A stretch of DNA of 64,000 nt from Lytechinus pictus. Taxonomy: Eukaryota. Below, piece by piece: positions 1 through 64,000 of this stretch. Both the position numbers and the translations under genes were made by a program. The notes under the pieces were generated by a model. That model searched no databases. It was not told the origin of the DNA and worked only from the letters and a program-made list of their open reading frames with translations. Every line of letters begins with the position of its first letter. Position 1 is the first letter of the stretch. The DNA is taken from positions 26,414,001 through 26,478,000 of the forward strand of contig NC_087251.1 in the NCBI RefSeq assembly GCF_037042905.1, written 5' to 3'.

Positions 1-969
1 TGATGTAAAACACAGGTAGATGTAGAGACACAAAGATGTAGGTTTCAGCTTGGGATAATTTGTTCAGGATACCATACCATCAGATCGAACATTATTCAAA
101 CATAGAGCAAAAAGCAAGCATTTTACGGAACCTAAGGTCACATTTCAGGCTCAAGCAAAATTCATCTTCACTTGGGCTGGTAGAGATGGGCCCTGGGGTT
201 TCTTGAATCTCAAGATTGAGCAAACTAGGACTAATGGAGCACCAGCTACATTCACTACCTACAGCATCAAAGCATTATTACATGAATCATTGCTACATTG
301 TATTTATGTCCTTCATTTCTAAATATATTCATTTCAGGATTGATAAACTACTGTACATGGAAAATAAAGATTTTGGAAATTTGGTAACAATATTAATTCA
401 CATTAAAAAATAAACATTTTGTGTTTAATCACCTCTTGACACCATACTTACACTGTAACAGCAACGAGGATTATGAATAGAGGAAATAAAACGGGAACTC
501 CTATACAAAAATGCTTCTTTCAGCCCAATTTCAATCATTTGTCTGCCGACCTTGTCCTAAGTTGTCTGTCCTATATCCTATTTAAAGGGATACTTCTTCT
601 TGTATGTTCTTTTAAATTTTCTTATTCAAATCATAAAGGATTACAATTACCGGCAATGATTTGATAAATTCATTCAATAAGTTTTAATGGGTATGCATTC
701 ATTCAAATCAGGCAAATTTGTTTTCTGACTCAAAATGAATGTTTAAGTTTCACTAGACCTTTCCCATTTTATTTCTCATGAATTTCATCAACAGAAGCAT
801 TACCATTACCTACATATGTTTACGATGGGTACATCAAATAAGGACTAGTGATCGATACATGCAGGTCAGATGGCTTGCCCTATGGACCAATAAAATTTTA
901 CTTCAAAATTTTAAACAGCAATGGGGGGACATTTTTCATCAAACACTCAACAAAGTAGGGTGCGTTGTT

Positions 970-1125
970 ATTAATAATAATAATATTAATAAACAGTTCT
1001 TGTATAGCTCATTATCACATTATGATTTTAACGTGCTTCCAAAGGACTTGGATATTATTATCCCGGCTTTAGCTTCGCAGCTGTAATTACTTACAGCGCA
1101 CATGCATTTCAAGGAATTATAGTAC
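970..1125 (-). mobile_element. 3' fragment of a SINE/LINE with (TTA)n-like tail
   Basis: (TAA)n run followed by ttcttgtatagctcatt...ccaaaggacttgg, resembling the reverse complement of L2/CR1-dependent SINE tails. Confidence 0.4.
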
Positions 1126-2210
1126 CATGTAACCAATCGGCCTAAATAGCCAACAAGAGCGATAAAAATGGGAACTTTTTCAAAAACCGAGATTATTTGT
1201 TCACAAAATCCAAAAGTACATGTAGGCTAAAAAAGCATGATTTGTCATTATTCTTGCGATTCACAACTGAAAAATATATAAGCTTTCCTGATCTAGGTCA
1301 AAGTCATGGATGGGACATATATAGTTTTAAGGCTAAATTTAAATAGGTCAAGAAAGCCTATATTGGTACACATATCTTGAAGTCCACATAAACCAAGACA
1401 AAGGCTAGCATGAGGTAGCTTCCTTTTCTAGGCCAGCATACACGCAAGTAAGATTCTTTCTTTACTCCCTAATCTCCCTTGCAAAAGATCAAATGCTTAT
1501 CCAGGAACTCGATAATCGGGCCTCCAAACTCTCTCGATTTCCGCTCACCCGGCAAAATTTAGAACGTCTCTTCACAGGTTTGGCTAGAAATCAAGAGCGC
1601 GGCACAGGATGTTTCGACTTGTACATTATCATTGGCTGTCACAAAAGATTTCCTTTCTAATTATCAAGTGTACTATGGCTATCCTGACGTGGTCTCTAAT
1701 ATGAGCGTCTTTCTATTCCCCTTTATTTCCATGAGTTTGATGATTTCTGGTATGAAGAGGAGGAAAATGGTATCGCAGATAGAAATATCCACGCACCACA
1801 ATATCAGAAAGACACAATCGGTTAAAAGATAAAAACTAGATAATATTCAGAGAAAAATACTGAAATATAACTTAAATTTAAACCCTGAAATGACAAACAA
1901 AACACCACACAAAGAGTATTGTATCAATCAAAAGATGGAGAAAAAAAATTATGAGTAAATTGAAGATGAAAGTATAAATGTACATCTGACCTTTTGAAGA
2001 GACAAACATACTAGTATGATCCATGATCCAACAGCATACTGTATGCACGTGCATTTATACATGTGGCATTCTTGCTTAAAATATAAATTTATCTTCGTAT
2101 TCTAAGTAAAGAAATCTTTGTGAAACATACGGCAATGCATGATGAGTAATTCAGGACTATACAGGGTGGCAGTGGCATCATTGCATCAGGGAGTTGAGAG
2201 TACTCCCTGA

Positions 2211-2587
2211 CCCGGGGGGGGGGGGGGGGGGGGGGGGCAGTCAAATGTGTGATCAAATTATTTCCAAACACCCCCTAAACAAGTTTTTCTCTGTGTGCTA
2301 AATAACACATTTATTTACACATTTTAGCCCCTAACAAGTTTTGCCTACTTGCTAACAATAAGCTTAAATAGACAAACCTCTATTCATGAGTATTGCATGC
2401 CCCAAGTGCAGTGATAGGGTTAAAATACCACAATCGGGAAGAACCCAAACACTTTTCAGAAACGAGGAGGAAAAAGCTTGGGGGAAAAAACATCCCTTTA
2501 TAAAACATTTTTTTGGGGGGTCACGCATGTGTACAGCAATATATTTGACTGCCCCGACCCCACCCCCACCCCCCCCCCCCCCCCGGG
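2211..2587. mobile_element. MITE with CCCGGG(G)n termini and 8-bp TSD
   Basis: TIR cccggg(G)n-cagtcaaat ... atttgactg-(C)n-cccggg; flanks ctccctga / caccctga (1 mismatch). A truncated relative lies at ~23040-23195. Confidence 0.85.
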
Positions 2588-2839
2588 CACCCTGATCGCA
2601 TATTGCCTTTAAAATGAGAACACTACTAAAGCAAACCGATCAATGCATTGAATGAGACCTCTCTCAAGACTGATAAACGAGGTACATGTACATGAATCAC
2701 GAGAGTGTTGTTATCGTTATCATTCTTTGATATATATGTCAGTAAGCAATACAAGAGATCTCCTGCCTCCTGATAAGAAATATAACCAGGCATCAAACCA
2801 AAAGTGAGAGTTATGATTTCTATCCTACTTAGTAAAAGG

Positions 2840-3243
2840 GGTTTATTTCCAATTCGTCCAAGTTGCCAACTCGTCTACTATCATTTGGTCTACCATCAGT
2901 TCATCCACTCACCACATGGTCTACTTTCATTTAGTCTCATGACATTCCGTCTAATAACCAGTTGTTCCAATAGCCATTTAGTCCATATACCATTTGGTCT
3001 AATTAAACTGAAGTGTTAATTGTGAAAAATGAATGAAAAGAAAATGGGTATTAGACCAACTGGTTATTAGACAAAATGGTAATAGACGAACTGGTGATTA
3101 GATGAAGTGTCGATTGGACCAAATGGTTATTGGACCAAATGGTTGTTAGACGAAATGTTGATGGACGGAATGGCATTAGACTAAATGAAGGTAGACCATG
3201 TGGTGAATGGACGAGTTGGCAGTGAACGAATTGGCAATTTATA
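2840..3243. mobile_element. MITE built from mirrored ~20-bp subterminal repeats
   Basis: ccaattcgtccaagttgccaactcgtc ... gacgagttggcagtgaacgaattgg; internal ttggtcta / tagaccaa repeats are inverted about an AT-rich centre. Confidence 0.75.
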
Positions 3244-3835
3244 AGGTTTATGATGATACCAAGGAGATAGAGTGATATCTCCTTGATGATACACAGCGAA
3301 CACAATGCGCAAATAGAAAATATGTCACAACTTGCCTTTTGGACCCATGAATCTCAAGAGAAACTATGCATTGATATAAATATATCTACGTCAGTCCTCT
3401 TGTATACATGTATACAAACACGCTTGTCATGTCTGTCTGGGCAGTCAGGCTAAGTATTGGAAAAGGATCCTTAAAATTAACTGTAAGGGTGCATCTATCC
3501 ACAGGGGCTCTCTCAATTTTAGTGCTGATTCCGATACATGTACACTTGTTGTTATTGATTTAAAATCATAAGTCCTGCCTGAGTCATGTAGTTCTGTGTA
3601 TTAATGTCCTTATGGTGTTAATTATTCATATAGTAACACTCTAATATATAAGTAGTCTAATATACCCAAGCAATTCTTCTATTGCAGTTATGAGCATTCA
3701 ATAAATGTGACTCAGTTGAATCACAAATATATTATGGACACGCTTTACATCTTCAGGTGATAGAATCGTGACTATTTTTCATGAAAATTGATCCGATACT
3801 TTAACTGATACATACTGTATGTAGGTTGTTACAAC

Positions 3836-4039
3836 CTGTACTTTGCAGCCTGTCTCTGAATTCTGCTTTCCTTTGGCTGTGTATGGAGAGCAACTGCTAC
3901 CCAATATATTGGACATGAATCGTGAAATATCACACCGTATGAACACAGCCACTGACAGACACCCTGTTTGTTTCCACAGACTTTCTGCTTGTCAAAATGT
4001 TTATGACATAAACTGGTGCAGAGGTGAAACATTGACATC
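3836..4039 (-). other. Candidate 204-nt exon of the minus-strand gene
   Basis: Acceptor tgtatctAG, donor CAG|GTTGT, one frame open throughout (MSMFHLC...QAAKYR), length divisible by 3. No recognisable domain. Confidence 0.25.
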
Positions 4040-6404
4040 CTAGATACAGATTACAGATCTCATATTCAAAACACAAAGGGAAGACAGATTACCTGCATTG
4101 AAATCTATAGGCCTACATGTATGTTACTGTACATACAGATACACAGGCCTACTTCCAAGAAAAAAAGTAAACTTGATTTTGTATTGATGTCTTGCAATGC
4201 TTTGCACATTACATGTTTAATGATTGTATCAGCATATTTCAAGAAAACAGACTTCCTTTTAATAGACATAGTGAAAGCAATGCACACACATACTTGAATG
4301 GTAGTTGATGCATGATGCTTTCGGTCATAAATGCAGAGTATAGACAACCCTTTACAATGTATGTATTTCTTCAATACTGAAACTCAAATTTCATCGGATT
4401 GATAAACATGTACGTGTACTTTCATTGTCAAAACAACAACACTGATGTCATGAAACTATCATCTTCAAACCTATTCACAAATTTCACTTCCTGCTTTAAT
4501 ACTTCAATTTCAGAGAGTGAGTTTAGTCCTACATGTAGTTCTATGATCTTTTAAAGGGTTGCAATCAATCACTAATTATGCAATGATCAATAAGGCCATG
4601 GTTGCAATGTATTGTGTTCAAAATGATGACCATACACTAAGATCAGAATTTTTTACTTTCTTTGAAATTGCCAAAGTGAAAATGACTTGATGCAATTTTG
4701 GAGAGAGTAAAAACTCCATAAGCACTGCATATAACAATGGAGAATGGATTGGGAGAGACTATGTAGGCCCCTACACTTTTTTTTTACATATTTATTTTAG
4801 CTGTCATTTATCATAATTTGAATTAGATTGAATTTTAAGAGCATTTTTTTTTTACAAAGGACCATTTTCTTATGATACTCTCCAAATATATCTTCAAAAA
4901 TTCGGAAAGGTCACTATTTTTCTCTATCTTGCCCCAAACTGATGGGACATTCCATCCAATAAATTGAAATACATTGTTCATGAAGTTTTGTAATCAAACA
5001 ATTCATCCTTCTAAGATATGATTCGAGTCAATAGAGAAACAAGGTTAGAGCTGGAAATTTGGAAAGTACCTTTGGCCCTGATGTAAGCAACATCTTGATA
5101 TATCATCCAATCACCTCAGAGTCATAGTTTATCCCTTAATCCACTGACCAAATCTAAAGTACATTTGACATTTACATGTACCTACAGTTCCGTCTTACAC
5201 ATAAATAAAGGAAGAGCAAAAGTAGGGGTCAGATATTCTACAATTCATCACTTGCATATTTTAAAGGTACACAGTAATGTTGCAAAATGTTGAGAAAATA
5301 CATTCTTAAAATATAATGTCCATCTGTAAAATTTCTCTCCTACATAACTCTTTCCAGACTATTTTGTTTTGGGGGGAGAGGGGGACAATCTGCAAAATAA
5401 TATACATATGCAGTTATGCACTACATGTATATAAAATAAATATACCCTTTTGTTTTCACATTGAAAACGTAAGACCAAATCTTGCTTCGTGAGGGAAATT
5501 ATCCAATTCTATTGATTCAAACATAAAAAAAATTGAATGTGAATTAAGAAGAAAAAAATAAAGTAATGTTAAATTTATTTGGAAGGTAAATGTTAATACA
5601 AGAAAGACATTTTCCACTGGAATTGATGGTACAAAAATTACACCAATTATAGAATATTTTTAATTTTGTCACAACAAATAATCATGTTCTCTTCGACTAT
5701 TCATGGTTTTCCCAACACATCTTGGATTCAACCTGGTGGCAATATTTCCAGCTTAATTTTGTTTACGGAATTTTAAGTGGTTCTGCCCAAGACAAATCTA
5801 TTCAATTCACCCCCATTAGGCCATAACACCATATTCCTATCATTCAGAATTCTGAGATTTTGCCAAATTCACACTTGTCCCTCTTTCTTTGCTACTTTGA
5901 AAGCGGAAACCCCACGAGGGTGGAGGACAAAACCAAAGGGACTCTGAAGAAAGGACAATAGGGACAAAACCACTGGTCGTGTCCATTACACTCTATTCTG
6001 AGTCATTTAGAAAATACAGTAGTCTGCCCCCATGAGCAACCAAAAGAAAGGACCATTGTTGCATGTGCAAGTTGATAAGTTCAATTCAATCTTTGTTCAA
6101 TCTCCACATTTTTAAACTACGGTTTTAGAAGTTTAGTTCAAATTATTTTTACAATGGTTGTAAGAAATCAAAGTTTTTTAAACATCTATGAAACACTGAA
6201 AAGATGCGTTTTGAAAGAAGATTCTTCAAAACCATGGACTTTAGACAATCGTTTCAACACAAACCCCCCAAAAAATCTTAATCATAATTACATTACGGGA
6301 AATTCTGTCAGACATGCTTTACGACTTTTGCGTACACTCAAACTTGACCTTTACTTCCCAGTTCAAAGCCCACTGATCCATGATGTGCAGTGGATGGACT
6401 TTAA

Positions 6405-6999
6405 AGGGGAATCCAACCCAAATAAAAACTTGTTTTTATAAGGAAAAGAAAAATCAGACAGGTAAATAGGTGAAAGTTTGAACAATATTGGACAAACAAC
6501 AAGAAAGTTATGAATTTTTTAAAGTTGTACATATTGGTAATCACTATACCCATGGAGACTTCAAATTGGCCGCATATGGGATGCCATAGTGATGTAAGGC
6601 AAGGACTTCTCTTCCATGTACTCCAATACATATTATGGCTAAAATGTCATTTTTCCCAAAAGTGTTATTTCAAATTATATTTTTCTTTCATGAGGACATT
6701 AAACAATATACTACCTGGGTTATATTTAGATTACTGCCCCAGGGGAATGGGTACTTAGGAGAAAACCACAAATCCCTGATAATAAAGTACATGGCCTATG
6801 GGAAAGTTGTCCTTGCCCCTTGTCATAATTTACTTACCCAGTTGCCAATTTGAAATCTACATAGTATTAGTGATCTCAATTTCAAAGCAGCTATAACTTT
6901 CTTATTGCTTGTCCGATTTCTTTCAAACTTTCACCATTCTGTTTAATTTATTTTTCTCCTTCCAAACACAATATTTAATGGCCAAGGCTGGATTCCCCT
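6405..6999. mobile_element. Kolobok-like non-autonomous DNA transposon (TTAA TSD)
   Basis: TTAA|AGGGGAATCCAACC ... GGCTGGATTCCCCT|TTAA. Confidence 0.85.
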
Positions 7000-8306
7000 T
7001 TAAGAGGAATGATGACAAATTAATTCAATGTTACTCCCACTGTAACTATTTGGTGTTCACGTGTAGTATTTGTGATTCACAGCTACCGGTACATACATAG
7101 CTTAAAATCGATTGAACACACCTCAAGTTAAACTACCAAGGTAGTACAGTGTACCTCGTAAATTTGTTACAGGCACATTCTAGAGAAGCAAAGAAGAGAA
7201 AAGGGCTACAAATATTTGTACTAAGGTGCAATGTACACATAGACATTTTTACTGGGGTTGGAAGAGATACAAATTATCCAACCAATTGCTTTACAACTTC
7301 ACAAGTTTGAGGGAGCAGAAACACAATTAATGCGCAAGGTCTAAATCTGGAAACAAGTACAACAAGAGGTTTTGTAACCCAGTTCATATATTAAATAATC
7401 AAATTGATTTGTCTCCGCATTACTTTATTTCTAACAACTGAACGACTCTATTTTCTACAATAATATTACAAACAATGACAAAATTAGAGGGCCGTGGCTC
7501 TCAATGTCTTCAATGTCTTTGTGTGATAAACTGATATGTATTCATACAGAGCCAGGTACAATGTACTTTGGCAATTTCTGGTTTGTATACTATGTAAATG
7601 TACATTACCATGTACATGTGTAGAAAGGACTGTGTTTGTAATGGTATCGCAAAAAAAAAAAAACAGCGCGCCTGAGGTACATGTAAGCTTAGGTACATGT
7701 AGGTAAAGTTAGGATCACCCTGCTCTTTACTTGATCATTGCTGGTTAAACACATACATGTCGGCTCTACAAATAAAACTTGAGACTTGGGCGTCCAAAAT
7801 ATAAATTTCATTAATCTTGAAAATATTTTGAGGATTCAATTGTTTTTTAATGAGCTTATGATAGGCCTGTACATGTACAATGTATATTTTCATATTTCAA
7901 TCAGGCTAATTTCACATCGGGGGGGGGGGGGGGGGGGGGTGGGGGGCATTGCAATCTTGGACCCAACTCGTTTCAAAACAAAACCATATCACAACACAAA
8001 AAGATAATTACCAAATGTAGGCTTACATGTACATACTTTATATCAGAACTTATTGTTACCTATATTATACTGAGCAAATAAACATACAGCATTTCACATA
8101 CGTGTACATGTACAAGTAGGCTACCTTTAATTTACCTTTCCTGTTCTACATGTACATTAGCAATCTATGCATTCCAAGGCCTTGTATGGTGACAGTCCTA
8201 CATGTACATGTATTTCCATACAAATAAAACTGAAATGTCTACATGTACATGTCCATTACAAATACTACCGTATACTGCCATTCCACAAAAGTTAGATGAG
8301 GGTTAC

Positions 8307-8724
8307 ATGAAACTGATCCAAAACAGTATTCCAAACAAAAAGCACCGCACAGTCCATGCCCTGTTCCTCATGACTAAAGACACCGTGGTGGAAATGGCCT
8401 GACGTCCAGTCATAAAAACCCAATAACATGACGAGTTCACTGGTCGTGTCTATACAGATTCGAGAGCCGCTGAGCAGAAATCAATAGACTCCCATTCACG
8501 GGACCTAGCCAAGCTTTTCGTGGACGTTCAGGATTAGCATTCCAGAGTGTCATGCCCCTGGGCGGCCTGATGGTTTCCTTTCTTTGGGGCTGGTCTGTCT
8601 TTAGTGGTGTACCTTTTGCCAAAAACAGCCAGAAGTCTGCCTTGTCAACAAAAGTTCATCAGTTCATTTATCTCTGATACTATGTGAAGATGAGATCAAC
8701 GGAGTCCATGCTCTGACTGGAAAA
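8307..8724 (-). other. Candidate exon of the minus-strand gene (UTR-like, possibly ending in a hydrophobic N-terminus)
   Basis: Unique, GC-elevated block with acceptor ttttttggcttcAG at 8725. It ends in ORF MTGRQAISTTVSLVMRNRAWTVRCFLFGILFWISF, with only a weak donor (AT|GTAACC). Confidence 0.3.
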
Positions 8725-8826
8725 CTGAAGCCAAAAAATGTAATTAACCCTCAGTCATGCAGTCCAAACAAAATTTTGGATCATACCTATAGGCCTACAG
8801 TATGGACTGTTGTTAGTACATGTATA

Positions 8827-9339
8827 CCCTTTTTACACACGCTAACATTTCCTTAACCCCGTACTATAGGTGGGGCTAAATTGCCATTTAGCCCCACCTA
8901 TAGTACGGGGTTAAGCTTAGCCCACTTTCTTTTTACACAGCATTTTTGCAAAGTGGGCTAACCCCACCTTTAGTACGGGATTATTTGGCCCTGCAAAATA
9001 GCAGGGTTATCCCAGCAATTGCGGTGCTAAGAGCGATAGTACGGGGTTAAGATCGCTAGTGTAAAACGAAAGTGGGCTAAATTTAGCCCCACCTATAGTA
9101 CGGGGTTAAGGAAATTTTAGCGTGTGTAAAAAGGAATGAACCCTCAGTGTGCTCGTGAATATTCATGAGCTACCACTAGTCCGGGGTTAGCGAGATTCGT
9201 GTGTGAAAAGCAAGCATTCCTTATCCGGGGTTAGCAATAACGATTTGGCATGTGTGAAAAGGAAAAAAGATAGTACGGGGTTAAGGATAGTACGGGGTTA
9301 GCGATAGTCCGGGGTTAAGAAAATCCTGTGTAAAAAGGG
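8827..9339. mobile_element. MITE with TA flanks and many internal TAGTACGGGGTTAAG repeats
   Basis: TA|CCCTTTTTACAC ... GTGTAAAAAGGG|TA; about 10 copies of tagt(a/c)cggggtta; internal hairpin around 8850-8915. Confidence 0.85.
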
Positions 9340-10276
9340 TAGTAGGGGACCAAAAGCAATGCATCATCTAAGCTCTTGGGAACTTTGTAATGAAGAAGAA
9401 TACCTAAAGGGCATTACAACATCAAATAAGTATTCCTGGGAGTTGAGGTCTACTGCTTAACCATTAGGCTTGTAATCCTTAAATTTTGCTTATTCTTATT
9501 ATATATTGTATGATTTTCACAAAATAAACAGCTTCGGTTAAATAAACATGTTTGACTTTTCACTATAAAAAAACAACAGACATAAGTACTCTACAGAGTT
9601 GAAATAACGGTCTGAAGCTCATTTCGTCCCTGGTGTGATCATCAAGGAGATTCTATTTTTTCTGATCACGTTTCTAATCACAACAGGAATTCCTGGACCA
9701 ATCTGAATCAATATGGAACTAAATTCCAAGCAAAAATCGAAACTGCCTCCTGATATTCCATGCTGCTTGCCTGGGCTTGCCTGGATTGTCTTTCACTTGT
9801 GACCTTTGACCTTGGATTCAATTATACAGCAATGTCAAGCCCACTGCTGGGATAGTTCATACCCCTTATTTTGGAATCAGTGTGGGAGCATTAACGTCTT
9901 ACCCAAACAGTCGTGAGCAATGTCTTTACTTGCATTTATCCTGAATGATTTCTTGATATGACTATGAGCATATGAGAAAGAAGCATTGTAAAGAAAACCA
10001 GTTTGAAATAATAATTCATTTGCATTTGCAATGTTTGTTCATTCTTTATATTCAGATTTTAGGAAAAAATCAATAAAATATTGGGGAAGTGACATGCTTG
10101 AAGGGTTGCGACTATCCAAAATCTTCACAAAATTGCATGCATGCATCGTTTATTCATACTCTTCTCACAGAGCAAAGATGGGTTTAGACTATATAACTAT
10201 GCATTTGTTTGCTTTTGTTCTTCATAATCTGCCTTTAATATCCACTTCCATCTTCTCTTCAGCTTGAGAGAGAAAA

Positions 10277-11169
10277 GGTGGTGCTGCACCATCCCGAGTT
10301 TGCTCAATCTCGAGATTTTAGCCCGATCGGCCCACTTCGCGATTAATCTCGAGATTCAAGAAACCCCGTCTCCACCATCGCAAGAAGAGCGATTCCTGCT
10401 CGAGCGAGGCAACAAGCCCGATGTTACGAGCATGCGCACTTTCGGCTCTTGGAGTTTCAACGGCCCGCGCTTTTGAATAACTTCCCGCGATATGCAAGCA
10501 ATGTACTCCTTTCACTAGCACTTTCGCCGAATTCGACCGGTGTTATGCAACAATCCTCTCAGCTCAGCGAGTGAAGAAGTGATGTATTCTTGGTTAAATA
10601 TGATGGCGGAGTAGGAGGCAACGACAGAGACAGAGAGAGAGAGAGAGAGAGAAGGAGGAAAGAAATGCTATTTGCTCACATTTTGCGAAGGAATAAGACA
10701 ACACTGCTGTCAGTGTTGTTATTGAATATGACCATCGTCGATGAGCGCCTCCCCCTTCGGTCTGGTCTCTCCCAAAATCCATTCACTGGTAGGACACCAT
10801 CGTTGCTTATTAGGCAATTGATGAACGCTATTCGCATGTATAAAGTTGACTTTCGCACGTGTTTATGTTTTGACCAAGGCGGAAGTGGAACGCGAAGTGC
10901 ATTATGGACTGACGTCATGAATAAATTACCCCGAGTCCAATCTCGAGTGCGTCTGCACCGACGAATTAGCGGGATAATTCGTAAAATAGCGCGCTATTTT
11001 GCAAATAAACCCGAGTTGACTTGGGATTGCAATCTCGAGATTAATCCTACGAACTAGCGCGATAATTGCGTCTCCACCGCCAACTATCTCGAGATTTTTC
11101 AGATCGGGATAATTTGCCGGATCAGAAATAGCGCGCTAATTTGAAAACTCCGGATGGTGCAGACGGCCC
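10277..11169. mobile_element. PIF/Harbinger-like non-autonomous element (GC-rich)
   Basis: Imperfect TIR ggtggtgctgcaccatcccgagttt ... aaaactccggatggtgcagacggccc; repeated atctcgagat motifs; internal (GA)n. Confidence 0.7.
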
Positions 11170-13552
11170 TATAGGAAGGTGGAATATAACATCCATCCCC
11201 TTCAAGTTTGTTAGTGCTGGAAACACTAAGCAGAATCAACCCGAAAGTGATTGGCAGACATTCTTGGAAGGAAATTACAAATAGCACTGTAGTTTAAGCA
11301 GGGATGTAAAATTTTGTCTTTCAAAATGTCAATCTTGTTTGCAAAAGGCTCAAAGACATGGTCTTACAGGAAGGCCAAGAAGATAGGTTTCATGTGATGC
11401 TGGAAAAATCTATTCCGAAAATGACGTCACATGCAAAATAAGACAAGTTTTGATGAATGTTAGGTTGCATTCAAGAAACATGATTTTCAAAAATGTTCTG
11501 TTCAAACAATAATTATATTCAGAGTTTCAGACAGTCATACAAACTTCTATAGTCATGAAACACAGATATTTGAAAGGCAATTCTGAAGAACTAAAGTAAT
11601 TTTAGAGAAAATGCTTGAATGAAATGGTTCAAGAGTCTTATGAAAACTTTTTCTGGTTTGGACTACATGTTTATCATGTACAATCCTTGTTGAGGGAGGG
11701 CTTGAAATGAGGGAGAGTCGGTATAGATAAAAAGTCACTTGAATGCTATATGCAGCCTGCACTGACATTGTTTTGTATTTTTGTTTGTGATGACTACATA
11801 ACTCCAGAACATTGATTGAACATGCTACAAAACTAAAGAAGGTCAGATAAAGTTACCTTGTGACCAGACACTAAGTGACAAGTTAGTTCTTTTTAATCTT
11901 CCCATTAGCAAAGAACTTGCTGAAAATAATTTGACTTTCTAGCAACAGATCATGAGATGGATGTAAAACCATCAAGAAGAATCTTGACATTTAGGTTGCG
12001 AGAAGAAATCCTGTATGGATTATGGTGTCAGACACCCTTGAAGCAGAAACGGCACGGAACCACCACCAACTCTGGCGAAACTCATCCCGCCGCCAGATGG
12101 CTAATGACTGGATACAAGACAACATGGCCTACTTTAATGAAACCGTTATCTCATCTAATTACAGTAAATTGGCAATGCCACTGTTAAGTGTGGTGTTGCC
12201 AGAGTTTCAGCTACTGGATATGGGCATGAGTCATAATTTCATCAAAATGAAAAAAAGGTGATAGTGTCCCTGAAAGAGGAGACATGTTATTCCCATCTGA
12301 GAGCACATGTTAGGTGATAACTGTCTTCAAGATATCATATGGGCAATGATGTCTCTTTCTGATATTTTGACAGGCTTGTCATGACAAATATTCTTACTTC
12401 GGAGAGGAACATGACTAGGGAGAAGTGGAATGCAATCATATGTGTCAGTTGTCATAAATGTCATAATTTTCACTAGCATGCTGTTTATATAAGAGGTTGT
12501 TGTCTCCATTAAAAAAAAATCTGTATTTGACTGTGCTTAACAGGTTCAAATTATGAAAATGATTGAACAGCAATAACCCACTCCTGTTCTCCTGCCTCCC
12601 CCAACCCTTTCCTTTCTCCATTTTTTTCCTTATTGATGCAACTTAAAAAAACATATAATGGGTTGAAAATAAAGAAACATTAGGGAGAGACCATGCTAAA
12701 TATTTTCAAATGTACATGGATATGCCTAATCCACATTTTTCGTAAATACATGTAACAAACAAAATTTTTGTAAAGATACATTATAAATGTTCACTAAACT
12801 TTTGGAAGGTTGGAATGCAAGATGATACACATAGTTGATAGCTGATACTCCAAACGGCTTAAAACGTAAACATAAAACACAAAAGAAAATCAGTTAAACC
12901 ATCTTCAAACATCCATGTCTTCAAATTATAAACCTTCCTTTGTGAATGCTGGACATCCCATCTAAAATTCATTTGTCTGAAGATCTTATGACTCATAATG
13001 AAACAAGCCCTTGAATACTACTTCATCCATACAAAGGACAAGGCATGAAACAATGGTGTCTTCATGGACACAAATCTTAATTTAAATAGGATTATTTTTT
13101 TCTAGACTGTGCAGCTTCCAGATTACATCCTCCTTAATACAAACCTCAAACACTATACAAGATGGATTATTCTTATAAGATTTTTAAAATAATTGTAGAA
13201 TTGATAACATAGCTCATGAGGGGAATACAACCCCAAGATAGATGTTTGAGGACAGAGCTTAAGGTCTAACCATTAAAAAGCTTAAGAGGATTTTACATGA
13301 TCTTAATTCAATATCTAATAATAGTAACAATGTTTCACCAAGGAATCACGTCATAGTAGTAGAATATATTCATGGTTTCGCAGATTTCTGTAATGCAAAA
13401 TCTTACTATAAAACTACATGTACAGTGTAGTACATGTAGACTATTAGCCTCCATCCTGTTATCAAACTTGTTCTGTATATTTTTGAAGATGTAATTTTCA
13501 ATAGCACTACATGTAGTACATGTAGCAGCATGATTATATTCAGTTCATGGCA

Positions 13553-16500
13553 GAGCGTGATCGGTTCATCACGGACGGACATTTGATAGATTTTGAAAAC
13601 TTTGAAGGCTTGTAACAAATTAGGATTAAGATGAACATGGTTCCTTTTTGTTTTATAGTGAAGGGTAGGACAAAGTATGCTGAATGATGAAAAAAGTTTG
13701 TTGCCATGGTTACCTACAAACAAAGGTAGCCACTAAATGTGCCATATCACGGACGGACATGATAGAAATGTGGTTTTCAGAATTTTTGAACATTTTTATT
13801 GTTTTTATCTAAATAGCTTTACTTTGACCAATAATTGTTAATGCAACTTACACTCAGGTATGTTAGCTTCTATGTTCAGCATATTGAATTCTTAACCAAT
13901 ATCAACCATCTGAGAAAATTGCAAATATTTTCCATCATGGACGGACATCTCGGACGGACATCACGGACGGACACAATTAAAATACATTGGAAGTACCTTG
14001 TAAGAATTTCTTATTACTTGTTTGGGGGAACAAATGCTATTGTATTGATGATTTGTACATTTTTTTATATGATTAAACAATATTAGTTGCACAATCAAGT
14101 TGCTACAACTTCAATCAAGTTGCTACAACTTGATTTAAGTTGTAGCAACATGATTTCTATGCTAGACACACAAAATAATCTAGCCATATGATTGCTTTTA
14201 GACACAGTTCTTTTCAAAATCAAATATCCTAATGCACATTGATTGTCTTCTTTTCAATTTAGAGAATACTATAGTTGGTACCAAATCAACATCCAGTGGA
14301 TCAATGATCATGTTGATACTTTTTATGATATATCATGATGATACATGTTCATACATGGTCGCATTTCATAAGTTGGGTATGCAAAAAAGGGTGGCGTATG
14401 AACAATTTTCCACATGGTGCCATGGATAAATTGTTGCTACATCACAGCCCCATGGCCAAATTTGTTGTGTAAGGTCTTATTTTGAAGCTAGAACTATAGG
14501 CTAAATATATCACTATAAATTAGATCAATACAATATCAGGAACAAAAACTATAGCACATTAAGTTTGAAGTAACAGGGGTGGCGGAGCTGGTGGATGCGG
14601 AGCCGGTGGATGCGGTGAATGATAGAATATTAATTAAACCTAATTAACAACTTACTATAATATGTAATATGACTGTTATCCTCATATTTCTGGGCGTTTT
14701 AAAGCAGGGAACAACTAAATATCATAAAAATTTGACAAATTTGAAAATATGCAGCAATGAAATACATGTGTATGTCAGCTCTGATCTGCAACCTAATCAA
14801 TTAGTAAACCGGAGAAATTTGGTTAATTATCTAATTTGTAATCTTAATTTTTAGTACAAATGTTGTGTATCATTGCAACAAACATTTCTATCCATGATGT
14901 TGTCATTTTGCCAAGCATATAAATACAGTGACAGGTATTTTGGGGGCAAAATGTGAAATTAAATACTTAATTAGTATAATTATTATGCATACAGTAATAG
15001 ATAATTATTTGATTTTTGGTACAGAATTAATTATTGATGTTTCAAGATTTTAACTGCAAAATACTAGGGTGATCCAATGTTGCATTAACTTTTGACACCA
15101 TTTTATGTGCAGCAGGTCCAATTTGAGAAAAACAAATTTCAAAATTCACATTTACATTGACGACTATGTAATAATTAGCTGTCAATTAGTCATTTTAAGG
15201 AAAAATAAAGGTTATTCGAGACTTAAATTTTTTTCATTATTTAGAGAATGGTAATAGCTATAACATATAAAAAAAATAAAAATTTTGACCATTTTTACCC
15301 TGTTCGCGAAATTGGACCACCTTATGACATGCGACCACATTTTTAGGCATTAATTTTCGAAGAGCACATATTTTTTTATGTCCATTAACGAAATCCAAAA
15401 GATTCACAGGTTGCTGATCATTATTAAAGTGGAGACACCCCTTCACATCAACAGCCCTCATGTATTTAGGCCCTGACCGAATCCAAAATTGAAATCAGAT
15501 ACCAATTAAACTTCTAAACACTGCAGTGCAAGCTTTATATAAATTTTATGCATTTTCAGATTACCAGATCAGCAATTTGCTCAAAATTAGCTCCAAAATG
15601 GGACTTAAAAAAAAAGGAATTCTTGTACTTTTCACAAGCCTCAAGGACGTGATGTCATGTTCTGTTAGAAGCATTGTGAATCCATAGGTTTGTACATGGA
15701 AAAAAATGATGATTTTTTTTCCTGCTTATCAGAATATGCATTCTTCCATCACTTTCTGCAAGCTTCAATTGATGAAATATACAGCTTTTGACTTATCCTT
15801 GCTCTATTTCATTTCCTGCTTTTCGGCATACATGTAGCTTCCAACTCTATCTGCATTCCAATTATGTTTTTAAAAAAATTCCTGCCAACAATTAAGCCCC
15901 AATAACAGCCAAAGAAAGATTTCACAAAAAATTGTGAAGAGTTATAGGTTTCCATCCATTTGAGTTCTGAATAATTCTCAGTACCATTTTTCACTGCAAA
16001 TTGGAACTAAAATTAAATTCATAATCTGCTCAGTATTTGCTCATTGTCTGTTTGTGATGAAATTAATGTCCGTCTGCGATTATTTTGATTGATTTATGAT
16101 ATGGATAAAATGTATGGATTTTAGCTATATTCAAATGAAATGATGTACAGTGTCTAGTGAGATGCTTCTACACACTTTTATTTTTGTTTCTATTCTGATA
16201 AAGAATAAAAAGCTGAATCCATACATATTATCCATATCATAAACTCAATAAAAATGATCACGGACGGACATTAATTTCATCACGGATGGAAATTTCAAAA
16301 TGGAATGTTAACATCTACCAGAAAAATTTACTTCCCATATTTTTTCAACTAATTTATGTTTGATGATAGATTAATGTTCAGAGTACAAGAAAATCCAAAC
16401 CAAATTGGAGTAACTTTGAAAACAATAAAACTAGAGTGAATTGAATTAGAGTGAATTTACACTGTCCGTCCGTGATGAAATTAATGTCCGTCCGTGATCA

Positions 16501-17030
16501 TTTTTGATTGAGTTTATGATATGGATGAAATGTATGGATTTCAGCTATGTTCAAATAAAATGACTTACAGTGTTTAGTGAGATACCTCTACACCTTTTTA
16601 TTTTTTATTTCTATTCTGATAAAAAATAAAAAAACTTTTTATATTTTTTTTCATCACGGACGGAAATTTCAAAATGGAAATGTTCACACCTACCAAAAAA
16701 AATTACTTCCCAATATTTTATTTCTACTAATTTATGTTTGATAATAGATTAATGTTCAGAGTGCAAGAATATCCAAACCAAATTAGAATAACTTTAAAAA
16801 CAATAAAACTAGAGAGAATTTAATTTGAGTAAAAATGTCCGTCCGTGATGAGAGGTAATAGCACCCCCATGAATAAAATGGACTATTCCAGTACTTTCGG
16901 ATTTATCAATCTTCATGAAACTTAGTTCTTTGAAACCTGAGATATCACAGATTATCTTAAAAGCAATTTTGATAGAAATATCTATAAAAAAAAATTTCAC
17001 CTCAATGCTAACCCTTAACCGATCATGCTC
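13553..17030. mobile_element. Sola2-like non-autonomous DNA transposon, 3.5 kb
   Basis: GGCA|GAGCGTGATCGGTT ... AACCGATCATGCTC|GGCA: 4-bp TSD and GAG...CTC termini. Repeated subterminal TCACGGACGGACA motifs in both orientations; ~420-bp internal duplication (~16050-16850). Confidence 0.85.
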
Positions 17031-17502
17031 GGCAAAGAATTTGAGGCAACCACAAGATGTTAGTATTCTAGTGCCCAGCTCTTGCATCACTCTAGCCCAA
17101 CAGGTCAATTTCAATGGAAGCCATTGGTTATTTTCCTTTGCTTGTTGATACTTTGATTAATTGGTCACAAGGACGAGACGATTTGGACCTACTCCATACT
17201 GACTAGTCTGGAGATAACACAAACCACAGATTACAAAATCAATCAAACCTTTACACAACTACACAGTAACAACATTAATGTACAGTATGTTGAGTCAGTA
17301 ATATCAAAAAGAATATGAAAAGAAAACCACATCATTCCTAATATTATACTGTAGGTGCCAAACATAATAACCCCATAAAACTTGGTATACCACATTATCA
17401 TCCTGTTTTGCCGAGGGTCTTTGCTTTCCCACGACCAACAAAACTTGGGTGATGTTTGTAGCAATACACCCTTCCTGCATGCTCTACACTTCCTGACACT
17501 AT

Positions 17503-17965
17503 GAGGCTGTTCTCACTCAGTTCCTTAAACTAGTTTAGTGGAAACTAGTTTAGTGGAAACTAGTTTAACGCTAAGTGAGAACGGTCGAAGCGCTCTTGGA
17601 AGCGCTCTTCCAAACCAGTTTGGAAGACCACCTCGCGATGTAGTTTTCAAGATCGCTTCGCATCGGAAAAGTGGTTTTAGCGTAAGTGAGGACACAACCG
17701 TTCTTCGGGAAGCGATCTTCGCACAGTTTGAGCGCGCTACTCCACACGACAGGTGTAGAATGCCTATGCTGCGGTTTCGAATTTCGCGCGAAACGTGTCT
17801 CCCCACTGAGAGCGTTTCCATAGCAACAAGAGCGCTATACGTGAAGTGATTTTGAAAACCACTTTCGTGTGATCAAGTGAGAACGCTAGCAAAGCGATCT
17901 TCCAAACTGGCTTTCTGAACCGGTTCCCAGTAAACTAGTTTTAGGAACGTAGTGAGAACAGCCTC
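17503..17965. mobile_element. PIF/Harbinger-like MITE (3-bp TSD TAT)
   Basis: TAT|GAGGCTGTTCTCACT ... AGTGAGAACAGCCTC|TAT; repeated aaactagttt motifs. Confidence 0.85.
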
Positions 17966-20954
17966 TATGAACTTGATGAAGACCACTGTTTTTTTCCTGT
18001 CATCGAAAAAAAAATCGGGCAATTAATTTCCACTCCATTGATTTGTGTTAAATAGAAAGGGAATATTACTGTATGCATCATGAAATGATCCATGGCAACA
18101 AAGTCAAAGCCCCATGACTAGGCCTAGGCCTGTATTTCATAGGAACATACTGTAGAGCCCACACTGTACATTACTTTACAGGTAGACATTAATAGGTTTT
18201 GTCACAAATATGAACATGAAAACATTGTTTAACAGCCTATAAATCACCATTTCTGATAATGTTTGAACAATTTACACCAAATCGAGCAAAAATCGAGCTT
18301 AAATATGCTGTATCACTGAATGCATTTGTCACTTTAGACTCTCTTTAAACTAAAATATGATTTTCACAAAGACACCCACATATAGGCCTGGGTACCATGG
18401 TAAAAAAAAGTTTTTAAAAATACAATCAAAACTAAAACACACAAAAAAACATAGTAGGATTGCAGTCCAAATTATTCAAGATAATAATAAACACAAGTTC
18501 TCACAAGTACGCTGTAGCCTCGAACCTTGTATACAGAGCTTCCTTCAAATTACTATTGGAAGGAATTGGCAAAGAAGGACAGGAAATATGAAATATAAAC
18601 TTGAAATTAATCACCTATGAATCAGGTCAACAGTGATATATGAACTGTTTGAGTTGATCAACAGATCAATCAATCATGAGTTTATTGTCCACTTTCTTTC
18701 CAAGACTTCTCACTTCACTTTTTCTTCCAGTTTTGCTCCGAAAAACAAAGTACATGTGCATATAAAAGTTTAACTGCACTCCCTATTATATGTTGTATTA
18801 TGTTTACTTTTTATTTACATGAGAGAATAATACTACACATGCTATTAGGCATATGGGGGGGGGGGGCGTTTGATGAGGTGTCTAATTACTAACTAGTATT
18901 CTTTATTGATAAAGGTTACATTTGACTAAAGCCAAAAGGCACAAACATTTTTAATTATAACAGTGATTAAAAACACAAAACCACTTTTAATCATCAAATG
19001 CTCCTAAGCAGGCAAAAACAATTTTAGAATTATTTTCAGGAGCTCCACTTCACAGCTTACTGCCTAATTCTGCAACATTGGATAATCTTTAACATGGAAA
19101 TGAATTGGGATTTTTCCCAGGCTTCTTTTTATAGTCTCCAGGACTGTTTTGAGCATTCTGGGGGTGAAATTGCCCCTATCCCCCGTGTAATTTTTTCCCT
19201 GCTCCCAAGTAAAGGTAAAGAGTATTAAGTGTTTAAAGCATCTATGATTAACCAGACCTGTATTAATTATCGGAAAAAATTGGCGACACACATATCTGTG
19301 CTAAGTCTCTTGTTTTCTTGTGTCACTACATGTACAGTATTTACGTCGATAGGCGATGTATTGCCCACAAACATGAAGCTACACACGTACATTACATATT
19401 TAATGACATTACATTTGCAATAACCCTGCAGTGATAGTGGTATGCATGTCACATTACTCCCAATGATTGAACAGGAAAGCATTTAATTGGATTCCGTTAG
19501 ATACATCAGAGTAGCTTTCTCAGCTTAACGAACCCTTGCTTGGTGTATTTTGAGCATCAACTGAGCTCCACTTGATCCCACATTAAGTGCATGCCACAAG
19601 AAATTACTTGATCCCTTTAACCAGTCAAAATGTCAAATGCTGTTTGGAATATGTATATATATATATATATATGTATATATTAACAAGATTTTGCAGCCAA
19701 AAATGAGTGAGGGACAGAGAGCCACATAACATAAAGCTTACAAAGTGATAATACAACTTATTTTTATGATTGGTTTCATGAATGATTGTACATTACACTC
19801 AATGCAATCAATTATAAAATTTTGATCTATAATCAATTGCTAAGCTTTGAGTTACGGAGCTCAGATTACTGAGAGACAACAGTATGGCATAGATGGTCAT
19901 AAAAGAGACACCTACATGTATCTCATTACAGTTTATAACTCAATTATCATCCTTTTAATTAAGGCTAGCCAGAACACCCAAATCATCACCAAGATTTAAA
20001 GGTTTAGTTGGTTTTAAGGAACTTGAAAATGAATAGAAGTGGCTTTCCGACACCGTCTGAAGGTACAAAATCAATCATTTTCAAATATCGTTCTACCATG
20101 AATGTCTCAAACGTTTCCTTCAATGGTAAGGCGTAAGGAAATCCTGCCGCTAGGATGACTGCATGGAAAACATCCACATCCAAATAGACAGGAGTAAAAT
20201 TCATACAGATATGGAGTATTTCAGAACTGAAATTTCATTCAAAATTATTTTATACAGCTACGCACCCTCAAATGGCTAAAAAGTAGGTCAGAAAGAATTC
20301 ATGCATTCCATTTCCACTGACGGTGCTATACATGAACAATGCCTTTGGACTGTGTTCAATCAATATTTTTTATCCCCAAAATATCGGTTCAATCAATTTG
20401 TTGTCTTTATTTTTTTTCTTTAAAAAAGGTCTTTGAATACATAAGTTACATGAAATGCTGAAAAGGCTGTGTTTAAAAAGCGATTTGAAATCAACTGACA
20501 GGAAAAGTTGATCGAACACAATGGAGATCTCAATCAAAATTCAACCATACAGTACACTCCAAAGTTGACCGTTACTTCCAGAGTCAGACTCACTGATCTG
20601 CTATGCGTGTTGGGTGGGCTTGAAAGGGAGAGAAAAAGCTTTTTTTAATATAGTGTATCATTTGTGATACTTGTTGTTTGCGATTCTAGCCAAAGAAATT
20701 GTATGAACACACGTTTGTACATTCATCTTCTTCCTTCATCTTTGCTTGCTTGGCACTCATTAAATTCTCATTCAGGATGATCTTTAGAAAAGTTCAGTCA
20801 TCAGAATAGAAATGAAGATGTGTAGGTAGCCTACATGTTTACTGATCAGATAAAAGCAAATACAAATTGAAATATGCAGAGGTTTTGTATGTGAAGGTCA
20901 AATGCAAATAAAAAATCTAGGGAATAAAATATATTTTGTTCTTTTTTCTTATCG

Positions 20955-21150
20955 ATAAGGGATAGTCAGCCTCAACACACGTTGATTTGAATAAAAGAGA
21001 AAATCAAGGAAGTATCACGCTGAAAATTTTATTTAAATCGGATTAACATTAGAAAGTTTGATATTATATTTCAAAATTTTTCTTATTTTTCTATTCATAT
21101 GCATAACACGTTGATATTTCAATGAGAGAGTTGGTGATAAAAAGGAGAAT
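20955..21150 (+). mobile_element. Truncated Kolobok-like fragment
   Basis: gttgatttgaataaaagagaaaatc...gctgaaaatttt...aaatcggat matches the left end of the element at 53796. Confidence 0.6.
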
Positions 21151-21221
21151 CTTCGTCAAATCACAATGGCAACAATAATTAGCTGATTTTTAGAAAGTAC
21201 TGTATAGCATAGGCCTATATT

Positions 21222-21438
21222 GGTGACACGACGTTTGCTCCCGCAACATTGAACATTTGCTCAAGTCTGAATATCTCAGAGGACATAGGGTTAGAGTTAG
21301 GAGTTAGGATTGTAATAAAGTTTTTGGTTCAGAATAATGTAAAGATAAGGATTAGGGTTTATTTACGTAGTTGTGGAGGTTAGGTTTTATGTTTGGCTTA
21401 ACTTGCAGATTTTCCATGGGAGCAAATGTCATGGAGCC
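21222..21438. mobile_element. Small MITE with GG...CC termini, 8-bp TSD and TTAGG-like internal repeats
   Basis: TIR ggtgacacgacgtttgctccc ... gggagcaaatgtcatggagcc; flanks cctatatt / tctatatt. Confidence 0.75.
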
Positions 21439-22064
21439 TCTATATTTACTAGAGATAACTTGCGAATTTCCCAAAAATTTTGCCACACTTATCCAAAATG
21501 TAAATTTTCACTTATGTTACATACTTGCAGGTCATTTGCCTGCCATAGCAATGTGCTATTAATATGTGTAATAAAACTGATTCAGTGTCAGTAATCCAGT
21601 GTTCGAAGGATCATCAAAATAATATGTCTTTCAACCCATTCTCCATTGCACCAAACCCTCAAGCATGGATGAACTTCACGCAGGGGTGGCAGTAGATTTC
21701 CCCAAGCCCATCCGAAATCAGATCACAAGCGCAGCCGCAAATATCATCCGAACTAGGGATTATTGATCAATAAAACCCTTGAGGGAAATCTGCAATTGGC
21801 CCTCATTTCCACAAGAAGTACTTCATATTCCTGTCAGATTTAAACCTATAATCAGTGCACTTGTACTTTGAAAACTACCCGAGCCTAGCCAAGTTGAGTG
21901 TGAACTTCCACCCTAGAGTGCTAAAAAGAATATTATTCCTCAGCTGCTTGACTTCTCTTTTCTAATCGATCGCAAAGTCATCATCATTAATGATATAAAC
22001 TTAATGAATGTATCAATTGTGTTGATACTGAACAGAGGCATTATATACTGCTATTGACAATGGC

Positions 22065-22382
22065 AATGATTGTGATGTTGGTGGTGGTTGGGTGGTGGTG
22101 GTTGGGTGGTGGTGGTTCCTGTTTGCCAGCTAGCAGTAGTGATGATAATGATAAATAAATTAATGATGATGATTGAACATGATTAGGGTGGCAACGGTGG
22201 TGGTGGTGGTGGTGATAAAGATGTAGACAATGATGATGGTGATGAAGATGATGATGTTATTGATGATGATGATGATAATGATGATGATGCTGATGATGAT
22301 ACATGTAGTGATGATGATGATATGTTGGTTAAGTTGATGATGGTGCCATGGTGGTGATAAAGGCAATTATGACGATGATGAC
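22065..22382. repeat. (GAT)n/(GGT)n low-complexity tract
   Basis: Degenerate trinucleotide repeats; source of the spurious poly-I/S/H ORFs. Confidence 0.9.
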
Positions 22383-23440
22383 AAGTTCTGTTGATACATC
22401 GGGAATGCTTAAAAGTAAGCAATTTGCAGAACAAAACAAATTGGATATTCCATGGGCTGGCATTATACATTTTTCAGTCAAATGTTTTGGGATTAAATTC
22501 ATGAGCATTTACCCTGCATGCATGCTATCAGAATTATACCAAACATTTAAATACAAGAGCTAAATTCCCAAATACCAGAAGTATATCTTTTTATCACAAG
22601 ATTCTACCACATTTTTCAATAAATTGGCTCTTGGAATCTCATAAAATAATGGCACTACAGGACACATTTATGTACTTCCAAGCATACAGATAGACGACAC
22701 ATACATGTACAGTACTGTCCATCCTATACCTTCTCTACCAGTATATTGATTCCTTCATTGACTAATGCTGGTATGAGAGGAAATCTGTTGATCAATCTAC
22801 ATTATCAAACAGGTGCAAAACATGATCTTGGTAGTGTACAGTCAATAGCAATGCAGAGAAATTTATCAAGGATCTGAACTCATATTATGATATCATGAGA
22901 CTCAATACATGTACTTATAGTGGATTCGGGGGGGAGGGGCTGAACGATGTACAAGCAGAGGATCAAAAACTGCATGGGTACTCTGGGAAACGGGAAAATT
23001 TGTTATGGGGTCTGTATTCCCATATTCTGGCGACAACTTGTTTAGGGGCCAAAATGTGTAAATGAAGCCCGCGAAAACCTTTAGGGCTGTTTAGGGCCAT
23101 TTAGGGGGTTATTTTGCACACTGAGAAAAACTCGTTTAGGGAGTGTTTGGAAATAATATATTTGACTGCCCCCCCCCCCTCCCCCAGCCCTCGGGTACTG
23201 TACACCTTCAAAAATTGTTGATGGGCAAATGTCATGCCATCAAACATGTCATAATAAGTATGACAATATGAGTTACTTTTATAACACAAAATGTTCTAAC
23301 ATGGATATACTTGACACATTAAAGATTATTTTTATTAGTTAACCTAAAATCTAAATTCAGCAACAGCTTGCAAATTGAACATGTTGATGTGGATACATAC
23401 TGTAAGACCAAATACTAGTAACCAGATCAAATTTGTGTAC

Positions 23441-24266
23441 CAAACAAGGCAGAAGCGATTTTGTCTCGCCCACTTATGAAAATAACCAGAAATATCTTGA
23501 TTTGCGAGGGCACGCAACAGAATTGTATCGAAACTTCATTGCAAAATGGCTGGGATGGAATAACACTTGCCATAAGAGTCTTGCATGTAAACTTCAATGT
23601 TGACCTCAAATTGAACTTTGACCTTACCATGTGACCTCCGAGTGCAGCATAACATGCAGGTCCCCCAAGTCCATCTACCATCCAAGTTTGGTTGAAAAGT
23701 GACTTACGGTTGCGGAGTTAGGTGTCATAATGAGAGTCTTGCATGTAAAATTTAACGTTGACCTGAAAATGACCTTTGACCTTACCATGTGACCTCCGAC
23801 TGCAGCTTAGTATGCAGGTCCCCGATGTCCATCTACCATTCAAGTTTGATTGAAAAGTGACATACAGTGTACGGTTGCGGAGTTAGGTGTCATAAGAGAG
23901 AGTCTTGCATGTAAACTGTAACGTTGATCTGAACATGACCTTTGACCTTACCATGTGACGTCTGACTGCAGCCTAACATGCAGGTCCCCAAGTCCATCTA
24001 CCATCCAAGTTTGATTGAAAAGTGACATACGGTTGCGGAGTTAGGTGTCATAATAGAGTCTAGCATGTAAACTTTAACGTTGACCTGAAAATGACCTTTG
24101 ACCTTACCATGTGACCTCCAACTGCAGCATAACATGCAGGTCTCCTAAGTCCATCTACCATCCAAGTTTGGTTGAAAAGTGACCAACGGTTGCGGAGTTA
24201 TGTGTCATAAGGTTTGTGACGGACGGACGGACGGACGATAGACGACATTTGGATCCCTAAGTCTCT
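23441..24266. mobile_element. HINE (Helentron-associated, Tsp/pearl-like) element with four ~160-bp tandem units
   Basis: Starts aaacaaggcagaagcgattttgtctcgcc; units gagtcttgcatgtaaa...ggagttaggtgtcata at ~23575, 23734, 23900 and 24056; then a (GGAC)n microsatellite and ggatccctaagtctc end. Confidence 0.75.
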
Positions 24267-25369
24267 ACAGCTGTAGATCTACATGTATATATAATAAAAT
24301 TCAAAATATCAATGTCTTCTCATGAACTTACTGTTTGTGTGTTCGAAGGCCTTCATTGGATATTTGGATTACATACTGAACATGAAGGTCAGTGACTGTC
24401 TTATGATAAATTGCAAATATCATCAGTTTTCAATTGGATGAAAGCAACATCTAACCAAATCATAAATTGTGGGTTTGAGGCAACTTTTCCTTTTCAATAA
24501 TTCTCATTGCAAAACCAATTTCCAAGATCTGTTTTTTTTTCTCTCTCTCTCTCAGCAACACAAACGGATTACTTTTCTCATCCCATCTGTCTCAAATATC
24601 ACACTGGTAGAATAACATTCAAGTCATGCTGCAAATATGTGCATGGTTTCATCCAATCACTAACATGAAACATGATGCCAAATCTCTGGAACAATACATA
24701 ATTACATTTTCCCCAATTTCCCACAGAAATATGCCTTTCCTCTCAGTTTCAGCATCATACATGTATGTTTCTCACTATATGCTTTTTTAAAGGTAAATAT
24801 CTCATAATCATTCAAAATTGAACAATTTGAATTCATTTTGAACTGCTCTTAACATAATGTTTATTGTAGATCGTCCTTAAATAACAAAAATAATTTTAAA
24901 AATCTCCACTGCTGATCAATTATTAATTGAAAAAGTTTTTCTGGAGGTTATTAGTTTCCAATTTTTTTTTTTTTTAGTTTCAGAGCAGAAGTTTCCTTTT
25001 AAGCTCAACATCAGATACACAAGAAAAAAAAAGATGATGGGCATTTAAACATAGTATTGTAAATATCTATTCAATTTGAAGTGGTTTTGTTGTGGTTAAG
25101 GGTATGCTTAGGCATTCATCAATCAAGATATCTGTTAGATATGTGTACACCACACCAGTGGTTTCAGGCTGTGGGAAAGAATGAATGATTCAGTACACGC
25201 CTATACACTTAATTTGGTAGAGTACTGAACATGAATTAGAGGCCTGCAGTATCGTTGTTTTTTATACTACAGGTACAGTACTGGTACTTGAACAAGAATT
25301 TGACAATTACAAAATGTGGATATGGCATCTTCTTGAACAACAAAAACTGAAGAACATATGATATCATAA

Positions 25370-25535
25370 ACAAATAATTAAATAATAAATAAAAATAAAT
25401 CCATTGTAAATCCCCTAATATAAATAAATAAATAAAGGATGAATAAATATACATCTATTGTAAATCCCTAATAAAATAAAAAAATAAATGAATAAATAAA
25501 TAAATAAATAAATAAATAAAATATATAAATAAACA
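25370..25535. repeat. (AAAT)n-rich microsatellite region
   Basis: Run of taaa/aaat units with a short internal duplication (attgtaaatccc(c)taata). Confidence 0.85.
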
Positions 25536-28059
25536 AATTGATTGATACAGTATACATAGGCCTAGTACATGTAATGTATATAGGCCTACATGTACATGTA
25601 CATAGTCATAGAAATAAAAATATACCGGTAAAATAAAAAAATAAAGTCAACAAAATATTTGACTCAGGCAATAAGGTTACCAACAAGTACCTCAGAAAGA
25701 ATTAGTTTTGGTGTTTATATTTCGGTTAGTTTTTTTATTTACCATTTTACTTGGCATATTGAATAACGAAACTTAGTTTACCTACATACTCCATCACACG
25801 TACATGTAGAGTAACTTCTCATGCACTGAAAATTTATTGTTGGCTCAATGTAGAGAAATAATTAGAAGGCTTCATGGATCATAAATAGCACATCACTCGG
25901 GTTGTTGAACCCCACTCTATCAATTACTCGTAAACAAAAAACACTCACTGAAAATGACTGGATACTCTCTGGCTTGGCTCATTGCTTGGCTCAGGGCCCG
26001 GTCAACTCATTTCATACATGTGAGCGTACAATGGAAAAGGTCAAGTCAGCATGGATTTTCAATTACACGGCATACTTTAAGAATTATGATGGAATTTCAG
26101 GCTTAGAAACATACTTACAGGAAACTTGACCACTAAAGGGGCCTACACATGCATGCACATCACATGTCGGCCCACATTTCATGTAAGATTTAGAAAGAAA
26201 CTGAGTACCGGTACTATCTAGCGAATAGGAAAAATATACAATGTAGGAACAAAAAAAAAACATTTATCTATATAACAGCAAAAAAAAATGATATCTCAAC
26301 CTGTAAGTATGAAAATAGCTCCCATAAATTACGAATGGTTTGTACATGGATGTAGTACAAAAGCACAGCAAAAATAGTCCCCACAAGAAAATAATATTTT
26401 CCTGCAATTTTTTAATCTCAAGTGGTACTGGGTATAATGTGTGTCAAATTCTGTATCAACTTTAAATCTGAAAGTATATGTAAACAGACTATTTTTCCTA
26501 AATAAATTTGAAGATCTTATGACCACATCTAAATCCAAGCTATCTGTCATCAGAATAAATTAATGCCAATAACTAAGAATCATAAAAATTAAACTTCCAC
26601 AATTAGTATGTCTATGTATGAATATATATATGCAAGTGTGAACAAATATCCCACTGAGGATTACCATTGTGCTCACGTTTGGGTTCAAAGCCGTGATGAC
26701 ACAACCTCAGGCGCATAAGGGCCAAAATTATGATGACCAGTCATGGCTTTGGTATTTCCCTGCCAAAGTGGGCTGGGAGGATAGGGATTTACTCCTAATA
26801 ACCAGCAGAAATGGTGCCAGGACCCACAGGGTCACAAACTCAGAATAAAACGCATGGATTGATAGTTTGTGTACGTGCATTTGAAATCTACAGAGGCCAC
26901 TGGGTCAGGTTTCATATAGGGTGTACATGGACAAAAAGATGTCCTAAACAAAAAGTGTCATGAGAAGTATGATTGAAAACATTTTTCACACTCCAGGTCA
27001 AAATCATATATCCTGAAAAGATTGAGAATGTGGCTGTACGATTTTGAAATTAGTATTTAATATGAGAGGGATGGAGGGTTTGTGGTGTACAGTGACCTCC
27101 ATAGAATCATTAAAAAAAAACTGAAGTAAGAAAATCAATTACAAACTGGGAAATCAAAAGGCCTTTGTGGAATTATCACAGATGACACATTAAGTGAACA
27201 ATATGAGTAATGAACAGTGAAAAATTAAATTGAACACTATTGAATGAATACATCTAAGTCCACTTTTTGTACATCTACATTTACATCTACATGGATCCTA
27301 CTCTTCATTATTTTCATTATCAAGATATGGAAGTTTCAATTTTCTTTCACAGAATTTAGGTGCTAATATAGAAGCAATTGTAGGGTGGGCATTATCTTTA
27401 ATACCGAAACCCCCAACATTTTCATTTTCAATGTTTGATGAACATGAAACAGAATACATGTAGTATTATCATGACTCCCACCGTATCCAGTTTTGTAGAA
27501 AATTATCATAGATTTTAAATAATTACAAGACCTGTGGTTGTAAAAAACATCAGAAACGCTAAAAAAGTAATGGATTAACAACTCGCCAGTTACACTATTT
27601 CATGAGTAATAGACTCCTTTATTACATGCACAAACAGTTACTTCCAATACAAGTATATGTTTGTAATTGTTTACAAATTATTGCTTGCTAAGAGTCAATA
27701 TTTACTCTAACCCACTGCTATTTGTGAGTAGGTCCATAACAAATAATAACCATGAAAGAGGGGAAAACAACATTCTTTCTATTGTGCAAATATTGTTTTT
27801 ATTCATTTTTTTATTCTGAAAATGCAAGGTCCTATACAGAATTTCCCCTCATTAGGGCTTAATTGATCTCAAATGGCCGTTTTCTTTTCCAAAAAGGAAA
27901 AACCTTGCTCTCAAGAATGTCATAAAAATTATGATCTCAGTTGTATTAATATGTTGGTCAATGATAATCACGTTCCTTGATGTATCATTTCTCTATTGCT
28001 GCAAGTCAATCTGCTACATGTATAATTTATTTACAATGCAGTGTGGTTATTTATCAAAA

Positions 28060-28881
28060 ACAGTGTTACATCTTATGTGAGCCCAATTTCATGAGAATTG
28101 TTAAAAACCAAAGTTTTTACCCAATTTTTGCCATATAATCCATCATTACCATGGCAACATGATTGCTGACACACACACACAAAATATTTCTTGCACATCT
28201 TTACCTCAATACCAATGTGTGTGCCAAATTTTGTGAGAATTGGTTAAAAACTGCGGAATAAATTTGAACTGCAATATTTTTACCCGATTTTGGCCAAAAT
28301 ATACCGTTACCATTAACACAATTGGGAATATAATGTTACCATGGCAACACAATTTCTGACACACACACAAAATATGTGTCTCACACACCTTCACCTGAAA
28401 ACCAATGTGTGAGTCAAATTTCATAAGAATTGGTAGAAAATTGAGGAAGTAATTAAAACTGCAAGCTTTTTACCCAATTTTTGCCATATAATCCATTGTT
28501 ACAATGGCAACATGATTTCTTACACACACAAAATATTTCTTGCAAACCTTTACCAATCAATACCAATGTGTGTGCCAAATCTAATGAGAAATGGTTAAAA
28601 ACTGCAGAAGTAATTTGAACTGCAGGATATTTACCTGATTTTAGCCAAAATATACCATTACCATGGCAACACAAATTTTGATTCATGCAAAAAATGTGTT
28701 TTGCACATCTTCCCCAAAACACCAACATGTGTGTCAAGTTTCATGAAAATTGGTTTAATAAGAACTGAGGAAGCAGTTCGAAACGCAAGATCTGCAAATT
28801 CTGCAATGGACTGACCGCCCGACCGTACACTGATTCCTACATTATATACCCCCATCAAACTTTGTTTTATAGCGGGGGTAC
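28060..28881. mobile_element. HINE-like element with ~170-200-bp tandem units
   Basis: About 4 units with ccatggcaaca...acacacacaaaatat...accaatgtgtgtgccaaattt; degenerate GACC repeat; terminal hairpin taccccc ... gggggta. Confidence 0.7.
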
Positions 28882-30622
28882 AGAAGAATAGGCCTATTGA
28901 TCAAAATTGATCGAATATTCTAGAAAGCCAACCCTAAAGAATATTGTGTCAGATTGACATTTTGATGTGGATATCTTCTTTGCAATCACACAAATCTATT
29001 ATATAGGAAATGGAAATCATACATACACAGTTAATCTTGATAAAGCAACAATTCCATAAATTAATAAGTTCTACAAAATGGAGTTCTCGAGACTCTTGAT
29101 TTCATGTCATTGGAATCTAATCAAATCAAAGATGAAAAGGCACATTAAGGAAAATTTGATTTCCTGACTATGGCTAGGGCTTACCTTATGAATGTGTATC
29201 ACGAAGGTAGAGATACATGTATGCTTCCACAAAAAGACTGTGTTCTTTGTAGATTTCTGTAATGAAATAATGGATACACAGTAGTAACAATATCCTCCAT
29301 ATATAGCATGTCTATACATGTACGTACAACCTTACAATACCATATTGCACTCAAACCTTAAAGTAGAACGATTCCAGTATATTCAAAGTATACTTTCACC
29401 AATTGCACCCACAGCATGCAGGTTCTACACATATTCCAACAATGCATATATCTACTCTCATCGCTTTGGGAGGTACGCAATATCAGCGAGACTGTTCGTT
29501 TTGAACTCGATAAAAAAAATTCACTCTTGCTAAAAATATCATCCATTGGCTTAGAGACAACAGATTGTATCATAATATTTCTAAATATGGAGATCTACTT
29601 TAGGGCCCGGAATGCCTGATTTTGCCATTTTTGCTGAGCCGACAAGACCTGACCATGAGTCGCAAATTACTATTACACATGGAGCGTTTATTAAACTTGC
29701 ACATGACAAGATTATGCTCTCTTTGCTTTCGTATTAACAGGCATGCGGCTGCTTCGCCCGTGGAGTTATTACGACTGGCATTCGTCGGATCCTATCCATT
29801 AAATCCAAAATTCCAGCAATTTGACTCATACTATATAACTGATTGATCTAGAGTGTGCAAGAATTTCAGGTGACAGACTGCATTTCACTTTGCAAGTTCA
29901 CTCCAATTACTAGTATTGAACATGTATATATCAATTACGAATAAGGAATATTCAATTGAAAGTAGCTGAAGTGATGCCTTATCAATAGGAACGTTATTAT
30001 CATTATGAAAAGATTTAACTGCATTTCCAATTCGGTGGATTCAAATTCAAAATACGGTGCGCCATCTATCGGTTGGCAGCAGACAGGCCAATTTCTAACT
30101 TTTGGGTCGACATAAGTCGCGCAGGCTAGGCACAGCCAACGCATGTGCTGGTGTAAAGATGCTTCAAAAATGAAAACCATATGATAAGCAGAGGAAGAAT
30201 TCACCATAAACGGTCTAAATTTCCCAAAGAAATCTGCAGCAAATTTCTCTCCCACATCCTAGATCCTGGTAAACAGCATAATTTTATGCAAGCTGGCCGA
30301 GCCGCGTCAGTCATACAGCATAATGCACAAGCGCGCTCAGCAGATGTCGCCTTTTCCCCATGAGGCATTGCAAATTTCGGCCTGTCCGCTGCCCGAAAGG
30401 TGGCGCACCATATTGTGAATCCACCAAATTATTATAATGTGAATAGTTAATATTTGTGGTTCATGTAGCAGGCATTTCACAATTCTTGCAGGCATCATTT
30501 CATTTCAATTAGTTACATATAAAACAATGAGGTAATACATGTAAATGTATTCACTGGATTCTGAACTTGACATATTCACACTGTATTAAAGCAAAGTCTG
30601 TTCTATTTTCCCTTGCATATTC

Positions 30623-31186
30623 CCCGGGGGGGCCACTTACATTGACGAGTGGATACCATGCGCAACCAAAAAAACACGTAAAAAGGATGTCTTTTTCAAG
30701 ATAGGGCACGTTACGTACGTAACGTGTTAAGGGTGTCAAAAACACAAAAATAATGAAAAAAGGGTATTTATTTCGCTAGGAAAGCTACGTGTTTAGGGTC
30801 AAATTTGCGGGGATGATAAAACAAAATTAAAATGTTTTATAAAGGATATCCATTTTTTGCCCCAACACTACGTGTTTAGAGTCCAATTTGCGCGAGGTGT
30901 GGAAGGTGCATGGGGCCGTACTAAACCAAATGGTGTGTAAAGGTAAAACCGACGACCGACGGACCCGTGACATATAACAATAAAATATCGCTGTACTTGT
31001 TTAGGGGCTCATTTCATGGAATAGAGTATCGTTTTGTTTCCAATACTTGTTAAGGGTAGGGTTTCAGACGCCAATACTTGTTAAGGGGTGCATTTTCAGA
31101 ATGTGGAAAATACGTGTTTAGGGTGCTTTTCGAGACCCCATGGTCGCGCATGGTATCCACTCGTCAATGGAAGTGGCCCCCCCGGG
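30623..31186. mobile_element. MITE with CCCGGG termini and perfect 8-bp TSD
   Basis: GCATATTC|CCCGGGGGGGCCACTTACATTGACGAGTGGATACCATGCGC ... GCGCATGGTATCCACTCGTCAATGGAAGTGGCCCCCCCGGG|GCATATTC. Confidence 0.9.
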
Positions 31187-33625
31187 GCATATTCATGTGT
31201 TCCATGGATATATCTTATGTACATGTATGGAAGCAACTCCTAGAAAATAGCAGTTTCAACTGTGTGTGTAGACAGGATTTTTAAAAACTACTCTGGGAAT
31301 TGTAAATGGGTCTAAAGTTTGTAAACTTCAATTAGATGGAAAGTAATAAGTGGAAAAGCCCACATCCAACTCTTCATACATTGTGTGTAGTTTCTAGAAG
31401 CTTTATTTGACCTTTGCATTAGCTGGGTTGTGATAGAAAATGTGGAATAGTGGCAAGGATAGTACCCTGACCTTTTATTGTCCCTCCCTATTCATCCCCA
31501 TTTCTCAAGTGTTTTGGACTGACTGTTTCACAAGATGATCATCTAGAAGATATTTGCTGAGCTTCAATTGATGATTAATAGTGGCCGGTTCTTCCCACAC
31601 CCTGACTTTAATCCGCTCAGCTTTGCTCCCACTTCATACTATGAACTGGATCAAGAATAGCTTTACGGGGTATCCTATTCCAAGTTCAAGTTTGATGTCT
31701 TTTATGGGTCCCAAAAGAATAATGATATGCAGGAAACTGTAAAAATGTCTATGCAGGGTACCATTGTGACCTACATCAACCAAGAAGTTGCAAGTATAGG
31801 GCAGTATAAAATGAAGACAGCATACATGCACATGATAAAGTTGTACATTTAACAGTATCAAGGGCATTCTACAAGGAAAAGAACGAAGGACGAGTCTGCT
31901 CCAGATTGTTGTATAAAAAAAGCCCCAAAAAGGTCTGGTTTATAATGGAAAGTTGGGAACACTCTTAAATCTTTCTCTTCTTCCTACATCACCTGGCTTG
32001 CTAATTGAGAATTTACAGACCAAAAAGAAAAAGAGCCTACTCTTCTTCAAATGTCAACTTGGGTCCATACAGTGCAGCAGTCACTTGCTAGTACCAGTGA
32101 ATGAAGTCGCAAGAGACAGCAACAATACAGCATCAGAAAAATCTCTTTGTACAACACAAATATACTCAATTTTTCTGATCCAAACTTTGAATCCATCAAA
32201 ATTAAGCCATGACCATGAGCTTGTTTTTATGGGTTCTCTCTACTTTTGAAACCCTAAAAATCAAAACAAACGAGAACCTTCACTTATCTCTGCACTTATA
32301 ATAAAGCTGAAATTCCATTTGTTAATGTCATTTATAAACAAACAGTGACTTTGCCCTAGATTTTGTAAATAGAGAAAATATTCACTGATTGTTTGCAATG
32401 TATATTCCCCCCATGCTGTTGAATACCAGCTGATATAAATCAATGTACAAATTAACTGATTGATGAAGAATGAATAATTGAAATAGTGAACGAGTGAATG
32501 AATAGCTACAAACTAAAAATGGATGAATGATGGGATAGATGGATGAAGGAAAGCAAGATTGGAATGAATGAATGGATGGATGGATGGATTGATAAATGAA
32601 TGGAAAATTTGAGCACATGTACATGTATGTATCATTTTGATATTCTGACAATTACTCATTAGGGTATCCAAAATGAGTAATTAATTCATCTAGGCTAATC
32701 CAGGAAGTGTGTTCTTCGAAATCAAATGCAGGGGATCATTTTCAAAATATCTTGGGATTCCTGCATTTATTGTTGCCTTGTCCTAGTCCAAATCATTTTA
32801 TAAAAGAAAACTGACTTCTTTCTTGCTCCAATATATTTAGTAAATTTTTTTATAAACATGACACCTGACATTAAAAATGGCAATTTCCTCCACATTTTTG
32901 TAAAGACTGCTACATACTGTACACAGTATTTTGTATGGGAGATTTTTACAAAGGAAAAAATAGTAAAAGGTTCTCTTGAGCCGAAAAATGTTAAGCAAAT
33001 TTGGAAAGCATATTGTTCCCTAAAATTCAATACATGTACTCAAAAGATGGAAGACAAATATGATACTATCTGTACATGTACAATTGGGGGTCATTTACAC
33101 ATGTTCTTGAGATAATTATTGAGCATGTCAGCTGTACAAGTGTACATAGAACACTTCACAACTTTTTGTACATGGATAGTGCACTTGCATTATGATTTTT
33201 TAATCATTAATAATCTATTTCACAGAAGACAGTGATTTAATTTCATTTAAAAAAAAGTGCAAGTTGAACCATACAGGAGACCGGGGGGGGGGGGGGGGGT
33301 AGGTGAGTTTGGGAGTGGGTCAGTAGTTCCAAATTTCATATTACAATTGAACAGTGGCTCTTGCATCATGAACAAAGCACAAAAGAACCAAATTTCCACC
33401 CCATTACCATTGCACTGAACATGTATTCTGGAACTCTTTGTACGTGTCCCTCCAACTTCCAACACAAACATGCTATAGAGCAGTCTAAACACTTGGTAGT
33501 CTGCAATGGGTACAATAGGCCCTCTCATGATAGTTTGCAAACACCAAGTACCTGTGTTCTTATGGTAGTTTATCCAAGGAGTTACCTGATCATGGGCCTT
33601 CATATATACATCTTGAAAAATAGTT

Positions 33626-34437
33626 TGTGTGTGTGGGTGTGGGTGTGTGTGTGTAATTGAGTTTTGTCAGATATGTATCAGATATGATTGAGCACTTTTA
33701 GAAACGTACGTCGACATAGACGACTGGTACGAGATGGCATCATTTTCTGGCCTGCCATATGCCTCAGGTCCTCACACATGTCGACTATCAGAATAGAGAA
33801 CCTCGCCACATCCATTCTGCGGTTCTCCTAAACCATAGCCGACGTGCAAGTGAGTGACGTCATTTTAACCGCTCAAGCTCAACATGAAGATCAACCTTTC
33901 CCTTTTAAAACACAGTTTTCAGTGACTTTTCACAATATTAATGTAAGTTGTACGATGCATTATGTTTATCATATTTGAAATTGCTTTCTGATCTCCAAAA
34001 TATATCCCAACTCGCGTAAAAAGGAATCAAAGCAAGTGAAAGGGCAAGTGTGTGCAAGTTGCACCTTCGCAACACCCGACCGGGTCGCCAGGCGATGGTA
34101 CGTCAGATCTTCCAGGTCAGGCAGCATGTCATGACCCGCTGGTTATCATGCTTTTTCACGTGGACGTATGTACACCTACAATTAAAGTGAAATCTGAAAT
34201 ATTTGCATCTGTAGTGAACAAGGGCAGAGAACGACATTGACTTGAACGATCAGACAACTGCAACGCCGTACTCGTTCACTGCTCCTAAAACTCTATTATT
34301 TACGTCTAGGACAGACCTTTAACGTCACCATCCAAAAGACGTGACTGGGGATCAAACCAAAAACCTCTGTATCAAGTTGTAACTTTCCCACATAGCTTGG
34401 ATCACTAGGTGCATGCCTAATTTACATGTACTCAGCC
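33626..34437 (-). mobile_element. Older copy of the 7SL-headed SINE, split by an insertion
   Basis: 33626-33689 and 34295-34437 are collinear with 41342-41525 (gagttttgtcaga...gatatgatt | atttacgtct...ctttaacgtc...cccacatagc.tggat). Confidence 0.8.
33690..34294. mobile_element. ~600-bp DNA element inserted in the SINE (ATT duplication)
   Basis: The intact SINE reads gatatgATTatttacg; here it reads gatatgATT|gagcacttttag ... ctaaaactct|ATTatttacg. Short imperfect TIR, CpG-rich body. Confidence 0.65.
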
Positions 34438-36605
34438 AATTCTTATTCTACACTCCAAACAAATCTTGGACATTTATCTTATATTTATTTATTCGGGGGG
34501 GGGGGGGGATTTTTGTTCTTACCCCCCCAAAAAGGGAGAGATTAGGATCATTATTTACGAAACTAAAAAAAAACAAAAACATGTACTTGTAAATGTTCAC
34601 TGACAGGTGGTGTTTCATATAAAAATCGTTGTGCATGAAAAGGTTTCTTAATAACTTCAGTTGCATTATATGATATTCTATTGACATTCATAGATCTTTA
34701 AACATATCACTTTTAATACAGAGTACGATATTTGCCACTGTTTGAATGGAAACTGTCCTCCATGTAGTGAATTTACATACATGTAATATCAAAATGCTGA
34801 TTACTCAAAGCTACAATTTTTTGTGACAATCACTATCCACAAAAAACGTTGGTTGAAAAATCACTTACAGAAACAGTGATTCAAATTGTTTGTATTTTAA
34901 TTTATTTTTATTTGTTTGTTTCTGGGCTCAAAATATTACATGAAAAGATCAATATGAGCCAAAATTTGCAGGTGCAATCACAACCTCTTGATCAGAAAAA
35001 TATCTGCAAGAGAACTTGCCCATGCCTCAAAATAGTTTATACTTCTTATTCAGCATTTACATGTACACCTGGTCTGTTTTTGTTTTTTTTTATTAAAATT
35101 TAGTTGATTAAAGCAATAGGATTACAGAATACTGATTGCAGGTACTGACATACTCAAACCTGATTAACAACACTAAAAGATGAAACAGCAAGAGCAAGAA
35201 GAAGTCCCCAATTCTTTCACAATGGAACTTATGGAAGCGCATTACAAACTTATAATACATGTAATAATCCCCCTGACCTTGAAGTAATCCCTATAACAAA
35301 AAATCCTACATGTACATATATAACTATTAGTGTACATTTGCTCCGGCACTGGCAAATACCTAGTATTTTATGATCTGGGTTAAAATACAAAATCACAAAA
35401 TATAGGTATCATTTTCTGACTGGAAAGGCATGAAAATACCTAATGAAAATTCACAACACACCCTTTACTGTACATACTGATCTCCTATGAGACAAAAGTC
35501 AATATTTTGTTGGTTGATCTAGTTAATGAATCATCTTCTCCTAGCCATTGTTGGTTTAATAGGAATGAAATGCAGTGTGGCTTGCAACTACCATCCATGT
35601 TTGATTTGCTAATTACGTGACAAATACTGAATTAGGATGGACTGGGTAAGATTACACAATTGATTTTCACACACGTACAAGCATTGTACACTGAGCAGAC
35701 TTTGAAACAGGTACATTTGTGTACTGTACAAATTTAAAATTTCACTAACCCAAGACAAAATTAGACCCTCTATCATATAAACTTCCATTTCAACAGTGTC
35801 CTACTTGTATCCATTTCTTTTTTTTTTTATAATGGATATGTAGTACCAAACTAATTTCTTAATTTTTCTGTTTGATTTTTCTATTTTTTTAAAGATACAT
35901 GTCATTCTCAAGGCAGCCAGATAAACAAGGTCTGACAATTTAAAAAGTCTTTAAAAATTCTCGAAATATTGCAGTTATGCTATTCATTTTCTTTTAAAAA
36001 TATGAGAGGTGGTAATTTTATATGCATGTACTAGAATTTGTTTTTATACATGTAGGTTTGAATAGTTTTTTTTTTGCAACCACACATAAAGTCAGGTATG
36101 AACAGCAATATTAATCATAACCATATTAGAAAAAGGGGGAGGGATTGATTTACAATGTACACAGAACATGTGGGACTGCACAGACACATACATGTACACA
36201 GATATATCTGTCTAAACAAGACCAATAGAGATCCTACAAAAAAGTCTAACACTACAAATTTCTTCAAAATCTAATGCGGAAAAAAAGAAAGCCTGGAACA
36301 TTTTTTGTATCATCTGAAACTATTTTTACAAAACAGTGATATGGACAACAAGGACACACACAGACAAACAAAGAAAAAAGTGATGTCACACACTCACTAC
36401 AATTTATTCTTATTATTCGAAGCTTTATTTGATCCTTCATTGAGCATGAAAGTCATAAATTACCGATAAAATAATTCATTATGAGCTTTTAATCAGATCT
36501 TTTAAACAAAATTATCTACATGTACATGTACATGTTTTGTATATTTCATACAATAATAAAATATAATAGATACATGTACGAAGATAAGGAGTGTGTGATC
36601 ATCAG

Positions 36606-37048
36606 GGCCCCTTCTTACAAAGAGTTGCGATTGATCCGATCAATCTCACGTATGGAAATCCAATAATGTAATACTTTTTTTCTTTCAGAAATTTGTTTGA
36701 TGTCCTTTGAAAGCAAAAAGAAGCTTACTGAATTGTCAAGAAAACAGGGGGCAGTTTCATAAAGCAGTTCGTACATTAAGAGCGACTTTAAGAACGACTG
36801 GTGATCCTTTCTTGTGGTAAATGGTATATTCATTGGCGATGGTTACGCGAGTAAGAATGGTTCACCAGTCGTTCTTAAAGTCACTCTTAACTTACGATCA
36901 GCTTTATGAAACGGCCCCCAGATAATGTATGGATATACATCATTTCTAGTAATTGTTCTGAATAAACATGTATTTCAGATGTCAACGTTGCTGGCTTTCC
37001 ATAGTTGCGATCGATCAGATCAATTGCAACTCTTTGTAAGACGGGCCC
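36606..37048. mobile_element. Harbinger-like MITE (CAG TSD) hosting a nested MITE
   Basis: CAG|GGCCCCTTCTTACAAAGAGTTGCGATTGATC ... GATCAATTGCAACTCTTTGTAAGACGGGCCC|CAG. Confidence 0.85.
36748..36918. mobile_element. Nested 171-bp Harbinger-like MITE (CAG TSD)
   Basis: CAG|GGGGCAGTTTCATAAAGC ... GCTTTATGAAACGGCCCC|CAG; nearly fully palindromic. Confidence 0.9.
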
Positions 37049-39719
37049 CAGTTCTCTCTTTTGCATAGAGTCCAGGGTTCTATATCATAAAGATGTGTTA
37101 TAATATCAAATGGACAATTTCTACAACTAATAAACTATCAGCTTTGAATCAAATTGAATGATTTCAGTATCTTAAAACTGTTATTGCAAATTTATTATTT
37201 TGACAATTAATTTTGAAAATGGCTTGAGAGCTCTGTAACAAAAAAAATTTAGCAGTTGATTGAAGAACAAATTTTCCAAATTGATTGAATTGGCCACAAT
37301 GCAATTAATTGTGAAAAAAATTAATTGTACATGTATGATTAATCATGAAGCTCTGCGTTAAGTACACTGTATGCTTGTTTTACTTTTTTTTCTCTATTAT
37401 TTTAACTCAATATGTTGATGGGGTAAAACGTTTGTTTTGCTGAAACAGATTTATATATGTAGGTCTACATGTATGATTTTAACAATTTAAGATAATTGTA
37501 ATACGGTACTCAGATTCATCAAATCAATCCTATAACTACCAAATATTTATTGTTATCTAATTGCTATGGCAACCTAAAATAGTCCCTCTGGCCTCCAGGC
37601 ATGACTACAGAGGAAGGGCTATTTCCTTCAGGGACACTCCAGGGCTAACACAGCCCATACATGCACATTCTCAATCTCACTAGGTTTTTTTCACCTGTGT
37701 CACACAAACTGACCATTGGCTCTGCTTCATAAAGATCATAAGCAATAACAAATGCAAAAATTCTGCGAAAATTTTACTCTGACCCAATTAAATCGCATAA
37801 TTTTAGTAGCTTATAACAGCAGTTAATAACATGCAGTTGATAACACGTTTAAAGAAATAGAACTTCAGATAGATGAGGATGAAACATACACGACATACAG
37901 AGCAAGGCTACATGTACATGCTACAAGAGCGAGGGGGGGTGTTCAAGAGAATAAGAAAATGGCTTTTCACCAGTTAAGGATATATACAGTGTACCAAAAT
38001 ATAAATTAACAAAACATACAGAAAAGTCCTTTACCCAAGCTCAATTTACCAAAGATAGCGGGCCAATATATTCTGAATATCCAAAATTTGTTAAAAACAA
38101 AAAAATGTAATACATTCTGTGAATGTGCATGTGTGCAAATTGGTAATTGATTCTGGAAGCCAATTCAGGAGATGGTGATAAGGACACGAGTGAAGCGATT
38201 TTCTAAACTTGGTTTCTCAAACTGGCTAAAGGGAGACCAGTTCAAGAAAGTATACTAAGAACGAGGTCACTCAATTCATGTTTAGACTGTCATCCGTCCA
38301 AGAAACAATCTCTCCCCAATTCTGTACATATTAGGCCTAATTCATTACACTATAATGAAGAAAAAATACCACTTTTTGTATAAAGTGGGCACTTAGAATT
38401 AACCTGCAGGTGTTTTTGAAAAGTCATAATTCAAATCAATAAGTCTACAACCATGATGGAACTTCCATCTATTGTCCATAATTCATTTATTTTTACTTCA
38501 AAATTGGAAACTACCAAATAAGTGATTAATATTCTCTTCTACCTTAAGTCTGAAATATTGATTTATTGAAATTTCAGGTTGATTATGAGACTACACTGTA
38601 CATGTATACAGACATATGGGACAGGATGACAACATGGCAAAGCAAACAAATGATTGCAATTTGAGGGAGTAAAAAAAAACTTTTGACTTTAACAAAAGAA
38701 ATTAATCAGATCTAAGATGTGAAGTAATAAGGACAGGTCATTGAATTCTAGCTTGATTCAAAAACCCATAATGCCCTATGATCACATCTTTGATTGGTTG
38801 ATTTTTTTTTTCAAGAAGAAAAAAAGCTCAAAGCATCAATAAACTGATTCTTTAACTTATCACAAGACTTTCCATTTAAATAAAATGTATTTTTCTGCAG
38901 GTAAAAAATGGTAATCTTCTAAAGCAACTTGGCATCACCATTGACATTGTAATTATATCACAAATGTACAGTAAAAATTGATAGCTACAGTTTATGGTCT
39001 TGAAATTTCAAGCACATCAATCTTTAAAGAAAGATATCAAGTATTTCCGAAATATTACCAGAAGAGTGTACAAACTTAGGCATTTCATTCCCTGTTTATT
39101 AGTTTCGAATTGAACTCCAAAGGTCACAGAATAAAAACTCAAAAAGTACATGTAGTAGGCCTATACATGTATTTCTGGTAAACTGTATTCAAGGAATAAA
39201 GGATCCTCAACTTCTTTCATTTTCATCTCTAGCTTCATAATCATGTGGTTAACCACAATGAGCAAATGTTTCCTCTTCAGCACAAATAGAAATATAGAAA
39301 TAGAACCCCATTTTTTCCTTTGTAAACCAGCTCGATATTTTAGAAATAGTTGCAATTTGTACCTTTTAACAGTATTGGGACAGTATTAAGTCAAACACAC
39401 TGGGTCCCGGCCATTTCCATCAGGATCTAGTCTGATTGAAATGGGTGCTTATTATAGGCCCGAGTCATATTGATTATTTTGTAAAAATGGTGTTCAACAG
39501 CTTCAATTCGATCGAACATCGATGCATCGAATTTTAAAGGTGGGAAAATCAAGCCAATTTTTTTGGCTCTGTCGATATACATGAACGCACTGCAAGTGCA
39601 ACGATATGCGCTAAGATCGGGGGTATGCGTTGCACTAGATGACAGAGCAAAGTTCGTTTTCCATGATCACAAAAAAAGGGACCAATGCAGGATTCTTCCC
39701 AAAATATCTACAACAACAA

Positions 39720-40290
39720 AAATGTAGATGACAACATTGCGAATTGCGCGCGGGTCATACTCAATTCATGTTCGCCATTTTGGATTCGGCAGTGAATTAA
39801 TACGTGTGGGGAACTGCAAACCGGCTTCAAATCACAGATTTTGAGACATTTTAAAGAACGGGCAAGGAGTGAGTCTGTGACTGTGTCCGATAGTACATAT
39901 GTAAGTTTAGTCACTGTAGAGTTGTTCGTGTAGGCTCCACTTCACTACCGCTACACTACGCTGCACCTACCCGAATCTCAAGGTGGTGAACTCACTCTGA
40001 TATTTCGAGTGACAAAGGTGGGATTTTATGGGGGGAAATTACAAAACTCATGCAAAAATATGATCTTAGAAAGAATAAAATACTTATCTTCTTACTTTTC
40101 ATTCTAATTTCACTCTGTATCCATCCTCCAGTTAGTCTTTAAAAAATTATAATGATGATTTAGAATTTTACAATTTTTTTAGAGCCAGGGCAGTAAAGAA
40201 CTAAAAAAGTTACAGTTTCCTCGCACGTATATTCATTGCCGATTCCAAAACATCGCAAACGCAAATTGCGCGGAAAACGCAGCTCAATTC
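39720..40290. mobile_element. Diverged fragments of the palindromic family seen at 52810-53468
   Basis: 39920-40290 matches the left arm (ggctccacttcactaccgctacactacgct...gagtgacaaaggtgggattttatgggg); 39770-39850 resembles the start of the right arm. Confidence 0.7.
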
Positions 40291-40629
40291 ATGAATATTC
40301 AATATAGTGGGACTATAGTATAGATCGAGATCTGATACAAATGCGGGATCCAAGTTATAGTCCAGTGTCTTTACTCGGGATCGACGGCGCAGCTCAACAA
40401 CCACCAACATGGCAGGCAGCGCTAGCTAGCGACAACCCCTGATCAACACAGTCACTCACACTCACAGACACACTCCCGAATCCCACCATTCGTTCGCTGA
40501 TCAAGCATGATTAGTTTACACTACATTTTTACACATAAACTAGCTGACGATGGTTTCTTTGCCACAATTCAACTAAAATATTTCTAAAGAACTGTTAAAA
40601 CAATAACAAATCATTTTAATATGCGTTAC

Positions 40630-40760
40630 CTCTGAAACAAAATAGTAAATTCAAGGTTATTACAGCGTCGAGATTCGAGACTTCGTCTTCGCTGCCATTG
40701 CGTCTTTTCGAAATACCGGAAGTAGAGCTAGCTAGCTGCAATAATATATCGATGAAAATT
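40630..40760 (-). promoter_or_regulatory. Putative housekeeping-type promoter and non-coding first exon of an unidentified minus-strand gene, divergent from Max
   Basis: CpG-rich patch; ETS/GABP motif CCGGAAGT at 40716-40723; YY1-like CAATGGC; minus-strand donor CAGAG|GTAACG at 40630/40629; 12-codon uORF MAAKTKSRISTL* at 40698-40660. Confidence 0.55.
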
Positions 40761-41341
40761 TATGAATCGATCATATCTGATTTTTGAACAGCGCCATCAT
40801 GAGTGCAAAGCAAGACAATTTGCTGAAACAAGCCTTGCAAATTTTTATATCAAAACAAACTGAAAAATGAAACGAAGAGAATATTATATCGCTGCGTAAT
40901 GAACGAACATTATATTGGATTACGGTTTACAAAAAGTCGCCATTAAATAGGTTATCACCACCTATGCAGAGCATTTCAAAAAATAAAAAAATCATCATCT
41001 AAAATGCAGCCCCGCCCCCTTGACGCCAGGGGGCCACATTTTGTCTTCCTTTGTCTTTATTTTTTCTTTTTTTTCTCCCAGCCCCACCCCCCTCGCTCGT
41101 CCCGGAAACCGCCATTTTTTTTACTCACCCCCCTAAGATGTTGGTCTAACTTTATCTGTATATACACAAAGGAATGTTTTCATCTTATCGGGCGACTCAT
41201 AAGTCATTAAAAGCATAATTATTATGGAACACAAACTGTATGCTTTTACTTGATTTGAAAAAAAAAAGGTGAGTGGAATTCAAGGAGAACATTTCTCTTA
41301 AAACGTCACAACTTTTTTTCATGATTTCTTGGTGGACAAAC

Positions 41342-41525
41342 GTGTGTGTGTGTGTGTGTGTATTTGAGTTTTGTCAGACGTGTATCAATCAGATATGATT
41401 ATTTACGTCTGGGACCGACCTTTAACGTCGCCATCCGAAAGACGTGACCAGGGCTCGAACCTCTGCATCAATTTGTAACTTCCCCACATAGCATGGATTA
41501 CAGGCGCACGCCACAGCGCCCAGTC
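41342..41525 (-). mobile_element. SINE with 7SL (SRP Alu-domain)-like head, B-box, Deu-domain-like core and (CA)n tail
   Basis: Minus strand reads GACTGGGCGCTGTGGCGTGCGCCTGTAATCCATGCTATGTGGGG...GAGGTTCGAGCCCTGG-TCACGTCTTTCGGATGGCGACGTTAAAGGTCGGTCCC...(CA)n. A second copy lies at 33626-34437. Confidence 0.75.
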
Positions 41526-42445
41526 AAATGGTTCCCGAACATTCGGGAGTCGTTGAGGGCACTATGATGCTAATAATTTGTTATCAGTAGAGTTCAATCT
41601 CATTATATTGATTGATTGTTGATTTGTTTTATATTTTATGCATCCATAAATAGATACATGTATTAACAATCAATAAAAAGATAGACAATTAAGGTAAACA
41701 AAATTGATGTTCTGATTTTTTTTAAATAAAAAAATACCTGTAAATATATCAAGATACTATTTTAACTGGCACATCCCAAGTGGATTTAACCCTCTGATCT
41801 GTGTATTAACATACAGATCAGTGATTTACCCCCCCCCCCCCCCCTGTTCAGAACGGATTTATGACACTGTAATAAATTAACCAAAAAACAACAACAATTT
41901 ATATAGGTGGTAAAAGAAGAAGACAAAGTCATAAGAGGTGGATAAAATCCACCTCTCTCTATGTGACAAGTGGATAAACAAGGATAAGTCACAAGGGGGC
42001 GCTAGACTACTTATCTTGTAGGAACGCATACTGTACCTCTCATCGCGGGACTTATCGATGGCTGAATTAGCATAATGTAGTTTGTTTTGAATTCAAAGCG
42101 CGATACAATCTTTGAATGAGGCCCACCGAAATCACTGGCTAATGTCGAGGTAGCCCTATTTTTACCTTAGAGTTTATCACTCAAAGAATGGGTCGAATAA
42201 TTGATATTTTGAAATAATGACAACCCCCCCCCCGCCCCCCCCAAAAAAAAAAGGAATAAAAAATAGAATAAAGACAAAATATTACGACTTCAAAATTTGT
42301 GAATAAACAGAGGGGACGAACAATGTTGAAAGTATAACCACTAAACGAACCATAATTAAGTTACAGGGCAGTAGGCAGGATACGACGGGGTTCTGAATTA
42401 TAAAAAGTGAACCTTTCATAGATTCGGATCCAGCTTTTGCTGAAG

Positions 42446-42683
42446 CAGGGGCAGATCTAGCTTTTTTCAAGGAGGGGGTTTGACCGAGAAATTTGACACG
42501 AAAGAAGGGTGTGTGTAGGGGGGGGGGGGGGCTTCACTACAAAATGAAGGTCATGTAATTTGGTACAGATACATTTTTTGGGGGGTTTGGCTCCAAAATG
42601 TAGGTCATTGCGTTTTTTCACTTGGCAGCCCAAGGGGGAGGGGTTTAAACCCCTTACCCCCCCCCCCCGTAGATCCACCACTG
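42446..42683. mobile_element. hAT-like MITE (CAGGGGC(A/G)GATC family)
   Basis: caggggcagatcta ... tagatccaccactg; same terminal motif as 47595-47805. TSD not clear. Confidence 0.6.
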
Positions 42684-44144
42684 CGGAAATATTTTCCCCC
42701 ATCGGCAACTTAAAGCTAACTGAAGAATGAAATTGTTTATATATCTTAACTTTATTCTTGGATAAGGTATTTCATAAACATAAATCAGAAATAATGCAAA
42801 CACGAGCTAAAATTGTTGGATGTGACATGCATTCAGACTTGAAAATTAAAAATTCTGGGCAATGTTTGTAATCATGGTCAACTTGCGTAATGCAAGCGCG
42901 AAATGCGAAGTTTCTATAAAAAAAAATCGGCTCGTGCCTTGCGCTCGCATTAATTGTTGAAAATGTATTAACCTACCAGTATGCATCCTATTCTTAATTT
43001 TTAAAATGCAAATTACAAAATTTCCAGTTTTCAGACAGCAAATTTCCCTTAATTTCGCGCTTTCATATAGAACTATTAGATGGGATAATATCCTTTCATA
43101 AATTCCTAATTCCTAAATTCTTAGAAAACCCAATCGGGGGGGGGGGGTGGATGGCATCCCCTCATTATGCTGGACCCACTTCTGATAAACAATAATTTAA
43201 AGATATATATATATATTTTTTTGCAATTTTATCATGAATTTCACGAATAGTTTTGATTTTTTTTGTATGCAATAGAGGGCTGAGGGGCGCTTGCCCCCCC
43301 CCCCCAAAAAAAAAATAACGGCCAAGAAAGACAGAGAGAGAAAAAAAGGAAAGGGGGAAGGTGAATGGGCCTATATTATGTCACAATCTATCACAAAATT
43401 AGATTTTTTTTGGTAATAAAAGTGCCTAATTTTTTGCTCGCTCGCAACTTTTTCCCCTTAAATTTGGCTCGATCAATACGCCATATCTGGCTTCTATATT
43501 ATCATTATTATTATTTTTGCCTGATTGCATGCACAAATTTTCGTTTATTTCCCTTTAAAGTTTCAATAGTCGGTGATGGTGACGTTCGTTATCCCGAAAC
43601 ACGCAAATGCAGGGAAGTGAGAGTCAGACCTGTTTCATGTAGGCTATATATGCACCACGATGTGATCGTTAGTCCGAAAGAAACTTTATTCTGTTCATTA
43701 GAATCGTTGTGTATCATTGATCTCAAGGTTCATTATTCCGAAGGTTCCAATTATAGTCCAAATAAATAAATAAAAATAATATAAAATGCGAAAACAGAAA
43801 AGGAGGCGTGGTGGTTGGGGATGGGACATTGATACACTAGTGGGGGTTTAGGAATGATGTAGCCTACCCAGTAAAAAATATAAAGAAATAAAAAAAAAAT
43901 AGGAGAGAAAATAGGCACGACGAGAAAATGGGCGACAGCCTCCCACCAATAATTTCATTTAAAAAAATCTATCCTATATCTCAATATAGGTTCTCATTAC
44001 ACAGTGGCTTCCAAAATCATAATACTGGGCTGGGCGAGTGATTGTGATGAGGATGGTTAATCAAATAGGATTCACATCAGGAACATCACTACAAAAAACA
44101 TAAAATACATATAATTTTTGACAAGGACATTCCCTTGTTAAAAG

Positions 44145-44366
44145 TCCAACGTGTTCTGTGCCCCTTTCATATGAGAAGAACCCGTTGTAAACTTTCTCGA
44201 ATCAGTGCCCCTTTTTACCCAATAAAAGTGCCCCTCACGAACGTGTTCTGTGTCCCTTTCACATGGGAAGGACCATTTTATGTTTTAACGGTTAACGATA
44301 TGTCCCCTTGCCTTCTTGTAAACTTTCTCGAATCAGTGCCCCTTTTTACCCAATAAAAGTGCCCCT
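44145..44366. repeat. Local direct duplication (~50-nt identical blocks ~130 bp apart)
   Basis: ttgtaaactttctcgaatcagtgcccctttttacccaataaaagtgcccctc at ~44185 and ~44316. Confidence 0.8.
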
Positions 44367-45289
44367 CTTTTTTCTTTTGATAACGAAATTCACCCCTTTT
44401 AGCCTCTAATTAAATTCCATAATCTTTTGATAAATGCCCCTTTCTTTTCTAGTTTGTTCAAAATGTTATGTCATGGATTATGGAAAAATACACATATTAA
44501 TGATTAAGACACATTGCCCCCAAAAAATTTGTCAACAGGAACAGCCAGCGTTTGCAATACTTTGGCAATTCCCTTAAAGAAACAGCATCATTGGTAAGAA
44601 ACAAGAAAACAATATTCTCATTTTTACTGTTACTAGCTAGGCCTACTTATTGTGGAAAAATACTTGGGGTTAGATAAGTAATTTTTTTCTTCGATAATTC
44701 CCTTTTCGAAAGAAAATGTGCCTTTTCCCCCCTGTGCCTCCCCTTTTTCAACTTTGCTCCGCCGGGGGGGGGGGGGGTTAAGTCTGACAAAAAGATGAAG
44801 TCGACGTCGACCCCCGCGGTGACGACCATTATCGCCTTTGACCATCAACCGGGACGCAACCGGGACCATATATCCATGGACTCTACCTGAAGGAAAGTAA
44901 AGGGGGGGGGCAATTCGTTCTTTTCCAGCGATGTGGCCATAGGATCTAAAGGCCGATATTTTACACAAGCACAGTGGAGTGTTTTCTTTTTATTTCAAAC
45001 AAAAAATACATTTCAGACATGTCGAAGCAAGTACTATTGGAATGCATTTTGATTGATGTTGACATGTTCACAGTGAACCTTGTTTACATCTTGACTCACA
45101 CTGCCTCATCACCGTAAAGTAATGAATTCCCGAATAAATTAGTTCTAAAATTTAGGAATAAATCACCGATTTCATCTTAAGATACCTTTTATATATATCT
45201 TTTGAATAATAATTAGTTGTCTTTAATTGTGAAAAATTACTCGTGGCTTCTATTACGGTCATAATACGAGCATTGTTTTTTTAGTCATC

Positions 45290-45437
45290 CGACTCATACA
45301 CGCGGAGCGATAAAAGACAGCTCCGCCCATTGAACACACGTGGGTAAGTCGCGTGGCGTTGTTTACACCGCCATATTGCACAGGAATACGGAATAATCGG
45401 AAGACTTCTCGGTGGAGATCGAACATTATTATTCACA
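45290..45437 (+). promoter_or_regulatory. max: Max promoter / 5' UTR region
   Basis: Local CpG enrichment; GC box CCGCCC at 45323-45328; E-box CACGTG at 45337-45342; YY1-like CGCCATATT at ~45369; all directly upstream of the ATG. Confidence 0.6.
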
Positions 45438-45476
45438 ATGAGCGATGATGACAGGGACATCGACGTTGAGAGTGAC
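45438..45476 (+). CDS. max: Max (MYC-associated factor X) coding exon 1
   Basis: ATG AGC GAT GAT GAC AGG GAC ATC GAC GTT GAG AGT GAC = MSDDDRDIDVESD, followed by donor GTAAGC (phase 0). Closely matches vertebrate Max exon 1 (MSDNDDIEVESD), including the intron position after ...VESD. Confidence 0.9.
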
Positions 45477-45572
45477 GTAAGCTAAACTCCTCGATACAAA
45501 ATTGCAACATTTGGTACATCTTGTGCCCAGTTAATCAATGTTAGTCGTATTTTTGTTCTCTTCTTTTTGCAG

Positions 45573-45611
45573 GACGAATTAAACGATGGTGAACCGGACA
45601 ATCGCACACAG
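45573..45611 (+). CDS. max: Max coding exon 2 (39-nt micro-exon, DELNDGEPDNRTQ)
   Basis: Follows a 96-nt intron with a strong polypyrimidine acceptor (ttctcttctttttgcAG). Gives 13 in-frame codons, then donor CAG|GTTGGT, phase 0-0. Positionally equivalent to the short exon 2 of vertebrate Max. Confidence 0.8.
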
Positions 45612-47594
45612 GTTGGTACACATGACACATGTATATACTACATGGGATCATAGTATATTGTGTACGTACGGCGTGTACATGTATACGCTGAGTGAATTGT
45701 GTAGCTTGTCAACGCACTTTGCACACGTGTGAAACAGCAATCGGGTGTTTTCGTTGGTACTGTGCGTGTGTGTGTGTGTTGAATGCTGCAGTCGGTCTTG
45801 GTTTTTGACCTGGCTGTAGGCCCTTTATATATAGTGTAACTGTCTAACTTGGTAATTTCCAGTACACTGCAGTGTTATGGGGAAGGGCGATTTCAATGAT
45901 CAGTGACCAATTTAGACCATTGAAATAAATGATCTTGATGAATATCACAATGATCATAATGTCTAGAACTAGTAGAAGTAGAAAAGTAGAAAAACAAATA
46001 TAACATTGAGCTCAACCTGATTCAATTTGAGCTAGACTAGGCCACTCATTCAATGAACGAATCAGGGACAACTCGGACCACGGGACAACTCGGACCGCGG
46101 GCCGAGTTGTCCCACCCATTACGAGATTTTTTTTTCCACAAATTTGCGTCTATTTTCCCGTCATTTCGTAATTTCTTGTAAAGATTTTCTAGAGATATGG
46201 TCTGATGGTAATGTTCTTCACTTTCTATTCCTTTTTTTTTCGCTGAAATTAAAAAAAAGTGTAATTTTAGGCGTTTTTCGACAGCTCGCGATTCCCATAG
46301 GCGCGCGTGTATTAACTGTGTCGGTGCTCGGCTCGGCCCCACTCAACAACTGACTTGATTTTGTGATCATTTCTCCTCAAGTTACCACTTTTATCGCAGA
46401 AGATGGACATTCTTGTATTCCATTAACTCCATTTTCTCATCACAAGAATAAAATTTGGTGCATTTGCACGATTTTGTTAAAGTTTTTCACCTTTTCTCTC
46501 TGGTCGCAAGGAGCGAACAACCGATGAACGGTCCGCTGCTCTTCATCGCAATTCTACGTAGCTCGGCCGCCTAAACTGGCGGGGTGGGATTCAGCCCGAA
46601 TCCCCAAATGGAAGTGGGCGTGCACAGTCAAAGAGCTGAGCTTGACTGAGTGAGAGAGTGAACTAGAGCTTGAAGCTTGGCAGTGTCGTATAGGCTCTGC
46701 CTTTTTTTTGTAAATATTTATATATATTTTTTTATTTTTTCTATTTTTATTTTCCCTGGTGTAGAGCTTTAAGATAATAATTTAATATACTTCAATTTCT
46801 TTGACTGAGTGTGACTGTGGTGTGGATGTTTGAGTCGCACAAAAAAATACTTTTACGTGGGTGGGGGCTCGGGGCGATTCACTCCTGCCCCCGAAATGTG
46901 AAAAAATATTCGCAGTGTAGATGTGTGGGCATGCCGGGCTGAGGGTAGCCATCAATAATAAATGTTTATTTGGGGGCTTAATTTTTTACTTCAAATTGAT
47001 TATTTTTAGACCTATTTTTTTTTTCATTTTATTTATTTTTTTTATATTGAGTGTCCCTGGTGTAGAGAGCTGAGTTTTAAGTTGTAATAATCAATATGCT
47101 TCAATTTCTTTGACTTTGAGTGTGACTGTGGTGTGGATGTTTGAGTCGCACAAAAAATACTTTTACGTTGGTGGGGGCTCGGGGCGATTTCACTCCTGCC
47201 CCCGAAATGTGAAAAAATAAATATTCGGGGTGTAGCTGTGTGGGCATGCCGGGATGTGGGTAGCCATCAATAAAACATGTTTTATTTGGGGGCTTAATTT
47301 GAAATTAAATTATTATTTTTTATTTTTTACAGGATTTAAAACAAAATGATGTAATTTATTGTGCCCCTTTCCATTCCTCGTTTTTTCCCTGATTTACTTT
47401 CTTTAATTTCATTTCTTGGTCTTAAGGGTGGATGTCAGGCTGCCGGGGTGGAATTCAGCCGGAATTGCCAATGGAAGTGGACGTACCTGCACAGTCGTGA
47501 GCTTGGAGACTGAAGCCTTGCCCTATACAGTTGTGAACATTTTTTTCAATCAAGTTTTAGGGCCACTCGGTGTTATTCCCATTTGAAATATAAT

Positions 47595-47805
47595 CAGGGG
47601 CGGATCCAGCATTTCCCTACAGGGCCAGGGGGGCATTTTGTATAGGAATTTTTTGACAAAAAGTCTTCACTGCCAAATCATAGTAATTTGTTTCCCCCAG
47701 GAAAAATTTGACAAGCAAAAAAAAAAAAGGTTCTCAGTTGCCTTTTGAGTACCTCTCAAGGGGGAGAGGCCGAATGTGCAACCCCCCCCCCCTGATTCGC
47801 CACTG
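47595..47805. mobile_element. hAT-like MITE within the foldback middle
   Basis: caggggcggatcc ... gattcgccactg. Confidence 0.65.
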
Positions 47806-48769
47806 GAACTAATGTCCATTTCATTTAGTTTGTAATTTTTTACAGGAGGAAAGAATGGAGTAAGAAGTTTTGTGTTTTGTATTTTTACCAATTATTGTTT
47901 ATTCAAAGTAAAACGTATTTAAGTTAGTATTGTTCCAAAATGCATCACTAATCTTAATTAACTTGTTTAAATTTTAAATGTAAGCCTGAATAATAATGAA
48001 TTGTTAACTTTGAATAAATAGAAATATACATGTATATGTCATATTCTGTAAATTGTAATATTTTCAAATCATATTTTATCTCCATTCTTATCTAATCATT
48101 GTCTCCCTTTCTCATTATGTTCATCACTCTTCAATTAAATTTATATTCTATTACTGGTATAAAAAAAAGCCAACAATACTAAACACTGATACATCGATCA
48201 ATAAAAAAAACAAAGAAAAAGAGGGAAAATACAAAGAAATGACAGGTACATGGAGGGCCCAGGCCGGGGGTAACGACAAATCATGCTTGTCTGGGTATTA
48301 AAAACAGGAGAAGGGTGGTCAATACAATATTGCAAATAGAAACTATGAAGTGGGTTTTGTTTTTATCAAATAATATTTGCAGTTCCTTTGGAGTGATGTT
48401 GTTTTTGTTTTTCTTTAATAGAATATCACCCATTCTAGAAAACTGAACTTTGTATCTAACACTTAGTTGCCCTAGTGTTGTTTTCCAATCTACATTTTCT
48501 AGTTCCTGGTATCATGATTATGGATGTAATCATTTAAGGTGTACCAGTTAGAAAATTTTTGACTTTTTGTATATATTTACATAAATTATGCAAGTTGCAG
48601 GTCACGTGGTTGATAAATTGTTGACACAAGCATTAGCTCTATGATCACCTTCTCAATGACTCTTAAGACAAGCTTCTGTAACAATAAAATTATTGTATTT
48701 ACTAGATAATTTGAACAACTTGAACAAATTGTGGCAATATTATTTAATAAGTTATATATCAGTGATAAT

Positions 48770-49116
48770 GGGGTACTCCAGGCTGAAAATGATATGATTT
48801 GAACAAAGAAAACATTAAAAATTTGATCAAAATCGGATAAGGAATAACAAAATTATCGCTGCATTTTAAAGAATGATTTGCATTATTCTGGTGAAACAGG
48901 TCTGGCGTGTCTTCATGGATATTCAATAAGCAAGCTTATGATGTCACATCCTCACTTTTATTATATGAAATTAGATTGATTAATTTTTAAATGTTAAATT
49001 CAATAACCCCGCTATTTGATGTCAGATTTTAATGAAATAAGCACTTTGATATATGAATGTTACTATATCAAAGTGCTTATTTCATTAAACATTTTCATCC
49101 CGGAGCATCCCTTTAA
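48770..49116. mobile_element. Decayed Kolobok-like MITE within the foldback middle
   Basis: ggggtactccaggctgaaaat ... attttcatcccggagcatccctTTAA. Confidence 0.6.
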
Positions 49117-49206
49117 ATGATTTATTTATTATTTCTGTTTTCTCAAGAAAGAGTGGTCTCTTTAATAAAAAAAAACTGAGTTAAGTAGAGAGCCCTGTAA
49201 TGATAC

Positions 49207-49572
49207 AACAAGTGGAACGTCACTGGCAGTCTCACCTGACACCTGCATTACACGATTCAATATAGCAGCAGTGCCCGGGAGCAGTGCAGACTTTGAAAAC
49301 TACTATAAAATAGTTATTCAACAAATACCCCCACATGGCCAAAGTTAATTGACATTGAATGACCTTTGACCTTGGTCATGTGACCTGAAACTCGCTGCAG
49401 GATGTTCAGTGATACTTGATTAATCTTATGTCCAAGTTTCATGAACTATGTCCAAATACTTTCTAAGTTATGCTGTCATTTCATAAACTTATTCGGTTAA
49501 GATTTGATGTTGACACTGCCGTCGGAAAAGCGGCGCCTATATAGTCTCACTGCGATCCAGGTGAGACAAAAA
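49207..49572. mobile_element. HINE-like element within the foldback middle
   Basis: aacaag start; subterminal IR gtctcacctg ... caggtgagac; terminal hairpin gtctcac...gtgagac followed by an A-run; tgacctttgacct core shared with 23441-24266. Confidence 0.7.
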
Positions 49573-50469
49573 TCATGATACAGTGATGAAAAATAAAGTA
49601 AAATAAATTTAATAAAAAAGAAAAACCACATGCTATATAAAAGAAATGAAATTCAAAATCATAAATTCGTCATTTTTATTGAATGAAGAATTTAATTTAT
49701 TGATAATTGGAAAAAATATTACCCCTATTTTCTTTCAATATAACCAAAATACGTGTAGGGCCTAGTGTGATTTTCATCACATAACATGATTTAGAACAAA
49801 AATCAAGCCATATTTTTGGGTTATCATGTGGGACAGAATCTTCATGACTGCATTCGTCGGACGGAATTTTCCTCTTAAATCCATCTCTGCCGGCTTTTCA
49901 CCTTCCCTCCCCATCACCCTCATCCCTATCATCATCCTCGTCCCTATCATCATCCCCATGGCCGGGCGGAAATCTGTCCCCAGGGGGGACCTGGGGCTGG
50001 AAAATTTGACAAGCATTAAAAAAAAGGTTATCGCCCAAAATGTAGGGTCATTTTATAACCCAAAAATAATTGACAAGAAAAAAAAGGGGGTTTTCAAAAA
50101 TAGAAGGTCATTAATTTAGTCCTAAATACATGTATTATTTCGATTGTGAATGATGTATTATTTTGTTCTCCATCATACAAGAAGAAAAATAGTAGGGTGG
50201 ACATTTGATATTGTGTCCCTTTACTATTTTTGGTAGGGGGACACGTCCCCCCCCCTGGGATTTCCTCCCATAATCATCCCCATCCCTCACACCCTTGTCC
50301 CTCTCACCATCTCCATGCACCCCTCTCATCATCCCCATCCCTCTCATCAAGAGTCATCATCCCCATCCCTCTTATCATTGCCATCTCTCACCTCCTCGTC
50401 CCTCTCATCATCAAGGCCCACCCCTCATCATCGCCATCCCTCACATCCTCGCCCCTCTCACCATCTCCA

Positions 50470-51612
50470 AAACTCGGCTCTCTACACCAGGGAAACTCAA
50501 TATAAAAATGAAATTGGCATGCCCACACAGATACACCTAGAACATTTTCACATTTCGGGGGCAGGAGTGAAGAGGCTCCGAGCCCCCATCCACGTATAAG
50601 TATTTTTTGAGCGACTCAAACATCCACACCACAGTCGCACTCAAAGTCAAAGAAATTGAAGCATATTGATTATTGCAACTTAAAACTCGGCGCTCTCTAC
50701 ACCAGGGAAACTCAATAAAAAAAAAAAAAAAAAAAAAAAAAATAGGCCTAAAAATAATCAATTTGAAGTTAAAAATTAAGCCCCCAAATAAACATTTATT
50801 ATTGATGGCTACCTCAGCCCGGCATGCCAACACATCTACACTGCGAATATTTTTTCACATTTCGGGGGCAGGAGTGAAATCGCCCCGAGCCCCCACCAAC
50901 GTAAAAGTATTTTTTGTGCGACTCAAACATCCACACCACAGTCACACTCAAAGTCAAAGAAATTGAAGCATATTGATTATTACAACTTAAAACTCGGCTC
51001 TCTACACCAGGGAAACTCAATAAAAAAAAAAAAAAAAAAAAAATAGGCCTAAAAATAATCAATTTGAAGTTAAAAATTAAGCCCCCAAATAAACATTTAT
51101 TATTGATGGCTACCTCAGCCCGGCATGCCAACACATCTACACTGCGAATATTTTTTCACATTTCGGGGGCAGGAGTGAAATCGCCCCGAGCCCCCACCAA
51201 AGTAAAAGTATTTTTTGTGCGACTCAAACATCCACACCACAGTCACACTCAAAGTCAAAGAAATTGAAGCATATTGATTATTACAACTTAAAACTCGGCT
51301 CTCTACACCAGGGACACTCAATATAAAAAAAATAAATAAAATGAAAAAAAAAATAGGCCTAAAAATAATCAATTTGAAGTAAAAAATTAAGCCCCCAAAT
51401 AAACATTTATTATTGATGGCTACCCTCAGCCCGGCATGCCAACACATCTACACTGCGAATATTTTTTCACATTTCGGGGGCAGGAGTGAATCGCCCCGAG
51501 CCCCCACCCACGTAAAAGTATTTTTTTGTGCGACTCAAACATCCACACCACAGTCACACTCAGTCAAAGAAATTGAAGTATATTAAATTATTATCTTAAA
51601 GCTCTACACCAG
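50470..51612. repeat. Tandem ~300-bp units in the right arm of the foldback element
   Basis: ctctacaccaggg anchors at ~50480, 50695, 50998, 51300 and 51602. Confidence 0.9.
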
Positions 51613-52809
51613 GGAAAATAAAAATAGAAAAAATAAAAAAATATATATAAATATTTACAAAAAAAAGGCAGAGCCTATACGACACTGCCAAGCTTCAAGC
51701 TCTAGTTCACTCTCTCACTCAGTCAAGCTCAGCTCTTTGACTGTGCACGCCCACTTCCATTTGGGGATTCGGGCTGAATCCCACCCCGCCAGTTTAGGCG
51801 GCCGAGCTACGTAGAATTGCGATGAAGAGCAGCGGACCGTTCATCGGTTGTTCGCTCCTTGCGACCAGAGAGAAAAGGTGAAAAACTTTAACAAAATCGT
51901 GCAAATGCACCAAATTTTATTCTTGTGATGAGAAAATGGAGTTAATGGAATACAAGAATGTCCATCTTCTGCGATAAAAGTGGTAACTTGAGGAGAAATG
52001 ATCACAAAATCAAGTCAGTTGTTGAGTGGGGCCGAGCCGAGCACCGACACAGTTAATACACGCGCGCCTATGGGAATCGCGAGCTGTCGAAAAACGCCTA
52101 AAATTACACTTTTTTTTAATTTCAGCGAAAAAAAAAGGAATAGAAAGTGAAGAACATTACCATCAGACCATATCTCTAGAAAATCTTTACAAGAAATTAC
52201 GAAATGACGGAAAAATAGACGCAAATTTGTGGAAAAAAAATCTCGTAATGGGTGGGACAACTCGGCCCGCGGTCCGAGATGTCCCGTGGTCCGAGTTGAC
52301 CCGACCCCCAATGAACAAGGTTATGATATAACCTTGTTCTCAGTATCTCCATGTGTGGCAAAATAAGGATGGCAATGTTTGGCTTATTTTCTCTTTTTCT
52401 TTGGGACAAATGCTTGATTTTTTACACTGACAGTTTCCATTACACACCTATTTGTCATACAACTTTGCCCTTAAGTAAATTTGATTCTTTAAATAATTTT
52501 TTTCTTAATTAAAAATAGAGATAAAAAATGAAAATTTTCTTGCCATATTAATTTTCCACCAATAGAGGGCGTACACAAAAATATGCCCAAAATTCAAGTT
52601 TTTGAGCGCTCTAGTGAATACAAAAATTATTCCCAAGTTACTTATGAAAAATAAATTGCAACTGTATGGAAATTAGTAATTTTGGTCACAAAAATGATAT
52701 TTTAATGATTTTTAAAGTGTGTGCTCTGTACAGCATTGGCATGCCATAGTCTTACCTGTAGATTCCCCACAGGCAGGGTGGTTGCAGTGAACAAGTGGAC
52801 CAGGCCTTA

Positions 52810-53468
52810 CCTCGAGCGAAGTTCGTGCAGGCTCCACTCCACTTCACTACCGCTACACTACGCTTCACCTACCCGAACTTCGAGACCATGAACTCGATCG
52901 GATATTCCGAGTGACAAAAGGTGGGATTTTATGGGGAGAAAATACAAAATTCATGCAACATCACGATCTTTAAAAACAAGTGCAACTAATATTCTTACTT
53001 TACACAAAGTTTCACTTCTTTTCCATGCTTCTATCAGTCTCAAAATTGATGATTTAGGGCCAACATGAAGTTCCTCACACGTATAAATATTAATGCGCTG
53101 CCGACTTCAAAACATCGCATGCGGGAGGTACCGGGTCTGGTCCGAGCTTGGACCCTCGCGCGCATGCGATGTTCTGAAATCGGCAGCGAATAATTACGTG
53201 TGAGGAACTTCATGTTGGCCCTAAATCATCAATTTTGAGATTGATAGAAGCATGGAAAAGAAGTGAAACTTTGTGTAAAGTAAGAATATTAGTTGCACTT
53301 GTTTTTAAAGATCGTGATGTTGCATGAATTTTGTATTTTCTCCCCATAAAATCCCACCTTTTGTCACTCGGAATATCCGATCGAGTTCATGGTCTCGAAG
53401 TTCGGGTAGGTGAAGCGTAGTGTAGCGGTAGTGAAGTGGAGTGGAGCCTGCACGAACTTCGCTCGAGG
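52810..53468. mobile_element. 659-bp almost fully palindromic MITE (TA TSD)
   Basis: TA|CCTCGAGCGAAGTTCGTGCAGG ... CCTGCACGAACTTCGCTCGAGG|TA; arms of ~315 bp with a short spacer near 53140. Confidence 0.92.
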
Positions 53469-53795
53469 TAGACTAGGCCTATGCTACTTGCTAGGCCTTC
53501 ATGTAGTAAGTAGTTCAAGTCATCGCAGTTAAACTTTATCATGTTTGACTCGTTCAAGAAAAATGACAGTCTATGCAATCCCCCACAAATACAAATAGAT
53601 CTACATTGTACACTGACTACACACCCTTATTTAATTGTATATATCTCAATGATAGATCTATTTAAAATTATTTAATGTCCGTCAAAAAAGAATTATTCGC
53701 CCACACTTGAATTGTGACAGGCCCCGATTACCAACTTAACTTTAAATTATCTCCCTGTAGGAGTGTAGATCTAGTAGATATAATATCTAACTTAA

Positions 53796-55603
53796 AGGAC
53801 AAGTCCACTCCAACAAAAAGTTGATTTGAATAAAAAGAGAAAAATCCAACAAGCATAACACTGAAAATTTCATCAAAATCGGATGTAAAATAAGAAAGTT
53901 ATGACATATTAAAGTTTCGCTAAATTTCACAAAACAGTTTTACTTTTATGCACATCCTGGCTAGTATGCAAATGAGGAGACTATGACGTCATCCATGCAC
54001 TCACTATTTCTTTCGTATTTTATTATATGAAATATGAAATATTCTAATTTTCTCATTTGTCAAGTGATACAACGATTAATTCCTCCCTGAACATGTGGAA
54101 TTAGCATTGTTTAATACTATATGTTTCAGTCAAGTTGGTCCTTATTACAAATCTAAAAAAAAAAATGAAATTTTGTATACCGTAAGTAACGGTGTATTAA
54201 CCGCACCCGTGTATTAACCGCACCCCCCATTTTCGGATGGAAAAAAAAAAAAATCAAAAAAAAAAAAAACTTACTTTCTATCTCTAATATGCGTATTTAA
54301 GAAAGAGTCAAGAACCAAAAAATATCGAAGAATTACTGGTAAAAAATGATGGGAAATCAGCGCTTCGTCACTTATCTGCAAGTTGCCGACATATTGGCCA
54401 CTTCCACACTCACCGCACACACACACATATGGTACCGGTGTTCATTGCAAGTACCGATACCAGCATCAACATGGGGGCTCACCCATACGAGAAGATCGTT
54501 CATATCATATTTCCTGCATCACAGCCCCACTTTTGCTTTCAGAATTCTGTCTAGCATTCAATGTCTTGACATGAATTTTAGACAAGGGAATTCGGGAAGG
54601 TTCAAGATACGAGAAATTTGCGATTTTGTTCAGGTGTTTTTCTTGTCTGCTTTGAACCACTACCGGTAGTTCTCAGTACGTGTGTGGCGGTATCTTACAG
54701 ACAGCAAAAAAGGGGGAAAAAATGCTAGTACCGGTATACCGTATTTTCAATGGGAGCTCTGGGCGGGAATAAAGTGAATAATATAATTAAAAATAAAAAG
54801 TCGGAAGGAGTGAAGATGGGGATTGAAGATTGATTTTGAGATGATGGATGATAGAGAGAAATGAAGGAAAGGCAAATGAAAGAAATTAATTGTCAAATAA
54901 TACCAATAATTTGTCAAACAAAATAACTTCCACGGAAAGGTAAAGCGCCAGCTTACGTTGACGTTGCGATAAACATTACACATGCATGTCTTATTCGGCT
55001 AGCTGCACCGCGCTGTGCGATTGATTGGCGTCTGAACTTTGCCGCGATGACTAAAAAATGACAACAAAGACAGAGTCACACCATTAAAAAAAAGTCAGTT
55101 TCATGAAGGTAGGTGCGTTTGTTACCGTGATATAACCTTGAGGGACATTTACGGCAGATACCGGTAGTCATAGTTGCTTCCCTTTTATACCCGCGGCTCA
55201 TACCCCTCTAAACGGGATTGCCCCAAGCGGCTACGCTCGGCCACCCGACGCGAGTTGAAAACTGGTAGTGGTATCGGGCTGAGATTGGCTTGGCTCAGAC
55301 CTGTCACCGTGTATAAACCGCACCCCCGACTTTTGATTCTGTCCCGCCGAGAAAAAGGTGCGGTTAATACACCGTTACTTACGGTAATTCAAACAATAAA
55401 AAACAAAAGAAATAGTGAGTGGTGGACATCATCGACTGACTCACCTAGTTGTGCGTATCACTGTTTTGTGAAAAATAAGCGAAACGTTAAAATGTCATAA
55501 CTTTGTTATTTTACATCTGATTTTGATGAAATTTTCAGCACTATGCTAGTTTGATTTTTCTCTATTTATTCAAGTCAGCATTTTCCTGGGGTGGACTTGA
55601 ACT
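53796..55603. mobile_element. Kolobok-like MITE (TTAA TSD) interrupted by a nested element
   Basis: TTAA|AGGACAAGTCCACTCC ... GGGGTGGACTTGAACT|TTAA; long subterminal inverted similarity. Confidence 0.85.
54180..55384. mobile_element. Tc1/pogo-like non-autonomous element (TA TSD), nested
   Basis: TA|CCGTAAGTAACGGTGTATTAACCGCACC ... GGTGCGGTTAATACACCGTTACTTACGG|TA; perfect 28-bp TIR with subterminal repeats. Confidence 0.92.
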
Positions 55604-55945
55604 TTAAGTAACTTAGCGACAGATCTAGATCTAGTCATCAATAAGGAAATTTAAAAAAATCACAAAACTTAAACTAAAGGTAAAAGAGAGTAATAGCAGC
55701 AAACAATTATTTCATGAGAAAGCCATTAAAATAAAATCAAGGCTAATTACCACCATATTATCATAGATCTAGATTTCATGCTTATTTTGCTCATTTCTCA
55801 GCAATTACACTTTTTTTTCCAGAGCCAATTGGCACATATTTTTATACAAACGCTTGGGTGGTCATTTTATTGGATCCTGTTCGAACTAATTTTGAGATCG
55901 TTATCACAATTTGGAATTTTGTGATGTGAAACATGTATGTTAGCT

Positions 55946-57743
55946 CAGGGTTGTAATAAAAAACGTTTTTAATTAAAAAAAACAAATAAAACGTTTTTTA
56001 TTGTTTTAAAACGTTTTAAATCGTTTTAAAACTTTTTTTTTTCAAGGAATGATGCAATTTTCTGTAAATCAATTAAACTATACACTAAATACAGTATGAT
56101 TTAAGCTCTTAATGTTTTAAATAAGAGATGACCACAATTTTGTTAATGAATTTCCAACAGAAAAGTTCATATTTTCCCCAAAATTACAAAATCATGGAAA
56201 TTGAATGCCTACAAAAAAAAAAGTTGATATTTTATTTTTAATACATGTACATATACATGTAGTCCTGAGGTATATTGAGTCTTGTCAATGGGGGGGGGGG
56301 GGGGGGGCAAGAAGAATTTGCACAATGGAAGAAATTGACGTACATGGGGTTCAAAGCTTAATTTCATTACAGTTATGCTTTATTTCATTTGAATCAATTA
56401 TACAAATTTTAGTGCATGAAATACAAATTCTATTCAAATCTATAAATAAAGCCCTTGAACAACTTATTTTTTTTAATTCAGGAATTCTGATCAAATGTAT
56501 ATTAAAAAAATCAGTATAGAATGTTTTTTAACCCTAAAAAGACTGGGGGGCTGATTCAGCCCCCCTCGTCATTTTTTCGCGATAAGTTTGGACAATACAT
56601 GGGGTTTCAAAGCTTAATTTCATAACCGGTAAATCAATATGCTTTATTTCATTTTTCGCGGTAAATCCGCTGCGCATTTTTTTACCGCGTCACTCAGATT
56701 TTCCTTTGTCGAGTCTCACGCAACTTTTGCGACCCCCTGGTGTGCGGTTCCGAAATTACATTTTGTAAGTGCATGCAGACCCAAAATTGCTCAAAAACGT
56801 GAACTCGTGTACAAATCCAATGCAAATAATGTTTTTAGCCAAAATTCATAAATGTGTCATTAGTTTTCCTTTAACCAATGAAAATTAATTGATTTCACCT
56901 TGTTTATGGTCAAAATATAGCCCCTTACTATTTCCATTGAAAAAAATAAAATACATAAGAAAATAAATGTGATGTTGGATTTTTTCAAAGAACATTTGAT
57001 CAGATTCCTATAAAGAGTCTGTGAACCAAAAATGAGCATTTCACTTTTCAGGGGCATTATTTAGTTAATTAGAGCAAACTTTTGATTTTACACATAAATT
57101 AGCAATAGGGGCCATTAATGTCCCCTGGTATTGTTAGGATTAAGGTTTGCTAGCTGATTATCTAATACTGTTTAAAGTACCTTTCTTCATCTTTACGAAG
57201 CACAAAGTTTTACTTGCTTTTGTGTGTACGGTGTATCTCAAGAGTATGATGTCAGGTTTATAAGTCTATCTGTAAAATATCATTGTGCTTGTGCAACACT
57301 TCCATTTCATTCAAGTACTTCTGTTACATGTACATGTATTTGAGCTCATTTTAAAGTGTTTCTTTCCCTGTCCAAAAAGTGAGCACAACACTCAGATATG
57401 TTTGTTAAAATGAGAGTAATCTTAATATGGATTAATGTGCACAATTGAACAGGGAGAAGAGGAACATGACAAAGCAATGGAGAAAGAAAGAATGAAGGGG
57501 GAAAGAGAAAGAGGAGAAAAGGAGTGGTGTTGAAAAAGAGTTTTAGTTAGAAGAAAATAATACACCACTTCAGAAATAACAGTATAAAAAAACAATATTC
57601 ATCTAAAATTACATCCATGCAAATTTATAACACACAAGTCTATGCGGTGTTTTAAAACACGTTTTTTTTTGTTAAAAAAACGGGTGTTTTAAAACGCGTT
57701 TTAAAACATGTTTTAAAACACACCGTTTAAAACGCGCCAACCC
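55946..57743. mobile_element. Degenerate hAT-like element with AAAAC/GTTTT subterminal arrays
   Basis: cagggttg... left end and ...ccaaccc right end; clusters of aaaacgttttaaa motifs at both ends; ttagct on both flanks. Confidence 0.5.
56529..57143. mobile_element. piggyBac-like MITE remnant
   Basis: TTAA|CCCTAAAAAGACTGGGGGGCTGATTCAGCCCCCC left end; right end degenerate (ttgttaggattaa). Confidence 0.5.
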
Positions 57744-58340
57744 AACTTAGCTGCTCCTTCTGCTGCTTCTGTGAGAAAATTACTTTCAGTCATTATGAAC
57801 AATTAAAATCAGGGAAGTAATGGAATTTACATTACAAGACATACACTACATGTACATGTATTGCATATGATTGGTATGTAAGAACTTACATTATGTAGTA
57901 CATTCGTAGAGTGTACAAGTACTACACGTATGTAATTTTTTGTTTAATTCTGGTAAAATCCTCACTGATATCTTATATTTCAATTATTCTGCTTCCAATA
58001 AGCCAACTTATTCAGTGGGTGAACTTCCCTTTCTATAATTTTAGTTAAATATGGTATAGGAGTGTACCATTCCATTGATGAGTCATATAGTACATGCGTA
58101 AGATATGGTAACACAGTACACCCACTCCCTTTATGAATGGGATTTGACCGTAAAGCAATCACTAAGTTGAAAATAGAACTTGCATTTGACTGCACATTCT
58201 CAACACGTGAGACTGAATAATACATTGAGGAGAGGAGTTTACTGTCTTGTGATTAAAAAAAACAAATTTTACCATGAATAATCTGCCAGTAAGTAATTTT
58301 ATGGTAGAAATATTTAATAACTGAACTGTATTTATAAGTA

Positions 58341-59158
58341 GGGGAAGGCGGGGTAAGTTGAGCCACCACCCCCAGGCCAATAATGATAGAGTCGGACATC
58401 GTGGTGGTGCCATGTATTGATGACCCATTGCATAACCCCTAACCCCACCACATTTTTTTCAACTTTGAAACAAAAAGTACTTTTTTAGAGGAAAAAATAC
58501 AAATTTCAGCCAAAAAGTAAAAAAGGGTGTGAAATAGAAATGTGCTTTTTACACGCACACGTCTTTAAATATAATAAAGACATAAGAACAACATTGTTAG
58601 TCCAGGTATGGATCTTCATTCTTGTTGTAGTTTTTTACATGATGGATGCATAAGAAATGTGTGGATGCGAAATTATCGCATTAAGTTAGGACTGGGGTAA
58701 GTTGAGTAAGCCAACATGGGGCAAGTTGAGCCATAGTAATTCTTATGGTAATGTATGTATAAAAAAAAAAAACCTTAAAAAGCCATTGATATGCAGGCAG
58801 AAAGGAGCAAATTTACATGACTGTTCTCTTCCTTTTAGAGGATGTTGGTATTTATAGAGAATAAGCGAGTGAAAAGACTTTAAATAAAAAGATTGACATG
58901 GTGGTTCTTTCCCCATACATATTGTACATAGTTTTTGTGGCTCAACTAACCCCACAGATGGGGCAAGTTGAGCCATTTGACATATCTTTTTTCAAAGGTA
59001 ACAGTGACTTTCAGTGTGGGGGTAGAAAGTTATATATAGGTGAAAAACATTTCAGAAGAATGAGATTTTAAGGCAATGTACTTATTTCTCCAAGATCATT
59101 AATCATATCAATTCTAACATGCAAAAAGCAAAGTGTCACAACTTACACCGCCTTCCCC
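58341..59158. mobile_element. Tc1/mariner(pogo)-like MITE (TA TSD)
   Basis: TA|GGGGAAGGCGGGGTAAGTTG ... CAACTTACACCGCCTTCCCC|TA; internal repeats of gggg(t/c)aagttgagcca. Confidence 0.9.
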
Positions 59159-59160
59159 TA

Positions 59161-61925
59161 TAGTCCAGGATAGAAGGGGTCGAACCTTGTTTTTTTATAT
59201 ATACAATGTTTTTTTATGGTTTCTTGTCAATTCGAGGGTGCTGATTCCGAATCTGAATGATGCCACTCGTGTAACCTTGAGCATTTTCTGCAAATTGGCA
59301 AAATCCAATATGGCCGCCAAAATATTCAAATTACCCATGAAAATCATAAAATTGTCCACACATTGGCTATAAAGTACATGCAATTGTGCTGCTGAAGTGA
59401 AATAATATCTGAAAAATGATTTTTGTCAAAATATTTATTTTCTTGATATCAAAATGGCCGCCATCATAGACCCCTGTACAATATGAATGGGGAAAATTAA
59501 TTTTTACAAAATTGAGCACTGAAATGCAAGTAATTATGATCTATGAGTGAAGCAATGTCTGAAAACGTGTTTGCTAACGATATATATCATTTGTTATGTC
59601 AGTTATGTGATAAATCCTGTATTTTTATATTCAAAATGGCCTCCAAAAGCCCTAACACTATTATGTACAATGTGAATGGTGACACAAAAAAATCACAAGA
59701 GTGAGCACTAAAATGCATTTTGTTAAGATAAACGAGTGGAATACTGACTAAAAACATTATTGTTAACGAAATTTATTATTTAACATGCCATGTATGTGAT
59801 AAACCCTGTATTTTGATATTTAATATGGCCGCCAAAGGCCCTAAAATTATGATCTACGATGTGAGAGAGGACAAAAACAATCACAAGGTGAGCACTAAAA
59901 CGTATTTTTTTGTGGTAAATTAGTGGAATACTGTCTTCAAATATAATTTGCAACGAAATATATCATTCGGATTTCATATTTGTGTCAAATTTTGTATTTT
60001 GACTTTCAAAATGGCCGCCAAAAGACATTGACTGTATTATGTACAATCGATCTGGGAAACCAATTTTCACAGGAGTCAGCACCATAACATGCATATAATT
60101 GTGATTTAAGAGTAAAATATTGTCTGAAAACATAATTTCTAACAAGATATATCATTCATTCTGCCAGGTAGGTGATGAATGATGTATTTTGAAAGTCAAA
60201 ATGGCCGCTACAGGCCCTAACGGTAGGCCTATTATGTACTTTGTGAATGGGAACATATAATTTTAACAGAATTTGGCTTTGCTTGACTAAATGGTGTCGC
60301 ATGTGTGAGTGAAATATCGTCTGAAAATATGATTTCTAACCAAATAGATCATTTCTTATGTTATTTAGGTGATAAATGCTATATTTAAATTTCAAAATGG
60401 CTGCAATATGTTTCTTTGTGGAAATTATCTTTCCCCATTGAAATTTTACATAATAAGATAAGGGACTATGGCGGCCATTTTTCATTTTTAAAGGCTGCAT
60501 TCATCACCTTTATGACACAAGCTATGTTATATTTCATTAGAAATCATTGGGCTTAGACAATACTTAACACTTACATCAAAATTAAGCCATTTTCATAGTA
60601 AAAATTTTGTCAAAATTATCTGTCCCCAGTTACAATGTACATACTACTTTGGGCTATGGCAGCAATTTTGAATTTCAAAGTAAGGCCTTTATTACCTTCT
60701 CAACCATTATGTGATGTATTTAGTCAGAAATCATATTCAAGACCAAATTTTACCCATACATCACATAGTTACGTGCGTTTTTGGTTCTCATTCTGGTGAT
60801 GATTAGTTTCCCTATACGCATGTTACAGAATTTGTAGGGGCTTGTGCGGCCGTTTTGAAAGTCAAAATACAGTAGTTATCACCTACATGGGAGAGGAAAT
60901 GTTATATTTTATTAAAAAAATAACGTTTTCAAACAATATTTTCCTTATACAACAGAATTATATGGATTTCATAGTCAGGCAAATCCTAATTCTTTCAAAA
61001 GTATTTGTCCCCATTTACATTTTAGATAATACTGTAAGGGCCCATAGGGGCCATTTTGAATTTTACAATACAGCATTTATCTCATGCATGAAAAAGGAAA
61101 TGATATGTTTTTTAGACAATATTTCACTCGTAGATTACAATTACATTCATTTTATTGTTTTTACTCTTGTGAAAATTAGTTTCTTCATTTGCTTTGTTCA
61201 TAATACAGATAGGGCATATGGCAGCCATTTTGAATGTCAACATGCAGCATAATTACCGAAATTGCAAGGGAAATGATATGTTTCGTTAGAAATCCTTGTT
61301 GTCAGACAGTGTTACACCAATATTTCGCAGTTATTGGCATTTTAAAGTCAAACAAATTCAAAGGTTGTGAAAATGATTTGTCCCCTTTTAAATATTGTAC
61401 ACAGTATAAGGGGTCTATGACAGCCATTTTGAATATCATAATACAGCATTTATCACATTAGATAGTATACAAATGACATAGTTTTGTTAATAGTCATGTT
61501 TTCAGACAGTAGTCCACTCGCAGGTCACAATCACATGCAATAATAGTGCTCTTGTGTGAAACAATATTTTCCCCATTCATATTCTACATAATAAAGTATA
61601 CAGTGGTTATGGCGGCCATTTTGAATATCAATAAAATAAATATTTTGTCAAATATCGCTTTTCCAATTGGTATTTCACTTCTGCACAACAACTACATGCA
61701 TTTTATAGCTAATGTGTGGGCAATTTTATGATTTTCATGGGTAATTTGCATATTTTGGCGGCCATATTGGATTTTGCCAATTTGCGGAAAATGCTCAAGG
61801 TTACAAGAGTGGCATCATTCAGATTCGGAATCAGCACCCTCGAATTGACAAGAAACCATAAAAAAACATTGTATATCTAAAAAAACAAGGTTCGACCCCT
61901 TGTCTATGGGGCCTATCCTGGACTA
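59161..61925. mobile_element. Academ-like non-autonomous foldback element (TAG termini, 3-bp TSD CTA)
   Basis: CTA|TAGTCCAGGATAG ... CTATCCTGGACTA|CTA; ~250-bp TIRs, then mirrored ~185-190-bp degenerate repeats containing AAAATGGCCGCC. Confidence 0.88.
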
Positions 61926-64000
61926 CTACTGTACATCGTGTTCATGTAGTATGCAGTACACAGGAGAAGAAAAAAATCTTTATGGGCATACATTTTGATC
62001 TCACCAAACAAACTTTGTGACATTGCACAGTATTACAGTTTTAATTGGACTGTACTATATGGGAATTTCCATGCATCTTTTTTTTTTTTTTATAAAGTTT
62101 TGGAGGGCTCTTTTATTTCATCGGCGCCCCCCCCCCTGTGTATATTAATTGGGATCTGTAGATGGAAGGAGATGAATTTTAACCAGTTGCCCTTGACCCC
62201 ATGCCACCAGAAAGTTATTTGCCACTCTGACATTAAATGTTGACCAGCTGGTTTAATAAAATTGTGTAGCCTAAATGATCAAGGTTGGAGCTCCTACATA
62301 AAAATATTATCACACAAATGTCCATTGGACCCTTTCATATTACTGTAAATATCTCATGAATTGTCAGTTCTATAATGTGTCAGTTGGACAAGCAAGCAAA
62401 CACAAATTGGGTAATTTCATACCTTTTTTATCAGCAAAACTATTGTAGATTCTCAGGAACATGAATGCAAATGTAGTTAACGCTATCTTAATTTCACATC
62501 GGAGAATAAATGGTGAGACACTGAAACTCAAATTATTGGAAGATTTTAAGTTTGTCATGAAATAATTGTCCTTTCAGTGACTTATGCTTGTGAATTTTAG
62601 GAAGAGCCAGTTCTAAATGTAAGTTATTATTTATTGCTCTATTATCAACACAGTTCCCACATATATTCTCCACTTAACCAATAATTTGATTGGTGCTATA
62701 TGTATGCTTCAAAGACTTCTTGCTTTTGAAGAGCGGCTGGTCACATGGAATTTCACAGACAAATGGAATGTACTTTAATACATCCCTTGCTAAAAATATC
62801 AAGAATGCAAAATTCATTTGGAATGATTTCCTGCATAAACCTGTCATTGTAAGAATATACCGGTACTTCAGAAAGTGCAAGTTTATGTTGTTGTGAAACC
62901 TTGAATTGCTGATATACAATGTGCATGTATATCAATGTTATGTGTTTAGCCTCCCTGTATATGGCCAGTAACGTAGATAGTGGGCGTGGCCTATAACTAG
63001 TTCCACCTGTCAGTCATATAATATGTCAGACTTGTTAACCCCTGAAACCTGATGAGGTATGATCAAGGATGATAGAGCTCTGTATACAGCTCTGTATATA
63101 TAGAGGGAGTTATTCCAAAGTCAAGGTTTATCTGTTTGTGTGGGTAACTGTATGCCTACATTGTAGATTTAAAGTATTATGTTCTATGGTTGCTGATAGA
63201 GCAGTTATTTTTCAACACCATTGCCATTGTGATGTAAGTATAAAACCATGAAAATTATTTTTCTACTGGGAATTGTTTTTTCCTGTAGTAGATTCCAAAT
63301 CACTGGTGCCATTTTTTGCAAGTTAGGCCTTTAGGGAGATGGGGGAGGGGGTGGTGCCTTTTTTGACATTTCAGGGGCAGAAACAATCCCTGGATTGCCC
63401 TTACTCCGTGGCCCAGTAACATTTTCTTGTTACCAACTTGTAATGAAGGGTCAATGACAGTGTTTTGTATTAAATTGAGCAAAGAATTGGGTAGCTGGTA
63501 ATGCTGGTTGTTAATTTGTCTCCTTATTCCGTATTCACTACTTTTTGTGCAATAAAGATGCAAATAATCATTGATGATATATTTCCATATGTGATTTTAT
63601 AATATCTGAGAATGAATGGATCTGTTCAAAGTAAGGAGGGTACATTCAGTGCTATTTCAATCACCAAGATATTAAATGCAGTGAAAATCAGACTGTTTAT
63701 GTTACCTGGGGCTCCTTGTCAATTTCAGGAAAAAAATGCAATCCTGGCTTGTCAACGCTCCATTTGTTGTTGACTAATTCAATTTGTGGGTGCACTGAAA
63801 AATAGTTGGCAGGGAAATAGGTCACTGAAATGGGGATCGACCAGTTTACAAACCTTTGAAAACAAAGTCCTTTCGATTGTAAACGTTAAATTTGCCTGCA
63901 ATTTTCCTGACATAGCAACAATTATGGGAACTGGGCAGGCTAGTTGAATATATGCAACTCCCCACTTGGTCCACTAGATACATTTACATGTAGAAGTGGG

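Follow-up and report, generated by a model that had tools for sequence, protein, structure and literature searches.

TA-bounded palindromic octamers in 64 kb of non-coding animal DNA as probable excision footprints of several TA-targeting transposon families

Four TA-bounded palindromic octamers are present in about 100 copies in the 64 kb of non-coding animal DNA analysed here (the window). In our judgement these octamers are probably heritable excision footprints, produced by several TA-targeting families of the Tc1/mariner superfamily type when end-joining retained both 2-nt overhangs. An earlier sequence-only reading had proposed such an excision origin, and the proposal is now well supported by flanks that are TA only, by variation focused on the centre, by two clean polarised insertions, and by element ends that match two of the four cores. 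The mechanism itself is already known. The contribution of the window is to place several cores next to one another, with element ends that match, and to add centre-focused variants and polarised insertions.

Counts were compared with 150 trinucleotide-preserving block shuffles of the motif-collapsed window. TACATGTA was found 71 times in the 64 kb (shuffle mean 2.87), TAGGCCTA 15 times (0.33) and TACCGGTA 7 times (0.19). A fourth core, TAGATCTA, absent from the earlier list, was found 6 times (0.65). For each of the four octamers the observed count was attained in 0 of 150 shuffles, and enrichment ranged from 9- to 45-fold. The number of independent TAGGCCTA is about 13, because 3 of the 15 are copies inside one internal repeat. 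Including 30 TAC(A/T)GTA and 16 TACA-N-TGTA, discussed below, the octamer field extends from 1217 to 63992. Scar density is ~1.5 per kb, and scar inserts represent ~0.9% of the DNA, versus at least 24% for the elements themselves. The recurrence and frequent clustering of the octamers had been pointed out in the sequence-only reading: all five clusters that it cited were found in place, and enrichment over a shuffled background held within the window. Seven of the eight TACCGGTA sites that it gave were recovered, with starts at 7084 (given as ~7085), 25623, 26206, 54661, 54729, 55159 and 62858; the eighth, at 54433, reads TACCGGTG, one letter off.

A scar bounded by a duplicated TA should stand out from other palindromes with the same core. 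For each core, the 16 palindromic octamers of the form NN-core-N'N' were therefore counted, and the outlier was the TA-flanked form (CATG 71, GGCC 15, CCGG 7), other octamers of the test being close to or below expectation (AACATGTT 4 versus 4.0, CACATGTG 0 versus 2.5, GACATGTC 1 versus 1.2). Strong enrichment was thus limited to TA-flanked palindromes for each core tested. Next to the TA, T was strongly avoided, being found at 6 of 75 unstacked half-sites compared to a background of 34% (p=2e-7), as the target preference of an enzyme would give.

For the CATG core, length heterogeneity was confined to the joint. Deletions at the centre, TAC(A/T)GTA, numbered 30 for 11.3 expected, and insertions at the centre, TACA-N-TGTA, 16 for 2.45 expected, a count reached in 0 of 150 shuffles, whereas off-centre deletions (20 versus 18.3, 21 versus 18.5) and an off-centre insertion class (5 versus 3.0) remained at background. 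For the cores GG (8 versus 3.4) and CC (5 versus 2.6), little or no excess of centre variants was seen, and the +4 form TACATA/TATGTA was not enriched in the window (69 versus 70.9). Insertions with a central joint are also expected from transposon-independent repair of breaks at TA steps, in which fold-back or templated insertion of the polymerase theta type would write short palindromes, a sequence bias limiting them to a few cores. Such repair copies the flanks, however, so that its cores should track background composition; instead, of 16 possible cores 4 show strong enrichment; two of the four consist of G and C only, although the DNA is 36% GC, and equal element ends in the window; and neither TATGCATA (n=2) nor TAGTACTA (n=0) is enriched in the window. 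Even though it needs no CA..TG element, and none was found in the window (see below), we consider this explanation improbable.

Two insertions could be polarised by alignment of repeat copies. In one subterminal repeat unit, TAGGCCTA at 60224-60231 (+ strand) is an exact 6-bp insertion at TA (+GGCCTA): 8 of the 9 aligned sister units have a full 6-column gap at this place, and in the ninth the gap spans 3 columns. TACAGTGTA at 23863-23871 (+ strand), in the second unit of a 158-bp tandem repeat, is a 7-bp insertion at TA that its 3 sister units lack. A net insertion relative to bare TA is thus found for GGCC and for a +7 CA-type variant. A less exact case is that of a large foldback element, in which three 301-bp units (50743, 51044, 51354; 50743-51361, + strand) contain TAGGCCTA, which is missing, with a 5-letter gap beside an A run, from the left-arm unit that lies innermost, near 47297. 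Among 169 indels surveyed between repeat copies in the window, 6 rows were of 6 bp, two of them the 60224 event and four unrelated, and no CATGTA insertion was present. As 0 of 71 TACATGTA lie within the 18 delimited repeat segments (15.3 expected), the exact octamer is not polarised by sister copies. Beside 34423, the homology of a short interspersed repeat stops just before the motif.

Substitutions cannot produce the insertions at 23863 and 60224, and this bears on CpG decay, by which TACGCGTA or a similar sequence would turn into TACATGTA through deamination of methyl-C on both strands. CpG is depleted in the non-repeat DNA (observed/expected 0.47), and slightly more so around TACATGTA (0.38, a value under the 1st percentile for resampled TA sites). 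Across 2-kb bins, however, the relation of motif density to CpG level was not significant (rho -0.16, p 0.43), and TACCGGTA, which itself contains CpG, is enriched. The precursor TACGCGTA was counted 0 times and the symmetric products were at low, non-enriched counts (TATGCATA 2, TATGTGTA 2, TACACATA 8); these octamer counts refute CpG decay as the origin, and we give it practically no credit.

If the octamers are excision footprints, the inner bases of each scar should be the terminal bases of a TA-flanked element. The four such elements described in the sequence-only reading are real, and their GG..CC and CC..GG ends equal the inner bases of two of the four scar cores. Three inverted-repeat elements have CC..GG ends: one at 8827-9339 (8825-9341 with its TAs), inserted directly beside the TACATGTA at 8817; one at 52810-53468 (52808-53470), whose 276-nt arms are 100% complementary; and one at 54180-55384 (54178-55386), which contains 3 of the 7 TACCGGTA. 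The fourth, at 58341-59158 (58339-59160), has GG..CC ends. These elements are non-coding, so that their superfamily is judged from the TA duplication only. No GA..TC-ended element matching TAGATCTA was found in the 64-kb window. Neither was a TA-CA..TG-TA inverted-repeat element, nor a transposase, none of the 263 ORFs (at least 58 aa) scoring above the Pfam cut-off and two giving weak matches below it. The source of the dominant motif is therefore unseen in the window, and the tie that had been drawn between CA..TG and Tc1/mariner ends finds no counterpart there. A crude scan of the window for exons gave short candidates only, and none was identified; in one raw RNA run (about 6 in 100 reads sampled), depth on unique sequence was near zero, a result that carries little weight as to expression. 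Exact matches of a repeat end in viral (1) and metagenome (54) contigs were attributed to chance, as 0 of the 55 loci had a BLAST match to the window.

The octamers are also stacked. Pairs sharing a TA numbered 8, for 2.0-2.7 expected; 3 of them combine two cores and 5 are CATG+CATG. Mixed stacks with one common TA are found at 4108-4121 (TAGGCCTA and TACATGTA) and 24274-24287 (TAGATCTA and TACATGTA), and two TACATGTA share one TA at 8199-8212. At 7678-7701, two TACATGTA lie on either side of TAAGCTTA, at 13508-13524 two are separated by one base, and at 39147-39171 the order is TACATGTA, TAGGCCTA, TACATGTA. The densest mixed cluster, at 25557-25630, contains 2 TAGGCCTA, 3 TACATGTA and 1 TACCGGTA. 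Moreover, a second, degraded scar was found at 19 of 94 flanks of isolated scars, versus a background of 3.8%. The idea that scars seed further scars is thus supported, by the pairs and the degraded flanks, as far as their re-use as new targets is concerned. The microsatellite-like nature also ascribed to the (TACATG)n tracts is not, as these are too short: of 66 tracts, 25 consist of the 8 bp alone, 54 measure 8-11 bp, a few attain 17-19 bp, and the longest (36517-36535) is 19 bp, that is ~3 units at most.

Five same-core pairs out of 8, and the few tracts of 17-19 bp, could suggest that the field is a young hexanucleotide microsatellite, in which a TACATG unit was multiplied by slipped replication or by short tandem duplications. 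Such duplication nevertheless requires at least 12 bp of period-6 sequence, more than most tracts offer, and it cannot make mixed-core stacks; the 5:3 split between same-core and mixed pairs is about that of independent re-insertion given the motif frequencies. Short tracts and mixed stacks make slippage highly unlikely as the origin, though some tracts may have been lengthened by it at a later stage.

Three diverged contigs of the same species (haplotype divergence 1-2%) cover 11 TACATGTA sites, of which at least 10 are not missing the 6 letters, and 2 sites are present in a related organism as well. Current polymorphism is therefore low, and on these alignments most scar sites look old. At the TACATGTA of 31220-31227, the alignment of the related organism's contig ends at 31223, the base predicted for an empty site; this is weak evidence, as among 30 contig ends this one alone coincided with a break expected for an empty site, for a chance of about 0.08. 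In reads of 4 runs compared with 30400-39400, swamped by high-copy repeats, no site with both filled and scarred alleles was seen, and the best 12 of 218 indel rows all lay in high-copy repeats.

Sites that are mostly common to haplotypes, and missing from repeat elements, might also be expected if TACATGTA were a selected transcription-factor site, kept through binding by an Iroquois (Irx) homeodomain, BEN-domain or Myb-type factor. TACATGTA has been described as the preferred site of Irx and as a promoter motif of very high abundance in Phytophthora (PMC3520976); PsMyb37 binds it (PMC11134190), and it lies within an oligonucleotide crystallised with the NACC1 BEN domain (PMC11472053). Binding would leave unexplained, however, the three other cores set in an identical TA frame, the centre variants that differ by one base, the mixed stacks and the insertions within repeat units. 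ACATGT is not enriched within other palindromic flanks, and the excess of one-mismatch neighbours of TACATGTA (88 versus 49-57) fits neutral decay. A selected site seems to us a very unlikely origin, though selection could act on a minority of sites after they arose.

The excision-footprint explanation can be written as a sequence of steps. An element would insert at TA and duplicate it, as the four elements of the window display for the CC..GG and GG..CC families. We infer that the transposase would then cut exactly at the 3' ends and two bases inside the 5' ends of the element, a geometry established for Tc1 and ISY100, so that each chromosome end would carry TA plus the first two element bases in a 3' overhang. 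These overhangs cannot pair, and end-joining would usually retain and fill both, giving TA-xy-y'x'-TA, a net 6-bp gain. Within a coding sequence, the CATG and CCGG scars would preserve the frame and introduce no stop codon. Loss or gain of one base at the joint would give TAC(A/T)GTA or TACA-N-TGTA, as the centre-focused variants suggest; alternatively, these variants could derive from families cut three bases in. The core would hence record the terminal dinucleotide of the family, CA, GG, CC and, as a prediction, GA. Each scar would leave two TAs in a favoured context, and later hops hitting the same spot again would be the presumable cause of the observed stacking of scars of the same or another family. 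Point mutation would then erode the scars, most of them probably old enough to be common to haplotypes.

Excision of Tc1 in Caenorhabditis elegans leaves non-complementary two-nucleotide 3' overhangs (PMC4490562), and TA target, overhangs (presumed here) and footprint taCATGta are alike in the two cases. In the worm, however, taCATGta is a rare footprint (PMC3520976) and the +4 scar TACATA/TATGTA dominates in the soma (78%, PMC12632400), whereas here the +6 form dominates and the +4 form is not enriched. In the germline of C. elegans, most breaks are mended through homologous recombination or polymerase theta (PMC3520976, PMC12632400, PMC4490562, PMC13148408), whereas the scars seen here are inherited ones and number about 1.5 per kb. 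With Sleeping Beauty and ZB (PMC6943129, PMC7913693), the window would share terminal element bases placed between two TAs by end-joining. TACAGTA/TACTGTA, the canonical Sleeping Beauty footprint (PMC6943129), is also enriched here (30 versus 11.3), but that scar retains one 3-nt overhang (+5), whereas the dominant scar here takes 2 nt from each end (+6) and is accompanied by GG, CC and GA cores. In rice, as here, natural inherited excision marks can be read in genome sequence; in rice most excisions left ragged ends, with 8 of 94 perfect, and they are visible only with a second genome (PMC4423477), whereas here they are uniform, over-represented words in one genome. Phytophthora motif-1/AM-20 and the Irx site (PMC3520976, PMC11134190) are the same octamer TACATGTA, very abundant in non-coding DNA and with tandem examples. 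The authors weighed and rejected a footprint origin there, and a Myb protein binds it, while in the window the insertion-type evidence favours footprints. In the literature covered, mostly the main text of open papers, no animal report of a genome-wide TACATGTA/TAGGCCTA/TACCGGTA footprint field was found, and passages of three lancelet variation papers (PMC4284660, PMC12862219, PMC7008246) and of PMC5521727 hold nothing on such a field.

A bolder proposal, which we regard as possible though rather doubtful, is that this germline repairs excision breaks by near-deterministic end-joining that keeps both overhangs, writing a family-resolved, datable excision ledger (some 1.5 entries per kb, close to 1% of non-coding DNA). 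This ledger would persist after the elements are gone, draw in new insertions and mass-produce the binding word preferred by Iroquois proteins. The abundant TACATGTA promoter motif in Phytophthora could have arisen in this way too, an origin that would have been overlooked. A caution follows for motif-discovery runs on such genomes, where the top-ranked motif can be a mutational scar. As the CATG scar is also a reported Irx site, excision may offer a testable route for new binding sites. Finally, excision is half of the cut-and-paste cycle, yet it can seldom be counted in natural genomes. Were each family to leave a fixed six-letter scar with its terminal dinucleotide, excision-to-insertion ratios would become readable per family from sequence alone, as would target preference, the extent of local hopping and the repair route chosen in the germline, even for families that have vanished.

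Four TA-bounded palindromic octamers were counted in the window, to which every count below applies: TACATGTA, with a CATG (CA-type) core, TAGGCCTA, with a GG core, TACCGGTA, with a CC core, and TAGATCTA, with a GA core. They were found 71, 15, 7 and 6 times respectively, compared to 2.5, 0.34, 0.25 and 0.68 expected from an order-2 background trained on the window with the inserts taken out (3 of the 15 TAGGCCTA are copies within a single internal repeat). None of 150 shuffles (trinucleotide-preserving, 1-kb blocks, means of 2.87, 0.33, 0.19 and 0.65) matched these totals, and the enrichment over a Markov background supposed by the sequence-only reading is thus present within the window. Homopolymers aside, no 8-mer is as over-represented as TACATGTA, and TAGGCCTA, TACCGGTA and TACATGTA rank first to third by ratio among the 256 palindromic 8-mers. 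The clusters cited by that reading were present as placed; position 54433, cited as a motif site, reads TACCGGTG instead. Two other words were recorded window-wide: TAGCGCGCTA, from a set of 2080 tested words, twice (order-2 expectation 0.01), and TATATATA 18 times (3.8 expected). The window is non-coding, with a GC content of 36% and plentiful inverted-repeat elements; none of the 263 stop-to-stop frames of at least 58 aa in these 64 kb reached the Pfam cut-off, so that no gene and no transposase was identified there.

When all 16 palindromic flanks were counted per core, the TA flank was the outlier for each. The other ACATGT palindromes were at background (AACATGTT, 4 versus 4.0 expected; CACATGTG, 0 versus 2.5; GACATGTC, 1 versus 1.2), and the sole other enriched CATG word was GGCATGCC (7 versus 0.4). 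Single-base deletions of TACATGTA were enriched at its centre (30 versus 11.3 expected) and near expectation elsewhere (21 versus 18.5, 20 versus 18.3); single-base insertions numbered 16 versus 2.45 at the centre, and 5 versus 3.0 in one off-centre class. As random decay is expected to scatter indels over the word, the central ones point to two TACA ends joined with a base lost or gained. The centre-deleted 7-mer equals the canonical Sleeping Beauty footprint (PMC6943129); its origin may lie in families with a cut three bases in, or in base loss at the joint, and the data fit both. The excess of centre variants was weak for the GG core (8 versus 3.4, reached in 4 of 150 shuffles) and the CC core (5 versus 2.6, reached in 18). 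CpG decay as the source of the octamers is virtually excluded, since the precursor is absent and the symmetric products show no enrichment.

The 3′ overhangs left by Tc1 excision are two nucleotides long and non-complementary (PMC4490562), in ISY100 the cuts fall two bases in from the 5′ ends (PMC2170065), and end-joining footprints consist of the first or last 2–4 bases (PMC6943129). If both overhangs were kept, every terminal dinucleotide, self-complementary ones excepted, would yield TA-xy-y'x'-TA. That the octamers are excision scars from such end-joining, as proposed from sequence alone, is quite likely: TA-only flanks, central indels, insertions in repeat units and GG or CC element ends all agree with it. 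Fold-back repair, which would yield them without transposon involvement, appears unlikely.

Three CC..GG elements (8827-9339, 52810-53468 and 54180-55384) and one GG..CC element (58341-59158) have TA on both sides; with two bases kept per end, the former give TACCGGTA and the latter TAGGCCTA. The proposed match between cores and element ends therefore stands for GG and CC; neither CA..TG nor GA..TC elements were found in the 64-kb window. We take the CCGT ends to be reminiscent of Tc2/pogo-type families, and the GGGG ends of Fot1-like ones. The element at 54180-55384 is nested in a TTAA-flanked, presumably Kolobok-like element (53790-55609), with related ends at 6401-7003 and 20981-21091. The element at 59163-61910, 2.7 kb long, has TAG..CTA ends and, on each arm, subterminal repeats of ∼189 bp; we assume it to be Academ-like. 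It sits in the extreme end of the GG..CC element, where its insertion likely duplicated 3 bp. A 6.2-kb foldback (46065-52302) has 1092-nt arms of 100% complementarity and internal repeats of 301 bp; it is flanked by an 8-bp duplication that does not coincide with the arm ends but is offset from them. It contains no coding frame that we could find, and presumably resembles Mutator/TU-type foldbacks. The high-copy interspersed repeat at 33690-34420 has dense RNA read cover on one strand, and its 3′ part is common to a short interspersed element (41342-41525). A 50-bp segment (56341-56390) repeated 255 bp downstream (56596-56654), within the apparent start of another repeat, suggests a small templated capture.

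Copies of some repeats differ by the insertion itself. Among the subterminal repeats of element 59163-61910, an insertion of exactly six letters in the unit at 60186 produces TAGGCCTA; the full gap is seen in 8 of 9 aligned sisters, and a 3-column gap in the other. Seven extra letters in unit 2 alone of the 158-bp tandem repeat at 23575-24211 give TACAGTGTA. Of the foldback units, four outer ones have TAGGCCTA or differ from it by one letter; the innermost is without it, showing a 5-letter gap adjoining an A run. No CATGTA insertion was found among 169 paralog indels surveyed, because none of the 71 TACATGTA lies within the 18 repeat segments, which were hand-drawn (15.1 kb, 1079 of 4997 TA sites; 15.3 expected, p = 5×10−8). 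The elements may be younger than most CA-type activity, or the CA family may have avoided them. Separately, only 2 TACATGTA fall in the ∼7.8 kb of non-repeat DNA of the CpG-rich stretches at 10001-12000 and 40001-46000 (observed/expected 0.8-0.96), versus a density of ∼1.6 per kb outside them; over the whole window, TACATGTA density showed no significant rank correlation with CpG.

Re-use of scars as targets, another earlier proposal, is supported. The 99 octamers include 8 pairs with a common TA; re-insertion simulations gave 2.0 (uniform), 2.3 (within 2 kb) or 2.7 (within 500 bp) such pairs (p 0.002-0.007). Gaps of 30 bp or less number 18, versus 5.6-8.2 simulated. A decayed or variant scar was present on 19 of the 94 flanks of 47 isolated TACATGTA, versus 3.8% at other TA sites (p = 2×10−9). 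Once scarred flanks were removed, T adjoining the TA was still avoided (6/75 versus 34%), A or G being favoured; the non-T flank that a CATG scar provides is a plausible cause of re-targeting. Two TAGATCTA sit in short (TAGATC)n runs. Slippage may lengthen some tracts, but it is unable to make the 3 of 8 shared-TA pairs that mix cores, and is hardly credible as the origin. Minor cores are clustered: 3 of the 7 TACCGGTA lie within a single CC..GG element (p = 1×10−4), and 5 of the 6 TAGATCTA, those in runs included, within 2.2 kb (53596-55771; p = 6×10−5), both noticed before testing. This suggests local hopping, and the TAGATCTA cluster predicts a locally hopping GA..TC-ended TA family, or an older carrier element. 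The tracts that were described earlier as microsatellite-like are short, the longest being 19 bp and 54 of 66 being under 12 bp. The 99 inserts amount to 594 bp, 0.93% of the window, versus at least 15.1 kb in elements; contributions to intron growth, microsatellites or binding sites would be small in size or hypothetical only.

One-mismatch neighbours of TACATGTA numbered 88 versus 49-57 expected, roughly a 5-7% decay per site if all scars have one age. Site sharing was bounded from aligned piece lengths and gap counts. Three contigs of a diverged haplotype of the same species (run X1; 11-13 substitutions per 0.8-1.0 kb) together cover 11 TACATGTA and miss only 4, 9 and 5 letters, so that at least 10 of the 11 are common to both haplotypes; a fourth, identical to the window, was uninformative. 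In a related organism (∼3-10% different on listed pieces), sites 32620 and 36047 keep the six letters, and five more gave no call. Of 30 piece ends in its contigs, one, at 31223, coincides exactly with the break predicted if site 31220 were empty (chance ∼0.08). In one contig of that organism, the alignment also seems to run to ∼30622 and to restart at 31223, which would fit absence of the high-copy small inverted-repeat element at 30615-31195 (8-bp target duplication). The scars are therefore mostly old and shared; this argues against the large current polymorphism previously envisaged and fits the decay estimate.

PMC3520976 describes taCATGta as a rare footprint of Tc1 in C. elegans (after Eide and Anderson 1988) and TACATGTA as the site that Irx prefers (after Berger 2008); a footprint origin of the same abundant motif is rejected there for Phytophthora, in which PsMyb37 binds it (PMC11134190). 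That the octamers are selected binding sites is highly improbable here. Other reports describe mostly ragged excisions in rice (PMC4423477), and in worms a dominant somatic +4 scar, with germline breaks mostly repaired otherwise (PMC12632400, PMC13148408); in contrast, the +4 scar is at background in the window (69 versus 70.9 expected). No description of a multi-core footprint field in an animal genome was found in the literature searched, whose coverage was partial. The feature is real and strong, and is most likely a stereotyped, inherited, multi-family footprint record, a variation on known excision footprints.

Follow-up and report, generated by a model that had tools for sequence, protein, structure and literature searches.

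A sea urchin SINE family with an apparently 7SL RNA-derived head joined to a Nin/Deu-like core

Before a hagfish family was added, Euarchontoglires were the only group with well-defined SINEs of the 7SL-headed kind (SINE1), as stated in the accessible part of Kojima 2020 (PMC7245038). The accessible part of Vassetzky et al. 2026 (PMC13023118) adds a 7SL SINE of the shrew mole, calls independent 7SL lineages "extremely rare" and describes all known 7SL SINEs, that of the hagfish included, as keeping both ends of 7SL after a deletion of about 183 nt. An earlier reading of the locus studied here, the first-pass annotation, had given the range of 7SL SINEs as Euarchontoglires and hagfish; this holds for both groups, and by the same part of PMC13023118 the range now also takes in the shrew mole. 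In the accessible part of Moldovan et al. 2025 (PMC12199147), a 46-nt 5' Alu domain is reported to bind SRP9/14; by deletion mapping in human cells, Alu retrotransposition needs this piece and can be promoted by it.

The other relevant group is the DeuSINE/Nin-DC superfamily. The Nin domain lies within the Deu domain, short forms of about 70 bp exist, and the sea urchin member is SINE2-3_SP (PMC4824008, PMC5804259). Heads have been swapped in the Deu superfamily before, from tRNA to 5S rRNA in SINE3 and AmnSINE1. For the known Deu/Nin members, heads of tRNA or 5S origin are on record but no 7SL head, SINE2-3_SP being compared by its description only.

The element examined here lies in a 64,000-nt stretch of DNA, which was analysed whole and is called the window. 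The first-pass annotation had described it as an Alu-like SINE with a 7SL-derived head, a B box, a Deu-type core motif and a (CA)n tail, and all of these sequence features are indeed present on the minus strand. The full-length copy occupies 41342-41524 (minus strand) and comprises 164 nt followed by a 19-nt (CA)n tail, with 97.6% identity to the family consensus. Its head, ACTGGGCGCTGTGGCGTGCGCCTGTAATCCATGCTA, begins at 41524 and can be read further as ACTGGGCGCTGTGGCGTGCGCCTGTAATCCATGCTATGTGGGGAAGT. The G at 41525 is flanking DNA outside the element. No usable coding ORF was found in the window.

Genomic copies were collected from an 811.7-Mb assembly of 368 contigs, as had been suggested when the element was first claimed to be a repeat. 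The 184-nt query yielded 41 scored matches from 1435 first-look candidates, and 39 of the 41 were 97-98% identical to it and distributed over many contigs. Exact words of 21-22 nt were found 989 times for the 7SL/linker junction and 1074 times for the core/tail junction, and the exact terminal 22-mer was found 946 times; the reversed-pattern controls for all three words gave 0 matches each. The word counts and the scored matches thus bear out that this is a repeat family. Thirty copies were aligned with their flanks and gave a gap-free consensus of 165 nt, in which variation falls mainly at nt 1, 2 and 40. The flanks are unrelated for most of these copies, five of which share one repeat. Hence the unit is about 165 nt long plus the (CA)n tail, and it forms a dispersed, young family that has the short (<1 kb), interspersed and non-tandem character by which SINEBase defines a SINE. 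On contig C1, the 7SL junction is found 64-74 nt upstream of 49 of the 74 core/tail matches; 25 of these show a spacing of 64-65 nt, 23 show one of 71-72 nt and a single match has 74 nt. The near-equal numbers of the two main spacings indicate two subfamilies of about equal size, which differ by a 7-nt duplication, GTTCGAG. The architecture is unchanged in older copies at 79-93% identity.

Some peculiarities were noted among the individual copies. A few tandem arrays exist, at 17634279, 17634450 and 17634626 of contig C2. In four copies at four unrelated loci, the B box is separated from the core by one and the same MITE-like insertion, which is about 165 bp long and has inverted ends. Five of the 30 best copies lie within a few bases of the same site in another repeat, and on contig C10 diverged SINE copies are situated 35-45 bp upstream of three tandem 7SL genes.

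The second copy that had been reported in the window at 33626-34437 is real; it is not one continuous piece, being split in two by an unrelated repeat. This old copy is also on the minus strand and is 82% identical to the consensus. Its 5' part (34295-34417, minus strand, 82% identity) corresponds to SINE nt 14-128, its 3' part (33654-33689, minus strand) corresponds to nt 126-165, and the 3' part adjoins a microsatellite tail that reads as a (TG)n run (33626-33653, minus strand). The 605-bp repeat inserted between the two parts (33690-34294) is not SINE sequence, and another copy of it was found at locus L055.

Chimeric retrocopies of small RNAs are known (PMC7245038, accessible part), and 7SL-headed sequences could in principle be one-off products of template switching from SINE or LINE RNA to 7SL RNA, or 7SL pseudogenes, without any SINE family behind them. 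An identical 7SL/linker junction at 989 places, the division into 64-nt and 71-nt spacings that are about equally common, and the older copies with the same architecture at 79-93% identity all argue against this, as does the finding that only 7 of 25 scored RF00017 matches in the genome are full-length 7SL loci; we give this explanation almost no credence. We instead regard it as highly probable that the repeats constitute a genuine, recently active sea urchin SINE family with a chimeric head.

The 7SL module of the window copy (41478-41524, minus strand) consists of helices 2, 3 and 4 and the UGUAAU turn, with which the 5' domain of the SRP Alu domain is complete, and it holds the 7SL-type A-box region. 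It was detected by Rfam model RF00017 (Metazoa_SRP) with 29.8 bits and E = 4.1e-6 over model positions 1-44. This search was run in E-value mode on 41250-41650 and returned five Rfam matches with E ≤ 10, of which RF00017 was the best; at the gathering thresholds, Rfam gave no match in the whole window. A copy of the family from another locus, L038, matched the same model positions with 34.1 bits and E = 1.3e-7. Models for tRNA or 5S rRNA were absent among the five matches of the window copy and among the seven matches of L038 with E ≤ 10, and ARAGORN made no tRNA call in the window, nor, across 60 loci, on a SINE copy. The first-pass annotation had proposed that the head be examined with RF00017 and by tRNA prediction and then aligned to the 7SL gene of the species itself; the former gave the SRP match and no tRNA call, and the latter revealed identity over the first 28-31 nt, as follows.

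When the genome was searched with RF00017, 25 matches were scored from 6077 candidates. Seven were full-length 7SL genes with 272-283 bits and 18 were short matches with 32-35 bits, and the three short matches that were inspected were all SINE copies. Consensus nt 2-32 are identical at 31 of 31 positions to nt 1-31 of one 7SL gene, L037 on contig C12, and the consensus head is identical at 28 of 28 positions to the other six. Local alignment to 7SL reaches nt 45-47 and ends in GGAAGT, the closing strand of helix 2; for L038, the match to host 7SL is 46 nt long with one gap. Over these 45-47 nt the head shows 93-100% identity to host 7SL. Beyond nt 46 no likeness of the SINE to 7SL above chance was seen, as 237 and 243 of 500 shuffles equalled the score. 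In helix 2, the SINE and L037 have ACT...AGT in common, whereas the other six genes have ACC...GGT, so both sides of the pair are changed. The minimum-energy folds of 47-48-nt SINE heads and of the 5' ends of host 7SL contain the same two hairpins, and the folding energy of the head (48 nt) is not better than that of shuffled sequences (z about 0). The head also follows the host 7SL at letters in which the latter departs from the Rfam consensus; one instance is GUUG, for which the model reads gcgg. These host letters argue for a birth in the sea urchin lineage and against contamination or transfer from a vertebrate. Together with the RF00017 match, the identities to host 7SL uphold the claim of a 7SL-derived head, and judged by sequence, the first 46 nt of the SINE are taken from the host's own 7SL RNA.

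A tRNA-derived head that resembles 7SL by chance has also to be considered, since some mollusc tRNA-derived heads start with GGGCGCTGTGGCG as well, and the gastropod SINE head Lsa_3, which is tRNA-derived, starts with GACGGGCGCTGTGGCG in a published supplement. Such a chance likeness would not be expected to cover 31 of 31 positions of a host 7SL gene and then to extend further over the UGUAAU turn, helix 4 and helix 2. Moreover, the SRP model matches with E = 1e-7, no tRNA model matches with E ≤ 10 and ARAGORN makes no call. We therefore rejected a tRNA origin of the head, which is refuted by the identity to host 7SL, the alignment to nt 46 and the SRP model match, and which in our estimation has next to no probability.

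The head of a SINE1 comes from 7SL and starts at the 7SL 5' end, and so does the present one. In the mammalian SINE1 families (Alu, B1, FLAM, Tu and the shrew mole Urop) the element likewise starts at 7SL +1 and contains helices 2-4 and the UGUAAU turn, and the helices 2-4 piece that is kept here has the same length as the minimal 46-nt Alu domain reported to bind SRP9/14 in the accessible part of PMC12199147. The mammalian families differ in having 7SL sequence only, with the central deletion of about 183 nt, the 3' strand of the Alu domain, a poly(A) tail and dependence on L1, none of which is found in the sea urchin SINE. Of the two 7SL ends that SINE1 elements retain, it has kept nt 1-46 alone. 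The label "Alu-like" given at first thus overstates the likeness, since the element lacks the 3' half of the Alu domain that Alu, B1 and the hagfish SINE possess. SINEBase requires at least 60% identity over at least 60 nt to tRNA, 5S or 7SL RNA, or pol III transcription shown by experiment (PMC3531059); by the first measure the head is short in length alone.

The host had been described as an invertebrate. A 294-aa sulfotransferase ORF beside the SINE copy at locus L005 agrees with this, as its best relatives among public proteins are from sea urchins: the identity is 70% to Lytechinus variegatus, 69% to L. pictus, 57% to Strongylocentrotus purpuratus and 45-48% to Diadema, and 35-39% to sea cucumbers.

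The head is followed by a linker of 30 nt in the consensus (SINE nt 47-76; 41450-41477 in the window copy, minus strand). It contains the sequence GGTTCGAGCCC (41451-41461), which resembles a pol III B box. The linker may be the remnant of a tRNA-derived head; it gave no match to a tRNA model in Rfam with E ≤ 10. A different source is conceivable, namely that the whole head stems from a 7SL gene locus, in which 7SL and a downstream B-box element were joined by deletion of 7SL from nt 47 to its end, with no tRNA-derived SINE head involved. In six of the seven host 7SL genes, GGTTCGAGTC together with GGTGTC is found 15-50 nt behind the terminator, with differing spacers. Comparison of the linker with the 3' flanks of 7SL gave scores of 16-21, equalled by 1-44 of 500 shuffles for the five element-bearing genes tested versus 116-296 of 500 for L037, which is without the element. 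However, the score derives almost wholly from the 11-nt B box, which is common to any pol III type-2 element, and a multiple alignment did not lengthen the match. In addition, the tests lack independence, since they draw on paralogous flanks, and L037, the very gene nearest to the SINE head, lacks the downstream element. An origin of the whole head from one 7SL locus is therefore improbable in our view, and we favour the reading in which 7SL nt 1-46 were joined to the body of an older SINE.

This body begins with what looks like the 5' part of the conserved Nin/Deu SINE domain, GTCACGTCTTTCGGATGG(C/T)GACGTTAAAGGTCGGTCCC (41411-41449, minus strand), recognised by comparing it by eye with published sequences of Nin-DC, Snail and BivaMD-SINE1. 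The core motif itself, GTCTTTCGGATGGCGACGTTAAAGGTCGGTCCC, which can also be read as GTCACGTCTTTCGGATGGCGACGTTAAAGGTCGGTCCC, lies at 41411-41443 on the minus strand. Aligned by eye with one caenogastropod (gastropod) Nin-DC SINE, it is identical in 26 of 33 columns with one gap. It was likened in the same manner to Pan_1-3 and Lottia_Nin, which are rows in supplement file 4 of PMC4758252, and to rows of BivaMD-SINE1 that start GTCACGG.TCTTTCGGATG (PMC4824008, supplement file 2). Judged by eye against published alignments, the recognisable part of the domain is about 40-50 nt long and directly behind the head. The block GTCACG..TCTTTCGGATG.GAC.TTAAA...GGTCCC appears to have the same position in the DeuSINE/Nin-DC superfamily, including SINE2-3_SP (by description) and BivaDeu-SINE1. 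The resemblance of the core to the DeuSINE block, which the first-pass annotation had pointed out, is accordingly seen in this by-eye comparison with the Nin/Deu domain.

The 3' region of the element reads CAGACGT...ACGTCTGACAAAACTCAAATA. Here, CAGACGT pairs with ACGTCTG to form a predicted stem-loop (41375-41411, minus strand) of 7 bp with an inner helix of 6 bp. Its minimum free energy is -13.0 kcal/mol (z = -2.15), and 6 of 200 shuffled sequences fold as well. The stem-loop is followed by the terminal 14 nt, ACAAAACTCAAATA, and by the (CA)n microsatellite of 19 nt at 41342-41360 (both within 41342-41374, minus strand). A poly(A) tail, a feature of mammalian SINE1, is absent, and (CA)n stands behind the stem-loop instead.

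Traces of retroposition were looked for at the ends of the copies. Direct repeats of at least 6 nt flank 7 of the 30 copies, compared with 2.3% of 870 mismatched upstream/downstream pairs, and the mean length of the junction repeat is 4.27 nt in the copies versus 2.30 nt in the mismatched controls. For the window copy, the possible target-site duplication TTTG (41525-41528, minus strand), repeated at 41337-41340, has only 4 nt and is too short for significance alone. The 5'-truncated copies stop at many different points, and the DNA upstream of them is unrelated. In many copies, by uncounted impression, the upstream flank closes with AC or CAC, letters that could prime on the (CA)n tail.

The stem-loop and microsatellite tail fit the type that SINEs share with LINEs of the CR1/L2 kind; no such LINE was encountered among four sampled LINE 3' regions and in pattern searches. 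Searches with the exact tail and excluded upstream letters gave 10, 0 and 0 matches, the 10 being truncated or indel-bearing SINE copies, and the filter is weak because a LINE family with one fixed sequence passes or fails as a whole, with a 10-18% chance of passing. The terminal 22-mer, at 946 matches, is not commoner than words from the SINE body. Four places on contig C1 and six others have the tail only; each proved to be a SINE copy altered by mutation, deletion or 5' truncation, and the DNA upstream of it was unrelated. In four LINEs, taken from 150 scored among 12,239 reverse transcriptase candidates, the 3' region showed no likeness to the tail, and the sole match was a simple CA run.

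Expression was assessed in three rRNA-depleted RNA-seq runs, which carry one coded species label that was not matched to the species of the window. Between 1050 and 1359 reads of each run, from about 6% of the run, fell on the element. In depth, pairs with the first mate on the plus strand prevailed by about 15:1 (1204.8 versus 80, 1240.9 versus 66.9, and 898.7 versus 61.4), which indicates sense-strand SINE RNA provided that the libraries have the first mate opposite to the RNA. The flanks of the window copy had zero RNA depth, and at 41430, 41493 and 41516 the reads show the letters of the family consensus and not those of the window copy itself. The 7-nt insertion of the long subfamily was present in 40-257 reads per run, so that both subfamilies are represented, and 13-27% of the reads run on into unlike sequence. 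This RNA pattern fits sense-strand transcription of many copies. No pile of starts was found at SINE +1 in the three runs, and the depth falls about 100-fold from tail to head; this picture is partly a mapping artefact caused by the window copy's own differences and by read length. DNA-like runs under two coded organism labels contained only 6-17% of the sampled words, which is not evidence of spread to other species. The family seems to be active and expressed to this day.

These features suggest how the element might propagate. RNA polymerase III probably starts at 7SL +1 and relies on the 7SL-type A-box region in combination with the B box downstream of it. As the consensus nowhere has four consecutive T, transcription would be expected to continue beyond the tail. 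SRP9/14 is a probable ligand of the 46-nt 5' domain, which would, by analogy with Alu, bring the RNA to ribosomes. A "stringent" LINE, plausibly one of the CR1/L2 kind, would then supply a reverse transcriptase that recognises the stem-loop and (CA)n tail. This LINE would copy the SINE RNA into nicked DNA, which would account for 5'-truncated copies and for target-site duplications of small and varying length. The echinoid lineage is the probable birthplace of the family, which would have formed from 7SL RNA and a Nin/Deu-type SINE through recombination or a switch of template. The first-pass annotation had proposed an independent origin by head replacement on a Deu-type body. The host-specific 7SL letters support the independent origin, and by its sequence the family seems to be one more 7SL SINE that arose separately. 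The replacement step was inferred, and no tRNA-headed sibling was found with patterns of the exact core or of the B-box/core junction with a non-7SL head, a weak filter that gave 20 and 2 matches, none of them tRNA-headed. As siblings, these 22 candidates had to be discarded, for they were 7SL-headed copies with indels or with the MITE-like insertion, or truncated copies.

The family could already have been catalogued, for example as this urchin's equivalent of SINE2-3_SP, the S. purpuratus DeuSINE, with the head classed as tRNA-derived, in which case only the 7SL reading of the head, or nothing, would be new. A sea urchin Nin/Deu SINE of that name is indeed on record with a tRNA head and the partner LINE CR1Y_SP/CR1X_SP in the accessible parts of PMC3747384, PMC4824008 and PMC5804259, and was compared by description only. 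On the other hand, the curators of Repbase and SINEBase, in the accessible parts of Kojima 2020 (PMC7245038) and Kojima 2024, list 7SL SINEs only from supraprimates and hagfish, with the shrew mole added in that of Vassetzky et al. 2026 (PMC13023118). Moreover, neither a 7SL SINE of a sea urchin or other invertebrate nor any of four 15-18-nt strings of the element was found in the literature that was searched. We thus think it rather unlikely that the family is already on file, and continue with its interpretation as a new lineage.

The closest parallel is the hagfish SINE1-1_EBu (Ebu1-1), according to the accessible part of PMC7245038. Both families have a 7SL head outside supraprimates and are chimeras of 7SL RNA with an older SINE, and both combine a microsatellite tail other than poly(A) with a LINE-specific 3' region and dependence on a "stringent" non-L1 LINE, both of which are proposed for the sea urchin family, as set out above. 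Both are also young families of about 10^3 copies, the hagfish number being 2363 in the accessible part of PMC13023118. SINE1-1_EBu differs in that it has kept the 5' and 3' regions of 7SL around a central deletion; its RTE-derived sequence is bipartite, and its tail is (AAC)n. The sea urchin SINE, in contrast, has only 7SL nt 1-46, which it combines with its own B box, a Nin/Deu core, the stem-loop and (CA)n, and its host is an echinoderm. We put at about even the chances that this is the first 7SL SINE lineage to be reported outside vertebrates and the fourth independent birth of such a SINE, in which exactly the SRP9/14-binding 5' domain of 46 nt is left of 7SL and is combined with a stem-loop/(CA)n tail that a non-L1 LINE reads.

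A family in an echinoderm would extend the births of 7SL SINEs beyond the vertebrates, where the hagfish (2020) and shrew mole (2026) families were each reported as unexpected. For the Nin/Deu superfamily, 7SL would become the third kind of head after tRNA and 5S. The family would also be a clean natural experiment, as only the 46-nt domain is kept, yet the tail and the LINE are of quite a different kind. It thereby poses a testable question, whether SRP9/14 binding or ribosome docking helps SINEs generally or L1 partners only, and sea urchin embryos allow injection and expression assays. If the interpretation is true, SRP9/14-mediated docking on ribosomes would be a general aid to SINE retroposition, serving stringent LINEs as well as L1, and this aid would be at least as old as the SRP of the deuterostome ancestor.

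Five of the 30 best-matching copies of the SINE (L006, L008, L010, L021, and L024) are inserted at the same site of another repeat, within about 6 bp (...ctaccataccggcc^tgcaaaagacccgatcgatagctcat..., the caret marking that site). The junctions and the short duplications are not alike among these five loci. This suggests that the SINE has inserted independently and repeatedly into a preferred target. Part of the SINE copies in the host genome are non-dispersed. Four copies on contig C1 (22736739-22744351) are spaced by about 2.5 kb within a larger tandem repeat, and three copies on contig C2 (17634176-17634646) are arranged head to tail with a spacing of about 175 nt.

The SINE has also been a target of insertion. 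Four copies on different contigs (L051, L060, L068, and L070) have in common a MITE-like insertion, about 165 bp long and bounded by inverted ends (GGGGAGCGTTTCATCAA... / ...TTTCATGAAACGCTCCCC), which separates the B box from the Nin/Deu core and in each of them lies some 260 nt 5' of that core. Either a composite of SINE and MITE went on retroposing, or the MITE strongly prefers this site. In the window, the old SINE copy is interrupted by 605 bp (33690-34294) that are likewise a repeat. A further copy of this repeat was found in L055 and itself contains an inserted, 5'-truncated SINE that starts at nt 83.

A search of the whole host genome with the Pfam RVT_1 profile gave 12,239 first-look candidates, of which 150 were scored, and all 150 were above the cut-off. 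Many of the scored matches have uninterrupted frames of 1000-1700 amino acids, and therefore many retroelement families of this genome look intact.

Locus L042 carries, in a tandem duplication, two identical tRNA-like genes of 72 nt with the anticodon TCA (283-354 and 693-764), each followed by a T-run. Both were labeled tRNA-SeC by ARAGORN, despite being too short for a typical selenocysteine tRNA. They may represent either a tRNA of the suppressor type or a repeat derived from a tRNA.

Diverged SINE copies with 79-87% identity lie 35-45 bp 5' of each of the three tandem 7SL genes on contig C10 (L031 1289-1453, L035 1293-1457, and L036 1314-1457). As such a copy precedes each of the three genes, the SINE insertion is older than the tandem duplication. 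The copies occupy the expected place of the 7SL upstream promoter elements.

On the 3' side, the 7SL genes L031-L036 (six of the host's seven, on contigs C10 and C1) have in common a B-box-like GGTTCGAGTC followed by (A/G)GGTGTC, located 15-50 nt 3' of the T-run, while in the same comparison of seven genes the element was absent behind L037. The intervening spacers vary among the six genes, although the element itself is common to them. In the three C10 genes, the downstream piece resembles the 3' half of a tRNA with a CCA end and is followed by a second T-run. In echinoid 7SL genes, the GGTTCGAGTC element may act from downstream, either as part of the promoter or in processing.
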